Below, one piece after another: positions 1 to 64,000 of a stretch of 64,000 nucleotides of DNA. A program made the position numbers and the translations under genes. Position 1 is the stretch's first letter. Every line of letters starts with the position of its first letter. The notes beneath the pieces are model-generated. The model saw only the letters and a program-made list of their open reading frames with translations. It searched no databases and was not told the origin of the DNA. Origin of the DNA: Candidatus Eiseniibacteriota bacterium (GTDB taxonomy: Bacteria > Eisenbacteria > RBG-16-71-46 > CAIMUX01 > VGJL01); the NCBI GenBank assembly GCA_963792585.1, contig CAWBWI010000004.1:224001-288000 (forward strand), given 5' to 3'.

Positions 1-2
1 GG

Positions 3-500
3 CGCGCCGCGCTCGCGGCCTCGCTCCACCGACATCTCGACCCCGAGGCGCCGCAGGAGATGCGCCAAATGCTGTGCCATGCGGCGACCGTGCTCGACAT
101 CGGACGCAGCGTCGACTACTACCACCGCCACGAGCACTCCGCCACGATCCTCCGCTCGACGAACTTGATGGGCTTCTCGCACCGCGAGATCGTCCTCATC
201 TCCGCGATCGTCGAATTCGCCGACGGCGAGGACGCGAGTCTCAAACGCTTCCGCCCCCTACTCCACCAGGCGGATCGAGGGTCGGTCCTCCGGGCGGGCC
301 TCGTGCTCGCCATCGCTGACGAGATCGAACACCGACTGCCCCCGAACAGACCCGCCCGGGTCTTCTGTCGGGTCCGGGAAGACGGCTTCACCATCCGCTC
401 CCCATACCTGAGAGCATGGCAACCACGATCCATCGCGGCCCGATTCCGTAAGCTCTTCGGGATAGCCCTCACAACAGGCGCGAAAGGGAAATCCGCATGA
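3..500 (+). CDS. ppx: Ppx/GppA exopolyphosphatase, C-terminal HD-like domain (5' partial)
   Basis: Frame open from the window start. AATVLDIGRSVDYYHRHEHSATIL..GFSHREIVLI matches the Ppx/GppA C-terminal region. PolyP gene neighbourhood. Confidence 0.75.
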   Translation, partial: RAALAASLHRHLDPEAPQEMRQMLCHAATVLDIGRSVDYYHRHEHSATILRSTNLMGFSHREIVLISAIVEFADGEDASLKRFRPLLHQADRGSVLRAGLVLAIADEIEHRLPPNRPARVFCRVREDGFTIRSPYLRAWQPRSIAARFRKLFGIALTTGAKGKSA

Positions 501-1255
501 ACTTCAGAGAGCCCGCAGGCCTCCCCGGACGACTGATCATTGTCGAGGGGATCGACGGATCGGGCAAGAGCACGCAACTCGATCTGCTTCAGAAGTGGCT
601 CGTGAGCGAGAACTACCTCGTCGTTTCGACGGAGTGGAATTCCTCGCCGATCGTCAAGCGGACGACCAGTCGGGGCAAGAAACTTCGCCTCCTGTCTCCG
701 ATGTCGTTCAGCCTGATCCATGCCGCCGACTTCGCAAGCAGGATCCATTCGCAGATCCTGCCCGCGCTGGAGGCGGGTGCCGTCGTGCTGGCCGATCGCT
801 ATGTCTACACTGCGTTCGCGCGCGACGGAGTTCGGGGGGTCGATGGCCGCTGGTTGCGGCGGCTCTACTCCTTCGCCTTCCGGCCCTCACTCGCCTTCTA
901 CTTCGATGTGCCCCTGGAGGAAGCGGTCTCCCGCATCCTGGCGGGCCGCCCCGAACTGAAGTACTACGAGGCGGGACTCGATCTCGGGCTGAGCGGCGAC
1001 CCATCGGAGTCGTTTCGGATCTTCCAGGGACTGATCCGGGCAGAGTACGACCGAATCGTCGATGAATACGGGCTCATCCGCATCGATGCCAACGAGAATC
1101 TGGTTCGCCAGCAGACGCGGGTCCGCGAGACCGTTCGCTCCTGCCTCGAAGGCGTCATGAAGGTCGACAATGCGGGACTCCACAGCGCCCTGCTCCAGAC
1201 CAAGCTCAGAGGGCGCTATCTGCTATCCACCGGCCGGGGAGGATTCTCGGCATGA
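497..1255 (+). CDS. Thymidylate-kinase-like P-loop kinase, subunit A (candidate heteromeric polyphosphate kinase subunit)
   Basis: IIVEGIDGSGKSTQ Walker A and VLADRY motif. ATGA overlap with ppx. Confidence 0.85.
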   Translation: MNFREPAGLPGRLIIVEGIDGSGKSTQLDLLQKWLVSENYLVVSTEWNSSPIVKRTTSRGKKLRLLSPMSFSLIHAADFASRIHSQILPALEAGAVVLADRYVYTAFARDGVRGVDGRWLRRLYSFAFRPSLAFYFDVPLEEAVSRILAGRPELKYYEAGLDLGLSGDPSESFRIFQGLIRAEYDRIVDEYGLIRIDANENLVRQQTRVRETVRSCLEGVMKVDNAGLHSALLQTKLRGRYLLSTGRGGFSA

Positions 1256-1962
1256 CCAAGCTCGGCTTCTATGGGCACCGCCCACCGGGGCTCGATGGTG
1301 AATCGTTGCCGGGACGGTTGATCGTGATCGAGGGAACCGACGGGGTTGGCCGCTCGACGCAGATCGCGCTCCTGCGCGAGTGGCTGGAGGGCCGGGGATA
1401 CGCGGTCCTCGACACGGGCTTCACGCGCTCCAAGCTGGTGGGGCCGGGTATCCAGAGGGCGAAGCAAGGCCATACGCTCGATCCGATCACGCTGAATCTC
1501 TTCTACGCGACGGACTTCTGGGACCGCCTCGAACGGGAGATCCTGCCCGGCCTGCGTGCAGGCATGGTCGTGCTCGTCGATCGCTACATCTTCTCGCTGA
1601 TCGCGCGCGCCATCCTTCGGGGAGTCTCCTCCGAATGGATCGAGGGGCTCTACGAGTTTGCCCTGGTGCCCGATCGGGTGATCTACCTGGACATCGATGT
1701 GCCGTCTCTCCTGCCGCGCGTTCTCAGCAGCACCGGCTTCGATTACTGGGAGTCGGGTCAGGACTTCCTCCGCTCCGGGAGCGTCTACCAGGACTTCGTG
1801 ACCTACCAGACACGGCTCCTGGAGGAGTTCCGGCGCCTGGCGGCCCGCAACGGCTTCAAGGTGATCGACGGCAGGGGATCGATCCTCGAGATCTTCCGGG
1901 CCGTCTCCGCCGAGGTCGAGGGTCTGATTCTCGAGATGGGGACCGAGGGTCTGGACGCCTAA
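1252..1962 (+). CDS. Thymidylate-kinase-like protein, subunit B (Walker A Lys replaced by Arg)
   Basis: IVIEGTDGVGRSTQ and VLVDRY. Paralogous to the upstream gene, ATGA overlap. Confidence 0.85.
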   Translation: MTKLGFYGHRPPGLDGESLPGRLIVIEGTDGVGRSTQIALLREWLEGRGYAVLDTGFTRSKLVGPGIQRAKQGHTLDPITLNLFYATDFWDRLEREILPGLRAGMVVLVDRYIFSLIARAILRGVSSEWIEGLYEFALVPDRVIYLDIDVPSLLPRVLSSTGFDYWESGQDFLRSGSVYQDFVTYQTRLLEEFRRLAARNGFKVIDGRGSILEIFRAVSAEVEGLILEMGTEGLDA

Positions 1963-1963
1963 G

Positions 1964-2461
1964 CTAGAGCTCGAGCATGACGCGGGGCGGCAAGACCCAG
2001 GACAGGTGTGCGCCGCCGGGCCGAAGTTCCTCAGCCACCTCGAGCAGCGCGATGCCCCCCTTTCGCATGTCGACGAGCGCTTGAGCCCGCGACCCCGCCA
2101 GGAGGTACGAGACCAGCTCGTGCAGACCCGGTTCGTGGCCGACAACGGCCACGGAGGGACCGGAGAGAGCGGGCTTCAGTGCGGCGACAACATCCGCCGG
2201 CGTCCCGCCCGGCTCCAGCTCCTTGAGTACGGTCGGCGCCGGCCACCGCGCCTCGCCCGCGAGGATCTCGGCGGTTCGCCATGCACGCGCGAGCGGACTG
2301 CTCCAGACGGAGTCCGGGGGCGACGCGATTCGACGCAAACGGCGGGCGATTCGCCGGAACCGCTTCTCCCCCTTTTCGGTCAGGGGTCGATCCCGGTCGT
2401 CGGGCCATCGCTCGGCGTCACGCTCGAAGGCGATTGCGTGGCGGATGATATAGAGTTGCAC
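1964..2461 (-). CDS. sixA: Phosphohistidine phosphatase SixA
   Basis: LYIIRHA, RPLT.KG, SSPLARAW.TA and VVGHEP motifs. AGGAGG SD before a GTG start. Confidence 0.9.
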   Translation of the reverse strand: MQLYIIRHAIAFERDAERWPDDRDRPLTEKGEKRFRRIARRLRRIASPPDSVWSSPLARAWRTAEILAGEARWPAPTVLKELEPGGTPADVVAALKPALSGPSVAVVGHEPGLHELVSYLLAGSRAQALVDMRKGGIALLEVAEELRPGGAHLSWVLPPRVMLEL

Positions 2462-4146
2462 GATTTCTTCCTCCTGTCCCCCCGGGACCCAGGGTTGCGG
2501 ACGGCGTCGCGAACGAGATCAGACGCGAGCTCTTCCGCTTGCGCGGTCAGCGCCCCCTCGAGGCGCTTCCATGACCGCCCGCGCACGCGCCGGTAGGTCT
2601 TCCGGAACCGTTTGCGGATCCGGCCGATTCTGTCGGCGTGCATCTGGGCCAGCTCACCGATCGCAAGCAGCGTGGCCGCGGAGAATTGGCCGCCATGCGC
2701 GGCCACGATCCCGCGAAGCGCGACGATCGCCACCTCGGAATCCTGTTGAAGCCCGAGGAGATCCTGTAGCCTCACCAGCGCGCGAATCATCCGCTTTGCC
2801 GGCACTCCGTAGATCGGCGCGAGGAACTCGAGGGCGTACCGCAGCCGCTTCGCGCGGATACGGAGACTGTGATAGGTCGCCGGCGGGGACTCCGCATGGA
2901 CCCCTCTGCCCGCCTTCACGAGCTTCTTCCGTGCCCGACCGACCATCGCCGGTCCCGCCAGGCGGATCGGCGTCGTCGATCCCGGGGGCCTTGTCGAGGG
3001 AACCCGACGCAGGGCTTCCGTCGCGGACGCCACGAACCGCTCATGGCGCGGGGAGTCCAGAATCCGGAGTAGGTCCCTGCGGGCATCCTCGCGGCGTTGC
3101 TCCAGCACAACCATGAGAGGATCGAGGGCCGCTGCGCTCGTGGTTGCGATCCGCGGGATCCACGCCCCGATCTGAGCGGACATGACATCGAGATCGCGCG
3201 CCGCGCCCAGAGCCCGGCCAACGACGCGGAACTGCGCGCGCATCGATGCGGCCGGTCTCGCCGGCAATGCGTTCTCGAAGAGGCGCAGCGCGGCTCGCAG
3301 CCGGCGGCTTGCCACCCGCATGTCGTGGAGATACTTTGGGTGCTCGCCGAGCCGCACGCCCGGCTCATTCCGGAGGAATGCGGCGAACTGCCTGCGGAGC
3401 ACTGCAACGGCGACCTCTCCGGCCGTGAGACCGGCGTCGATTCCGGTCGAACCCAGATCCTCCGGGGCCGCTGGATCGAGGCCACGCACGAGCAGCGCGC
3501 GTTCGAATTTCGTCGTCCCCGCAAGGGCCAGGGACAACTCCGCCTGCAGCCTCCTGACGAACGGTTGAAACGACGCGACCGCGTCTGCCGGGGCCTCCAC
3601 CTCGATGCGGCGAATCACCTCCACCGGCGTTCCGTCATCGGCGAGAATCGTCGTCTCGTCCAGGGCGATCGCCCCCTCGCGGCCATCCGGTCCCCGAAGC
3701 CATCGCTCCTCACGGTGCGTGCGGAGTTCGCCGATGACCCGGAGGCTCTTCCTGCCGCAGACGCGCGAGACCCTCGTGCCCACCGCCCCGGGGGCGTCGA
3801 CGAGAAGGTCCGGGTTCGCGGCGGGAAGCAGCTCGCGGAGTTCCCACCGCCGCGCAATTTCCTCAACCGGGCCTCTCAGCTCCTTCAGGCAGGCTTCGAC
3901 CCGATCCTCGGCGCTGCGGATGCGAAGGGCGTAACCCGCTCGGTAGATTCTCCAGTCCGGCGTGTCGAGGTACCGATCGTGGAGATCCAAGGTCGTCGGC
4001 ACGCCGATCGCGAGCGGACGATCGGCCGAGGAAATCCCCAACCAGCGCCGTGCGTCAACAAGGTCGTCGCACTCGAACTGCCATTCCGCCTCGATGCTCC
4101 CGTCCCGCAAAGAATCGAGTCGAGGCTCTTCACCACGCGCATCCAC
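2380..4146 (-). CDS. CYTH + CHAD domain protein (polyphosphate-binding)
   Basis: N-terminal CYTH (E.EWQF, DRYLDT.D.RI...GYALRIR, IALD, IEVE). C-terminal CHAD (LHDMRVASRRLRA, RDLDV, YHSLRIRAKRLRYALE, LQDLLG.QQD). Confidence 0.9.
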   Translation of the reverse strand: MDARGEEPRLDSLRDGSIEAEWQFECDDLVDARRWLGISSADRPLAIGVPTTLDLHDRYLDTPDWRIYRAGYALRIRSAEDRVEACLKELRGPVEEIARRWELRELLPAANPDLLVDAPGAVGTRVSRVCGRKSLRVIGELRTHREERWLRGPDGREGAIALDETTILADDGTPVEVIRRIEVEAPADAVASFQPFVRRLQAELSLALAGTTKFERALLVRGLDPAAPEDLGSTGIDAGLTAGEVAVAVLRRQFAAFLRNEPGVRLGEHPKYLHDMRVASRRLRAALRLFENALPARPAASMRAQFRVVGRALGAARDLDVMSAQIGAWIPRIATTSAAALDPLMVVLEQRREDARRDLLRILDSPRHERFVASATEALRRVPSTRPPGSTTPIRLAGPAMVGRARKKLVKAGRGVHAESPPATYHSLRIRAKRLRYALEFLAPIYGVPAKRMIRALVRLQDLLGLQQDSEVAIVALRGIVAAHGGQFSAATLLAIGELAQMHADRIGRIRKRFRKTYRRVRGRSWKRLEGALTAQAEELASDLVRDAVRNPGSRGDRRKKSCNSISSATQSPSSVTPSDGPTTGIDP

Positions 4147-4210
4147 GGATCGATCGTATCACACCGCGTCGGGAGCGCCTTCCGGACGACCCGCGCAACG
4201 TCGCCGCCCA

Positions 4211-5014
4211 TCAATCGATTCGTGTCTTGCGCAGCCCCTTCACAGCCTTGGGATAGCTCATGTCGAGACCCTCGAGCGTCTGGACGAGCACGCTCGCGAC
4301 GACGAGGTTGCGAAACCACTTGTGATCCGCCGGCACGACGTGCCATGGGGCACGATCCGTGCTCGTCGCGCCGATCGCATCCTCGTAGGCCTTCATGTAT
4401 TCGCCCCAGAGTCTTCGTTCGCCGAGGTCTCCGACGGCGAACTTCCATTGTTTCCGGGGATCGTCACGCCGCTCCTCCAGCCGCTTCCTCTGTTCGTCCT
4501 TGCTGATATGAAGGAAGAACTTGACGATCGTCGTCCCCTCGTCGGCCAGCCCCTTCTCGAAGTCGTTGATGGTCCCGTAGCGGCGTCGCCAGATCTTCTC
4601 GGGGACGAGCCCGTGCACGCGGACGACCAAGACGTCCTCGTAGTGGCTGCGGTTGAAGACCACGATCTCGCCCCTACCCGGCGTCTGCTGGTGGATCCTC
4701 CAGAGGAAGTCGTGATCCTGCTCCGGTGGAGTGGGGACCTTGAAATTCGCGACGCGGACCCCTTGAGGGTTCACCCCCTGAAAGACGTGGCGGATCGTTC
4801 CATCCTTCCCGCCGGTGTCCATCGCCTGCAGGACGACCAGGACCTTGTGCGCATGCTGCGCGTAGAGGACGGTCTGAAGCTCCGCGAGTCGAGCCTGCAG
4901 GAGTGCGAGTTTCGCCTCCGCCGCGGTCTTCCCGCCTCGAAATCCCCCGCGATCGGCAGGGTCCCGCTTCGCGAGATCGACACTCGAGCCCGGTTGAATC
5001 CGGTAGCGTTCCAC
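4211..5014 (-). CDS. ppk2: Polyphosphate kinase 2 family (class III-like polyP:nucleotide phosphotransferase)
   Basis: LQAMDTGGKDGTIR, FNRSHYEDVL, KFFLHISKDEQ, APWHVVPADHKWFRN. Start placed at GTG 5014 after GGAGG. Confidence 0.93.
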   Translation of the reverse strand: MERYRIQPGSSVDLAKRDPADRGGFRGGKTAAEAKLALLQARLAELQTVLYAQHAHKVLVVLQAMDTGGKDGTIRHVFQGVNPQGVRVANFKVPTPPEQDHDFLWRIHQQTPGRGEIVVFNRSHYEDVLVVRVHGLVPEKIWRRRYGTINDFEKGLADEGTTIVKFFLHISKDEQRKRLEERRDDPRKQWKFAVGDLGERRLWGEYMKAYEDAIGATSTDRAPWHVVPADHKWFRNLVVASVLVQTLEGLDMSYPKAVKGLRKTRID

Positions 5015-5033
5015 CCGACCTCCAAGGGTCACC

Positions 5034-5390
5034 TCAGATGGTGATCACCTTCGCCGCACGCCACTGCGCCTCGATGATGTCCGTCATCCCTCCGACGATC
5101 CCGACCTTCACGTCGTCGAGCATTCCGAAGTAGTCGAGACAGGTCTTGCAGACGACCAAGTGGACTCCCTTGCCCTCGAGAGATCGCAGTTGATCGAGCA
5201 CCGGAGAGCCTTCCACGACGAGCTTCACGCCGTCCGCATAGAAACAGATCGCCCCGGGAAGCATGTTGCTCTCATCGAGCAGCTTGAGGTAGATCCCGGC
5301 GAGCTTGTGCTGGAGTTCCGTTTCGGCCCGCCCCATTCCGTCGCTGGTCGCCAGAATGAGCAGGGATGGGTCCTTGATCTTCGCGTCCAA
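5034..5390 (-). CDS. DsrE/YedF-like sulfurtransferase-family protein
   Basis: ICFYADGVKLVVEGSPVLDQL..LE.KGV.LVVCKTCLDYFG...VGIVGGMTDII. TTG start at 5390 after GGGAGG. Confidence 0.8.
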   Translation of the reverse strand: MDAKIKDPSLLILATSDGMGRAETELQHKLAGIYLKLLDESNMLPGAICFYADGVKLVVEGSPVLDQLRSLEGKGVHLVVCKTCLDYFGMLDDVKVGIVGGMTDIIEAQWRAAKVITI

Positions 5391-5794
5391 GTAACCTCCC
5401 TTTCGTACGTCGGTCTCGCCGTCTTCGCCTGCACGGAGTCGTGCGGCCGGTAGCTCCCGCCTTCGACTGTCGCATCCAAGTCGGTGATCCAAAGATAGCA
5501 GGACCTCTCCGTCTCGCGCAGTTGAACGTCGCCGGCCCGCTCTGTTGGACGGGGCCGGCGGATCGCCTCCCCCGTGGGGGACCCGCCGTGATACCATCCG
5601 ACGGGCGATTCGGGCATGATGGGCGCGAAATCGTCCGATCGTCTTTGGTTCGGGTCCGGCCGGACGAAGGGGACTCACGCGATGATGAAGCTCGCGAACG
5701 CCCGGGAATGGTGTCCTTCCACACCGCCCATCGACGCGCGCCCGACATCGGCGTCTCTCGGTCGAGCCCATCTCCATGGTCGCACTCCGACTGA

Positions 5795-7420
5795 ATGCGC
5801 ATGACACTTCTCCGCGGATCCTCCTTGCTCCTCATCGCGCTTGGCCTGCTCGCCCGGTTCGTCGTCCTTGGCATTGCTCCCCGCTACGGCTACGCGTGGG
5901 ATCATTTCGACAACATAGGGATGGGACGTACCGCCGCTTCGGCGGGACTCCTGCGGGTCTATTCCGTCTCGAAGGAAGACATCGCGATCGTTCATGGCCA
6001 GACATGGAAGAACGGCGCCCTCGAGGCAATCGACCGCCGCGCCAACATCGCCCCGAACTACCCCCCGCTCGCGATCACGATCTTCTTGGCGCAGACATCG
6101 GTCCTTGCCGCGATGCAGGAACGTCTCACCGCAAACACCTTCGGCGCGCGCCTCGTGATGGCGTCCATCCCGATCGCATTCGAGTGGATCACGGCGGTGG
6201 CAGCCGGGGCGATCGCCGCCAGGCTGTTCGGAGAGCGAAGGCGCCGTATCGCGCAGGGACTCACCTGGCTCCTTCCGCCGATCTTCCTGAACTCGTGCCT
6301 GTGGGGTCAGGTCGACGCCTTCTTCCTCGCTCCCGCCGCGCTGGCCGTGCTGTTCCTGCTGGACCGAAGGTGGGCGGCCGCCGGGATCACGGTCGCGGCC
6401 GCGTCCCTTCTGAAACCGCAGGGCCTTCTTCTCGCGCCGATCGCGTTGTTCGGCGCCGTGATCGGCATGGACGATGCGCCCCGGATCGACGCCTCGCAGG
6501 TCGCCCGGCGGTTCTTCACGATATTCGGCAGCGCGGCGGCCGCGGTCGCTGTCCTCACTGCGCCGTGGATGGTCGTCGATGGAATCGCATGGGTGCGTCG
6601 ATCCTACGTCGTGAGCTTCTTGACCGCCTTTCCCGACACGACCCTCTATGCTTTCAACATCTGGTACGCCGATTTGCTGCGGCTGGACGGTCGCCCGGTC
6701 TTCGCCCTGGATAGCACAGCCCGATTGCTCGGCGTGACCAAGGATGTGTGGGGCCGCGCTCTGTTTGGAATCGCATCCGCGGGGATCGCCGTTCTCTGCT
6801 GGAAGAGGATGCGACCGCGTTCGGTCTCCTTGGTCTATTTCACAGCCCTGCTCCTGTGGAGCGCCTTCATGTTTCCGACGCGCGTCCACGAGCGGTTCAT
6901 CCTCTATGGGATACCGTTCATTCTGGTCCTCTCCGTTGGAGTCCGGAGTCTGAGACCGGCGTTCCTGGCCCTCCTGGTCGTCGGGACCGCCGAGCAAAGC
7001 TGGAATCTGTGGATGAAGGGATCTCCCGCGGGCGCCCTCATGAATCGTCGGCAGGTCGAGTCGCGTCTTGCGATACTTCAAGCGGAATACGATCAGACCT
7101 CTGCGGAGTCCTCGGTCCAGGGCATCCGGAAGCGGCCGACACGCGGCGATGCCGTCGCCTCCCTTGCGGCCGAAGCGGAGGCGGTCCTGCCGAGCTACGT
7201 GCGGACGCGGCGCACGCTACGCCTCTGGGAAACCGGCTTCACTCTCCTCTCGATCGCGGGTTACGCGGCGGCCCTCGTTGGCCGGCCGCGCTCCGCGGCC
7301 GAGCCCGGGAAATCGCCCGGCTCTGGCAGGAACCCATCGAGTCCACCCGCAACGGACAGACGCGCGAGGAGTCGCAACACACCGCCCCCGACTTGCAGGA
7401 CGCGCAGGGAGGCTCCATGA
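5795..7420 (+). CDS. Polytopic GT-C fold membrane glycosyltransferase (GT87/Gpi18-like)
   Basis: Many TM segments. NYPP, WGQVD, LLKPQ and HERF motifs. Confidence 0.7.
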   Translation: MRMTLLRGSSLLLIALGLLARFVVLGIAPRYGYAWDHFDNIGMGRTAASAGLLRVYSVSKEDIAIVHGQTWKNGALEAIDRRANIAPNYPPLAITIFLAQTSVLAAMQERLTANTFGARLVMASIPIAFEWITAVAAGAIAARLFGERRRRIAQGLTWLLPPIFLNSCLWGQVDAFFLAPAALAVLFLLDRRWAAAGITVAAASLLKPQGLLLAPIALFGAVIGMDDAPRIDASQVARRFFTIFGSAAAAVAVLTAPWMVVDGIAWVRRSYVVSFLTAFPDTTLYAFNIWYADLLRLDGRPVFALDSTARLLGVTKDVWGRALFGIASAGIAVLCWKRMRPRSVSLVYFTALLLWSAFMFPTRVHERFILYGIPFILVLSVGVRSLRPAFLALLVVGTAEQSWNLWMKGSPAGALMNRRQVESRLAILQAEYDQTSAESSVQGIRKRPTRGDAVASLAAEAEAVLPSYVRTRRTLRLWETGFTLLSIAGYAAALVGRPRSAAEPGKSPGSGRNPSSPPATDRRARSRNTPPPTCRTRREAP

Positions 7421-7474
7421 TGGGTCCATGGAATCCCGACCCCCTATGGGCAGTCTCAGAAGACGGATCCATCC

Positions 7475-8200
7475 TTGATCCGAGCGATCGGTCTGGCCCG
7501 CATCTACCGGCTGGGTGGACAGGAGATCCGCGCCGTGGACGGCGTCGACCTGGAGGTTCGCGAGGGCGAGTACCTCCGGGTCATCGGCGCATCCGGGTCC
7601 GGTAAGTCCACCCTTCTCTGTCTCCTCGCAGGTCTGGACAGCCCCACGGCGGGGCGGATCGAAACACCCCTGGGGGATCTGGCGACCCTGTCGCGACACG
7701 AGCTGGCGGTCTGGCGCGCCGAGCACGTCGGCATGGTCTTCCAGTCCTTCAACTTGATCCCCCATCGCACCGCTCTCCAGAACGTGGAGTTGGGAATGCT
7801 CTTCTATCGGATCCCCCGCGAGGAACGGACGCGGCGCGCTCGGGCGGCGCTTGACGAGATCGGCCTCGGGAATCGGATGCACCACCGCCCTTCAAACCTC
7901 TCCGGCGGGGAGCAACAGCGGGTCGCCCTCGCGCGCGCGCTCGTCAAGGGGCCCCGCATCCTTTTCGCCGACGAGCCGACCGGGAACCTTGACCAGGCGA
8001 ACGCAGACCAGCTCGCCCATACCCTCGCCGAACGCAACAAGGCGGGGATCTCGATCGTGCTGGTCACCCACGATCCCGCGTTGGCCGCCGAGGATGCGGA
8101 CCGAACGGTCCGGATGCATTACGGACGGATCGTGGAGGAATCGGCCCGTCGGCCCGGGGGCGTTCCTTCTGGCGATCCCCGAGGGTCGGCTACGCCATGA
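7475..8200 (+). CDS. ABC transporter ATP-binding protein (LolD/MacB type)
   Basis: GASGSGKST, VFQSFNL, LSGGEQQRVALARAL, ADEPTGNLD, VTHD. Start uncertain: an SD-backed ATG at 7417 is out of frame. Confidence 0.92.
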   Translation: MIRAIGLARIYRLGGQEIRAVDGVDLEVREGEYLRVIGASGSGKSTLLCLLAGLDSPTAGRIETPLGDLATLSRHELAVWRAEHVGMVFQSFNLIPHRTALQNVELGMLFYRIPREERTRRARAALDEIGLGNRMHHRPSNLSGGEQQRVALARALVKGPRILFADEPTGNLDQANADQLAHTLAERNKAGISIVLVTHDPALAAEDADRTVRMHYGRIVEESARRPGGVPSGDPRGSATP

Positions 8201-9585
8201 TCGGCCGGGAGTTCCTCAGCTTCGCCGCGGGCAACCTCTGGCGGATGAAGCTACGCGCGGGACTGACGATCAGCGGCGTCGTGATCGGCATCGGAGCCTT
8301 GGTCGCGATGCTCTCCTTCGCCAATGGCGTCCAGCGAAACGTATCGGGTGAGTTTCGGAAACTCGGGCTCTTCCGAACGATGCAGGTCTTCTCCGGGGCG
8401 GTTCCCGCATTCGGCGAGCGCCGCGCCGCCCAGGTCCCCGACACGACGAAGGGTCCCCCCCTGAACGCCGCCACGCTGGCGAAGATCAAGACGATCGATG
8501 GGGTCGCGCTCGTCTATCCACAACTGACGTTCGACGCGCGCATCGAAGGCCTGGGAACCGCTGCGACGGCCAAGGTCCAAGGACTCCCCGCATCGTTCGT
8601 GACGCAGCGCCCGTTCGGGGAGATGCGGGGGCGCTTCTTCGACTCCGACACGGCACATGAGGCGGTCGTCAGCACCAAATGGCTCACGCGCCAGAAGCTC
8701 CAACCCGACTCGGCCATGGGCAGGACCCTGACCGTACGGGCGACGGGAAGCGGCGAGATCTTCATCCTCCTCGCCACGAGAGAGCTGACGCGAATCGGCA
8801 TCCCGGAGCGGACCGTCTCCACTCTGGGCGAGGCGGCGAAGAAGATCCTGCCGATTCTTCGCGGTTCTCCGAACAGCAGCTTTCGCGTAGTCGGGATCAC
8901 CGACTTCGAATCGGGCTTCGGTTTCGACATGGGGAGCATCCTCGTTCCGATCGGCGCGGCGGAGCGGATCGACGCCATTTCGTTCAGCGATCCGACGGAG
9001 CTGCTGAAGCTCCTCTCCGAGCCGTCGAAGGGAGGATGGCCCCTGCTCGTCGTCACGGTCACGGACCAACGCGTCTACCCGCGCGTCAGGGCCGAGATCG
9101 AGGCCATGGGCCTGCACGTCTTCAGCTTTCTCGACCAGTTCGAGGAGATGCGGAAGTCCTTTCTGATCTTCGACGCGATCGTCGGGGCGATCGGCTTTCT
9201 GGCCCTCTTCATCGCCTCCCTCTCGATCGTGAACACGATGGTGATGTCGATCATCGAGCGGACCCGGGAAATAGGGATCCTCAAGTCCCTTGGCGCGGAG
9301 GAAGGACAGATTCGCCTCCTCTTCCTCGTCGAGTCCGGTCTGATCGGTCTCCTCGGCTCCGTGGGGGGGGTGCTCCTCGGCTACGGGGTCAGCCGGATCG
9401 GCGCCTATGTCCTTCGGCGCGTCATGGTCGCGCAGCACGTGCCGCCGGTCGACCTCTTCTGCCTGTCGGTCTGGATCGCCCTGGGAGCCATCGCATTCGG
9501 CGTGGGGGTGAGCCTGCTGGCCGGCCTCTACCCTGCTGCGCGGGCCGCCCGCGTCGATCCGGTGCAGGCGCTCCGGCAGGAATAG
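8197..9585 (+). CDS. ABC transporter permease (MacB/FtsX family)
   Basis: LTISGVVIGI, NTMVMSIIERTREIGILKSLGA, GLYPAARAARVDPVQALR. Confidence 0.92.
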   Translation: MIGREFLSFAAGNLWRMKLRAGLTISGVVIGIGALVAMLSFANGVQRNVSGEFRKLGLFRTMQVFSGAVPAFGERRAAQVPDTTKGPPLNAATLAKIKTIDGVALVYPQLTFDARIEGLGTAATAKVQGLPASFVTQRPFGEMRGRFFDSDTAHEAVVSTKWLTRQKLQPDSAMGRTLTVRATGSGEIFILLATRELTRIGIPERTVSTLGEAAKKILPILRGSPNSSFRVVGITDFESGFGFDMGSILVPIGAAERIDAISFSDPTELLKLLSEPSKGGWPLLVVTVTDQRVYPRVRAEIEAMGLHVFSFLDQFEEMRKSFLIFDAIVGAIGFLALFIASLSIVNTMVMSIIERTREIGILKSLGAEEGQIRLLFLVESGLIGLLGSVGGVLLGYGVSRIGAYVLRRVMVAQHVPPVDLFCLSVWIALGAIAFGVGVSLLAGLYPAARAARVDPVQALRQE

Positions 9586-9697
9586 CCGACTACAATAACG
9601 ATGGGAATGTACGTCGTCCCGCCGCGGACTCCCGCGACGACCATCCAGTCGTCAACACCTTTGAACCACTAGCCGGAACCGCACTCAGTTCACAGAC

Positions 9698-12600
9698 TCA
9701 GACAACCTCGACGAATTCGATGAACACGAGCCGCCGGTCCTTCTTCGTCGGGAACCGGTCGTAGGGCGACGCGTCGTCCACGAGGTACTCCTCGTATTCC
9801 GCGATGGCGAGGCGGTAACGTGCGCCGTCGTGGGGGACCTCAGGAAGCGTCACGGACCCATCCCAGAGGACCGGCGTGACAAAGATGTGGTCGATCAGAT
9901 CCTCATCGAGGATGGCCTCGAATTCGCGGTGGATCATCAGATCGGAAGCGCGGGAGCGCACATGTGCGACCGCCGGCTTCGACACGATATCGGGACGCGC
10001 GAGCACGTTCGCTCGTCGGTCCTGCACGATCGCGTCGGGGACGCGTTTCCAACCGAAGTCCTCCCCCAACGAGGCATCGAGCCGCTCCACCCAGACTTCC
10101 ACGACGCTCGATGGCGCCACGCTCGGCGCGTGCAGATCGAGGATCGTACCGTCGGGGAGGCGCTGGCTTGCCGCCGGCGCGCGGACCGCCTCCACGTGGC
10201 CGCTCGAGTCCGTGAAGGTATGCCCGAAGACCTTCACAAGCCGTGTCCGCCGCTCGCGCGTTTGGGTCACATTCAGCCAGCGATCCGGCACCAGCGGCAT
10301 GAAATCGGCCAGGACCACGTTCGACAGGTGGGCGCCGTGAAGGGCGACCGGCTGGTAGCGGGCCAGGGCCAGCCGGACGAACGGAAAATAGGCCGCGCCC
10401 CATGCGACCTCGATGTCGCAATACCAGAGCTTCCGCTCATCATCGTAGTGAACGTCGTGCGGGGCGATGTCGACCACCGTGTCCGCGGTCGGGCTGCGCA
10501 ACTCGGGATGTTCGAGCCCCGTCGTCTGAAACGGTCCCGCGGGCTGATCCGCCTCTTCCGCCGGCGCGAAGGTCGGCAGCCACTTCCCGTCCGGGTCAGC
10601 GGCTGTGCGCGCGAGCGGGAAGCTCCCGCGCCCCGGCGAGGAGCCCGACACGAATGGACTGAGCCAGATCGGATCGTTGCCCCATTGCGTCACGAAGTTC
10701 TTGAGCGGCTGTCCCGTGGGCTTGTCGTTCGGATCGTCCTTGAACGCCGCGCCGGGCAGCACGACGGCCAGCATCTCCCCGTAACCGGAGGCATTCCAGT
10801 TCCGGTTCAGGTAGACGCGCAGGCCCCCGCCCCGACGCCAGCTGGTCTTCCTCGCCTCGTCGCCTGAACGCACCCAGCCGAAGGTTGGCACGACATAGAG
10901 CACCTCCGGCGCCGGCGGCGGCGCAGAGCACGGTATCCACGTCCGCAGCTTCGGACCGACGACCTTGATGTTCTCCTCCGTCGTCCGTGTCTCGCCCCCG
11001 ACCACCTCCGTCAGAAGGCTCGCCGGCAAGAACTCACGAAACTTCGAGGTCGCCTCGATCCAGTATTCGATCCTCCGGTACCGTGTGTCGTGGAACTCGT
11101 GCATCTTCTGCGGTAGACGGTCATGAATCCGTCTCCCGACCCCGATGAGATCGGTCCCCTGCGGGATGTAGTCCGGGTTGCCCGCGTAGGACTTCGCATC
11201 GGTGATCTTGACCGAGAACGCGTGGTCCATGCGCGCGCGATTCTCGAGCACGTCCGCCTCACCGTCCTCGAACGGATCATTCCAGTTGGCGCGCAGATCG
11301 ATCCGATCGGTGCTCGCGATGCTGCACGGGGCGATGAAACTCGGCAGGGCGAACGTCGCATTGTCATGACGCTCCACGGTGAGCTTCATCAGTTCCGGCG
11401 TGATGAGCGGCCGCTGGACCGCGTGGACGAGTTCGATGTTGCGCCAGGGCGTGAGCATCCAGTGCTGCCCACGGCGCGCGAGCTTCTCGAGGGTGGTCGG
11501 CTGACCGTTGATGACGACCGTCTTCGTCTGCTGGGCGGCCGTCAGCCAGTTCCAGACGCCCAGAATCCGCAGTGCTTCGTCGTTTGGTCGGACGCTGAGA
11601 CGCAACGTGCAGCGCGACGCCTTCGGGAGTGGGATGAAGAGCGTACGCGCCGCGGCATCGTAATGCGGCGCCTCCCCGGGATCGTCGTAGATCTCGACCT
11701 TGAAGGGCAGCGCATCCGGCCACCCCGTGCCGTCGTAGAGTGGGATCGAGAGCAGCTTGCTGTCGGGAAAGCTCGGGTGATCGAAGATCCTCGCCGCGAT
11801 CTCCATCGCGAGCGGATCGGGGATGTACGGCAGCGCATCGCCATCGATCAGGGCGGCATAACCCGCCTCCACCGGTGCGCCCCCGGCCAGCGGACCCGCG
11901 GTGAGGATCTTCTCCTCGGGGAGGGAGTCGTCCTTCGCCGCGAGCATCGCGAAGAAGGCCGGATCCACGATCCCGGCGGCATCGAGCATCCCGTGCTGCT
12001 CCGCATCGCGCTGCGTGATCCGGCTCGGCACGGAGAATCGGCGCGCCCTCTGCACCGTCGGAACGACGTTCAATGGTGGAGTGTCGTTGAAGCTGCGAAT
12101 GGCCATCCGCTCCATCGACTCGCCCTCGGCCGGCGCGTCGATCGTCGCGGGCGTCGGCTTCACGAGCGCGATGGCGGGAGCCGAGATCGGCTCGTAGCGG
12201 TAGTAGGGCTGGGCGAGATTCTTCGGCGGCTCGGAACCGAAGTCCTTCGGCTGCAACGCCAGCGAGTTTCCCGCGAGATCGACCACGCGCGCGCGGAGCC
12301 GGTAGCTGCGGCCGTATCGCAACCTCGGCAACGAACCCGCCACGGCCTTGAACGCGCTCTTGAGCCGCAACCCAGGGGGCACCTCCGCCTCGGCGTCGGT
12401 CACCGGATCGCTGTGGTCGGTCGGATCGTGCGCGATTGTCCTGCCGGGCGCCGGCGCGCACAGGCTCCACCCAGGCCAGGCGACGAGCGTCTCGTGCAGC
12501 CATATGATGTCCGGGTTGCTCGCCGGATCGGGGGATGTCGTCGCCGCGAGCCGCACCGTGCCCTCTTCCTCCGGCACATTGATGACGGCCGCGCCACCGT

Positions 12601-14047
12601 CGACTTCATAGTTCGCCTGCCTCCGGCAGAGGGAGTGCCAGCGACCGGAAACACTATCCCAGATGTCGACGCGATACCCGCGCACCAGGTCCTCGGCATG
12701 GAGCGCCGGAGGAGGGGGCGGATTCGGGACGCCCTGCCGGATCTTCTCGGCGGCGGCGTTGAACTGCGCCTGACGCGCGATCGCATTCTTGAGCATGTCG
12801 GCGCGCTGCGTGTGGACGAGGACGAGTCCGGCGTTGCGGAGCGCCGGCGCCCCGAGCTCCCGCTTCTGTTTCGTCACCGGGTCCGTCTGGTGGTCCGGTT
12901 CCCCTCGCATGGTCAGCAAGGACCTCGCGAAGTTCGTCACCTTGAGACCCGCCCCGTCCACATCGGTCTGGACGAAGCGGAACGTATTGGGATCGAGATC
13001 GAGGAGGCCGTCCGCGACCCGAAAGTCCCCCGGCTTCGGGGCTGGTCTCGGCACCGCCTGAAAGCGACTGCCGTCGAGAAGCGTGTGGGTCCGCGGCGAC
13101 GCGTCCGGCATGCGCTCCACGTCGGGTGAGCCCTGCGGAAGCTCCACCTCGACCCAGAGCAGGGCGTCCGGCGCCGGGGGGAACGCGTCCCGCGCGATGA
13201 GCAGATCCACCGTGAGGCCGAGCCGTCTCAGAAGCGTCGGATACTGATTCATCGCTGCGACGATCCGATGGAAGTCGATCTGGTTCTGGAACTCGGCCGG
13301 CTTCGGAAGTTCCGTCCGTTCGTAGCCGAGCCACTCCGCCCGCGATCTCGCTTCCTCCGGAGGAACGTCGTACCGGTCGCGCCTCGGCGTCGAGGGGGGC
13401 GTGTGGAAGAGCTGGAAGCGCGCGAGATCGGAGGGGAGGTTACGCTTGTCGAACGCGTGGTTCTTGAACGCAGCGAACTGTCTCGCGGGATTCCGGACCG
13501 CGGTGAATCGCCCCGTCTTGCGATCGCGCTTGCGGTCGACGAACTCTTCATCCAGGCGTGCCACGGCATTCAGCACCTCGCCCCATGCCGGGTCATCGAG
13601 GAAGGCGGAGGCCTCCGGCAGTTGATCCGACGCCGAGGCCGCAAGCCGGCTGTAGAGGCCCCGGACCAACGCGTCCATCTCCACGGCCGGATACGAGAGC
13701 ACGGAATGCTGCGAGAGGTCCCGGAATTGGAAGCCCTGCACGAACGTCTCCTTCGGAAACAGGGCGGTCCACACGACGGAGTCGGGCAGGCCGAGTCGGT
13801 CCCCGACGCGGGTCGGCCCCTGGAAGTCGTGCCCGGAGATGGTCACGGCAGGGGCCGCACCGAAGTGCACCGTGAAGCGCGCTTGCGCGAGCGTCGCCGG
13901 CCAGTCCTCGAAGTCGGGAAACTCCTGCAGCTCCGGGTTGGCGCTCGGCTCGAGCCGCGGGGAAACCATCACCGACAACCGGAGCGAGCGACCGTCATCG
14001 CTATAGCCGTTGGGCAGCGCGGTCCAGAGAGTGGTTTGCTTGGCCAT
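9698..14047 (-). CDS. Giant hypothetical protein (~1449 aa) with FN3/Ig-like beta-sandwich motifs
   Basis: Long uninterrupted ORF. ATG 1 nt after the upstream stop, with GGAGG SD. LPRLRYGRSYRLRARVVDLAGNS resembles an FN3-type strand. No signal peptide evident. Confidence 0.8.
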   Translation of the reverse strand: MAKQTTLWTALPNGYSDDGRSLRLSVMVSPRLEPSANPELQEFPDFEDWPATLAQARFTVHFGAAPAVTISGHDFQGPTRVGDRLGLPDSVVWTALFPKETFVQGFQFRDLSQHSVLSYPAVEMDALVRGLYSRLAASASDQLPEASAFLDDPAWGEVLNAVARLDEEFVDRKRDRKTGRFTAVRNPARQFAAFKNHAFDKRNLPSDLARFQLFHTPPSTPRRDRYDVPPEEARSRAEWLGYERTELPKPAEFQNQIDFHRIVAAMNQYPTLLRRLGLTVDLLIARDAFPPAPDALLWVEVELPQGSPDVERMPDASPRTHTLLDGSRFQAVPRPAPKPGDFRVADGLLDLDPNTFRFVQTDVDGAGLKVTNFARSLLTMRGEPDHQTDPVTKQKRELGAPALRNAGLVLVHTQRADMLKNAIARQAQFNAAAEKIRQGVPNPPPPPALHAEDLVRGYRVDIWDSVSGRWHSLCRRQANYEVDGGAAVINVPEEEGTVRLAATTSPDPASNPDIIWLHETLVAWPGWSLCAPAPGRTIAHDPTDHSDPVTDAEAEVPPGLRLKSAFKAVAGSLPRLRYGRSYRLRARVVDLAGNSLALQPKDFGSEPPKNLAQPYYRYEPISAPAIALVKPTPATIDAPAEGESMERMAIRSFNDTPPLNVVPTVQRARRFSVPSRITQRDAEQHGMLDAAGIVDPAFFAMLAAKDDSLPEEKILTAGPLAGGAPVEAGYAALIDGDALPYIPDPLAMEIAARIFDHPSFPDSKLLSIPLYDGTGWPDALPFKVEIYDDPGEAPHYDAAARTLFIPLPKASRCTLRLSVRPNDEALRILGVWNWLTAAQQTKTVVINGQPTTLEKLARRGQHWMLTPWRNIELVHAVQRPLITPELMKLTVERHDNATFALPSFIAPCSIASTDRIDLRANWNDPFEDGEADVLENRARMDHAFSVKITDAKSYAGNPDYIPQGTDLIGVGRRIHDRLPQKMHEFHDTRYRRIEYWIEATSKFREFLPASLLTEVVGGETRTTEENIKVVGPKLRTWIPCSAPPPAPEVLYVVPTFGWVRSGDEARKTSWRRGGGLRVYLNRNWNASGYGEMLAVVLPGAAFKDDPNDKPTGQPLKNFVTQWGNDPIWLSPFVSGSSPGRGSFPLARTAADPDGKWLPTFAPAEEADQPAGPFQTTGLEHPELRSPTADTVVDIAPHDVHYDDERKLWYCDIEVAWGAAYFPFVRLALARYQPVALHGAHLSNVVLADFMPLVPDRWLNVTQTRERRTRLVKVFGHTFTDSSGHVEAVRAPAASQRLPDGTILDLHAPSVAPSSVVEVWVERLDASLGEDFGWKRVPDAIVQDRRANVLARPDIVSKPAVAHVRSRASDLMIHREFEAILDEDLIDHIFVTPVLWDGSVTLPEVPHDGARYRLAIAEYEEYLVDDASPYDRFPTKKDRRLVFIEFVEVV

Positions 14048-14048
14048 G

Positions 14049-17000
14049 TCAGGCAGCCTCCGTCGCGAATGCTCCGCAGTAGTCATTCCAGGTCGCTTGG
14101 TCGGGGATGAGCTCGATGAACTTCGGATCGCCCTCTGACCCCCCGAACTCGCGCCGGCACTTCACCGACACGCTGAAGCTGAGGAAGAGGACTTCGATCT
14201 CGACCTCGAGCGTCGCCTCGCCCCACATGACCGACTTTCCACCCTCTTTGAGGTAGGCGAGCTGGAGATTGAAGGTCAAAGATGCCGAGATGAGTCCGAG
14301 AACGGAGAGCTCCCCGTGCAGCCGCACGTAGCCCGCAAGCTCCACCGACGCCGTCTGCCAGTGGAAGTAGACGCCCGCCTTGATTTCCACGCTTCCGCTG
14401 GCAACGCCGAGATTGATCGAGAGCGCCGCGCCGAACTCGAGCGCCGCCTCGATCTCGCGGACCCCTTCGGTTCCGACGCAGATCGCGAAGAACCCACCCC
14501 CGCCCAGCAAGGACACCGTGAGACTGAACGGCCGCTGCCGCTCGGCGAAGTTGAATCGCACTTCCGCCGGCTTCCCGTCGAAGGGGAGCAGGAATCCCGC
14601 TCCCAGGGAGAGGTGCTCGAGGGCGAAGATGCCCACGCTCAGGTTCGGGATGTTCACCGAGTAGCTCGCCTTGATCCCGCTTGGCGTGACCGACAGTGCG
14701 GGAGGATCGCTGAAGCCGTTCGACGGGATGATCTTCCGGATCTCGTTGACGAACTCGAGCGGCCCGCCGAATGCGATCGCTTCGTCGCCGGGGTGGAGAT
14801 CGACTGCGACATCAGGCTTCGCCCCCGTCCTCGCGTTGAATTCGAGTCTGTCGAACCAGACGGCGACGAAGCCGAAGAGATTGACCTTGAAGTGCACGAT
14901 CGACGCCGTCGCGTTGAAAGTCGTCGCCGCTGGATTTGCGGTCGGCGCGCTGACCAGGCCGTGCATCTCCATCAGCGATGCTCCGCCCGCGTCGGGGACG
15001 AAGAGCCCGAGCGGATCGGACTTCTTGATCCTCGTGCTCCAGTCGAAGCGCGCCTCGATCTTGTCGGGGAGCTGCTTGCTCAGGAGCTTCGGCACGTCCG
15101 CTCCGGCCAGTGAGGTGGCCACCTCGAGGATCGTCCCGAGATCGACCCCGCCGAGGATCTTCGCGCCCTGGAAGAAGTCGGCCGGGTTGAACGTGTTGCC
15201 GATGACGTTGCCGAGGGCGGACTCGATATCCACCGGATTCGCAGGCGGCTTGGCCGCGACCGGCCCCATGATTCGTGAAAGACCCTGAATTGCCATGCCC
15301 GGCGTCGCCAGCCCGCCAAGCGCATCGCTCTTCACCTGCTCGCCGAACTGGAGCGGGAACGGCTCGAGCAGCTTCAGGAACAACTCGCCTGAGTTCCCTG
15401 CCCCGAAGCCGCCGGACGTCGTGTTGTAACGATCGGGGTAGGCCACACCCACGGTCGCGTCGGGCTTCTGCAGCAGTCGCTGGATCGCTGCGATCCCCAC
15501 GCGCGCGCGCTCGATCTCGGGATAGAATTGCGCCTCGTCGGTCGAGACGCCGCTCACGTTCGCCGCCCGGAAGACCAGCTCCTCCGTCGGCAGCCGCGGA
15601 TCCCCTTCCGCGCCGGGCTTGATCGGCGCGTAGCACACCGACGCGTTGCCGAGCGATGCGCGCCGCCGCGGATTGGCCGGTGTGAGGTTGTTCTGCTTGA
15701 TGATCTCCGCGATCACTTGCGGCTTCTCGTTGGCTTCCGAGCCGACGAAGAGCAACGGCATCGCAAAGGTCACGCGGGCGCCGCTGAGATCGGTCGCCGC
15801 GATCTGGAACAGGAAGTTGTTCGCGGGGCTGATCATCGGCCAGAAACACGCCCGGCGGGGCACGCCCGTCCCGGGGTTGTAGATGATGTTCCCGGGATCG
15901 GTGAGCTGGCATTCAGGCTTGTCCGGCGCCCGGAGGCTGGGGGTGACGCGCGTGAGGATCTCCACGTCCGTGAACGGGAAGTTCCGCCCCTCGAACTGAT
16001 GCCCCGCCCCGGTATAGTGTTTCCGGGGCTCGCGCACGATGATGAAGAAGCGCTGCCGCAGCACCGCCACGCGGTTCTTCGTCCCCGGGATGGACTCGAA
16101 CTTCCGCTCGGTCACCTTCACGAGCGAGGCCGCGTGCCGCAGGTCCTTCAGGAAGCCGCGATAGACGACGCGCACGTAGTGGTCGCGCCCCAGTGTAGCG
16201 ACGTGCCGCCACTCCTCGAGGCCGACTCCCATCGGCGCGGGCGGCTCCCAGTTGCCCTCCGCGTCGAGCAGCGCGCCGAGCGAGGAAAGGGCGAGCCGCC
16301 GCGCCCGGGCGGTGTGCGGACGGAAGGTGTGCCCGTGGCTGTCCAGTTCATCGAAGCCGGACATCAGCTTCACGAGCATCTCGCGGTCCAGGGGGTCGAG
16401 ACTCATCCGGAACGGCTTCAAGTCGTTCACGATGCCGACGATGTTCTCGAGTTGGTAGTCGGGCGACCAGAGTGCGCGGATAGCCGTCGCGGTATCCGGC
16501 CCGACATCGGCGGCGGACCCCGTGAGCCGGGTGTGCCACAGCTCGGTCCGGCCGTTGCGCTCTTGCGGCACCGTCCGGTGGTGCCAGCGCGACTCCGGGA
16601 CGGGGGAGAGGATCAGTCGGTATGGAAGCTCGAGCGCCGTCACATTGCCCGCCGGCTTGTGCGGGCCGAAGACGATCGGGAGGAATGGGAAGTCGTGGAT
16701 CTTGTCGATGATCGACGCGCCGACCCGATGCGCCGCAACCGCCTGCGTCGTCGTCAACGACAACGCGGCCGCGGCGGTCCTACGTCGGTCCGCGTCGCGC
16801 AGTGGCTCGAACCGTGCGCCCAGGACGTCGAGTTCCTCCTCCATCGCGTGGCGCAACGCCCCCGCGATGTCGCCCGCGCCGGCGTTGACCGCTTCGATCG
16901 CCTTGGTCGCGATGCGGCGCGCGGCCCCTGCGATCGAATGCTGGACCGCCTGAGCGCCCCCCAGACCGTCCACCAGGTCCTGTGTCGCCTGCGCCCACCC

Positions 17001-17744
17001 GCCCGATGCGACGACGCTGGCGAGCCATCGATCGTGGACGCCGAACTCCTTGAGCTGGAAACGCGGAGGATCGGGCACGGCGTTTATGTCCAGACGCATC
17101 GGCCACCGCCTGCACGCATCGAGGAGCGCCTCGATCGTGAAGGGAAGTTCCGCTTCGTCGGCAGGCATCGCAAAGGCAAGGCGGCTGTGACCCGCCATGC
17201 GGATCCTCGTGGACGGCATCGCCGGCAGTGGTTGGCCCGGCGAGGCCACATTCTTCGGGTCCACCGCCCCGGTCGTTTCCTTGAACTTGTCCTGACCGGT
17301 CGGGTTGCTCGGAACCTCGGGCCCGGTCGCATCGAGGAACGCTTCCTCGCCGAAACTCTGGGGCGGGAACTCGACGATCAGCGTCGCGGTGCCCGCAGGC
17401 TCCTTGCGCAGCAGTTTCGGTGCGCCATCCCCGACGGTCTCGAGGCGGAGATTCTCGAAGATGAAATCGCAGACCAGAAGGTCGTCAGGACGCATGTACG
17501 GGATGCGGAACTCCACCGGCAAGCGGGCCTTGCCGAGTTGGTCCCAGATCGCGCCTAGATCGACGAAGGACGCCGCGTCGGTGGCCGCGGCCGCAATCGC
17601 CGCTGAACGCGGCTTGGCCGCCGCGGCTTTCGCCGCACCATTCGGCTTGGAGGCCGCCTTCGCTGTTTGTGAGCGCTTGCCCGCAGACAACGTGGGAGAT
17701 TTCCTCTGCGCGGAATCTCGTTTGCGTGCTTTCTTCGCGGACAT
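14049..17744 (-). CDS. Giant hypothetical protein (1231 aa) with C-terminal amphipathic beta-strand region
   Basis: Long ORF with GGAGG SD. Lys/Ala-rich N-terminus. The last ~350 aa are alternating hydrophobic beta strands. Confidence 0.8.
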   Translation of the reverse strand: MSAKKARKRDSAQRKSPTLSAGKRSQTAKAASKPNGAAKAAAAKPRSAAIAAAATDAASFVDLGAIWDQLGKARLPVEFRIPYMRPDDLLVCDFIFENLRLETVGDGAPKLLRKEPAGTATLIVEFPPQSFGEEAFLDATGPEVPSNPTGQDKFKETTGAVDPKNVASPGQPLPAMPSTRIRMAGHSRLAFAMPADEAELPFTIEALLDACRRWPMRLDINAVPDPPRFQLKEFGVHDRWLASVVASGGWAQATQDLVDGLGGAQAVQHSIAGAARRIATKAIEAVNAGAGDIAGALRHAMEEELDVLGARFEPLRDADRRRTAAAALSLTTTQAVAAHRVGASIIDKIHDFPFLPIVFGPHKPAGNVTALELPYRLILSPVPESRWHHRTVPQERNGRTELWHTRLTGSAADVGPDTATAIRALWSPDYQLENIVGIVNDLKPFRMSLDPLDREMLVKLMSGFDELDSHGHTFRPHTARARRLALSSLGALLDAEGNWEPPAPMGVGLEEWRHVATLGRDHYVRVVYRGFLKDLRHAASLVKVTERKFESIPGTKNRVAVLRQRFFIIVREPRKHYTGAGHQFEGRNFPFTDVEILTRVTPSLRAPDKPECQLTDPGNIIYNPGTGVPRRACFWPMISPANNFLFQIAATDLSGARVTFAMPLLFVGSEANEKPQVIAEIIKQNNLTPANPRRRASLGNASVCYAPIKPGAEGDPRLPTEELVFRAANVSGVSTDEAQFYPEIERARVGIAAIQRLLQKPDATVGVAYPDRYNTTSGGFGAGNSGELFLKLLEPFPLQFGEQVKSDALGGLATPGMAIQGLSRIMGPVAAKPPANPVDIESALGNVIGNTFNPADFFQGAKILGGVDLGTILEVATSLAGADVPKLLSKQLPDKIEARFDWSTRIKKSDPLGLFVPDAGGASLMEMHGLVSAPTANPAATTFNATASIVHFKVNLFGFVAVWFDRLEFNARTGAKPDVAVDLHPGDEAIAFGGPLEFVNEIRKIIPSNGFSDPPALSVTPSGIKASYSVNIPNLSVGIFALEHLSLGAGFLLPFDGKPAEVRFNFAERQRPFSLTVSLLGGGGFFAICVGTEGVREIEAALEFGAALSINLGVASGSVEIKAGVYFHWQTASVELAGYVRLHGELSVLGLISASLTFNLQLAYLKEGGKSVMWGEATLEVEIEVLFLSFSVSVKCRREFGGSEGDPKFIELIPDQATWNDYCGAFATEAA

Positions 17745-17968
17745 CTAGCCTCCGTGCGCGGTCCGAAATCGGAATTGGGGCGCCTCTGCACCCTCGATCC
17801 CCTGCGCGGCAACGAAGGAGGATAGCGAATTCCCCTAATCGTGCATGGATCTCTTGGAGGAAGTGCGCGCCAGCAAACGATCGAATTCGCCGCATTCGTG
17901 AGAAACAAGGGGGCTTTGATGAAACGCGTCGATGGGACCGCAATCTGCGTCTCCGGCGCATGTTCGGC

Positions 17969-18007
17969 TTGCGTTCCTGCTACATGTCGTTATATTCCTA
18001 TTTAGGA
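17969..18007 (+). promoter_or_regulatory. Putative sigma70 promoter with overlapping AT-rich palindrome (candidate Fur/PerR operator)
   Basis: TTGCGT-N16-TATATT. TCCTA-TT-TAGGA inverted repeat at 17996-18007, upstream of perR-katA. Confidence 0.5.
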
Positions 18008-18028
18008 GTTAGCTGCAGATAGGAAGGT

Positions 18029-18541
18029 ATGGTGAATACGGACAAGACCACGCTCGAGCGAAGGCTCGAGCGATTCCGGGCCGCCGCCAGGGCGTCGGGC
18101 GTCAAGCTGACGCATCAGCGCCTCGAGATCTTTCGGGAGGTCGCAGCGAGCCTGGAACACCCCGATGCCGAGGAGATATTCCGCGGCGTTCAGGCGCGGA
18201 TGCCGACCGTCTCGCTCGACACGGTCTACAGGACCCTCTGGACGCTCAACGACCTTGGGCTCATCACGACACTGGGCCCACGTCGCCAGAGCGTGCGATT
18301 CGACGCCAACCTCGAGCCCCACCACCACTACATCTGCGTCCGGTGCGGGTCGGCGAGGGACTTCAAGAGCACGAAGCTCAACACGCTTCGCATCCCCGAC
18401 GCCGTGAAGGCTCTCGGCAGCGTCGTCCTCACGCAGGTCGAAGTCCGCGGCATCTGCGACAAGTGTTCGAGAGAACAACCCAGGGAATCAGGAGCCGGGA
18501 AAACCACAAGGCCGAAGGGCCGGGACAGGAAGCAATCATGA
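18029..18541 (+). CDS. perR: Fur-family regulator, PerR-like
   Basis: [48 protein letters not shown]. Coupled to catalase. Confidence 0.85.
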
Positions 18542-20004
18542 AGGGAAAGAAGAAGCTGACCACCAACGCGGGTGCGCCCGTCGCCGACAATCAAGACATC
18601 ATGACAGCGGGTCCCCGAGGGCCGGCGTTGTTGCAGGACATCTGGTACTTGGAGAAGCTCGCCCACTTCGATCGTGAGGTGATCCCCGAGCGCCGCATGC
18701 ACGCCAAGGGCTCGGGCGCATACGGGAGCTTCACGGTCACCCATGACATCACCAAGTACACCAAGGCCAAGATCTTCTCCGAGATCGGGAAGAAGACCGA
18801 TATGTTCGTGCGATTCTCGACGGTGGCCGGTGAGCGCGGCGCGGCCGACGCCGAGCGCGACATTCGCGGCTTTGCGATGAAGTTCTATACCGAGGAAGGG
18901 AACTGGGACCTCGTCGGCAACAACACGCCGGTCTTCTTCATGCGGGATCCGCTCAAGTTTCCGGACCTGAACCACGCGGTCAAACGCGACCCGCACACGA
19001 ACCTGCGCAGTGCCCAAAACAACTGGGACTTCTGGACCTCACTTCCCGAAGCACTGCACCAGATCACGATCACCATGAGTGACCGCGGGATTCCCTATTC
19101 CTACCGGCACATGCACGGCTTCGGTAGCCATACTTTCAGCCTCATCAACGCCGAGAACGAGCGCTTCTGGGTCAAGTTCCACCTGGTCTGTCAGCAAGGC
19201 ATCAAGAACCTGACCGACGCCGAATCCGAGGCGATCATCGCCAAGGACCGCGAGAGCCACCAGCGCGATCTGCTCGAGAGCATCGAGAAGGGCGACTTCC
19301 CACGCTGGAAGATGTTCATCCAGGTGATGCCTGAGAAGGACGCGGCGAACTGCCCCTACCACCCGTTCGACTTGACCAAGGTCTGGTTCCACAAGGACTA
19401 CCCGCTGATCGAGGTGGGCGTAATGGAACTCAACCGGAATCCGGAGAACTATTTTGCCGAGGTGGAGCAGGCGGCCTTCAACCCGGCCAATATCGTCCCC
19501 GGAATCGGCTTCTCCCCGGACAAGATGTTACAGGGTCGTCTGTTTTCCTACGGGGACGCCCAGCGCTATCGGCTCGGTGTCAACCACCACCTGATTCCGG
19601 TGAACGCATCACGCTGCCCCGTCCACAGCTACCACCGCGATGGCGCGATGCGGGTCGACGGCAATCACGGCGGCACTCTTGGCTACGAGCCCAACAGCTA
19701 CGGCGAGTGGCAGCAGCAGCCCGAGTTCGCCGAACCGCCGCTCGGTCTCGAAGGGCCCGCCGATCACTGGAACTATCGCCAGGACGATGACGATTACTTC
19801 TCGCAGCCGGGGCTCCTCTTCCGACTGATGAAGGCTGAGCAGAAGAGCGCCCTGTTCGAGAACACCGCCCGGTCCCTCGGGGACGCGCCCCAGGAGGTCA
19901 AGATCCGCCACATCGGCAATTGCATGAAGGCGGACCCCGCCTACGGTGAAGGGGTGGCAAATGCCCTCCGCATCCCGTTGGCCGAGGTCCGGAAGAGCGG
20001 CTAG
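18538..20004 (+). CDS. katA: Monofunctional heme catalase (small subunit)
   Basis: [45 protein letters not shown] overlap with perR. Confidence 0.97.
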
Positions 20005-20049
20005 ACCAAAGATCTGGGCGGCACGGATAGAAGTAGGTCGATCGACACG

Positions 20050-20081
20050 CGGCTCCAGGGGTTCCGAATCCCCTGGAGCCG
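20050..20081. terminator. Bidirectional terminator-like hairpin between convergent katA and GNAT genes
   Basis: Perfect 12-bp stem CGGCTCCAGGGG/CCCCTGGAGCCG. No strong U-tract. Confidence 0.6.
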
Positions 20082-20085
20082 AGGC

Positions 20086-21252
20086 TTAATGGAGGCCGAT
20101 CCTCCGCTTGATCCAGTCCTTGCGCTCCCTCCCCAGGGTCTCGCGCAGGAGGACGCCGATTCGTCGTCGCGTGTCCTCTGCCGTGCGTGCGGCGCGATCC
20201 GCGACGGTATCGCGATGGACGATCAGATCGTGGCCACGCCGTTCGCGTTTGGCCAGCTTTAGCTTGTACGCACCCGACCCGCGGAGGAAGTCCAACTCCC
20301 GCGCTCCGTCCTCGATCGCCTGCTGGATACAGCGGACAACCATCTGGGCTCCGATCCCGTATTCGCTCAGCTCCGAGTCGTGGCCGAGTTGGTAGCCTTG
20401 GACGACTCCCCCACTCACGAAACCGAGGCTGATCGCGACCTCCCTGCCGTCCGCGCACATCGCCAGAAGCCAGAGTCGCCCCGTCCGAAACGCGCGACGC
20501 GCGTGAAGTCGATGGAAGAGACGGAAGCGCGGATCCGCGAAGACGCCGGGACGATCTCGCTTGTTCCAGGCACTTGCATGAAGGACCTCCAGCCGCTCCA
20601 TGAACGCATCGACCTGCGCCATCGTCGTCGGTCGTTTCACCTCGATTGCGAACGCCTTCTCGACGCGTTGCGTCCGGTAGCGGATCGTGCCGCGCGTCTT
20701 CGACCCGCATCCGGCGAGATACTGCTCGTAGGTTGACGGCAGCGGCAGGTAGGGACAGTGGGTCCTCTCCCGAACGACCAGTTCGAGGGAGCACGCGACG
20801 CGGAGGGCGGCCTCGAACGCCCGCCAGGCGGGATGATCGGCAAGCAGATCGTGCAGCTCGATCCGATCCCATTCGTTTGCGCGCGCGAGGATTTCCGCCG
20901 CGAGCGCCTGGCCGAACAGGGCCTCTTTCCCGGGAGCAACGGGCAGGACGAGGTGGTCGGGGCATAGCAAACCGTCGCCCAGCAACCGGATCGATCGAAG
21001 AATGGGACCTACCACAGTGACCTTCTCATGCGTGCGGTAGAAGGGGGCGATTCCGATCAGTTCACCCTCGTGATGGGCGAGCCCAACCAGCAGGCCCTGA
21101 TCCGTCCCATAGGTCCGAAGCCAGAGGCGCAGCCAGTCCCAACGTTGGAAGGTCCCGCCAGCCCCCCAGCCGTCCAGCCAACCGTCCCAGCGATCGCGCA
21201 AACGGTAGAACTCGGCCGGGGTTTCCAGCCAATCGAAGCGAACACCGCCCAT
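20086..21252 (-). CDS. GNAT family acetyltransferase (CelD/BcsL-like)
   Basis: FQRWDWLRLW, LIGIAPF, CPYLPLP..YEQYL, YQLGHD, ELDFLRGSGAYK. ATG at 21252 after GAGGGG. Confidence 0.85.
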   Translation of the reverse strand: MGGVRFDWLETPAEFYRLRDRWDGWLDGWGAGGTFQRWDWLRLWLRTYGTDQGLLVGLAHHEGELIGIAPFYRTHEKVTVVGPILRSIRLLGDGLLCPDHLVLPVAPGKEALFGQALAAEILARANEWDRIELHDLLADHPAWRAFEAALRVACSLELVVRERTHCPYLPLPSTYEQYLAGCGSKTRGTIRYRTQRVEKAFAIEVKRPTTMAQVDAFMERLEVLHASAWNKRDRPGVFADPRFRLFHRLHARRAFRTGRLWLLAMCADGREVAISLGFVSGGVVQGYQLGHDSELSEYGIGAQMVVRCIQQAIEDGARELDFLRGSGAYKLKLAKRERRGHDLIVHRDTVADRAARTAEDTRRRIGVLLRETLGRERKDWIKRRIGLH

Positions 21253-21415
21253 TTTCAGGCCCCTCGTCTCGGTAGATGAGTAACTCGCACCAAAGATTGT
21301 ACCACTCTCAGAGCCCGCGCTACGAGCGGACGTGGCGCCGGCCGCAAACTTCCCTGCCGGGCTGGCGCCCCGTTGATTGCCCGAACCCTGCCAGAATCCT
21401 CTAGAATCCGGGACG

Positions 21416-22651
21416 ATGACCACGATCAGCGTCCGCATGGCGCGTCGCCTGGCCCTGTGCCGCGCCGGCCTGCTCAAGCCGGAGTGGGCCGTTCCCCCCG
21501 ACGGGAGTGCAGGAAGTCCAAGGAGATCCCGCCCCGGGGAGAACGGCCTCCGACGCGCGGCGCACGCGGTGATCGATCGTTTCGGCTATCTACAGCTCGA
21601 CACCGTGGCTGTCGCAGGAGCCCGCAGTCACGCGATCGTCCTGATGTCCCGCCTTCCGCGCTTCAGCCCGGAACTGGGAGAGTCGCTCCTCAAACCCGGC
21701 GAACCTCTCTTCGAGTACTGGGGGCATGAGGTTTGCTGGCTACCCCTCTCCATGTACCCCGTCATGGGATGGCGCAGGAGACGCTTCCGTCATCATCCCT
21801 GGTGGGGGGACGTGATTGGCGGTCATATCGAACTGGCCGCGGAGATCATGAAGCGGGTCCGGGACGACGGCCCTCTGAAATCGAGTGACCTCGAGGGAAC
21901 GTCCGGCAAGGGGTGGTGGGATCACAAGCCGGCCAAGAGCGTCGCCGTCGCCCTCTGGTCGGCGGGACAGCTGGCGGTGAAGGAACGACGCGCCTTTCAA
22001 CGAACCTTCGACCTCGCGGAGCGGGTCATCCCGGAGGAGTTGCGCGCCTCCCCGGAACCCACGATCGATGCAGCGGTGGAAACGCTCCTTCTCAAGGCGA
22101 TCGATGGCCACGGCTGGGCACAGACCGGAACTCTGGCACGGACGTGGCGCCTACGGCTCATGAAGAACGAGATCGACGGTGCACTGAAGCGGCTGACAGA
22201 GACCGGCGCCATCGTCGCGTGCTCGATGGACTCCGGCGAGGGCGGCCGAAGCCAAGGCTGGATTCGGCCCGCCGATCTGGATCTTGCCGACAAATTGGAG
22301 AAGGTGCGTCCCGCGTCCTCGAATCCCGTTCTCCTCTCCCCTTTCGACCCCTTGCTTTGGGAACGGGACCGGGTGAGCAGGCTCTTCGGCTTCAACATGA
22401 CGATCGAGATCTTCGTCCCGCCGGCCCGCCGGACCTACGGCTACTACTGCCTCCCCGTCCTGGCCGGCGAGAGGCTGGTCGCACGCGTGGACCTGAAGGC
22501 GGATCGGAAGAGCGGCGCGCTTCGCGTGATTTCCTGTCACACCGAGCCCAAAGAGACATCTTGCTGCCCGGCCGCCGAGGGGCGCGCCCTGGCCCGAGCA
22601 GCCGTCGATCGCTATGCGGGGCAGGTTGGCCTGACGGCGCGATGGAAGTGA
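21416..22651 (+). CDS. ycaQ: YcaQ/AlkZ-family (HTH_42) crosslink-repair DNA glycosylase
   Basis: YLQLDTVAV (QxD), FEYWGHE, LLSPFDPLLW.R.R...LFGF..IEIFVP..R.YGYYCLPVL. Confidence 0.9.
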   Translation: MTTISVRMARRLALCRAGLLKPEWAVPPDGSAGSPRRSRPGENGLRRAAHAVIDRFGYLQLDTVAVAGARSHAIVLMSRLPRFSPELGESLLKPGEPLFEYWGHEVCWLPLSMYPVMGWRRRRFRHHPWWGDVIGGHIELAAEIMKRVRDDGPLKSSDLEGTSGKGWWDHKPAKSVAVALWSAGQLAVKERRAFQRTFDLAERVIPEELRASPEPTIDAAVETLLLKAIDGHGWAQTGTLARTWRLRLMKNEIDGALKRLTETGAIVACSMDSGEGGRSQGWIRPADLDLADKLEKVRPASSNPVLLSPFDPLLWERDRVSRLFGFNMTIEIFVPPARRTYGYYCLPVLAGERLVARVDLKADRKSGALRVISCHTEPKETSCCPAAEGRALARAAVDRYAGQVGLTARWK

Positions 22652-22705
22652 ATCCCAGGTCCCCAGATCAGCTTCGCGAGAAGGATTCCTCGCGGAGTCC
22701 GACCG

Positions 22706-23224
22706 TCACCTGCCCTTGCTTTCCAGCTCCAGGTCGAGGTTCTTGAGCTTGTCCAGCTTCTCCCGCAACTCATTCCTCTCCCGGGTCAGGTGCCTGTTCT
22801 GCTCGCCGAGAGAGAGATTGAGGGTCTCCAGGTCGCGGTTGGCGCGCCGCAGGTCGCTCTGCGCGGTCAACAACGCGAGGATGGACGGCGCCTGCCTGCT
22901 CCAGGAGCTGGTCGGATACTCCTTCTGCAGGCGTTCCAGGGTCTGGCGTGCGGGATGCGGCTCTTCCGTTTCATTCGCAGACCCCAGTTGAACGAGCGCG
23001 AGTCGGAAGAACGCCTCATCCGTAACTCCCGGCACCCCGGGCTCCGCGCAGATCGCCGCGAGCAGGTTCATGGCTCCCCTGGAATCCTCCCTGCCCAGCA
23101 ACTGCATCGCCGCAGCCAATCGGTCCGATTGCCGCTGGCTGTACGAGATCCGGACCGGCCTGCGCGTCGATGCGCATCCGGCCAGCAGAATCATCAGGAG
23201 CATGAAGGCTGTCAACTGCCTCAT
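22706..23224 (-). CDS. Lipoprotein with TPR-like helices and C-terminal coiled coil (QseG/YfhG-like)
   Basis: Lipobox LLAGC. YPTSSW TPR-like end. Heptad tail NELREKLDKLKNLDLELE. ATGA-coupled to the upstream gene. Confidence 0.7.
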   Translation of the reverse strand: MRQLTAFMLLMILLAGCASTRRPVRISYSQRQSDRLAAAMQLLGREDSRGAMNLLAAICAEPGVPGVTDEAFFRLALVQLGSANETEEPHPARQTLERLQKEYPTSSWSRQAPSILALLTAQSDLRRANRDLETLNLSLGEQNRHLTRERNELREKLDKLKNLDLELESKGR

Positions 23225-24537
23225 CGACTCGTCCTGCGCCGGTTCACCAGGTAGTTGCTTCCCGGTGATCCCTTGACGTAGTCCTTGATCTCCGCGGCCG
23301 CTTTGGCGATTTCGATCGCTGAGTCGAACTCGCCTTTCTGACAGAGTAGCACGGCGATGGAGATCGTCATGATCGGGAAGGAGCGTTGCACCCCATAGCG
23401 GTCAATGCCGTCCGTTGTCCCCTTCTCCAGGTCCTCCGGGGAGTAGTGCGCGGGGATCATCTCGCGGAAGCCCTCGATGACGCTCGTGCACACCTGCGGA
23501 ATCCGATCGGGCGCCACGATCATCACGAAGTCATCTCCTCCGACGTGACCCACGAATGCATCGCTGTCGCCGTGCTGCTTGACGACGTCGAAGATGATCT
23601 CACCTGTGCACCGGATGACGTCGTTCCCTTTGATGTATCCGTAGCGATCGTTGTACGCCTTGAAATTGTCGAGGTCGGCGTAACAGACGGCGAACGACTC
23701 CCCTGCTTGGACCTTTCTTGCAAGGACTCTCTCGATGGCGATGTTCCCGGGGAGCCTGGTGAGCGGACTGGCATCCAGGCTCAGCTGCCCCAGGATCTTG
23801 AGCCGGGCCGCCATATCGGTGAAGTTCTTCGCCAGGTCTCCGATCTCGTCGCCGGGAGGGATATGGGGATCGTGGTCGAAATCGCCCTCGGCGATTCGAT
23901 GGGTCGCCTGCTTGAGCTTGTTGAGGGCTCTTGACACCGTATAGACGAACACCCCTGCGACAGAGATGGCCAGCAGGAAACCGGTGACCGAGAGGAGGAG
24001 GGCCCAGTGGATCGTCGTTCGCTCGCGGTCATCGGCCTCTACGAGCCTTTGGTCCAGTCGATGCCGTTGACCGACAGCAACACTGTCGATGGCATCGAGC
24101 ACCGTCTGTGCTGTGGAGCGTAGCGTTTCATCGTCGCCGGCGCCGTTGTTGAAGAGTGAATCCGCCGCCGACTGATAGCCCTGGTAGAGCGTGGAAAGTC
24201 TGTCCAAATCCGGTCCCGGCTGCTGCTGCCGTATCCGATCGAGATTCTCGAGGAAATCGACGTCCCGCCGACGAAAGAGGTCCGCGAACGCCGTTTCCCC
24301 GAGGATGGCGAACTTGCCGGCGTAACGCTGCTGGGCCACGACCGATTCGCGCAGCTTCTCCGTCAGACCGATGAGGACCAGGTCGCTGCGGGCGATCTCG
24401 CGGGCGGACTCGTGCAGAGAATTGAGACCCATGAGCGCATACACCAAGGCGCCCATGGTGAAGAAGGCCATGGCCACGTAGCTGAGGATGAGTTTCTCGA
24501 CGAGGGTGAGCCTCGTCTTGCCCTGTCTGGATGTCAT
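23221..24537 (-). CDS. Membrane diguanylate cyclase (periplasmic helical sensor, HAMP, GGDEF)
   Basis: Two TMs. HAMP (RIAEGDFD...DEIGDLA). SPLTRLPGN, DLDNFKAYNDRYG, GHVGGDDF. Confidence 0.9.
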   Translation of the reverse strand: MTSRQGKTRLTLVEKLILSYVAMAFFTMGALVYALMGLNSLHESAREIARSDLVLIGLTEKLRESVVAQQRYAGKFAILGETAFADLFRRRDVDFLENLDRIRQQQPGPDLDRLSTLYQGYQSAADSLFNNGAGDDETLRSTAQTVLDAIDSVAVGQRHRLDQRLVEADDRERTTIHWALLLSVTGFLLAISVAGVFVYTVSRALNKLKQATHRIAEGDFDHDPHIPPGDEIGDLAKNFTDMAARLKILGQLSLDASPLTRLPGNIAIERVLARKVQAGESFAVCYADLDNFKAYNDRYGYIKGNDVIRCTGEIIFDVVKQHGDSDAFVGHVGGDDFVMIVAPDRIPQVCTSVIEGFREMIPAHYSPEDLEKGTTDGIDRYGVQRSFPIMTISIAVLLCQKGEFDSAIEIAKAAAEIKDYVKGSPGSNYLVNRRRTSR

Positions 24538-24781
24538 GGCATTGTTGCGGGAAGGCCACATCCTTTGATGTCAATCTAGAGGGCGAGCGGGAGCGAGTCA
24601 ACCGGCGCGACGTTTCGGCATTGCGCCGACTCTCGCAACAGACCGGCGCATGAGGTCCAGATGCCTGAGATCAGAGGAGCCCGACATGAGATGCTCGGGA
24701 GGAGCCTTCTCTCGACCGGTCATACGCCTTCACGATCCGTCACCGGCTCCCGGAGTCGCCCAACCAGCGGATCGGGTCTCG

Positions 24782-24825
24782 GGTCGATGTCACCGCAGGT
24801 CGATGTCACCGCAGGTCGATGTCAC
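24782..24825 (+). repeat. 16-bp tandem direct repeat GGTCGATGTCACCGCA x2.75
   Basis: Copies at 24782-24797 and 24798-24813, partial copy at 24814-24825. Confidence 0.9.
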
Positions 24826-24829
24826 ACCC

Positions 24830-24858
24830 TTCAAACCTGCCGGGAAAGTCCCTATAAT
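24830..24858 (+). promoter_or_regulatory. Sigma70-type promoter for the M14 peptidase
   Basis: TTCAAA-N17-TATAAT, ~55 bp upstream of GAGGAGG-ATG. Confidence 0.6.
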
Positions 24859-24912
24859 CGAGTGCGGGTCGAGTGAATTCGTGCCGGGATGCTCGCCTTT
24901 GAGGAGGTCGCC

Positions 24913-27633
24913 ATGCGCCGCTCTGTCCTCATGATCGGACTCATCCTTGTCCCTCTCATCCAACTTGCGGGAGTCGCGCTGGCCGCGAACGGCGACGAGG
25001 CTTACCAGCAGATCCGGGCAACGCTGACGCCGGATCACTCGCTGGCGCAGCTGCTCTCGAATCGCAACGTCCAGTTGATGGACAGAGGCGACGAGCAGCA
25101 AGTGGACGTCCTTTCCCGCCCGTCCGTCACGGAGGAGTTGGTCCGGGACGGCTGGACCATCCAAGTGATCCACCCGGATCTCGTGGCTTTCTACAGATCC
25201 CTCCAGGGCGCGGTCCTCGATTACGGTGTGTGGCACACTTACCAGGAGACGATCGACGAGTTGAACCTCCTGCATTCCCAGTACCCGAGCATCACGACCG
25301 CGCCGATCTCGCTGGGTACGACCGGCGAGGAGAGGGACATCTGGGCGATCAAGATCTCGGACAATCCGGCCGTCGAGGAAGCCGATGAGCCTGAGGTGCT
25401 CTACGACGGCGTGCATCACGCGCGTGAGATCATGACGGTCGAGATCTGCCTCTACTTCGCGCGCTACCTGTGCGAGAACTATGGCACCGACCCGGTTTCC
25501 ACTTTTCTCGTCGACAACAGGCAGATCTGGTTCGTCCCGATCATCAATCCCGACGGCTTCGCCTACAACGAGGAGACGGAACCCGAAGGCGGCGGGATGT
25601 GGAGAAAGAACCGCCGGCCCGGCCCGGGAGGCTGCTACGGCGTGGACAACAACCGGAATTACCCCTTTCAGTGGGGCGGCGACGGCTCCTCGGGCAACCC
25701 GTGCGATGAGGACTATCGGGGCGCCTCCCCGGGCAGCGAGCCCGAGAACCAGGCGCTCATGAACCTGGTGAATGCCCATCGCTTCGTGACCCACAACTCG
25801 TGGCACTCGGTCGCGGGCATGCAGTTGATCCCATGGGGCTACACGTCGGACCACACGCCCGATGATGCGCGGCTGCGCCAGATCGCCACCGAGATGTCCC
25901 GCGACAACGGCTACATCGTCGGCCAGGCGCCGGAGATCCTGTACATCGTCAGCGGCAGCACGACCGACTGGATGTACGGGGCTCAGTCCGAGCATCCAAG
26001 GGTCTTCACCTTCTCCACGGAGATCGGGGGCACGTACTTTTGGCCCGCCCAGGGTGATCGAGAAGGCCTGCTCGCGGAGAACCTCCACTCGATCATCTAC
26101 ACCACGGGGATCGCAGGCGGATTCATGGCGGCGCCGAGCCTGGTCATCGCGGGCGGCGATGGCCGCCTGGATCCGGGGGACGCGATCGACCTGCTCGCAA
26201 CGGCCCGCAATGACGGTCTCGTCGAGGTCACGGATCTTGTGGTCCGCCTGACATGTGATGATCCCTACGTCGCCATGCTCCATGCCTCGGATGAGATCGG
26301 AACGCTGGCCAGCGGCCAGGGCTGGGACAACGCCACCGATCCATTCCGTATCCAGGTCGAGCCGGGCTGCCCGATCGGTCGGAGCATTACCTTCATGCTC
26401 ATCACGGACGCCTCGGGCGGGAACCACAGTGAGACTCCGTTCACCTTCCCCGTCGGCGAACTGCCGATGATCTACGCAAACGACTTCGAGACGGCGAACG
26501 ACTGGGTGCGGGACGCATCCGACAACGCCGTTACAGGCGCATTCGCGCGCGTGGATCCCGTAACGACGGACTTCCAGCCCGGGGACGACACGACGCCGGG
26601 GTCCGGGGCGTACGCCCTGATCACCGCGCAGAACCCGAACGGACAGGAGAGCGTCGACGATGTCGACGTCGGCACCGCCGCCAGCCGATCTCCCGATTTC
26701 GATCTGAGCGGATACCCGGGCGTGCGGTTGTCCTTGAACTACTTTCACGGCCAGCGCGATGCGGGGGACGATCCGGGCGCCGACTACTTCCGCATCGATG
26801 TCTCTTCGAATGCCGGCGCGACATGGGTGAATCTCGTCCATGGCGGCGATGTCGCATCCGCCCCCACATGGCAGAACCTGACGGTCGACCTGTCGGGTCT
26901 CATCACCCTCACGAGCCAGGTCCGACTCCGTGTCCAGGCGGCGGACGGAATTCGCGCGGTGGACACCGTCGAGGGGGGGATCGACGACCTCTATCTCTAC
27001 AGCGCGGCCAGTCCCAATGAGGCACCCGGCGCGCCGACCCCGCTCGATCCCCCGAACGGCGGCGATGTCGCCTCGAGCGTCACCCTCGTCGTCGGCAACG
27101 CGGATGATCCGGAGGGAGATCCGCTAACGTACGGCTTCCGGGTCTATTCCAACGCCGACCTCACGAACCCGGTCGCCTCGGTCGGTGGAATCCCGCAGGG
27201 CGAGACGACCACGAGCTGGCAGGTCAATGCGCCCCTCGAGACCGGCGCCTACTTCTGGCGCGCGTACGCCGAGGACTCGAGGCAGCGCGGGCTGTACGGA
27301 CCGACCTGGAGCTTCTATTTCCGAGGAGTGAGCGATGTGGTCGAATCGCCTCGTGGCGACGGGACCGACGTTACGGTGACGCCGAATCCGACGAGCGCCG
27401 GGATCCGGATCCGCTACATGGTCCCGGCGACACTCACGAGCCGCCTCGCTATCTACGATCCGCAGGGACGGGTCGTGCGCGGCCTCCGGACGCCACCATC
27501 GGCGACGGGATGGCATGAAGTCGCCTGGGACGGTCTGGACGACGCCGGACGGCGCGTTCCGAGCGGAAGCTACTGGGTGCGACTGTGGACACCGGGAGTG
27601 ACGCGTACGGTCCGGGTGGTACGCATCGATTGA
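24913..27633 (+). CDS. Secreted M14 zinc carboxypeptidase (carboxypeptidase T-like) with beta-sandwich domains and FlgD-Ig CTD
   Basis: Signal peptide. HHARE, WRKNRR, DNNRNY, GSTTDW. C-terminal PNP...IYDPQGRVVR...WDGLDDAGRRVPSGSYW. Confidence 0.92.
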   Translation: MRRSVLMIGLILVPLIQLAGVALAANGDEAYQQIRATLTPDHSLAQLLSNRNVQLMDRGDEQQVDVLSRPSVTEELVRDGWTIQVIHPDLVAFYRSLQGAVLDYGVWHTYQETIDELNLLHSQYPSITTAPISLGTTGEERDIWAIKISDNPAVEEADEPEVLYDGVHHAREIMTVEICLYFARYLCENYGTDPVSTFLVDNRQIWFVPIINPDGFAYNEETEPEGGGMWRKNRRPGPGGCYGVDNNRNYPFQWGGDGSSGNPCDEDYRGASPGSEPENQALMNLVNAHRFVTHNSWHSVAGMQLIPWGYTSDHTPDDARLRQIATEMSRDNGYIVGQAPEILYIVSGSTTDWMYGAQSEHPRVFTFSTEIGGTYFWPAQGDREGLLAENLHSIIYTTGIAGGFMAAPSLVIAGGDGRLDPGDAIDLLATARNDGLVEVTDLVVRLTCDDPYVAMLHASDEIGTLASGQGWDNATDPFRIQVEPGCPIGRSITFMLITDASGGNHSETPFTFPVGELPMIYANDFETANDWVRDASDNAVTGAFARVDPVTTDFQPGDDTTPGSGAYALITAQNPNGQESVDDVDVGTAASRSPDFDLSGYPGVRLSLNYFHGQRDAGDDPGADYFRIDVSSNAGATWVNLVHGGDVASAPTWQNLTVDLSGLITLTSQVRLRVQAADGIRAVDTVEGGIDDLYLYSAASPNEAPGAPTPLDPPNGGDVASSVTLVVGNADDPEGDPLTYGFRVYSNADLTNPVASVGGIPQGETTTSWQVNAPLETGAYFWRAYAEDSRQRGLYGPTWSFYFRGVSDVVESPRGDGTDVTVTPNPTSAGIRIRYMVPATLTSRLAIYDPQGRVVRGLRTPPSATGWHEVAWDGLDDAGRRVPSGSYWVRLWTPGVTRTVRVVRID

Positions 27634-27825
27634 TCGGGCACGGGCGGACCATTCCGAGAAGGTCGCTGTTCATTCAGGCGGCCTGACGGGAGCACCGAGC
27701 GGACCTCGGGACAACCGAGGCATGCCTCCGTCTTTCCCCAATTTCTCCACCGTTCCGCCGTTCAAACCAGTTATAATCAATGCGTTCCGATTCTCGAATG
27801 GTCCCAATCCCCTGGAGGAACTTCC

Positions 27826-30271
27826 ATGTCAAAGGCTCGTGTTGCGATCTTCGTCGCGGCGATTCTCGTGCTGGCCTTCGCAGGTTCGAGGATCTCGCGA
27901 TATACGCATTCCATCACCGCACCCGACACACGCGGCCATGCGTCCATGACCGTGTCGGACACCGGAGGATCCGCCGCCGAGAGCGCAGTGTCGAACGCGG
28001 CGGGACCCGCCTCGTCGACCCCCGCGGGGGTGGCCTCGGCCGACTCGAAGCGGCCGATCGACCTGGGAATCCCCCAGGGGCCCTTCGACCCCGTTCTGAC
28101 ACAGACTCCCCCCATCGGCCGCTCCCTGCCGCCGACGAACCACCGGGCCAACGACCCGACGGGGGAAGACGTCAGCATCGTGCAGTCGGAATGCTCCATC
28201 GCGACCCGTGGCGACACCGTCGTGGTCGGCTGGAACGACGGTATCGGCTTCGTCGACCCCGGCGCGACCGTCAGCGGCTACGGCTACTCGGTCGACCGGG
28301 GTGAGACCTGGGTCGATGGCGGGGCTGTGCCGAACGGCACGAACGCGAGCGTCTTTGGTGATCCGACCGTCGCCGTGACGAACTCCGGGCTCTGGCTCTT
28401 CGTTTCCCTGGACCTCGGGAACCCGTCCGGTTTGGCGGTCAACCGCGCGCGCTTCCAGAACGGCACGCTCACCTGGGCCCCGTCGGTCAAGTACATTGAC
28501 GGCGGCGGCCTCGACAAGGAATTCATCGAGTACGACTCGGCCACGAACCGAATCTACATGTCCTACGTCGGATCGGCCGGCAGGCTCACCTATTCGACGG
28601 ACGAAGGGGCCACCTGGGCGGCTCCCCTCACCGTCGCCAGCGGGGGTTCGATCAACGGCTTCTACCCGGCCGTTGGCGTCGACGGAGAGGTCTATGTCAG
28701 CTGGTTGAACGGACTGGCCCAGCCCTCGGCCCGCATCATGTGTCGCTATTCATCGGATGGCGGAGTCGTCCTGGGCGGGCGCGGCGGTTCAGGTTGCCCA
28801 GCTCGGAAACAACTCCCATCGCCCGCCGCAGTGTTTCAACCGGGGCTTCAATGTCACCTTCCCATCGATGTCCGTCGATCGCTCCAACGGTCCCCATCGC
28901 GGCCGCGCCTACTTCTGCTATACCGACGGCGCCCCGAACGACTTCGACGCATTCGTGACCTATTCCGACAACAAAGGACAGACCTGGTCGACGCCGGTCC
29001 GCCTCGCCGACGCGGCGAACGCGTCCGAGCAGTTCTGGCCTCAGGTCCACGTCTCCCCGATCGATGGACGCGTCTCGGTCGGTTGGTACGATCGTCGAAA
29101 CGCGACCAACAACAACAGCCTTTGCGACTACTACATCACGCAATCGGTCGATGGCGGAGCGAACTGGGGACCGAACCGGCGCCTCTCCGACACATCGGTC
29201 GCGTGGTGCGGCGTTCCCGCGAACATCGCTCCGAACTTCGGGGACTACGTCGAGCTGACGAGCGACGACCGGTCGGTATTCGGGATCTGGTCGGACGCGC
29301 GCGGCGGCGGCCCCGACGTCTACGTCGGCCGCTTCGACGATCGCTTCGAACTCGCGGTGAGCGGGACGACCGGAGCGCAAAGGAGCGTCTTCGACGGCGG
29401 TGGCACGGTCTGGTACATCCCGAACGAGACCGACTTCACGATCGACCCCGTCCCGGCTCTGGATTCGCCGGCGGAGATGATGGTGGCAGCGCTCGGACTC
29501 GGCACGATGGCCTCTCCGCCCGAGACGCGGGGCGTCTTCGACCTCGCGGGCGAGTCCCTCCATGGAGAGGTGAGCCTCGGTTCATCCCAGGGGACGGTCA
29601 ACGGCACGTTCTCCATCTCGCGCAACGGTCTGAACGGAATCAACCTCACTTTCACCTCCGTAAGCTCGACCGGCCTCGACCAGATCCAGTTCCTCCCGAG
29701 CTCGCGGATCCAGGCCACTCTGGTTCCCTCGGGGCCCGGCGAGGTAGGCATCTTCGGGACCGTGACGATGAGCCGTCTCATCGGCCCGCTCGCCTTTTCG
29801 ATGGGGGGCGTGCTCCACTTCGACGGCAGCCAGGCGACTCTCGAGGCGAACCAGTCGATCGACGTGAACGTCACCATGAATCTCGCCTCGACCCTTCACA
29901 TGCACACGCGGACGACGGTGGTCGACGGGGTGACGGCCGATGTGCCGCCGATTTCCGCCGGCACGAACCCGCCGCCGCTCGCGACGGTGCGCGCGGTCCC
30001 CAATCCCCTGTCGGCGTCGACGCGGATCGTCTACACCCTCACGCATCCGGCGGACGGTTCGATCCAGATCTACTCCGTTACGGGACGCTCCGTCCGAACG
30101 ATCGCCAAGGGACGTTTCGAGACGGGAATGCACGAGTACGCATTCGACGGGAAGGACGACAACGGTCGCAGACTCCCGCTGGGGGGTTACTTCATCCGGC
30201 TCGAGACCGACAAGGTCAATGTCGCCGGGAAGCTCTTCGTCGTGAACGGAAGCTCGAGCGACCCTGACTAG
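27826..30271 (+). CDS. Secreted BNR/Asp-box (sialidase-like propeller) protein with FlgD-Ig CTD, one frameshift at ~28766
   Basis: Asp boxes YSVDRGETW, YSTDEGATW, YSSDGG.SW, YSDNKGQTW, QSVDGGANW, plus FGDY. One extra G joins ORFs 27826 and 28757. Confidence 0.82.
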
Positions 30272-30288
30272 TCCAGAGCGAACCGAAT

Positions 30289-30321
30289 GGGCGGCCGACT
30301 CCGCTCGGGAGCCGGCCGCCC
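30289..30321 (+). terminator. GC-rich hairpin downstream of the BNR gene
   Basis: GGGCGGCCG-a-CTCC / GGAG-c-CGGCCGCCC stem. Confidence 0.5.
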
Positions 30322-30691
30322 GTTCAATTGCCCTGTCCGCCTCGCAGCGACTATGGCACCAGCACGATCCGGGTCAGGACCTCCGTCCCTCCCGCGTCCA
30401 ACCGACCGACGTACACCCCGGTCTCCGCAGAAACCCGGCACGCCCTTACGCGCATGGCGGTTGCGGCATGTGAGGATCCGATCGTGCGAAACGCCCGCAA
30501 CGCCTCCGCAGAGCGTGGAATTCGCAATCGGATTGGGCTGCCCTGAAGACTCTCGGCTCCCGAACCTCCGTAGGGGATCGACAAGGAGTGATTCCCCCTC
30601 CATCCGTATCTGCTTGCACCTGCGCCAGAACCCGGTCTCGACCTCGGTCCGCTTTGACATTCACCTCCGTGATCGAATCGGATTCTGCACG

Positions 30692-30706
30692 TGGCACGCC
30701 GGTTGC
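30692..30706 (+). promoter_or_regulatory. Sigma54 (-24/-12) promoter
   Basis: TGGCACGCCGGTTGC matches TGGCACG-N4-TTGC, ~45 bp upstream of ATG 30752. Confidence 0.75.
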
Positions 30707-30751
30707 CCGATCATCAGGGTGGCCGCTTGCCGGCCAAGGGAGACCGCACAC

Positions 30752-31759
30752 ATGGGCTTGCATGAGAAGACACTGGACCCATTGCTCAAACTGGGGGATC
30801 TTGCCGCCCGACGCACCCGGTCCGAGCAGATCGAACATGCGATGCGCACAGCGCTGCTGCTGACTGAGGCCGATGCGGCGGTCACGCTGTTGCCTTCGGC
30901 GCGGCGGGGCGAACGCCTGGTCATGCATGCGGGCAGCGCCGTACCGGCCCTCGTCCCCTGCCAGGCATCCGGCAGCGAGGTCGTCCGGTTCTTCGCGGAG
31001 GAGTGCCGACTGCTCGTGCTGGCCGACCTCTCGAAAGAGGCGCGCTGGGCCGCCGGAGACGGCTGCCCCGGAGTCGAGGCCGGGCCGGTGCTGTACACAC
31101 CGCTGCGCCAGCGCGACCCGGCGCTGGGTTACTTTGCAGTGTACCGGCGGTATGGGCGCGCCCGATTCGGCCTGGCCGAAAGCCATATCATGCTGTTCCT
31201 CTCCGCCTGGCTCGGGCTCGCACTCGAGAGCCTTCGCCTCTCGAGCGGCAGGGACAAGCTCGGGGTGACCGACCGGATCACCGAGGTCTACAACACGCGG
31301 TTCCTCACGACGGCACTCCGCCGTGAGCTGCGCCGTGCCAGCCGCTTCGGCCAGGAGTTATCGCTTGTGCGGGTCGGGCTGGATCAACTCGACTCGTTCC
31401 AGGCGGAGCACGGTGAGCTACGGACGAGCGTGGTCCTCAGGGAACTCGCATCCCTGCTCACGAACCAGGTGCGCGCCTTTGATCTCGTGGCGCGCGCCCG
31501 GGGCGACGGCTTCATGCTGATCCTGCCGCAGACCGCGAGGGCGGACGCCATGGATGTGGCCGAGCGCATACGCGCCGCAGTCGAGCGTAACGAGTTCTCC
31601 GCCGGCCCCGTCGGCACGATCACCGCGAGCTTCGGCGTGGTCTCGTTTCCTCAGGATGGGGTGGACGACAAGGCGCTCGTCGCCCTCGTTGAGCGCGCGC
31701 TTGCCCAGGCGCGCCAGCGCGGGCCGAATTGCGTCTACTCGCTCGAGCAGGCGGCGTGA
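30752..31759 (+). CDS. GAF-like + degenerate GGDEF domain protein
   Basis: TDRITEVYNTRF, GLDQLD, ARARGDGFMLILP, ITASFGV, ALAQARQRGPNCV. Confidence 0.85.
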   Translation: MGLHEKTLDPLLKLGDLAARRTRSEQIEHAMRTALLLTEADAAVTLLPSARRGERLVMHAGSAVPALVPCQASGSEVVRFFAEECRLLVLADLSKEARWAAGDGCPGVEAGPVLYTPLRQRDPALGYFAVYRRYGRARFGLAESHIMLFLSAWLGLALESLRLSSGRDKLGVTDRITEVYNTRFLTTALRRELRRASRFGQELSLVRVGLDQLDSFQAEHGELRTSVVLRELASLLTNQVRAFDLVARARGDGFMLILPQTARADAMDVAERIRAAVERNEFSAGPVGTITASFGVVSFPQDGVDDKALVALVERALAQARQRGPNCVYSLEQAA

Positions 31760-32168
31760 ATGTCAACCTGGACCCTAGCCAGCGAGCACTATCCGGATTT
31801 CCTCTCCCGGCGCAGCTCTAGCTGCAAATTAGGCGACACATACGATGTTTCCGGAAGGCACAGGGGCGATTGCGTCGGCGTTCAGAAGGAGAAGGCGCTC
31901 ATGGTGCGTTCGTCCCGGGGCACGGAGGAAATGAAGTCGTTCACCACCTCCGCAGCTCCAAGTCAGCAGCCCGGTCCTCAGACTCCCTGTTCATCTCGAC
32001 GAATCCACAGTCAATCCGCGGACCTTGCGTGCCCCTGCAAAGCTCGCTAAACTGTTTCGTGTTCGTTTGAGTCCACCCGTTCCGTCGGCGGCCGACCCAT
32101 TGTTCCGGTGGTTGTCAGGTCCCCTCGGACCGGCGCACATCCAGGAGATCGCAGCAAGGAGCCGCTGC

Positions 32169-35071
32169 ATGACCCGACTCACCCAGGCGCAACTTAGCCA
32201 AGATTCCATCGGCGTTTCTCTTGTCGCGCGCACCCTCGTCGTCCTCCTCGTCCTCCTCGCGCCGCTAGCTCGCGCCGCGTCGCTGAACCCAGCCGAACCC
32301 TGCGACCTCACCCCTCCCATCGACTACTACGGCAAGTCGATCAACGTCCTCAGGCTGTTGGGACAGGCGGAGCTCTCTGAGACTGGACGCAATCTGGTCA
32401 CCGCGAACGGGATCTATCACGCCCCCGGCGTCGTGGTGGACCGCAACGCTCCCGCCGATCGGCTCTACATCTACGTCGTCGACAGCGGGAACAATCGCAT
32501 CCTTGGGTTCGACATCGATTGTCCGACCGGCACCACCTGTCCGCTGGACGGAACGAGGCCCGCCGACATCGTGCTGGGCCAACCGGACATGGAGACAGCT
32601 TCCTGCAACGGCGACAACAATCTCGGGTTCACGTTGGCTCCGTCCGCATCCTGCCTGTGTCTGCTCGGCTACCCGTTGGCGAACAACACGGCCGAGTCGT
32701 GGATGCGGTTGAACATCGACGTCGACAGCCGAGGGCAATGTCTATGTCCCCGACACCTACAACAACCGAGTGCTCAAGTACAACGCCCCGTTGAGCCCCG
32801 ACAAGACCGGCGGCAAGGGCGATGCCGTTGCGGATCGCGTCTGGGGCCAGGACAGCATGACCTCCAACGGCCGCAACCGGGGCAGCAACTATGGACCGCC
32901 GGACCCGCCCGATGACCATTCGCTCTGGATCAGCTACGGGAACCCGTACTTCGACCACGTCACGTCGAGAGGCGTCTCCGTGGATCCCGACGGAAACGTG
33001 TGGATCGCCGACACGTTCAACAGCCGCGTGCTTCGCTTCCCGCCCGGTTCGTCCCAGGCCGATCTCGTGCTGGGCCAGCCGGATTTCACTTCCTCGGGCT
33101 GCGTGCCGGATGGGCCGCTCGACCGCATGTGCACGCCGACGCTGGCACGGGTGCATCCGACGACGGGCGAGCTCTACGTTCTGGACGAGTTTCCGGCGCC
33201 GTTCTTCGTGCGGATGCTGGTGTTCACGCCGCCGTTCGCCGATGGGATGGCCGCCTCGCGCACGATCGTGCCGCTCGCAGGATGGCCCGTTCACCAACTG
33301 GGACGCGTGGGACGGGATGGGCACGTACCGGTTTCAGTGCACGGGCTTCATCTTCAACCCGTACAAGGTCGGACCCTACGCGGACGGGGAGATCTGGCTC
33401 AACGAGCATTCGAGCAATCGGGCGCTGTTGATCGCCGACGACGGTGCGATCGTGGCCGTGGTCGGCGCACAGAACCAGTACCTGCGCGGCGGCGACTCGG
33501 TCTACTACGCGGGGTGCGGGATCCATCTACGAGGGGAATCATCTCTGGTGGCCCGGAGGCTCCCTCGGCATAGACCTAGCGTGACAACCTCTACCTCGCA
33601 GACGAGTTCTTCTCGACCGTGTACCGCTACGCCTTGCCGTATCTCACCTACCCGTCGGGGGAGAGCATTTGCCTGCCGGACGCCAACGGGGTGCTCTTTC
33701 CGAAGGGGCCGAACCAACAGTCGAACGACCGCCTTGGCGAGTCCGTCGGACTGGCGGTGCACGGCAACCAGCTCTTCGTGCGCGACGAGGGTATGAGGCT
33801 GAAGGTCTACAACGATTACGAGACGAAGGCGTTCGGCGCCGAGGCCGATTACGTCCTGACGGGCGGTTTTCAGGGGCGCAACTGGTTGAGCGGCGGGATC
33901 GACGAGGCGAGCCGGCTCTGGCTATCGGGCGAGCACGGGCAGATCCGGATCTACCAGCTACCGATCACCTCGAGTGCCACGACCCCGATCGCGGATTTCG
34001 TCAAGCTCTACTGGGCCGACACGCAAGACGGAGATCATGCGGGAGGCCGGCGACGCCTGGGTCCAGGTGGGCGCGATGGCATTCGACACGACGAGCCACG
34101 CGCTGTACATCGCGGACGCGGTGGCTACGCGGATCTTCCGCGTCCGCAACTACGAGGAGTTCGCCGACAGCCTCTTCGTGGACATGGTGATCGGCCAGGT
34201 CGACCGCGACGGAGCTGCGCTGCAATCAAGGGCTCGACGCGCCGACGGCGGCGACCCTGTGCGCTGCCACCATGATCAAGGTGGACCGGCACGGCAATCT
34301 CTTCGTGGTAGACAACGCCTACGAGTGTGCCGGCAACCGCCGTATGGTGGTGTTTCGGGCCGAGGATTTAAACGACGCCACAACGATGTTCCCGAACCTC
34401 GCGGCGTGGAAAGTCTTCAATGCGCCGAGCTTCAACGAGATCGGCGACTGCGCGTACTGGACCGTGGACCGACCCGGCTCCCCGGTAAGCATCGCGTTTG
34501 ACAGCCGCAACCGGATGGTTGTGGGGAACGACGGCTACTACGGCGACAACGAGCAGCGACAGCTCAAGCAGCTCTGGTTCTACGAGGACCCGCTGGCCAA
34601 GCAGACGCCCGACGCGTCTATCGAGATGTACATGGGCACCCCCGGCGATCTGGCGTTCGATGAGCACGACAACCTGCTGGTGCAGGACCACACGTGGTAT
34701 CGGGTCATGATGATCAATCTGGACTGCGATCCGGTCTGGTTGGTTCCGACGGTTTCCGCCGTCGACCCGGATCCCGGGACGCCGACCGAGGGATCCGCTG
34801 TTCTCCTGGGGAACAACCCGAACCCGGTCGTCAAGGGAACCGTCATCGCCTATGAGTTGGGTGCCGCGGCCGAGGTGAGCCTCAGGTTGTTCGACGTGGG
34901 GGGCGACTCGTGCGCCTACTGGAGCCGGCGGGAAGGAAAGCGGCCGGGCGTCATGAGGTCACCTGGGACGCGACGGATCGCTTCGGGCGCGAGGTGAACG
35001 CGGGCGTGTACGTATACCGGCTCGAGGTCAACGGAACGAGGCACTCAGGGCGGCTGATCATCGTTCGGTAG
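32169..35071 (+). CDS. Secreted NHL-repeat protein with FlgD-Ig CTD, broken by 7 single-base frameshifts (probably sequence errors)
   Basis: YVVDSGNNRI, ADIVLGQPD, WIADTFNSRVLRF, ADLVLGQPDFTS. Reconstructed C-terminus FDVGGRLVR...WDATDRFGREVNAGVYVYRL...RLIIVR*. Indels at ~32730, 33277, 33519, 33575, 34028, 34210, 34900. Confidence 0.75.
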
Positions 35072-35379
35072 TATGGAACGACGCTAGGTCAAAACAGCGA
35101 TTCATGGGGGTGGTCCTCATTCTCTCCAGAGAGGAGACCGCCTCCTTTTGTTACACCCTCGACTTGGGGGCAAGGAAGGTCGGGCGCTTCGACGATGCGG
35201 TGACAGACGGCCGCCGACCGCATGCAGCAGACCCCGGGACTACCCCGGACGCTGGGGCTCATGCTCGCATAGGCTGCGAATGGCCCCCGAGAGCCTCGAG
35301 TTCGACTACCCCGCGGGCCAGGAGCGAGCTCTTATCGGATACCCAAACCCCGGATGAGCCATGGAACCGCTGCCATGCG

Positions 35380-35686
35380 TCCAACCGCCTTGGGGACTCT
35401 TGCCTTCCCGAGACCTTCGATCGGCTGTTCCACCTCCAGTAGAGCCGGATTCCCTCCCGGTGCCATCGGATGACGGTCTTGGGATGAACGATGGTCAGTG
35501 ACTGCCGCCAGTCAGGCCAGAATCGGGACAGCAGCACCCAGAGGAGGCGCTCTACACTCCTGAGGTGTGGCTTCTCGGCAGGTTGTTGGAAGATAACGAG
35601 TTGATGGCGCAATGCGAGGTTTTCGACGGCCAACGCGCGCTAAGACTGATGGACTGAATCAGGGTGTGGAAGCTGATGGGGAGCAT
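35380..35686 (-). mobile_element. IS481/IS3-like transposase N-terminal remnant
   Basis: AVENLALRHQL...RLLWVLLSRFWPDWRQSLTIVHPKTVIRWHREG.RLYWRW, homologous to the transposase at 60758. Confidence 0.8.
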
Positions 35687-35841
35687 GGAAGCGCCGCTAC
35701 CGAGACGATCTGCTACCCGCAACCAGGCCAAGGAGGACAAGGTTTACAGGACTGGCCCGTCTTGAGTCTTGGCACCCTGAAACCAAGAACCCAGTCGTAA
35801 CGTACTGGCAGCGCCACTGATACCCAGAGGAGGGCGTACCC

Positions 35842-36540
35842 ATGCAGTCTGCGATCGAAATCAAACGCGCCGCCAGACAGGCCGGCTTGCTCTATCTCGT
35901 GATGTCCGTCCTGGCGATGATCAGCTACTTCTATCTCCATCGCCTCTTCGTCATCAAGGGGGATCCCGCGGCCACCGCGCGAAGCATCCTCGCGAATGAG
36001 CAGCTCTATCGATTCAGCATCCTGATCGACCTGGTAGGGGAGTGCCTCTTCGTATTGGTCGTGCTCGCGCTGTACCGCCTGTTCAAGGATGTAGATCGGA
36101 ACCAGACGCGAGTCATGGTTGCGTTGGTTGGAACAGGCATTGCCGCGCAATTCGCGGGCTTCATGTTGAATGCCGCGCCCCTAATGCTCCTGAGCGGCGC
36201 AGATTACCTGTCGGTCTTCAGCCGACAGCAGCTCGAGGCGCTCTCGTACGCATCGCTCAGTCTAGCCGGGAAGCAGGGTGAGCTGCTGACGTCGATCTGG
36301 GGGCTGTGGCTGTTCCCATTCGCGGGGTTGACGATCAAGTCCGGCTTCCTGCCGAAGTTCTTGGGCACACTTCTCATCATCACGGGAATCGCCTATGTGG
36401 TCTCCTGTGTCACTTCGGTCGCATTCCCAGACAATGTCGCCGGCATCTCCAAGTTTCTGCTTCCGCTCTACTTCGGGGAGTTCGTCGTCATCTTGTGGCT
36501 GGCCGTCATCGGCGCCAAGCCACGCGCGGCCGAGGCCTAG
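35842..36540 (+). CDS. DUF4386-like membrane protein
   Basis: ARQAGLLYL, GDPAATARSILANE.LYR, LYRLFKDV, KSGFLPKFLG, GEFVVILWL. Confidence 0.85.
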   Translation: MQSAIEIKRAARQAGLLYLVMSVLAMISYFYLHRLFVIKGDPAATARSILANEQLYRFSILIDLVGECLFVLVVLALYRLFKDVDRNQTRVMVALVGTGIAAQFAGFMLNAAPLMLLSGADYLSVFSRQQLEALSYASLSLAGKQGELLTSIWGLWLFPFAGLTIKSGFLPKFLGTLLIITGIAYVVSCVTSVAFPDNVAGISKFLLPLYFGEFVVILWLAVIGAKPRAAEA

Positions 36541-36825
36541 CATGCGAATGTGAGCATCGGGGAACTTCTGACCGCGGACGAACTCAAGGACAATCCGCAG
36601 CGCGAGGTGAGTGTGACGCTCGCTGGTGGGGCGCGCCCCGCAGCGATTCGGCCTGAGAGGGGTTATCACGATCGAGGTAGACACCTCGGGCACGCACGGA
36701 GTCGGCCAGGCGCGTCTATGGTGGCGCGACGGGCGGATGGCGTAAAGCGGTTCGGCTGGTGCGCCAAGGGCGGCGTGGAGAGCCTTAGCCCCACAGCCGC
36801 CCTTCTTGCCATCGACACACGAGGC

Positions 36826-37524
36826 TCAGCGGTACCGTGCTTTGATGAGGCCCCAGGTGGTCGCGACAATCGGGACAGAACCCGTCTCCGTCACCGATAC
36901 GTCGAAGGAGCCAATGTTGTTATACCACCCGCAGCTGTCCAGCGTACCGAGGAAGAGACGGCGGGCGGCGACCGGAACGACCACCCCCTGGATGGCCCCG
37001 CCCGAAGTGAGCCCGTCCCCGATAAAGAACACCTGCTTGAGAAGGGGAAGAAGTGTGAGGTAGTCACGGCTTGCCGGTGAGCTGAAGTCCAGGTCGGAGG
37101 GAGCCGGACTCGAGTCGGGCTCCTGCTCCGTGAGGAACACGCCCACAAGGCAGTTGGCGGGAGCTCTTACGTTCGAGATGCCGTTCTCCGCGCCCGTGTC
37201 GTGCGACGCAATGTAGGCATTTCCATCGGGCGGATCTAGCGGGAACTGCGGGTCGTTTGCGACGCCGCCGGTCGCAGCGAATGTCAGCACATCCCCAGCG
37301 ACAAGAGCGAGACCATTCACGAGCTGCGGAGATTGTTGGGGCGCGTAGTCGCAGCCGCAAGCGCAACTGGCGCTCGATCCATCCGGCATTCCCGCCAGCC
37401 AGGGATCCGACCACCCCGGGACCGAAAGGTCGATTTGAGCGTGAGCCGCCGGAGAAACCCAGAGCGACAGGACAGCCTGGGCCATGGCGAAACACAAGAA
37501 CGCTGGGATCTTTGCGGTCTGCAT
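36826..37524 (-). CDS. Secreted beta-sandwich protein with C-terminal TTWG motif
   Basis: Signal peptide (AHA/Q). Ends VPIVATTWGLIKARYR*. Confidence 0.8.
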   Translation of the reverse strand: MQTAKIPAFLCFAMAQAVLSLWVSPAAHAQIDLSVPGWSDPWLAGMPDGSSASCACGCDYAPQQSPQLVNGLALVAGDVLTFAATGGVANDPQFPLDPPDGNAYIASHDTGAENGISNVRAPANCLVGVFLTEQEPDSSPAPSDLDFSSPASRDYLTLLPLLKQVFFIGDGLTSGGAIQGVVVPVAARRLFLGTLDSCGWYNNIGSFDVSVTETGSVPIVATTWGLIKARYR

Positions 37525-37625
37525 GCTATGCCTCTCCTTTCCAGGGAATCATCCACCGAACCAGAGCACGGAGGCGAGTACTGCGGCGGGTCCGACGAGG
37601 TGCAGTCGCGCTGCGGCGAACCAGA

Positions 37626-38402
37626 TCACCGGTAACTCGCCTTGATCCTCCCCCAGGTGGTCGGCTCCACAGGCGTCGGCTCGCAGGGATTGGGATCGCA
37701 GGCGGTATCGTCACCCGCGTAGGAACCTCCAGCAGTCGCGCAATCGACCTCCGTCCCGAGAAGGCACGCGCCCGAGGCGAAGCAGCAGGCGCCCATCGGA
37801 GGCCCTGCCGTCTCGACGGTGAAGTCCAGCTGGGTGGTGTCGTAGTAATAAGAGATCGGATCGACCGCGCACTCGATCACATCTCCCGCCTGCACGGTCA
37901 GACGGGTGGTGTAGCCCGCAGGCTGCCAGAGGGTACTGAGCGTGGCCGAGAAGAGTTCTGTGCCGTTGGCGTAGACGCGGACGATGTCGGAGCCGAGATC
38001 CCACATCACGAAATGCGCGGTCAGAAGAACCGTCATGTCTTGTGGTGCTGTCCAGCGGACGACGGTTTGCTGGGTCTGGCCAGGGTGGAAATACGTTGTA
38101 TGCGGTGGGAGATCATAGGTCGATACGCAGTGGTAGGGTTCATCGTGGAAGTTGTACCACACACCGGGGTTCATTTCGCCGTCCCACCACCACCAGAGGT
38201 CACAGTCGTTCAGGGGTGAGTTGTCAGTGAAGAGTGCCAATTGCTGTTCCGGGGTATCCCGCCAACCGAACGACCACACTCCGTTTGGATTCTGGGTCGC
38301 CGAGAAGTCATCCCCTAGGTTCCAGACCTCACCATGGCTGATGACCGGGCATAAGACCAACAGCAGGCAGCCGGCAAGCGCGATTCGCATCTTCATGATC
38401 AT
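37626..38402 (-). CDS. Secreted protein with Cys-rich GACC module and TTWG motif
   Basis: Signal peptide. DDFSATQNPNGVWSFG domain. Ends GACC...CDPNPCEPTPVEPTTWGRIKASYR*. Confidence 0.82.
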   Translation of the reverse strand: MIMKMRIALAGCLLLVLCPVISHGEVWNLGDDFSATQNPNGVWSFGWRDTPEQQLALFTDNSPLNDCDLWWWWDGEMNPGVWYNFHDEPYHCVSTYDLPPHTTYFHPGQTQQTVVRWTAPQDMTVLLTAHFVMWDLGSDIVRVYANGTELFSATLSTLWQPAGYTTRLTVQAGDVIECAVDPISYYYDTTQLDFTVETAGPPMGACCFASGACLLGTEVDCATAGGSYAGDDTACDPNPCEPTPVEPTTWGRIKASYR

Positions 38403-38485
38403 GCTCTCCCCAGAAATACGATGGCATTCCTCGGCGAATGGGAGTGGGGGTGGCCACAAGTTGAATGAGGCGACGTATGGAAAGT

Positions 38486-38676
38486 AGATGCCCCTCGGAC
38501 CTCTCGGGCAAGGGGCTCATCGTGGGCACTATGTGGAACTGCGACCTGCATGCTTGACTCCAGAACCTCGACCCCACGTGAACTGGCCTGCATTAGTCGT
38601 CGCGATAGGGCGGCGAATGCGTCTGGAGAAGTCGCAACAAGGATACCGCCGTTCCCGCAGGAACTCCAGCGGCATT
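38486..38676. repeat. Intergenic repeat B, copy 1 (~191 bp)
   Basis: Colinear and highly similar to 54880-55070. Confidence 0.85.
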
Positions 38677-38679
38677 GCG

Positions 38680-38990
38680 CGCTTCGAGACGCACCATGTA
38701 CTTCGAGAGGGCGCGACCTCGATCCGAGTTTGAGCAGCTCCCATGGATGCGCGGCGCGCCCCAGAGCGTCTTGGCCTCAACATCTGCCGGATGAGATCAC
38801 GAACTTCCTCGGGACTCCGGTCTACAACGCCTTCGATCGGCTCTTCCACCGCCAGAGAGCCGGAATCCTTCGCGGTGCCATCGGATAACGGCTCGGCTAA
38901 CGATGGCCAGCGACGCCGCCAGCCGGTCCAGAACCTGGAGAGCAGGTCCAGAGGCCCATCGTGGCTCGCAGCGTGTTTCTGGCTGTCATT
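38680..38990 (-). mobile_element. Highly decayed IS481/IS3-like transposase remnant
   Basis: Across frames reads LLSRFWTGWR...RWHREGFR...EEVRDLIRQM..LWGAPRIHG.LLKL..IEVA..KYMVR. Confidence 0.7.
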
Positions 38991-39092
38991 GGAGCCAAGG
39001 AGTTGTGGGGAGGCCGATCTCCCGGCGAGGCGCGTGGCTTGCGCAGTCAGAGCGCGGTGTGGTAGTGCGGGCTCGGCGCGGCCGCGGCGTGG

Positions 39093-39157
39093 GCGTTCAC
39101 CACGGAGACGCGATTTCGTGAAGCGCCCTTCCTGGGCATCGCTCATGCTGAGAGCGT
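39093..39157. repeat. Intergenic repeat A, copy 1
   Basis: GCGTTCACCACG...TTTCGTGAAGCG...GGGCATCGCTCATGCTGAGAGCGT. Confidence 0.8.
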
Positions 39158-39232
39158 ACTCATAGGCCACCCCACGTTCGCGAGCCTTGTACTTCTGCGG
39201 CGGCGTCTCCCCGAGGACGTCTGGATCGGGCA

Positions 39233-39979
39233 TCACCGGAACAGCGACTTCACCTCACCCCAGGTCGTGTTCTTTACCGGCGTAGACTCGCACGGATTGG
39301 GATCGCAGGGGGCTTCGTCACCCATATAGCTCCCTCCCGCCTGCTCACAGTCTGCCTCTTGACCCACCAGGCAACCACCCGACGGGAAGCAGCAGGCACC
39401 GACCGTGAATTCGAACATCTCCCACTCCTCGATGATCATCTGCTCGTAGCACCCGCCATAGCCGCCCCAGTTGCTCAGGCCGTAGAGGCGGTAGTAGCGA
39501 TACCCCGTCGTCTTCTGAAAGAAGAACGACTGCCACTCATGCCGATTCGCATACTGCATGAGGCCCTCATGAAGTGGCGTATAGGTGACACCATCGTTTG
39601 AACCTTCAAAACGAAAGTCCTTGAGGCGGAGGTTAGAGTCCCACGTCTCGCTGTAGGCTAGAACCTTAAGTTGCTTCACGGTGCGTGACGCACCGAAATC
39701 GATCTGAACCCAGTGCGGGAAGATCTGGCCAGTCCGCTCGTCCCCAGAGTGCCATGACGCGTATTCCAGACCGAGTTGGTTGTTGGAGACATTCGAAGGA
39801 TCGTACACGCCATACAAGTCGTAGAGCACCGAATCGGCTGTGTGCGGCAGAGATGAATCCGTGATATCTGCCTGGGCCTGCGCCGGTGGGACCGAGGCCA
39901 GCACGAGGGTCATGGCCGTCGCCAAGACGGTCCCAACAAGAGAGAAGCGGGAAATAGAACCAGCGGTTGGGAAGATCAT
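39233..39979 (-). CDS. Secreted discoidin/F5-8C-like protein with GACC module and TTWG motif
   Basis: SWHS...PHWVQIDFG, FRFEGSNDG, YRYYRL. Ends CDPNPCESTPVKNTTWGEVKSLFR*. Confidence 0.85.
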   Translation of the reverse strand: MIFPTAGSISRFSLVGTVLATAMTLVLASVPPAQAQADITDSSLPHTADSVLYDLYGVYDPSNVSNNQLGLEYASWHSGDERTGQIFPHWVQIDFGASRTVKQLKVLAYSETWDSNLRLKDFRFEGSNDGVTYTPLHEGLMQYANRHEWQSFFFQKTTGYRYYRLYGLSNWGGYGGCYEQMIIEEWEMFEFTVGACCFPSGGCLVGQEADCEQAGGSYMGDEAPCDPNPCESTPVKNTTWGEVKSLFR

Positions 39980-40312
39980 TGCACCCTCCGAGGTTATCGA
40001 ATCCCTGGCCTCGTTTCCACGGAGCACGACAACTGCGCGTTCTAGGAAGTTCTGATCCGCTCACCAGGACAAGAGTGTTCTTCACCGACGCAGGGCCGCA
40101 GCTTCGCGCGCTCTATGATACGCTTGGGGGACACGAGGAACCAGCAGTTCGTCGTCCAGCGGATCCGCCCTGCGCGACCCTTCAACCTGGAGACGAGTTG
40201 CCAAAGGACAGAACCTCTTGTTACGCGCGCCCTTCGGGTCATCGAGCGGGTGCGGGCACTCGGAGTCTCGGTTTCCGGTGATTCCCTCGCTCGGCCCATC
40301 GCGATCGCGTGA

Positions 40313-40378
40313 GCGTCCACCACGACAACGCAGTTTCGTGAACCGTCCTCAGCGGGCATCGCTCAGGACGAGAGCGTC
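40313..40378. repeat. Intergenic repeat A, copy 2
   Basis: GCGTCCACCACGAC..CGCAGTTTCGTGAACCGTCCTCAGCGGGCATCGCTCAGGACGAGAGCGTC. Confidence 0.8.
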
Positions 40379-40442
40379 AGAAGGAAGCGTTGTATCGTGG
40401 CCTTCAGGCCTTGGTCGGGCGGCCGCGAGGCAACGTTTTCCC

Positions 40443-42320
40443 TCACTTCAGCATGAGCATCTTCCGCTGCGTCTTGGAGCCGGCCGTCTGCAGTGTATAG
40501 AAGTACACGCCGGCGCCGACGGCCCTTCCAGCGTCGTCACGGCCGTCCCACAGCGCCGAGTGCTCACCTGCCGACTGGTTCCCGGAGACCAGAGAGCGGA
40601 CAAGCCGGCCGACTGGGTCGTAGATCGTGAGAGTTACCGCGTGGTCCCTTCCTAGCCGGAAGCCGATGGAGGTCGCGCGGCTGAACGGATTGGGTCGGTT
40701 CTCGTAGAGGACTGCTGTTCTCGTCGCCGCTGGCGAGGAAACAGAGGAAGATTGCAGACAGCGCAGAACTGACTGATACGCGTCGATGAAGCCCCAGCCA
40801 TAGTCGTTGTCTTCTCCGGCCGCACCCTCATCCCGCGCGGTGTCCAGGATGATCTGCTTGATCGTTTCGACGTCGATGTCGGGATTGGCCGAACGCATGA
40901 GACCGACGACGCCGGCGACGTGAGGGCCTGACGCCGAGGTTCCGCCACCATAGGCGTAGCCGCCGCCCGGCGAGGATGAGTACACCCGAACGCCGGGAGC
41001 ACAGATCTCCGGCTTGATCCGGTTCTCGGGAGGCACGCCGGTGCAGCCGCTCGGACCGCGGCTGGAGAAACCGGCGATCGGGTAGGGCCAGCCATAGTCG
41101 GTGGCGTTGACGGCCCCGACCGATAGGCAGTTGAGGGGAGTCGTGGCGCGGTCGGCAGGAGAGCCGATGGTTTGAGCGCCCGGGCCCTCGTTGCCGGCGG
41201 ACCAGGTCGTGACCACGCTTGCTGCTTCGCAGTTGTCGATGACCGCCCACCAGCGAATATCGCAGTCGGTGTAGTCCCAACCGCTTTCATTGATGCGCCA
41301 CGAGTTCTGGACGACGTCGGGCACGTCGTCGACCGTGTTCGGGTTGCCGTCTGGGTCCGCAAACCACTGGTAGCAGTTGATGATGTCGTTGTCGAACTCC
41401 GGTCCGGCACTCTGGTTGCATGGGTTGGCCGCGATCCACTGTGCGCCCCAGGCGACACCGATCGTATCCTGGGTGGTGCCGGCTACGCCGGTCTCTATTC
41501 CCATGACTGCGGTGCCGTGCCCCGAGCCGTCGTTTGGGTACTGAGTATTACTGCCAAGAACGTCATGCCAGCACTCCTGCCACGGATGCCCGCTGTTGCC
41601 GCGCCAGCGGCTGCTCAGGGCCGGATGGTTGCCGTCGACGCCGGTGTCGCAGTTGGCGACGATCGCTCCGGATCCGTTGATCCCAAGCTGGTACCACACC
41701 TCGGGGGCGCGGATGGCGCGTAGCCCCTCCGTGACCCCGATGCCTCTGGGGTCTTCTCCCTGCTCAGGAGCGGGCGTGTTGTCTACAGGTTCCATGGGCG
41801 CGGCCTTGAAGTTCGGCTCCAGGACGTCCACATCCATTCTGGTGGAAAGTTGCTCCAAGGCACTCCGTGTCCCCCGGACCACGATCAGATTGGCGATCCA
41901 GTAGGGTGTGTATCCCGCGATCTGTCCCGTGGCCTTGAGGGTGGCGATCTCGGCCAGGATGGGGCCCTGGGTCTCCCTCGCAGTCCGCTGCAGTTCCTCG
42001 ACTACACGGCGATGTCGTTCGACGCGGCTCGCATTGCCGGCCCTCAGGGCCTCATTCAGGACGTCGATTCTGGCTTGCTGCTCCAGGATCAGGATCGCCG
42101 AAGCCTGCTGATGTGGGGCCAATCGCGAAAGCTCTCCCCGCAAGGCGGGATGGATCGTGCCGGCTCCGGCCGGGATCGCGGGAAGGACCAGACCCGCGAG
42201 GAAGACCAGTACGAGAACCAATTGAGGGGTGCATCGGCCGCGTGCCAAGAGCCGGTTCCGGCTGCGAAGCGAGCGAGGAGATTGAGCTTGCACTTGGGCG
42301 GGCTGGAGCTGGTCAACCAC
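40443..42320 (-). CDS. Secreted S8 subtilase (bacillopeptidase F-like) with FlgD-Ig CTD
   Basis: Propeptide. Triad motifs CDTGVD, HGTAVMG, GTSASGPHVAG, plus SAGNEG. C-terminal WDGRDDAGRAVGAGVYFY. Confidence 0.93.
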   Translation of the reverse strand: MVDQLQPAQVQAQSPRSLRSRNRLLARGRCTPQLVLVLVFLAGLVLPAIPAGAGTIHPALRGELSRLAPHQQASAILILEQQARIDVLNEALRAGNASRVERHRRVVEELQRTARETQGPILAEIATLKATGQIAGYTPYWIANLIVVRGTRSALEQLSTRMDVDVLEPNFKAAPMEPVDNTPAPEQGEDPRGIGVTEGLRAIRAPEVWYQLGINGSGAIVANCDTGVDGNHPALSSRWRGNSGHPWQECWHDVLGSNTQYPNDGSGHGTAVMGIETGVAGTTQDTIGVAWGAQWIAANPCNQSAGPEFDNDIINCYQWFADPDGNPNTVDDVPDVVQNSWRINESGWDYTDCDIRWWAVIDNCEAASVVTTWSAGNEGPGAQTIGSPADRATTPLNCLSVGAVNATDYGWPYPIAGFSSRGPSGCTGVPPENRIKPEICAPGVRVYSSSPGGGYAYGGGTSASGPHVAGVVGLMRSANPDIDVETIKQIILDTARDEGAAGEDNDYGWGFIDAYQSVLRCLQSSSVSSPAATRTAVLYENRPNPFSRATSIGFRLGRDHAVTLTIYDPVGRLVRSLVSGNQSAGEHSALWDGRDDAGRAVGAGVYFYTLQTAGSKTQRKMLMLK

Positions 42321-42403
42321 CGGATCCTCCTCACAAGAAGGAGTGGGTTGTCGCTGTCCGCGCAGGGCCGGACGGGGACCGAATCAACGGAAGACCATTG
42401 ATA

Positions 42404-42412
42404 ATTATAGCA
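42404..42412 (-). promoter_or_regulatory. Extended -10 promoter element for the S8 peptidase
   Basis: TGCTATAAT on the minus strand, ~85 bp upstream of the GTG start. Confidence 0.55.
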
Positions 42413-42656
42413 TAGTCTTGAGGTTGGACGAATGTGGGATGGGGGCCGACTCACCTTCAGGTTGCCGCGACGCCAGTTCCCTCAGATCGAACAGACCCCG
42501 CGTTCTATCGGGCTATAGGCGCTCAGATCACTTGCAGATTCGACCTCATCCGCGCCCAGCGATTCCGCATTCGTGACCGGCTGGGGTGGTCCGTTGCTCC
42601 GTCCCCCGCAATCCCCGCGCTGCGGCCCCCACGCCCGGCATGCCCCGCTCTCCTCA

Positions 42657-42732
42657 GCGTCCACCGCGAGCACGCAGTTACGTGAACCGTCCGCTCTGGG
42701 GTCCGGAGCGGACACCCGCGTCCACCACTCGG
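42657..42732. repeat. Intergenic repeat A, copy 3 (divergent)
   Basis: GCGTCCACCGCGAGCACGCAGTTACGTGAACCGTCC...GCGTCCACCACTCGG. Confidence 0.7.
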
Positions 42733-42849
42733 CGGTTAGAGAACGGAGAGGCGAGAGTTTCGGCTCATCTGCGGACCTTGCGTCCACCACTTCCCCGGAC
42801 GGCGTTCGACCAGAGAGTCACGCCGCCCGACCCACCTCTGCAAGACCTT

Positions 42850-42980
42850 CGCATTCCTGCGGATACAACGCGCCTTTTCGCGGGTCAGGGCCATCGCTTC
42901 GTCTACCACTCTCGGTCACGCGAGTTCGTTGCCCGCAGCTCCGGCTCCCCGCTCAGGACTGTTTACTAACGGTTCTCTAT
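42850..42980. repeat. Intergenic repeat C, divergent copy
   Basis: CTGCGGATA...ACCACTCTCG...GGCTCCCCG...AGGAC...TTAC.AACGGTTCTCT shared with 56765-56888. Confidence 0.6.
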
Positions 42981-43119
42981 TCCAAACTCGGCACGCCCCC
43001 GTGACAACTCCGACGGAACACGGTGATGCTGCTCGGCATGAAGCCAAGGAGCGATCCTCTCTCATGGCAGAAAGAAGATCGCCCCCTGACTCAGAGGCTC
43101 GACTCAGGTTCGTCCCAGG

Positions 43120-46100
43120 TCATTTGGTCAGAACCAGTCGTCCCGTCGTGGTCCCCCGTGCGGTCACAACCCGGGCAAAGTAGACCCCTGTCGGTACCTC
43201 TCGCCCGTTGTCATCTCGCCCGTTCCATTGGGTCGAGAAGGAACCGGCCGGCCGCTCACCGTCCGCTAGCTGCCGCACGAGTGCTCCGGCCGCATTGAAT
43301 ATCTCCAGGGAGATAGCCGTCGCTGCAGGCAGGCGGTACAGGATCGAGACTGCTCCGGAGCTTGGACTCGGAGCCACAGAGAGAGTCAGCGACTCCACGT
43401 TCTGAGAGGTCCCATCAACAGTGGAATTCGGGCATAGGTTGGATTGGCAATCGGTTCCGTCTCCCAGGTAGATGCCTGGAGGTTCGCACCATTCCTGGGT
43501 TGTGAAGGTGCATGCACCGTCCTCGTGGCAGCAAGCACCGCCGGCCAAACGAATCAAGCCCAGGATGCCGCCACCTCCCGCGATGGCGAAGAAGTCGGAA
43601 TTGGGTTCCGGTATGTTACAATGGCCGCTGTCGTTGTACCCCCAAGCTACGATGGATCCATCGGCCCTGAGCCCCAGACTGTGCATCGCGCCTGCCGCGA
43701 CATCGACGAAGTCGGTGTATCCCGGAACATTGCACTGGCCTTGGTGGTTGCCCCCCCAGGCGACGATCTTCCCGTCGCTCTTGAGCCCCAGGTTGTGTTC
43801 GCCGCCTGCCGCAACGGCGACGAAACCGGTGTTGGGTGCTGGAACATCACACTGGCCGCTGGTGTTGAGCCCCCACGCCACGACGGAGCCGTTACCCTTG
43901 AGGCCCAGGCTGTGCCAGTAGCCTGCCGCAACGGCGACGAAACCGGTGTTGGGTGCAGGAACATTGCACTGGCCGCGGTCGTTTCGCTCCCACGCGACGA
44001 TCGACCCGTCAGTCTTGATGCCAAGGCTATGCCAGCGCCCAGCTGTGACGGCAATGAAACCCGTGTTTGGTTCCGGTACATTGCACTGGCCGTAGTAGTT
44101 CCACCCCCAGGCCACGATGGCCCCGTCGGCCTTGAGCCCCAGGCTGTTGTCGTCGCCTGCCGCGATGGCTACGAAGTCGGTGTTGGGGTCCGGTACGCTG
44201 CATTGGCCGAACTGGTCGTCTCCCCAGGCCGCGATGGAGCCGTCGGCCTTGAGTCCAAGGTTGTGCACGTATCCACCCGCGACGGCGACGAAGCCCGTGT
44301 TGGGTGCAGGTGCATTGCACTGGCCGTAGCCGTTGTCCCCCCACATCACGATGGAGCCGTAGGCCTTGAGTCCTAGGCTGTGGTTGGGTCCGGCCGCGAC
44401 AGCGACGAAGCCAGTGTTGGGTGCCGGTAAGGTGCACTGGCCGGAGCCGTTGTCCCCCCACGCCACGATGGAGCCATCGGCCTTGAGACCCAGGCTGTGC
44501 GCCTGCGCTGGCTCAATGCGTCCTCCTGCAGCTACGGCGACGAAGCCGGTGTTGGGTACCGGTACGTCACACTGGCCGTCCTCGTTGCTCCCCCATGCCA
44601 CGATGGAGCCGTCGGCTTTGAGCCCTAGGCTGTGCAAGTAGCCTGCCGCAACGGCGACGAAACCGGTGTTGGGTGCAGGAACATTGCACTGACCGCCCTC
44701 GTTCCACCCCCATGCCACGATGGAGCCGTCGGCCTTGAGGCCAAGGTTGTGATAGACGCCCGCCGCGATCGCCACGAAATCGGCATTGGGCAAGGGAACC
44801 TGATCGGTGGGCCCCCACGCCAGGATCGTCCCGTCGGCCTTGAGGCCTAGGCTGTGATTGCCGCCCGCCGCAACGGCGACGAAGTCGGCATTGGGTACAG
44901 GAACATTGCATTCATCATTGTAGTTGACTCCCCATGCCACAATCGAGCTGTCGGCCTTAAGGCCAAGGCTGTGGCCGGCGCCTGCCGCGACAGCGACGAA
45001 GTCTGCGTTGGGTGCCGGAACATTACACTGGCCGACAAGGTTGCGCCCCCACGCCAGGATCGAGCCGTCCGCCTTGAGGCCAAGGCTGTGCACCGCACCC
45101 GCGGCGATGGCGACGAGATCCTCAAGCGCGGTGGGTTCTACAACAACCATGTTGCCCCATCCCACGATGGTGCCACCGGGCGGCTGAGGACATGGATTCG
45201 GAAGGCAGGCCGTTCCCACACCCATCCAGACGTTCTGAGGAGCGCACAGGTACTCGGCCACGATCATGCACTGTCCGGTTGCTGGACTACAGCATGCACC
45301 CGGTGAGCAGGTTTCCGGTCCGCAAGTGCTGGGGTACCCTTGTGGATTCCCACCTTCGGAGCGGCAAGTGCTCTCGGTGACGAACTCACAGTGCCCGTCC
45401 GGGAAGCAGCATGCCATCGAGGGTTGGGAACACGGGTTGGGGTCGCAGCTCGCGCCCATGCCCGACGATCCCCCTCCTTCATCACAGGCAGCCAGAGACA
45501 ATTGCTCGCAGTGCCCATCGGGGAAGCAGCAGGCCATCGGAACGGATGGACAGGGATTCGGGTCGCATGAGCTCCCGGGCCCCTGAAAGGACCCACCGAG
45601 CTGGTTACAGTCAGCGTGCATCAAGACCTCGCAGTGCAAGTCCGCGAAGCAGCACGCACCGGGAACCGGAGGGGTTCTGTAGAATCTTTGACTCACGTCC
45701 AGGGCTACTCCGAACACCTCCCCACTAGTAGTCCAGTCCGGGTACGAGAAGTATGCGGAACGAAACGTAGCCTGGTGGCCAGTTACCTGTCCCGCTGCTA
45801 CGCGCCCCCATTGCGGTGGGAATACATGGTCGCACGCTTGAACTGAGAACCAGTATGTTCCCTCTCCGATGTTGGCCGCCACGGCCGCATGGTACTCGTA
45901 GACTGGTCCATAGAGGCCCTGACCTACATCAATCACCTCCGTCGGGGTGGATTCGAGATACTCATCCACGATGGAACCCGGAACGCCTCCAGCGTCAGCG
46001 TAGAACCGCAAGTTGAATGCAGTGACGTTGGGTTCGCCAGCTCCGTTGTAGTACTCCCCCCACCAGACAGCTTCATAGATGACCGTCGACGACGAGGAGT

Positions 46101-46356
46101 AGAAGTCGTTTGCGATTTCGGTCTCGAGCCCATACATGGCAATGATCTCTGATGTCAGCGGTTCTCCGTTGAGATCCGGAGGCTCGTCCCACCATCCGTC
46201 CCTGTCCCCGAGCAACACCGCCGGGGGGCCGCTCGCGCGATGAGGGGTCCCAAGCGTCGGCGAGCCAGCAATTCCAATTCCTTGGCAGAGCAGCAGGAAC
46301 ATCAAACAGAGACTCAAACAAAGGTATCCGATCCGCAACGACCCTTGGTCTTTCAT
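43120..46356 (-). CDS. Secreted modular protein: shared N-terminal domain, Cys-rich modules, 14 RCC1/BLIP-II repeats, FlgD-Ig CTD
   Basis: Signal peptide. 39-aa repeats VAAGxxHSLGLKADGSIVAWGxNxxGQC. CC...CxPNPC modules. Confidence 0.9.
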   Translation of the reverse strand: MKDQGSLRIGYLCLSLCLMFLLLCQGIGIAGSPTLGTPHRASGPPAVLLGDRDGWWDEPPDLNGEPLTSEIIAMYGLETEIANDFYSSSSTVIYEAVWWGEYYNGAGEPNVTAFNLRFYADAGGVPGSIVDEYLESTPTEVIDVGQGLYGPVYEYHAAVAANIGEGTYWFSVQACDHVFPPQWGRVAAGQVTGHQATFRSAYFSYPDWTTSGEVFGVALDVSQRFYRTPPVPGACCFADLHCEVLMHADCNQLGGSFQGPGSSCDPNPCPSVPMACCFPDGHCEQLSLAACDEGGGSSGMGASCDPNPCSQPSMACCFPDGHCEFVTESTCRSEGGNPQGYPSTCGPETCSPGACCSPATGQCMIVAEYLCAPQNVWMGVGTACLPNPCPQPPGGTIVGWGNMVVVEPTALEDLVAIAAGAVHSLGLKADGSILAWGRNLVGQCNVPAPNADFVAVAAGAGHSLGLKADSSIVAWGVNYNDECNVPVPNADFVAVAAGGNHSLGLKADGTILAWGPTDQVPLPNADFVAIAAGVYHNLGLKADGSIVAWGWNEGGQCNVPAPNTGFVAVAAGYLHSLGLKADGSIVAWGSNEDGQCDVPVPNTGFVAVAAGGRIEPAQAHSLGLKADGSIVAWGDNGSGQCTLPAPNTGFVAVAAGPNHSLGLKAYGSIVMWGDNGYGQCNAPAPNTGFVAVAGGYVHNLGLKADGSIAAWGDDQFGQCSVPDPNTDFVAIAAGDDNSLGLKADGAIVAWGWNYYGQCNVPEPNTGFIAVTAGRWHSLGIKTDGSIVAWERNDRGQCNVPAPNTGFVAVAAGYWHSLGLKGNGSVVAWGLNTSGQCDVPAPNTGFVAVAAGGEHNLGLKSDGKIVAWGGNHQGQCNVPGYTDFVDVAAGAMHSLGLRADGSIVAWGYNDSGHCNIPEPNSDFFAIAGGGGILGLIRLAGGACCHEDGACTFTTQEWCEPPGIYLGDGTDCQSNLCPNSTVDGTSQNVESLTLSVAPSPSSGAVSILYRLPAATAISLEIFNAAGALVRQLADGERPAGSFSTQWNGRDDNGREVPTGVYFARVVTARGTTTGRLVLTK

Positions 46357-46450
46357 CTGGCGGCCCCTTTCCCTTTGTACCAGCTCGGTTCCCGCTCAGT
46401 TGCAGAGCGTCAAACGCTCATCCAATGCTTTGACCTGGCCTCGTTCCTGT

Positions 46451-49400
46451 TCAACGCAGCACGATCAGACGGCTCGATTGCACCTCTCCCCCCATGCGAA
46501 GCCGGCAAACATAAACGCCTGAGGGGAGGATTCGTCCGGCGTCGTCGTTGCGCTTCCAGATCATCTGATGAACTCCGGCCGAATACGGCATTCGCGAAGC
46601 GAGTCGCCGGACGCAGCGGCCACTAACGTCATAGATGGCCAGATCGATCACTGCTTCCTTCGCGAGGCCAAACGCGATCGCCGTCTCGTTGGCGAAGGGG
46701 TTGGGTCTCCCGGGCATCAGTCCCATCGTCACCTGGGCCATGGGATCCTCAGTCCCCGTGGCGGGACAACCGAGACCGAGCGCTCCGATCAAGAGATCGC
46801 ATGGGCTATTCCAGGGCAAACACGGGGAACCGGACAAGAGGGTGTAATCCCCTCCGGGAGGGGGCGCGTCACATGGTTCTGGAGCACAGAACCTGGGATC
46901 CGAGAACACCTGCGGGCCGAGGTAGGTGATGCTGCCGCTCGCTCCCAATCGATCAAGCGCGCAGCAGGTCATCGTTAGGTTCGAACCAATCACTTCGTGG
47001 CCCAGTGGGTTGCTTGGGTTCGTGTTCCCCCAAAGGATGGTCCGGCTCACCTGCGTGTCGGTTCCGTCCAGCCCCCCCGTCCCATTCTCGTTGTCCGAGC
47101 AGTTGCTGCTGATGGTGCAGCTGATAATGCTCGAACTCGCGACCTCAATCCCCCTGCCAATGTTGCCCGTGATGACACAGTCGTTGACTTGGAGATTGCT
47201 TCCCCGGATCCCACCCGGGCTGCCGCGGTTACCGCTGACCGCGCAACCTGCGATCGTCAGGCTGTCCCCCACGACTCCACCGACGTCACCGTGATTGTCG
47301 GCGATCACGCAATCCCGAATCGTCGTATTGGAGCCGGCGTGCACTCCTCCCGCACCCATACCCCCGCTGTTGCCTCGAATGTCGCAACCCGCGATGACTC
47401 CCGCCGCGCAGTAGATCCCACCACCGTAAAGCGCATGGTTGGAGTCGATGGTGCATCCGGAGATATCTCCGTTATAGCAGGCGATGCCACCCCCGATTGC
47501 ACTTGCATTTGAGTACACGTAGTTGCCGGTGACAATGCAGTTCCGCATCGTCAGAATCGACGATTCGTCGCTATAGATCCCCGCCCCGCCAAATCCTGCT
47601 GGATATCTGCTGCTTCCCACGGTGCAGTCCGAGATCGTGCAGTCGGTCAGGAGAGGAGAAGCCGAAGCGCTGCAGTGGACGCCTGCACCCCGACCCCAGT
47701 GGTCGATTTGGAAGTTGATGATCTTGCAGCCCTTGATCCACGGCGAGGATGACAAGATGTGGATTCCGCCACCCCCGAACTCCGAGTATCCGCCGGATAG
47801 CGTTACCGCTTCGAGCACGGCCCGATTGTCTTCCCCGGAATCGAAGGTGAATCCGCCTGCTCCGCCGCATCCGATGACGCACTGGTCGGGGTCCCTGCTC
47901 TGCGAGCGAATCGTCACCAGCCGCCCGTGATAGTCAATCTGGCGATTGCCCGGCCCCGTGAAGGGCGTGCCGATCAGTTCGATCACGTCCCCGTTCGCGA
48001 GGTCCGTGTAGTCGATCGCCGCCTGAATCGTCGGGAAATACGGGGGCGATTCTCCACTCCCGTCGGAGCGGACATAGTAGACCGAGCCGCCGGGTGGCTG
48101 GGCGCACGGGTTCGGAGCGCAGGGCGTACCCACCCCCATCCAGACCTTGGGCAGTATGCACTGCTCCTCAGTCAGCATCGTGCAGCGTCCCGTTGTCGGG
48201 TTGCAGCACGCGCCATGGGGGCCAGTCAGCCCCAGGCCGTGCCAAGCCTCTGCCGCAATGGCCACGAAGCCGTTGTTGGGTTCCGGAACATTGCACTGGC
48301 CGTTGGCGTTGTCCCCCCACGCTACGATGGAGCCATCCGCCTTGAGGCCCAAACTGTGGTTACTCCCTGCCGCGACAGCGACGAAGCCGGTGTTTGGCGC
48401 CGGTACGTCGCGCTGGCCATCGGAGTTGCTCCCCCATGCAACGATGGTGCCGTTGGCCAGAAGTCCCAGACCGTGACTGGTCCCTGCCGCGACAGCGACG
48501 AAGCCGATGTTGGGTGCAGGAACATCGCACTGGCCTCCGGAGTTGCTCCCCCATGCCACGATGGAGCCATTCGCCTTGAGGCCCAGGCTGTGGTGGTGCC
48601 CTGCAGCAACTGCGACGAAATCGGCGTTCGGCGCGGGGACGTCGCACTGGCCGGAGGAGCTGCTCCCCCATGCCACAATGGAGCCGTCTGTCTTGAGCCC
48701 TAGGCTGTGGCTTGCGCCTCCCGCGACAGCGACATAGCCGATGTTGGGTGCAGGGACATCGCACTGACCGTAGCTGTTATACCCCCATGCAACGATCGAG
48801 CCGTCCGTCTTGAGCCCGAGGCTGTGAGTGGTCCCTGCCGCGACGGCGACAAAACCGGTGTTGGGCGCCGGCACATCGCACTGGCCGTATTGGTTATTGC
48901 CCCCCCACGCCACGATTGAGCCGTTAGCTTTCAAACCAAGACTGTGGTTATCTCCTCCGGCGACCGCGACAAACCCGAGGTTGGGTTCCGGCACGTCGCT
49001 GCCGAACTCCCACAACACGATCGACCCGCTGGGCGGCTGAGGGCATGGATTCGGAAAGCAGACTGTTCCCTCACCCATCCAGACGCCGGGGGCCGTGCAC
49101 TGCTCCTCGGCCATCACCATGCAGTTTCCCGTTACTGGACTGCAGCATGCGCCAAACTGTGGGCAGAGTGATTCGTCACAGGTGGTCGGATACCCGAGTG
49201 GAATCCCGCCTTCGAATATGCAGGTCTGTTCCGTGGTGAACTCACAGTGTCCGTCCAAAAGCAGCATGCCATCGAGGGTTGCGGACAGGTGTTCGGGTCG
49301 CAGTTGATACTGACGCCCGACGATCCCCCTCCTTCATCACAGGCAGCCTGAGACAATGGTTCGCAGTGCCCATCGGGGAAGCAGCATGCCATTGGAACGA

Positions 49401-50214
49401 ACGGGCAAGGGTTCGGGTCACAGGTGGTCTCGGGCCCCTGCCACACCCCGCCGAGTTGATCGCAGTTCAGCTCCACCAGAGATTCGCAATGCAGATCGAA
49501 ATAGCAACACGCTCCGACAACCGGCGGAGTTGTATAGAACCTCTGACTCGCGTCGAGGGGGATACCCCAGATTTGCTCAGTAGGAGTCCAGTCTGGGTAC
49601 CCAGCCCATTCAGAACGCAACATGGATTGGTAGCCGGTCACCTGGCCCGCTGAGAGGCGACCCCATTGCGGTGGGTACACATGGTCGCATGCTTGAACTG
49701 AGAACCAGTATGACCCTACTCCGATATCGACCGTCACGGATGCATGGTACTCGTAGATTGGTCCGTCGGGGCCCTGACCTTGAGGAATCGTCTCTGTAGG
49801 GGTAGTTCCGGGATACTCGGCAATGAGGGAACCCGGAACGCCACCCGCGTCATCGTAGAACCGCAGGTTGAATGCAGAGACGTTTGGCCCGGTTCCATCG
49901 TCGTTGAAGTACTCTCCCCACCACACGGCCTCATAGATGATCGTCGGCGCTGAGGAGTAGAAATCGTTTGCAGTTTCAGTCTCGAACCCAAGGATAGAAA
50001 TGATCTCTGAACTCATCACACTTCCGTACAAATCCGGTGGCTCGTCCCACCATCCCTCCCTATCCCCGGGCAACGCCACCGGCGGCCCGCTTGCGCGATG
50101 CGTGGGGCCAAGCGTCGGCGTACCCGCAAGCCCAATTGCCGGACAGAGCATCACGAAGATCAAGCAAAGACCCACGCAAAGGCATCCGATCCGCAACGAC
50201 CCTTGGTATTTCAT
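46451..50214 (-). CDS. Secreted modular protein: shared N-terminal domain, Cys modules, 7 RCC1 repeats, right-handed beta-helix, FlgD-Ig CTD, frameshift at ~49258
   Basis: ORFs 49132-50274 and 46451-49267 join if one T is added to a T-run (CCF-LDGHC). TIQAAID and GGGI motifs. Confidence 0.85.
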
Positions 50215-50680
50215 CTGGCGGCCCCTTTCCCTTTGTCCCAGTCGGCTCCGAGCAGCAGGACGCCAAGCGTTCACGTGGATTGGTGACCTCGGATGAACGG
50301 ACGATCACCCGCTCCACCGCTCGTACTCATCGGAAATCAATGGGATCAAGCTCGCGGCTCTCACAGTAAGTGCCCTTCCGGTCGCATCCGCGTAGTTGAA
50401 GGCGGGATAAGTGTACTCCCGTCGAGGGCGAAGGGCGCGGATGTAGTGGAGGAAGCCGTTTCTCTTCCTGGCCGCCGCCCGACAAGGCTACCCCAGGGAT
50501 CTGCCGCCCCAGGCGATGATTACGGGGCTTTGGGCCGGTTGGTCGGTGCGTCGGGGTGGAATACTTCCGATCGTGGCCATGCCCGATCCGAAACCCTCTC
50601 CTCACGACTCCGTCGATCAGTCATCGTGGCGACGACTCGCAATCTCGGGGATGACGCTCCCTATCGGGCCAGGACAACCC
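50215..50680. repeat. Duplicated upstream block, copy 1 (pairs with 60219-60682)
   Basis: Colinear high similarity from the paralog start codon through to the stop codon of the upstream FlgD gene. Confidence 0.9.
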
Positions 50681-51647
50681 TTCCCGTTGTTGATCCTTCC
50701 CCCGTCACGATCCGCGCGAAGTACACCCCCGTGGGCAGGTCGCGACCGTTGTCATCGTGGCCGTCCCAGGGCGTGAAGAACGCACCCGCGGGGCGCTGGC
50801 CCTCGTCGACTCTGCGCACCAGGCCACCCGCCGCATCGAACACCTCGATAGTGACTGCCGTGGGTCTAGGCAGGGTGTACCGGATCATGACCTGGCCGGT
50901 GCTCGGATTCGGGGTTGCGGTCAGCCGTAGCTCGCTGACCTGTGTCGCATCCTCCACCCCGGACACGCACGGGTTTGGCTCGCAGAAACTACCGGGCCCC
51001 ATAAAGACCCCGTCATACCCAACGCACTGAGCCTCTGACATCCGTTCGCAGTAGGTGTGGTGGCAGCAGGCTCCTACCAGGCATGGATTCGGGTCGCAGT
51101 CGGTGCCCCAACCCTGCCAGACGCCAGGGGCCGGGCAGTTGGCTTCCGTCGCCATCATGCAGGTGCCGTCAGGCTGGCAACACGCCGCGCCTAGGTCCTC
51201 CCGGTCGAGGTCTTCCCATCTAAAGAGGCCAGTTCCCGACGTCCAAATCCATACCTGCCCATCGTCGTAGGCGAACGGGATCATGTTTCCGTCTTGGCAG
51301 TCCATGTCCACGACGCTCGCCCCTTCCCGATGTGCGTCGACAAAGAACTCAAACCCCGAATACATCCCCGCAAGGTACACTTGATCGTCCGCATAGAGGA
51401 TCAGAAGCCCTGAGTACCTTGCCTGCATCCGCTTGATGGGGACATTCCTGTTCACGTCGGTCAACTGTGTGGGGGGACCACCACCCCTCCAGACCTGGTT
51501 GTCCTCGTAAGCAGCGAATACGACCTGATTGATCCCCGCCACGTCGACGATCTTCAGTAACTCGGCTTGTGACATTGCGGGAAGCAAGAGGAGCAAGGAA
51601 ACGACAGACACCAGCATCGCGGTTCTCACAGTAGGCCTCCCCTTCAT
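50661..51647 (-). CDS. Secreted protein with small repeat domain, two Cys-rich modules and FlgD-Ig CTD
   Basis: Signal peptide (SQA/E, start possibly GTG 51629). Y.DxQV repeats. AACC/GACC...CxPNPC. WDGHDDNGRDLPTGVYFAR. Confidence 0.85.
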   Translation of the reverse strand: MKGRPTVRTAMLVSVVSLLLLLPAMSQAELLKIVDVAGINQVVFAAYEDNQVWRGGGPPTQLTDVNRNVPIKRMQARYSGLLILYADDQVYLAGMYSGFEFFVDAHREGASVVDMDCQDGNMIPFAYDDGQVWIWTSGTGLFRWEDLDREDLGAACCQPDGTCMMATEANCPAPGVWQGWGTDCDPNPCLVGACCHHTYCERMSEAQCVGYDGVFMGPGSFCEPNPCVSGVEDATQVSELRLTATPNPSTGQVMIRYTLPRPTAVTIEVFDAAGGLVRRVDEGQRPAGAFFTPWDGHDDNGRDLPTGVYFARIVTGEGSTTGRVVLAR

Positions 51648-52204
51648 CGAATCCGCGTGATCGAAGGCGCGTCGAGTGTACCACGGGCGCGGGCCGGGCG
51701 GATAGCATCTGATTCAGCGGGGCTACCTGCACCTGTCTGCACGAGGCAAGGATGGCACGGGGGGGATGACAGCCGTTGACGTAGGGGTGGACGCCTATTC
51801 TTCTCGAAACCCTATCCGAGGAGGACGAACAAGGGACCGATTGTGGCTATCACGGCACCTCGGGGCGCATCGGGAGCGCCACGAGTGTCCCGGCAAGGGC
51901 GCTAAGAGCGGCCTTCCTGGGGCTGTCAGATCGGGTCACGGCGGGGACTGGCTCTCTCTCTGTTTCGTCAACGTGGATGATCTGAACGTGCCCATCGGGG
52001 AGCATGTGGACCCGCGCTACTACGCACCATCTGCTGTCGTTCATGCCGCCCTCCGCTTGTTCCTCTGTGCGCTGTTCCTCGAACTTGGCGATCCGCGTCT
52101 CGAGATCGGCCAACTCGCGGACCCTCAGGAGCGCATCAACCCATCGCCTCGCCGCCGGTGCCTTGCCCTGCTTGTGGACGTCGCAGCCCCTTGGTCCCGA
52201 TAGT

Positions 52205-52366
52205 TCACTTCTTCTTCGTGGAGACCGCGAAGCTCGTGATCTTCTGCCGTACCTTGGAGGACTTGCACTCCGGACACTTGATCTTGGCTGTGTCGTGCTT
52301 GACCATCCCCATCGTTATCGTGAAGTTCTTCCCGCAAGCCTCGCACTTGTAGGCATACTCGGACAT
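52205..52366 (-). CDS. FmdB-family zinc-ribbon protein
   Basis: MSEYAYKCEACGKNF...CPECKSSKVRQKITSF. AAGGAGG SD. Confidence 0.85.
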   Translation of the reverse strand: MSEYAYKCEACGKNFTITMGMVKHDTAKIKCPECKSSKVRQKITSFAVSTKKK

Positions 52367-52478
52367 GACAAGACCTCCTTGGCAGACGAGAATCGGCGCG
52401 GTGGTCAATGTGGCGACTCGATCATAGCACGGGAGGGGTGTGGCAGGAGCATCGTCGGGCCGGGATCCGCGCGTCGAT

Positions 52479-52601
52479 CTACTCCAGAATCTCCAGGACC
52501 ACCCGCCTGTCCTCCTTCGCCGCGACGCCGCTCAGAATCGTCCGCAGCGCCTTCAGGGTGTGCCCGTGCTTCCCAATGACCTTGCCAAGATCGCCCTGGC
52601 C
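52479..52601 (-). pseudogene. khpA: KhpA/YlqC KH-domain protein, C-terminal fragment
   Basis: [40 protein letters not shown]. In-frame TGA immediately upstream and no N-terminal half. Confidence 0.75.
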
Positions 52602-53267
52602 TCAGCCGTCATCCCTGTCGCAACCGCAACCAGACCGAGGAATGCGACAGTGATCTGCCCCAGACACCCGCTGACGCGTGTGCGCTCGAAGCGGGGACCG
52701 TCGTCTGGATCTGATTGAGCATCTTCGTGGCCCCGCGCCGTTGACTTCACGCGAGCCAAGTACTCTGATCCGCCTCCGAGCGGCACATCCTCAAGTTTCC
52801 CTGAGGAACGGGCTGCCAGAATGTAGCTGTACTCCGGGTCAGCGAAGAATCTGGGACGAATAGTCCCTGTCGCTTCTATGAGCTCCATCCCGCTTGATGC
52901 GATTGTGGTTACGCCGGTTCGCTGAAGAGGCTGCTCGATCGGGATAGAGGCTCATCGAGCGTCGGTAGACAGCTCCCCTGGCCGTGTCCTGCGTTTCGCC
53001 CTTCCTGACCGGGCGCGGCGGCCCGGCGCTGCTTCAGATGTCGGTGGGTGCGGCTTCCCGGCAGGTGGGAACGAAAATGGCGTCATGGGCTGCCTCCGCA
53101 ACACCCACAACGCCTTCCGCTTTGTGGCCGGGCCGCTGTCTGGTGATATGTACCGATGCGGTGCGTTCACCGCGATGAATCAGTTTCTACGCGGGGAGCG
53201 GGAGCGTGTCAAGGGCGACCCGAGAAGCATCTGCTTCCCAGGCCGCCCCGATTCGCATGCCATCAGT

Positions 53268-54575
53268 CTACCGGTAACTCGCCTTGATCCGACCCCAGGT
53301 AGTCGCCTGGATCGGCGTAGGCTCACACTCATTCGGGTCACAGTTGGTCCCGTTCCCCATGTAGTTCCCGCCCTGGTCGCCGCACGCTGACTGTCCAAGG
53401 ACGAGGCACGGTCCATCCCCGAAGCAGCAAGCACCAGTCGGTAGAGCGCCGCAACCCTGCCCGAGGGCACCTATGAGTTCACCGCAAGGGCTATTCTCGG
53501 CAAGACATGGGGAATCCTCGCGAAGACTATAGTCCGACAAATGAGCTTCATAGCAGTCGAATTCTAAGCAGTACATTGGATCATCCCATACCTGCTCGCC
53601 CACGAATCCGATGCTCCATAAGGTGACACCGGTACTATCAACGGCGCAGCACTCCACCCGGCCAATGGCCCCTTCCCAGACATTGAGATCGAACTGACCG
53701 CATTCAGTGAAGTTATCTCGTACTACCGACCGCTGCGCATCCAGGCTCCCCGATCGCACTTCAACCCCACCTGCATTTCCTGCCAGGGTGCTGCGGATGA
53801 TATGGGCATTAGCTTCTGCGCCATCAATTGCAATCCCGCCGATTCCTCCAGCCTGTCTTCCGAAGTTGTAGGTCACCAGTGACTCCTCGAGCCGCAGCTC
53901 CCCCGCATCCGACACCATTACACCCCCCGCCATCCCTCCATTGCAGTCGCGGATCACGCAACGGTCGATCGTGAGTCGCCCGCGCCCTGTTACCTCAGCG
54001 CCGCCGCCACTTTCACGGATCGTGCAGGTCACCAACCGCACACTGGCCATCCCATGGACGCCAACAGCAGGAATGACGTTCTCCTCGATCAAACAATCCG
54101 TCACGACTACAGAGGCATCTCCACCCGCAAGGATGGCTCCATTCAACGGCGGCGGTGGATCTCCATACGCAAAGGAATAGCCCGTCATATGGCAGCCGTT
54201 GATCCTCAGAGTGCAGTTTCCACTCGCACAAACCGCACAACCAGAACCTGTGTCGAGGGTGAATCCATCGACTAGGGCAACGGCATTGTCCGAACCACCA
54301 ACCCAGACACTCCCACCGACCACTCTCGTGCTGATTGCACCCGACTCACCTAGCAATACAACATCCCAATCAGGGAAGGATATTTCCTGATTCCCCTCAC
54401 CTTGATGGACCCCGCTCCTAACCAGAACAGTGTCCCCCTCTTCCGCCGCCGTCAGCCCTGCCTGGATCGTAGGATACTGGTCGGGCACAATGCGAAGTAC
54501 AGCCTGCGCCGACTGCCCGACGAATAGCACCAGGGGGACCACGCCCCACGAACAAAGACGCTTCCGGCCGCTCAT
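53268..54575 (-). CDS. Secreted right-handed beta-helix protein with GACC module and TTWG motif
   Basis: VPDQYPTIQAGL...GDTVLV, DYSLREDSPCL...LIGALGQGC. Ends PTPIQATTWGRIKASYR*. AAGGAGGAG SD. Confidence 0.87.
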   Translation of the reverse strand: MSGRKRLCSWGVVPLVLFVGQSAQAVLRIVPDQYPTIQAGLTAAEEGDTVLVRSGVHQGEGNQEISFPDWDVVLLGESGAISTRVVGGSVWVGGSDNAVALVDGFTLDTGSGCAVCASGNCTLRINGCHMTGYSFAYGDPPPPLNGAILAGGDASVVVTDCLIEENVIPAVGVHGMASVRLVTCTIRESGGGAEVTGRGRLTIDRCVIRDCNGGMAGGVMVSDAGELRLEESLVTYNFGRQAGGIGGIAIDGAEANAHIIRSTLAGNAGGVEVRSGSLDAQRSVVRDNFTECGQFDLNVWEGAIGRVECCAVDSTGVTLWSIGFVGEQVWDDPMYCLEFDCYEAHLSDYSLREDSPCLAENSPCGELIGALGQGCGALPTGACCFGDGPCLVLGQSACGDQGGNYMGNGTNCDPNECEPTPIQATTWGRIKASYR

Positions 54576-54879
54576 CTGCCCGCTCCTCCTTCAATGACGA
54601 TGGGGACGGTCTTTCTCTTCGTCCCCACCCGAAGCTGAGCGAAGTAGACCCCCCGCAACTCTGATGCCTCCATCGGTCTTTCCGTCCCACGCCACGTCCT
54701 TCACGCCATTAACTATCGCTCCACGCAACAAGGAGGCGAATCTTCGCGGTTCGCACCATCACTGTTATCTCGAGCGCGCGCTTTGGTGTCGGCATATCCG
54801 CTGGAAAGGATGCTGAGGAAGTGTGGTCCAGACCTGGTCGGGGATGGGTGCTAGGGCCTAGAGTTGGGGGCCAGGACGC

Positions 54880-55070
54880 AGATGCCCCTCGGCCCACTCG
54901 GCGGAGGGGCTTCCAGTAGGCGCAATGAGAATCTGCGACCTGCATGCTCGACTCCAGAACCTCGATCCCACGTGAACTGGCCCGCGCAAGTCGTCGCGAT
55001 GAGGCGGCGTATGCGTCTGGAGAAGACGCAACGAGGATACCGCGATCACGGAGGGAGCGCCAGCGGCATT
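54880..55070. repeat. Intergenic repeat B, copy 2
   Basis: Similar to 38486-38676. Directly abuts repeat A copy 4. Confidence 0.85.
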
Positions 55071-55076
55071 TGATGA

Positions 55077-55153
55077 GCGTTCGCCACGACCGCACAGTTT
55101 CGTCAACCGTCCTCAGCGGGCATCGCTCATGCTGAGAGCGTCCACCACTCGGC
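55077..55153. repeat. Intergenic repeat A, copy 4
   Basis: GCGTTCGCCACGAC...CAGTTTCGTCAACCGTCCTCAGCGGGCATCGCTCATGCTGAGAGCGTCCACCACTCGG. Confidence 0.8.
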
Positions 55154-55430
55154 CGCGATCCTCGACGATGAGGGCGCGTTGCGCCTGAAACGAGGAGATC
55201 AGGGCACGGATAATGGTGAAGAGCAAGGCGGGAAGGCTATCGTAGATCTGCGCGTAACTGCAAGCCAAGCGGCGAGGACGGAGTTTTTCAGAAGCCATAG
55301 CTCTTTCATGCCGCAAGTGTGTGCCACGCGCTGCCCTTAGCGCACGGACGGCTCGGGTCTGAAACCACCGACCGACTGGGCTCGCGCTGCGCACCCCGCG
55401 CGTTCGCGCGCGTGTTAGACACCACCTATT

Positions 55431-56270
55431 CTAATTGCGGTATCGCGCCTTTACTGCGCCCCACGTTGTCTCAATGACCGGGACGGGTCCATCCACCTCC
55501 ACCCGGAACTCATCGAGGCTCCACTCTGTCCAGTCGTCGGCCCATAAGTACCAGTAGATCGGGGCATTTCCGAAGAGGACGGCGGTCGGTCTCAATGAAG
55601 TCGTGACCGGACCGTAGATGACCTGACCGTCGACGAGGATCGCGGCCGATGTCCCGACGTACACCACCTTGACCTCATGAGGAGCGGTCGGGTCGACCGG
55701 TACAATCCCCACCAGGTCGAACGAGCCGTCGAGAGCCGTGTTGATCCGGAGCCCCCCTTGCGCAGCGTCGGTCCCCATATGCAGTACGACATCTTCCGGG
55801 TGTCCATGGGGCAGACGGTCCCCGACGGGCTCCGTGTCCTGCGATCGAAAGACTGCGAGGCCACTGCCATATGGCGCGAGGTGGTCGTAGCGCAATCGCA
55901 GCGTGAAAGAGAAATCTCCTGAGGTTGGGAACACCAGCACGGACCCGGGGAGCCTGGAATACAGGATTGGGTATGCTCGTTCATTACTCGAGGAGAAGTG
56001 CATCCATCCATCAGATAGGGTCGCACTGCCGTACGGCGCGTGGATGGCGATATCGTGGCACTCGACTCCCTCATCGACCCAAGACCCGGGCCCCCAATAG
56101 TCGTCCGTCTCCTGACACCAGCGCGGACCGCTGGTCAGGATCTCGGTGCGCCAGACTGAGGGGTCCAGGTTTGGTCCGTTGAACTGCTCCTCGAAGAAGA
56201 TGTCGGCGGCCGCCATCGATGCGATCGACAGCAGGCTGGTGAACACGAATAGGCCGATGATCGGCTTCAA
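55431..56270 (-). CDS. Secreted ConA/LamG-like beta-sandwich protein with TTWG motif
   Basis: TTG start after GGAGG. Signal peptide. FFEEQFNGPNLD..W, ILVDGQ, LDEFRV. Ends PVPVIETTWGAVKARYRN*. Confidence 0.78.
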   Translation of the reverse strand: MKPIIGLFVFTSLLSIASMAAADIFFEEQFNGPNLDPSVWRTEILTSGPRWCQETDDYWGPGSWVDEGVECHDIAIHAPYGSATLSDGWMHFSSSNERAYPILYSRLPGSVLVFPTSGDFSFTLRLRYDHLAPYGSGLAVFRSQDTEPVGDRLPHGHPEDVVLHMGTDAAQGGLRINTALDGSFDLVGIVPVDPTAPHEVKVVYVGTSAAILVDGQVIYGPVTTSLRPTAVLFGNAPIYWYLWADDWTEWSLDEFRVEVDGPVPVIETTWGAVKARYRN

Positions 56271-56552
56271 GAAACACCTCCATATGCTTGGGTGGCAAAG
56301 CCATGGACTGGCACTGTGTCCGGGACCGTTTGTCGCGGAGGGAGGCAAGGCCGAAGGGAAACGTGCGGTTGCGGCCGCATCTCAGCGTCTCCTTTGTCGG
56401 AGCACGGATTCGACGCATCACCGTCTCGACCTGTTTGCGCAAGAGGATTCTACGCCCCGCGAGCACTCATGTCCAAGCAGGAGATCGGGATCTGCTCTCT
56501 CGAAGCCTGGCCGAGCACCAGGTATCCCGCCCGGCATGTCCCGACCGCATCG

Positions 56553-56627
56553 GTGTTCACCACGAGCGCGCAGTTTCGTGAAGCGCCCGCAGCGGGCACC
56601 GCTCATGCCGAGAGCGTCCACCACTCG
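56553..56627. repeat. Intergenic repeat A, copy 5
   Basis: GTGTTCACCACGAGCGCGCAGTTTCGTGAAGCGCCCGCAGCGGGCACCGCTCATGCCGAGAGCGTCCACCACTCG. Confidence 0.8.
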
Positions 56628-56715
56628 ACCAACAGAGAGAGTGCCACAGAGAGTTACGCCCTCTCACGCCCCAATTTCGCGGCGGTTCACAGCGATCGCG
56701 CTCGACACAGTTCGC

Positions 56716-56888
56716 AAACAGAGAATCCGCATCGTCGTGCCACGCGCGCAACACGCACGCGTTTCTGCGGATAACAAGGAGCGCCGGAGGCATCAACCAC
56801 CGAGGCTCCGTCCACCACTCTCGCCACGATAAGCTCGTGGCCTGCTTGTCTGGCTCCCCGGAGAGGACAGATTACGAACGGTTCTCTC
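56716..56888. repeat. Intergenic repeat C
   Basis: CAAACAGAGAATC...CACGCGCGCAACA...CTGCGGATAAC...GGCATCAACCACCGAGGCTCCGT shared with 62063-62175. Confidence 0.8.
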
Positions 56889-56917
56889 CTGTCGCGGCCC
56901 TCGAAGCGCCAGGTCTC

Positions 56918-59900
56918 TCAGTTGATCCGTATCACTCCCCTCCTCCAGCACTTCTCCCCAGCACTCAGGCGCAGGAAATACACACCCGGGGCGACCTGAC
57001 CTCCGCCTGATCCTCGGCCATCCCACGCGAGGGAGTGCGTCCCTGCAGCCACTACCCCAAGATCCAGGGTTCGAATCGTCCGACCGGCGGCATCAAAGAC
57101 ATCCAGACGCGCCGGCCCCGCATTCGATAGGCGATACCATAGTACCGCTGAGGTCGAGGATGGGTTTGGAACCACGCCAAGGATTCCCTCCCCGCCTACT
57201 GCAGCGATGGCAGGAATGCCTGACACCGGACACGGATTCGGATCACAGGTCGTCCATTCAGGATGCCAGACATTGGGGGCAACGCAGGCCGCCTGAGTGG
57301 TCATGGCGCATGTCTCTGCTACCGGATTGCAGCAGGCGCCGACCTGCGGACAGGGGTTCGGGGTGCAGGTCGCCCACTCCCCGTGCCAGACGTTTGGAGC
57401 AACACACTCAAGCGACGTCGTCATTGTACAGGCTCCGGTTGTCGGGTTACAGCACGCACCCTGTGGCTGTGGACAGGGATTCGGCGCACAAGTCGTCCAC
57501 TCCCCGTGCCATACATTCGGAGCGACACACTCAGGTGGCGTTGTGACTGTGCACACCCCAGTCGTCGGGCTACAGCACGCGCCTTGTGGCTGTGGACACG
57601 GGTTCGGCGCACAGGTCGTCCATTCCCCGTGCCAGACGTAGCCGCAGTTCGCCTGGGTCGTAACCGTACATGTGCCCGTGGCCGGATTGCAGCAGGCCCC
57701 AACCGCGGGGACCAAACCCAGACTGCGATAGGCGCCCGCCGCGACCGCTACGAAGCCGGCGTTCGGTGTGGGGACATGGGACTCGCCGTAGTAGTTCGTC
57801 CCCCATGCCACGATCCTTCCATCGGCCTTGAGACCCAGACTGTGACGAAACCCCGCAGTGACTGCGATGAAGCTGGTATTAGGCTCCGGAACGTTACACT
57901 CACCGGAACCGTTGTACCCCCAAGCGATGATCGAGCCATCGGATTTCAGGCCCAAACTGTGATACTGACCCCCAGCGACCGCTACGAAGCCGGTGTTCGG
58001 CGCGGGGACGTAGCACTGGCCAAACCAGTCGAGACCCCATGCCACGATCGTCCCGTTGGACTTCAGGCCCAGACTGTGATAGTTGCCCGCCGCAACTGCC
58101 ACGAATCCGGCGTTTGGCGCGGGGACGTAGCACTCGCCGCTGAAGTTGTTGCCCCATGCCACGATCGTCCCGTTGGACTTCAGGCCCAGACTTTGACTGG
58201 TGCCCGCTGCGACCGCCACGAAGTCGGCGTTCAACGCGGGGACGTTGCACTGGCCGTAGTCGTTGAGCCCCCACGCCACGATGGACCCATCGGCTTTGAG
58301 AGCCAAGCTGTGAGCCCCTCCCCCCGCGATCGCTACGAAGTCCGCGTTCGGCGCGGGGACGTTGCACTGGCCGTAGTCGTTGAGCCCCCATGCCACGATC
58401 GTCCCGTCGGACTTGAGACCAAGACTGTGCTCATTGCATCCATTGATCGCCACGAAGTCGGCGTTGGGCGCCGGCACATCGCACCCGCCGTTGTCGTTCT
58501 TCCCCCATGCCACGATCGAGCTGCCGCCTGGTTGAGGACATGGATTCGGAAGACAGGACGTTCCCGGACCCATCCAGACGCTGGGGAACGTGCATAGATT
58601 CTCGGTCACCACTAGGCAATTCCCCGTCACGGGATTGCAGCAGCCGCCGGGTGGACAGGGGCTTGGGTCGCAGCTCGTCGTTCCGCCCCATCCTCCCCCT
58701 CCTTCGGCGCAGGTTGCCTGAGGTAGTTGCTCGCAGTGTCCATCGGGGAAGCAGCAGGCCATCGGAGTGGACGGGCAGGGATTCGGGTCACAAGTGCTTG
58801 GGTATCCGAGCGGAACCCCTCCTTCGGAGAGGCAAACGCGTTCCGTGACGAACTCACAGTGCTCGTCCGGGAAACAGCAGGCCGACGACTCCGGAAGCGT
58901 GATCGACCAGTCGAGCGTGAAGTCCGCGCCCGCGTCTGGGCCGGTGGCGTCGGCGATCAGGTAGTAGGTCCCGGCGGCTCCCACCGTCCATGTGAACGTC
59001 TCCGGCTCCGGATTGTCCGCGCCGACCACACAACTGGCCATATCACCGCAATCGGAGAGGATGTAGATGGATCCATCATATGCTGGAGTCGCATAGACGA
59101 CGTGGACGATGTCGCCGACGACCACGTTCAGTATGTACACGAGATCCCTGCCGTGTGCAGAGTTGCCGGTGCAACCGTTCGTCGGGTTGTAATCGTTGAA
59201 CGCGCCCGCCAGGTTCGCGGCGATCGAGCCGCTGCCGTAGCGGGGCAACTCGATCGCACCCGAGCACAAGTCGTTCGGCGGTCGCGCGCATGGATTTGGG
59301 TTACAGCTCGTATCGATGCCCGATGATCCCCCTCCTTCATCACAGGCAGCCTGGAGACAATTGCTCGCAACGCCCATCGGGAAAGCAGCAGGCCATCGGA
59401 AGCGACGGGCAGGGATTCGGGTCACAAGTGCTCCCGGGTCCCTGGTATGCCCCCCCGAGTTGGGAGCAGTCCACAGGCATGAGGGACTCGCAATGCAAAT
59501 CGGCAAAGCAGCACGCTCCGGGAACCGGAGGAGTTGTATAGAACCGCTGACTGGCGTCAAAAGGGACGCCAATGAGATCCTCAATCCGAATCCAGTCCGG
59601 GTACCCGTAGGCTTCGGAACGAAACGTAGATTGATAGCCGGTCACCTGCCCCGCCGCGAGATGAAACCAACTCGGCGGGATCGCATGGTCGCACGCTTGG
59701 GCCGAGAACCAGTATGACCCTACCCCAATATCCGCCGACACGGATGCGTGATACTCGTAGACTCTTGCGCCCTCGGGGCCCTGGCCTACATCGATCGTCC
59801 ACGTCGGGGTGGATTCGAGATACTCGGCCACGATGGAACCCGGAACACCACCAGCGTCAGAGTAGAACCGCAAGTTGAATGCAGTGACATTTGGTTCGCC

Positions 59901-60218
59901 TTCTCCGTTTTCGTACACTCCCCACCACACGGCTTCAAGGATGGTCGTTTGCGCCGAAGAGTAGAAGTCGTTTGCGACTTCGGTCTCGGTCCCATAGACA
60001 GCATTGATCTCTGACATCAGCGCCGATCCGTTGAGATCCGGAGGCTCGTCCCACCATCCGTCCCGATCCCCGAGCATCACCGCCGGCGGCCCGCTGCCGC
60101 GATGCGCGAGCCCAAGCGTCGGGGGACCGGCAATTCCAACTGCCGGACAGAGCATCACGAAGATCAAGCAGAGACCCAAACTGAGGAATCCGACCCGCGA
60201 CGACCCTTGGTTCTTCAT
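56918..60218 (-). CDS. Secreted modular protein: shared N-terminal domain, PPC-like domain, Cys modules, 7 RCC1 repeats, 4 GACC modules, FlgD-Ig CTD, frameshift at ~59352
   Basis: ORFs 59340-60278 and 56918-59584 join on removal of one base (EQLS-QAACDEGG). PPNDLC...GTYYLIAD domain. Confidence 0.85.
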
Positions 60219-60682
60219 CTGACGGCCCCTTTCCCTCTGTCCCAGTCGGTTCCGAGCAGCATGACGCCACGCGTCCAAGTGGATGGATTATCTCGGGTGA
60301 ACGGACGATCACCGGCTCCACTGCTCGTACTCATCGGAAATCAATGGGATCAAGTGCGCGGATCTCACAGTAAGTGCCCTTCCGGTCGCGTCCGCGTAGT
60401 TGAAGGCGGAATAAGTATACTCCCGCATGGGGTGGAAGGCGCATATTGTAGTGGAGGAGGCTTGCTCTATTCCGGACGCCACCCAAGAAGGCTGACCCAG
60501 GGATCTGCCGCCCCAGGCGATGATTGCGGGGTCTCCGGCTGGTTGGTCGGTGCGTCGGGGTGGAATACTTCCGATCGTGGCCACCGCTGTTCCAACACGT
60601 CCCATTCACGCATCCGTGGATCGCTCATCGTGGCGGCGACTCGCAAACTGAGGGGGACGCTCCCTATCGGGCCAAGATCACC
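60219..60682. repeat. Duplicated upstream block, copy 2
   Basis: Similar to 50215-50680. Ends with an orphan VILAR* FlgD terminus at 60664-60681. Confidence 0.9.
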
Positions 60683-62056
60683 TGTGCTTCACGAGAATCC
60701 CTGCAGCCGCTCCCCCAGACAGATCTGCCGCCAATCCGTGATACGCTCAGCGACCTCATGGAAACACTTCTATCCGGACTGCTCAGATTCCTCCGCGCGA
60801 TTCTCCAGTCGAGGACAACTCTGGCCTTGGAGAACGCCGCCCTGCGCCAACAACTCACGATCTACGAACGCTCTCAGAGGCATGTTCGGCTCCGAAGTGA
60901 AGATCGACTCTTCTGGATCTTTCTGCGCCGACTCTGGTCGGGCTGGGATCGGACCCTGATCGTCGTCAAGCCCGAGACCGTGATCGCATGGCATCGACGA
61001 GGCTTCAAACTCTTCTGGAGGAGGAAGTCGGGGCCGTCCGTAGGCCGACCGAAGATCCCACGGAGTCACATCCGATACATCCAGCGCATCTCGGGCGACC
61101 ACCCGGAGTGGGGCGAGGACAGGATCGCCGAAGAACTTGTCGCCAAGTTCGGAGTCTCACACTCGTCCAGCACCATCCGTCGGTACATGGTTCCACGCGA
61201 GCGACCGCCCCGCGCAGAAGCAGACCTGGCGCACCTTCATTCAGTAACCATGCCGGGCAGGTGTGGGCCTGCGACTTCCTCACCCAGTACACGGCTTTCT
61301 ATGCCGTCATCCACGTCTTCGTCATCATGGAGGTCGGATCGCGGCGGATCGTCCATGCCAACGTCACGAGCAACCCGACATTGTCATGGGTGAAGCAGCA
61401 GTTCCGGGAGGCGACGGCCGATGGCCAGATGCTCCGCGCTTCCTCGTCCACGACAACGGCGGAATCTACCGGCAGTGGGGGAAGCCCCTGGTCGTGGAGG
61501 AGGAAGGCCGGAGCCGCAGCTACCGATGCCATCTCGATCTCTGGTTGGACCAAGTCATGGGTATCGAGGGGCTGCCGATTCCCTACGGAGCGCCGAACGC
61601 GTCGCCCCACATCGAACGGTTCATGAGGACGCTACGGCAAGAGGCGCTGGACCACTTCATCTTCCTCAGTGCCGATCACATCCGTCGAGTCGTCAGCGAG
61701 TACGTCCGTTACTACAACGGGGCGCGCCCGTCGCAGGCGATTCACGGGATTCCCGATCCATACCCGGAGCTACGGCAGCCACCACCGACCGCGGGACGAT
61801 TGGTTGCCCTCCCCATCCTGGGTGGCGTCCAGCACGACTACCGGTTGGTCGCGTAGCTCTCTTTCGTCCGTTCGGCCACGCTCAATCGCGAGGGATAACT
61901 ACGCCCCGGCCGGTCGGAAATCTCCTCGACGCGCTCGCACTTGCTTTTCGGAGCGCCTCGAGAGCATGGATCGTTGCCCTGCTACGTCCCAAGAACATCC
62001 AAGCCGACGATAATCAGGTTAGTCCGCCAAGGCGCATGGAGTTTTCTCGGAGTACG
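60683..62056 (+). mobile_element. IS481/IS3-like insertion sequence, DDE transposase 60758-61856 with three frameshifts
   Basis: ALENAALRQQL, VKPETVIAWHRRGFKLFW, WGEDRIAEEL, ACDF (D), RFLVHD (D), PHIERF (E), YYNGARP, LGGVQHDYR. Left end TGTGCTTC. Imperfect IR near 62038-62056. Confidence 0.85.
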
Positions 62057-62062
62057 GGTTTC

Positions 62063-62175
62063 CAAACAGAGAATCGGCCCGGCGGAGGCACGCGCGCAAC
62101 AGGCGCGCAGCTCTGCGGATAACGAAGAGCCCCGATGGCATCAACCACCGAGGCTCCGTTCACCGCTCTGATCAC
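62063..62175. repeat. Intergenic repeat C, copy abutting the IS
   Basis: Similar to 56716-56830. Confidence 0.8.
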
Positions 62176-62197
62176 GCGCAGGTCATGCAGCGGGGCC

Positions 62198-64000
62198 TTA
62201 TCTGGCCAAGATCACCCGTCCCGTCTTGGTCCCCTGTGGCGTTACAACCCGGGCAAAGTAGACTCCTGTCGGCACCTCTCGTCCGTTGTCATCTCGTCCG
62301 TCCCATGGGGTCGAGAAGGAACCGGCCGGCAGCTGGCCCTCCACTAGCTGCCGCACAAGGACTCCGGCCGCGTCGAATATCTCAAGGGTGATAGCCGTCG
62401 CTGTGGGCAAGCCATAAAGGATCGAGACTTCTCGGGAGCTAGGATTAGGAGCGGCCGTGAGAGTCAGCGACTCCGCAGTCCGAGATATCGCCTCGATAGC
62501 GGAAGGCGGACACTGGTTGCCCAGACAGAGTGTTCCATCTCCCTGGTAGTTGTTTGGAGGCTGACATCCTTCCTGGGTTGCCTGCCTGCATGTGCCGTCA
62601 ACATAACAGCATGCTCCCGGCCGTGGACACGGATTCGGCTCGCAGGTCGTCCACTCCCCGTGCCAGACGTTGGGAGCGACACACTCAAGGGACGTCGTGA
62701 TTGTGCAGGTCCCGGTCGTGGGGTTGCAGCACGCACCTTGAGGCTGTGGACTGGACAGCTTGGCGACGAACGCGTCGTGATCGCCCCCGTTATACGATGT
62801 GTCGTAGGCTCCCGGCGTCGTGGGGAATGTCGAAGAGGCCAGTCCCGTCAAGACGGGGCATTCAGAAATATCCAGAGCGAGGGCAACGCCTCCGTCCCCG
62901 CCACTTCCCCCCAGGAAAGTGCTAAAGAGAAGTATCGAACCCGTGCCGGAGAGCCTGGCGACGAATGCGTCACTGTAGCCATCGAGCGAGGCGTCGTACG
63001 CCCCCGGCGTCGTCGGGAAGTCCGAAGATACGGTAGAGCCCGTCAGGATTGGTTCTCCTGCTGCATTCAGAGCAAGGGCCGAGGCCCTATCAAGGTTGTT
63101 TCCCCCCAGGAAGGTGCCCCAAAGAAGGCTCGAACCCGTGCTGGAAAGCTTGGCGACGAAGACGTCATAGCCGCCGCCGTTGAATGAGGTGTCGAACGCC
63201 CCCGGCGTCGTGGGGAAGTCAGAAGACCAGGTCAACCCCGTCAGGACGGAGTTTCCTGAAGTGTCCAGCGCGAGAGCATAGCCCTCCTCAACATCGCTCC
63301 CCCCCAGGAAGGTGCTCCAGAGAAGGCTCGAACCTGTGCTGGAAAGCTTGGTGACGAAGGCATCGACGGAGCCGTTGATCGAGGTGTTGTATGCCCCCGC
63401 CGTCGTAGGAAAGTCCGCAGATAAGGCATACCCCATCACGACGGGATTATCTGACGAGTCCGGAACGATCGCATAACCCCGGTCATAGTCGTTCCCTCCT
63501 AGGAAGGTGCTCCAGAGAAGGCTCGAACCCGTGCCAGAAAGCTTGACGACGAACGCGTCGTACAGGCCACCGTTGAATGAGGTGTCGAACGCCCCCGGCG
63601 TCGTGGGGAAGTCGGATGAGTAGGTGTACCCAGTCAGGACAGGGTTTCCAGAAGCGTCCAGAGCGACGGAAAGGGTACAGTCCATATCGCCCCCCCCTAG
63701 TAGGGTGCTCCAGAGAAGGCGCGAACCCGTGCCAGAAAGCTTGGCGACAAACGCATCACTGTGGCCGGCGAGCGAGGCGTCGTACGCCCCCGGCGTCGTG
63801 GGGAAGTCAGAAGACTCGGTTCTACCCGCTAGGACTGGGTCTCCTGAAGTGTCCAGAACGATAGCATCGCCGTCGTCATCGCTGCTTCCCCCCAGGAATG
63901 TGCCCCAGAGAAGCGCGCTCGGATCGTCCCGATCTCCCAGCCCCACATCCTCACCGTCGATCTCCCCAAGTGCTCTCCCCGCCAAGAATCGTCCTTCCCT
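62198..64000 (-). CDS. SBBP-repeat beta-propeller protein with GACC modules and FlgD-Ig CTD (5' partial)
   Basis: Six repeats W[SG]TFLGG...G.T.SSDFPTTPGAYD...DAFVAKLS. Frame open to the window end. Confidence 0.9.
   Translation of the reverse strand, partial: REGRFLAGRALGEIDGEDVGLGDRDDPSALLWGTFLGGSSDDDGDAIVLDTSGDPVLAGRTESSDFPTTPGAYDASLAGHSDAFVAKLSGTGSRLLWSTLLGGGDMDCTLSVALDASGNPVLTGYTYSSDFPTTPGAFDTSFNGGLYDAFVVKLSGTGSSLLWSTFLGGNDYDRGYAIVPDSSDNPVVMGYALSADFPTTAGAYNTSINGSVDAFVTKLSSTGSSLLWSTFLGGSDVEEGYALALDTSGNSVLTGLTWSSDFPTTPGAFDTSFNGGGYDVFVAKLSSTGSSLLWGTFLGGNNLDRASALALNAAGEPILTGSTVSSDFPTTPGAYDASLDGYSDAFVARLSGTGSILLFSTFLGGSGGDGGVALALDISECPVLTGLASSTFPTTPGAYDTSYNGGDHDAFVAKLSSPQPQGACCNPTTGTCTITTSLECVAPNVWHGEWTTCEPNPCPRPGACCYVDGTCRQATQEGCQPPNNYQGDGTLCLGNQCPPSAIEAISRTAESLTLTAAPNPSSREVSILYGLPTATAITLEIFDAAGVLVRQLVEGQLPAGSFSTPWDGRDDNGREVPTGVYFARVVTPQGTKTGRVILAR

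Follow-up and report, generated by a model that had tools for sequence, protein, structure and literature searches.

Why should exported proteins of otherwise unrelated build end in the same short peptide? The question is raised by the window, the whole 64,000-nucleotide stretch of DNA analysed here, in which a preliminary description had singled out five genes whose products share a C-terminal TWG motif and had proposed that the motif is a sorting signal. The observation is confirmed by the present analysis, and the interpretation is partly supported.

Tagged and untagged exported genes in the window

The five open reading frames, all on the minus strand, and their C-termini are as originally quoted. 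The gene at 36826..37524 encodes a 232-aa exported protein of no known family, whose last 15 codons (36826-36873) form the TWG tag; an Atlas search with this protein returned only leads below 0.9, and its paralog at C1:1877010 is likewise tagged. An exported protein of about 255 aa (37626..38396) comprises a domain assigned to no family, a Cys-rich CDPNPC repeat and the tag (37626-37673). The same repeat lies directly ahead of the tag in an F5/8 type C (discoidin) protein (39233..39979; tag 39233-39280) and in a right-handed beta-helix protein (53268..54575; tag 53268-53315), so that three of the five share this arrangement. The best genome paralog of the beta-helix protein carries a CTD at its end, not TWG. 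The fifth gene (55431..56270) encodes a 279-aa exported protein, again of no known family, in which the tag has one extra residue (55431-55481). The passengers are unrelated, as had been stated.

Six other exported genes of the island, also on the minus strand, finish in domains resembling FlgD_ig or Por_Secre_tail. The untagged S8 peptidase at 40443..42221 has a FlgD_ig/T9SS type A-like CTD that matches TIGR04183 at 28.8 bits (cut-off 23), and the RCC1-repeat protein at 43120..46356 has Cys-rich repeats and a CTD, with profile matches. Its RCC1/beta-helix paralog, split into two ORFs by a frameshift (46451..50274), has a CTD-like tail recognised from sequence only. In the gene at 50661..51647, the place after the Cys-rich repeat that TWG occupies in the tagged genes is taken by a CTD. 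A CTD also ends the RCC1/Cys-rich gene at 56918..60278, which is likewise frameshifted into two ORFs, and the SBBP-repeat gene at 62198..63985, which runs off the window.

A C-terminal peptide at genome scale

In a genome-wide six-frame search for [TSV]WG.[IVLM][KR], the Trp lies 8 residues ahead of the stop in 108 of 168 matches and 9 residues ahead in 7 more, while three scrambled motifs gave the 8-residue placement in 3/97, 1/55 and 1/79 matches. The C-terminal clustering is far above chance, which bears out the restriction to the C-terminus proposed earlier. The tag is real and extends beyond the window to genome scale: 107 tagged ORFs fall into 40 families, and about 100 unrelated small proteins, mostly predicted to be exported, share one 15-residue C-terminal peptide. 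By a crude hydrophobicity rule, not SignalP, 92 of the 107 (86%) have a signal-peptide-like N-terminus, compared with 1008 of 2886 other genes (35%), in agreement with the suggested co-occurrence with Sec signals. A C-terminal transmembrane helix, which the tag was said to lack, is found in 3/107 tagged ORFs (3%) and in 11/11 PEP-CTERM proteins. The median length is 240 aa for tagged proteins and 642 aa for CTD proteins. The passengers include choice-of-anchor W, DNRLRE, ScyF-like NHL, CHRD, LTD, PPC and beta-helix domains.

The tail has no model in Pfam or NCBIfam, consistent with its earlier description as a candidate undescribed signal. No description of the tag was found in the main texts covered, few of them subscription papers, and a term search of Haft's 2023 sorting-signal preprint did not return the string 'TWG'. 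The tag does not represent the final strand of a common fold, given the unrelated passengers and an AlphaFold2 model of one tagged protein, in which a coil is followed by a separate low-confidence helix corresponding to the tag; a fold search with this model retrieved FlgD and generic Ig folds.

The tag exchanges with known sorting signals. Among 115 tag-ending segments, 30 align to the stretch immediately before the CTD of a paralog; some of these alignments span whole passenger domains, as in the beta-helix pairs, and many cover only the shared Cys-rich repeat. Choice-of-anchor V and W domains precede the tag, and choice-of-anchor V ends in a CTD in this genome and in TWG in another species (family f8). 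Two tandem paralogs (E 2e-18), which adjoin an exosortase/EPS operon, end one in TWG and the other in PEP-CTERM. The preliminary description held that tag and FlgD-Ig/CTD never occur together. This is true of the 115 segments, none of which overlaps the 304 CTD-like ORFs of this genome under a strict end rule, and none of those 304 has an internal tag ahead of its CTD. The TIGR04183/PF18962 CTD matched none of the five window proteins and none of 58 among 59 further tagged proteins; the sole FlgD_ig match among the 59 is a passenger ahead of the tag. However, in a 10-member family outside the window (G000 C3:1272738), the tag comes after a small CTD-like domain that is exported; therefore, CTD and tag are not strict alternatives.

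Distribution and secretion machinery

Each of the 151 genomes sampled from the host phylum has the tag (142 strict, 9 variant), which is also present in Krumholzibacteria. In Bacteroidota, a single-copy protein with an Fn3 domain and the tag (Fn3-TWG) occurs in 107 of 301 genomes, corresponding to 107/237 with SprA and 0/64 without it; the remaining 130 of the 237 SprA-positive genomes lack the tag. In a mostly SprA-negative Bacteroidota subsample (75 genomes, 61 negative), the 14 SprA-positive genomes include all 8 carriers. Fn3-TWG is an ancient single-copy protein, and its carriers include the cultured Rhodothermus marinus, with the UniRef100_D0MCX2 family, and Hymenobacter. The genomes that encode it also contain many large proteins with its Fn3 domain; a PDB sequence search with the protein gave nothing significant, and matches in a representative library were dominated by Fn3 repeats. 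In 31 of 44 Fn3-TWG proteins, [GSA][VIL] precedes the tag, matching the PorU cleavage site X/(GSA)(VLI) as given in one account (PMC4560394).

This genome encodes SprA (frameshifted), PorU above the cut-off, and four PorV-family genes above the cut-off with further paralogs; it thus has SprA, PorV and PorU, as does a host of T9SS type A cargo. SprA was detected in 67/67 genomes tested, 63 of them Eisenbacteria or Krumholzibacteria-like tag carriers, and three Zixibacteria-like genomes have SprA and no tag. Among the genomes tested, the tag is confined to those with SprA. SprA looks necessary but not specific for the tag, although the surveyed genomes are kin and the co-occurrence is therefore not independent. 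GldM was detected in 0/20 Eisenbacteria and 0/3 Krumholzibacteria-like genomes, while 10 Bacteroidia controls scored; GldN gave no match in G000, in a search run without a positive control.

The dedicated machinery envisaged earlier is hypothetical; the only partner class that tracks the tag is the T9SS outer-membrane module (SprA), which is shared. No single reader emerged from exosortase, PorV2, the PorV-family tree or gene neighbourhoods. PorV2 as a required reader was rejected: with six candidates scored per genome, 19 of 107 Fn3-TWG genomes contained nothing that matched it at E<=1e-40, and it was present in 104 genomes without the tag. A tree of 121 PorV-family sequences contained no clade linked to the tag beyond kinship, and most PorV-family paralogs adjoin their own CTD gene. 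Around the conserved LTD-TWG gene and around Fn3-TWG (Maf, pyrR) there was no obvious reader, and no barrel gene adjoins tagged genes in the loci read.

A candidate type IX cargo signal and its alternatives

Small proteins with signal-peptide-like starts carry the TWG tail as a portable tag at the C-terminus; the tag lacks a membrane helix and swaps with CTD and PEP-CTERM at the same junction. Slightly more probable than not, in our judgement, is that it acts as a miniature signal for cargo of an SprA/PorV/PorU (type IX-like) outer-membrane system that mostly lacks a motor, routing small proteins through it in place of a CTD of about 90 residues. Once exported by Sec, the W-G-x-[IV]-[KR]-x-x-[YF]-R segment would form a short helix and dock on a PorV-family shuttle barrel or another translocon part, canonical PorV being the best remaining candidate, and the passenger would then cross via SprA. 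In the Fn3-TWG family, the preceding [ST]/[AGS][VI] site may let PorU remove the tag, anchoring or releasing the passenger. Against this explanation, the PorU-type site is mostly absent from the tags of this genome, where the would-be cleavage position is P[VITA] in 88/107 and [GSA][VIL] in 22/107; in other genomes and metagenome contigs, [GSA][VIL] precedes the tag in 10/123. With Pro usually at this position in Eisenbacteria, the tag would probably be retained or cut by another C25 protease. Furthermore, PorV and SprA bind the folded CTD over about 1850 A2, by the account in PMC10994853, and a 9-residue helix cannot fill that pocket in the same manner. The many SprA-positive genomes that lack the tag, the family in which a CTD-like domain and the tag occur together, and the failure to detect GldM also weigh against it.

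The Pro at the cleavage site is also consistent with an uncut docking peptide that binds a scaffold at the surface, a carrier with its own CTD (piggy-back export) or a subunit of the T9SS. In that case Fn3-TWG would be an accessory component of the T9SS, and many genes would later have taken over its docking helix. The Fn3-TWG tail is far better conserved than its domain, the tag tolerates short extensions, and the small tagged proteins are clustered in arrays (47 of 90 lie no more than two genes from a further tagged gene, where 7.7 would be expected). Tagged lipoproteins fit this reading as well: there are three, with an untagged paralog at 80% identity. These and a tagged TlpA-like redoxin are unusual cargo, which counts against the cargo-signal explanation. 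We nonetheless consider a docking role unlikely because the tag swaps exactly with two known sorting signals and choice-of-anchor domains, because 31 of the 44 ancient copies have the PorU-type site, and because the loci read showed no conserved scaffold gene next to tagged genes.

Short basic amphipathic helices bind membranes in the MinD and FtsA targeting sequences, and the tag, with a mean charge of +2.3, no transmembrane segment and a predicted helix, might similarly act without a receptor, anchoring periplasmic or surface proteins to a membrane or to LPS. This is improbable: the near-invariant W, G and [TS] and the fixed spacing to the C-terminus point to a protein pocket, Leu occupies position +6 in only 54/107 tagged ORFs, leaving a narrow hydrophobic face, and the tag is restricted to SprA-positive genomes. 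The amphipathic character originally proposed for this 15-residue segment would be that of a predicted helix, but its hydrophobic moment at 100 degrees (0.50) is below that at 170 degrees (0.68), so the helical moment is not dominant. A little less probable again is that the reader belongs to a different envelope system, be it a C-terminal protease of the periplasm, a variant of type II secretion or a protein not yet recognised, and that the SprA link reflects ancestry only. Kinship confounds all profiles, many SprA-positive genomes lack the tag and no reader has been found so far, but the 8 of 8 SprA-positive carriers in the Bacteroidota subsample speak against it. A truncated PEP-CTERM read by exosortase is very improbable and largely refuted because, despite the swap beside the exosortase/EPS operon and the two exosortases and 11 PEP-CTERM genes of this genome, the exosortase profile does not follow the tag (absent in 18/67 genomes, including the tag-rich G001, G004, G015, G048, G083 and G129, which are 97-100% complete), ruling exosortase out as the reader, and the tag has neither a PEP motif nor a transmembrane helix.

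Returning to the cargo-signal explanation, a wider version of it falls somewhat short of an even chance. TWG may be a third, peptide-sized type IX signal class ancestral to the FCB group, with one Fn3-TWG protein surviving in Ignavibacteria, Kapabacteria, Rhodothermia, SprA-keeping Chlorobia and some Cytophagales, and with dozens or hundreds of cargoes acquired by expansion in Eisenbacteria and Krumholzibacteria, whose SprA/PorV/PorU would work without the PorLM motor. T9SS cargo recognition is described as requiring a folded CTD (types A and B). If the third-class reading is true, a tag of 15 residues suffices for the passage of a folded protein through SprA, and such an alternative to the CTD would add a new cargo class. 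As a signal, the tag would assign the products of up to about 2% of genes across whole uncultured phyla to the surface or to secretion and would offer a minimal export tag. The finding also points to SprA/PorV/PorU systems without a detectable motor, and the homologues in R. marinus and Hymenobacter open a question from uncultured bacteria to knock-out and reporter experiments.

Among known systems, the T9SS type A CTD (TIGR04183/PF18962; here FlgD_ig-like PF13860) is similarly C-terminal on Sec-exported proteins and occupies the same junction on the same passengers in paralogs. The two share a terminal Arg in this genome, and the PorU-type site of the ancient copy and the constant presence of SprA in the genomes tested add to the likeness. 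In contrast, TWG has about 15 residues, no beta-sandwich and no match to CTD models; it sits on small passengers, including some lipoproteins, usually has Pro at the cleavage position in Eisenbacteria, and occurs in hosts mostly without detectable GldM. The type B CTD (TIGR04131) with its cognate PorP/SprF shows that a second class of cargo can have a shuttle barrel to itself (PMC12618676), and the TWG genomes encode 7-15 PorV-family barrels. The type B CTD, however, is a 150-235 aa domain with an adjoining shuttle gene, whereas no barrel gene follows the tagged genes, and TIGR04131 had no match in the tagged proteins searched. PEP-CTERM/exosortase, like LPXTG, GlyGly-CTERM and MYXO-CTERM, also relies on a short many-to-one C-terminal tag; PEP-CTERM and TWG both occur on diverse small exported domains (CHRD, choice-of-anchor, ScyF-like) and replace each other directly in one paralog pair, but TWG has neither a transmembrane helix nor a basic cytoplasmic cluster and does not track exosortase.

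Position of the TWG tail in the source genome

The five minus-strand ORFs of the window (36826, 37626, 39233, 53268 and 55431) and their tails are present in the sequence as quoted in the preliminary description. A six-frame search of the source genome (5.4 Mb, 7 contigs, 84% complete, rich in frameshifts) for [TSV]WG.[IVLM][KR] yielded 168 matches. The proposed C-terminal restriction holds: the Trp lies exactly 8 residues ahead of the stop in 108 matches and 9 ahead in 7, compared with 3/97, 1/55 and 1/79 for scrambled-motif controls in the same positional test. Removal of shorter segments and one evident false match left 107 tagged ORFs, all 120 aa or longer, with the consensus [TV]-P-[TVI]-x-x-[TAS]-[TS]-W-G-x-[IVL]-[KR]-x-x-[YF]-R-stop. 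Signal-peptide-like N-termini, scored by a crude hydrophobicity rule, occur in 92 of them versus 1008 of 2886 other genes, in agreement with the suggested export. No Pfam or NCBIfam model matched the tail in the five window proteins or in 59 scanned tagged proteins.

Frameshift-split genes at window 32025–34997, 46451–50274 and 56918–60278, and at C4 ~15500–21700 (sprA), are probably assembly errors. Integrase/transposase-like gene fragments on either flank of the cargo island (window 35259–35633 and 60102–61856) suggest that the island is mobile. Two neighbouring large ORFs of about 1450 and 1210 aa occupy window 9698–17744 (-).

Passengers and exchange with known sorting domains

The tagged ORFs form 40 BLAST families, the largest of which (52 members) is probably chained by a Cys-rich repeat. 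Passengers identified in 59 scanned proteins include beta-helix, CBM4/9, lamin-tail (LTD), PPC, CHRD, cupredoxin, DUF7450, NHL, DNRLRE and choice-of-anchor W domains; most of the 59 could be assigned to no family. The median size of tagged proteins is 240 aa (>500 aa in 5/90), compared with 642 for proteins carrying the FlgD_ig/T9SS type-A-like C-terminal sorting domain (CTD). One lipoprotein family contains three tagged members and one untagged member at 80% identity; the three lie in tandem at L016:7917–9915 (+), and the fourth paralog (C2:1853) stops right ahead of the tag. AlphaFold2 predicted the tail of a 10-sequence family as a separate helix (134–142) after a coil, with a pLDDT of about 60. 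Since the passengers are unrelated, an untagged paralog exists and the predicted helix is separate, the tail is not the last strand of a shared fold. Of the amphipathic helix proposed earlier, the helix is thus predicted, but the hydrophobic moment (0.50 at 100°, 0.68 at 170°) decides cleanly for neither reading. As a receptor-free membrane anchor, an unlikely reading, the tag would resemble the MinD/FtsA targeting sequences.

A home-made profile detected 304 CTD-like ORFs, none overlapping any of the 115 tag-ending segments. The claimed mutual exclusivity therefore stands except for one family of 10 proteins combining a signal peptide, a CTD-like domain and the tag. In the member at L114:1242–1694 (-) (C3:1272738), the CTD-like domain stands alone, has two conserved Cys and precedes the tag; this exported protein is possibly a CTD mimic or regulator. 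Thirty of the 115 segments align to a paralog's sequence directly ahead of its CTD, where tag and CTD share one junction (C-x-x-T-P-V...TWG versus C-V-S-A-V-D...CTD). Whole passengers (beta-helix pairs) are covered by several of these swaps, just the Cys-rich repeat by many. Choice-of-anchor V carries the CTD in the source genome and the tag in a family from other species. Two adjacent paralogs, one tagged and one with PEP-CTERM, share 34% identity over 137 aa (E 2e-18). As judged from these alignments, the tail takes up the sorting-signal slot of exported proteins. At C1:754889–763714, a single run holds a TWG gene, the paralog of it that ends in PEP-CTERM, and an operon for EPS and exosortase; the genome combines three sorting systems.

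Distribution and type IX secretion machinery

A strict DNA pattern found the tag in 142 of 151 genomes of the phylum (1 to 97 copies each; reversed-pattern controls near zero), and the other nine each retain a single-copy LTD orthologue with a variant tail. This LTD-TWG gene (L053:15421–16041 (+); C2:75420–76043), kept across Eisenbacteria and Krumholzibacteria, is often preceded by genes for a vWA-like membrane protein, an LTD-CTD protein and two putative barrels. The tag was present in 13/13 Eisenbacteria/Krumholzibacteria-like genomes reached through loci bearing names, and was not found in G165 (Zixibacteria), G166, G168 or two Bacteroidota genomes. A second family, Fn3-TWG, was first seen through one match in G164 and seven metagenome contigs (80 loci fetched); it comprises a signal peptide, one Fn3-like domain and [ST][ASG][VI][RK]RTWGSIKA[ML]F[RQK]. 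Full-length matches in short ORFs place it in at least 107 of 301 Bacteroidota genomes, a lower bound with the best 13 or fewer candidates scored per genome; an independent pattern found 86/301, nearly all single copy (control 0). Exact look-up (17/20 queries matched, all labelled 'hypothetical' or Fn3) named Rhodothermus marinus (UniRef100_D0MCX2), Rhodocaloribacter, Cyclonatronum, Hymenobacter jeongseonensis, Ca. Thermochlorobacter, Chloroherpetonaceae, Kapabacteria and Ignavibacteriales as owners, so that the single-copy family extends to cultured Bacteroidota. No orthologue was found in the source genome. This unannotated protein of 130–150 aa (L231:1023–1418 (-), L413–L432, alignment A8), conserved in basal Bacteroidota and often adjoining Maf or pyrR, is a candidate overlooked T9SS accessory or cargo.

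The source genome encodes the translocon SprA (frameshifted) and the protease PorU, which scores above cut-off; it also has 17 C25 matches and numerous barrels of the PorV family. SprA occurs in 67/67 genomes tested, and exosortase in 49/67, being absent from tag-rich genomes at 97–100% completeness, which excludes exosortase as the reader. Among Bacteroidota, whose class grouping is a proxy, 237/301 genomes have SprA, including all 107 Fn3-TWG carriers and 130 others; none of the 64 SprA-negative genomes carries the family. Because the sampled genomes are kin, this co-occurrence indicates compatibility, not proof. The suggested phylogenetic profiling thus returned SprA in every tested carrier but no specific reader of the tag. 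PorV2 is not a required partner, 19/107 Fn3-TWG carriers having no match at E≤1e-40 among the best 6 candidates scored per genome. PorV-family genes number 7–15 per genome (30/30 genomes). Most of them have a CTD gene of their own next door; canonical PorV is the chief one without such a neighbour. Eight expanded barrels (C1:601618, C1:479770, C3:772014, C1:871320, C1:662237, C1:978874, C6:768227 and C7:2550) mostly lie directly beside a large protein that carries a distinct CTD variant, an arrangement like the type B pairing of cargo and shuttle. The motor component GldM went undetected in 20 Eisenbacteria, in 3 Krumholzibacteria-like genomes and in almost every basal Bacteroidota genome tested, whereas 10 Bacteroidia, one a tag carrier, had it; GldN was not found in the source genome. 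The source genome and 22 other Eisenbacteria/Krumholzibacteria-like ones, with SprA, PorU, PorV and hundreds of CTD cargoes, apparently possess a type IX system without a motor.

Candidate function and comparison with known systems

Given the observed position, modularity, swaps and co-occurrence of the tag, we lean slightly toward reading it as a cargo signal in miniature, used by the SprA/PorV/PorU system. The tail would fold as a helix and bind a PorV-family shuttle, the passenger would pass through SprA, and the tag would be cleaved. PorU cleaves at X/(GSA)(VLI) (PMC4560394). [GSA][VIL] precedes the tag in 31/44 Fn3-TWG proteins versus 22/107 source-genome proteins, 88 of which have P[VITA], and in 10/123 proteins from other genomes and contigs; PorU-type processing is therefore plausible for Fn3-TWG and doubtful for the expanded copies. 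Against a cargo signal stand the lipoprotein and redoxin carriers, the failure to find a reader, and CTD binding in known T9SS, which buries about 1850 Å2 of folded domain (PMC10994853). The main alternative is that the tag stays uncut and serves to dock the protein on a scaffold, a carrier or a subunit of the T9SS; we regard it as rather unlikely.

The tag is real and undescribed in the literature searched, including bioRxiv 10.1101/2023.06.07.544157 by term search. It probably represents a new T9SS-linked class of signal, and its function is directly testable. PEP-CTERM requires a transmembrane helix and tracks exosortase (PMC1569441), whereas just 3/107 tagged ORFs have a C-terminal transmembrane stretch, consistent with the absence of a membrane helix in the preliminary description.
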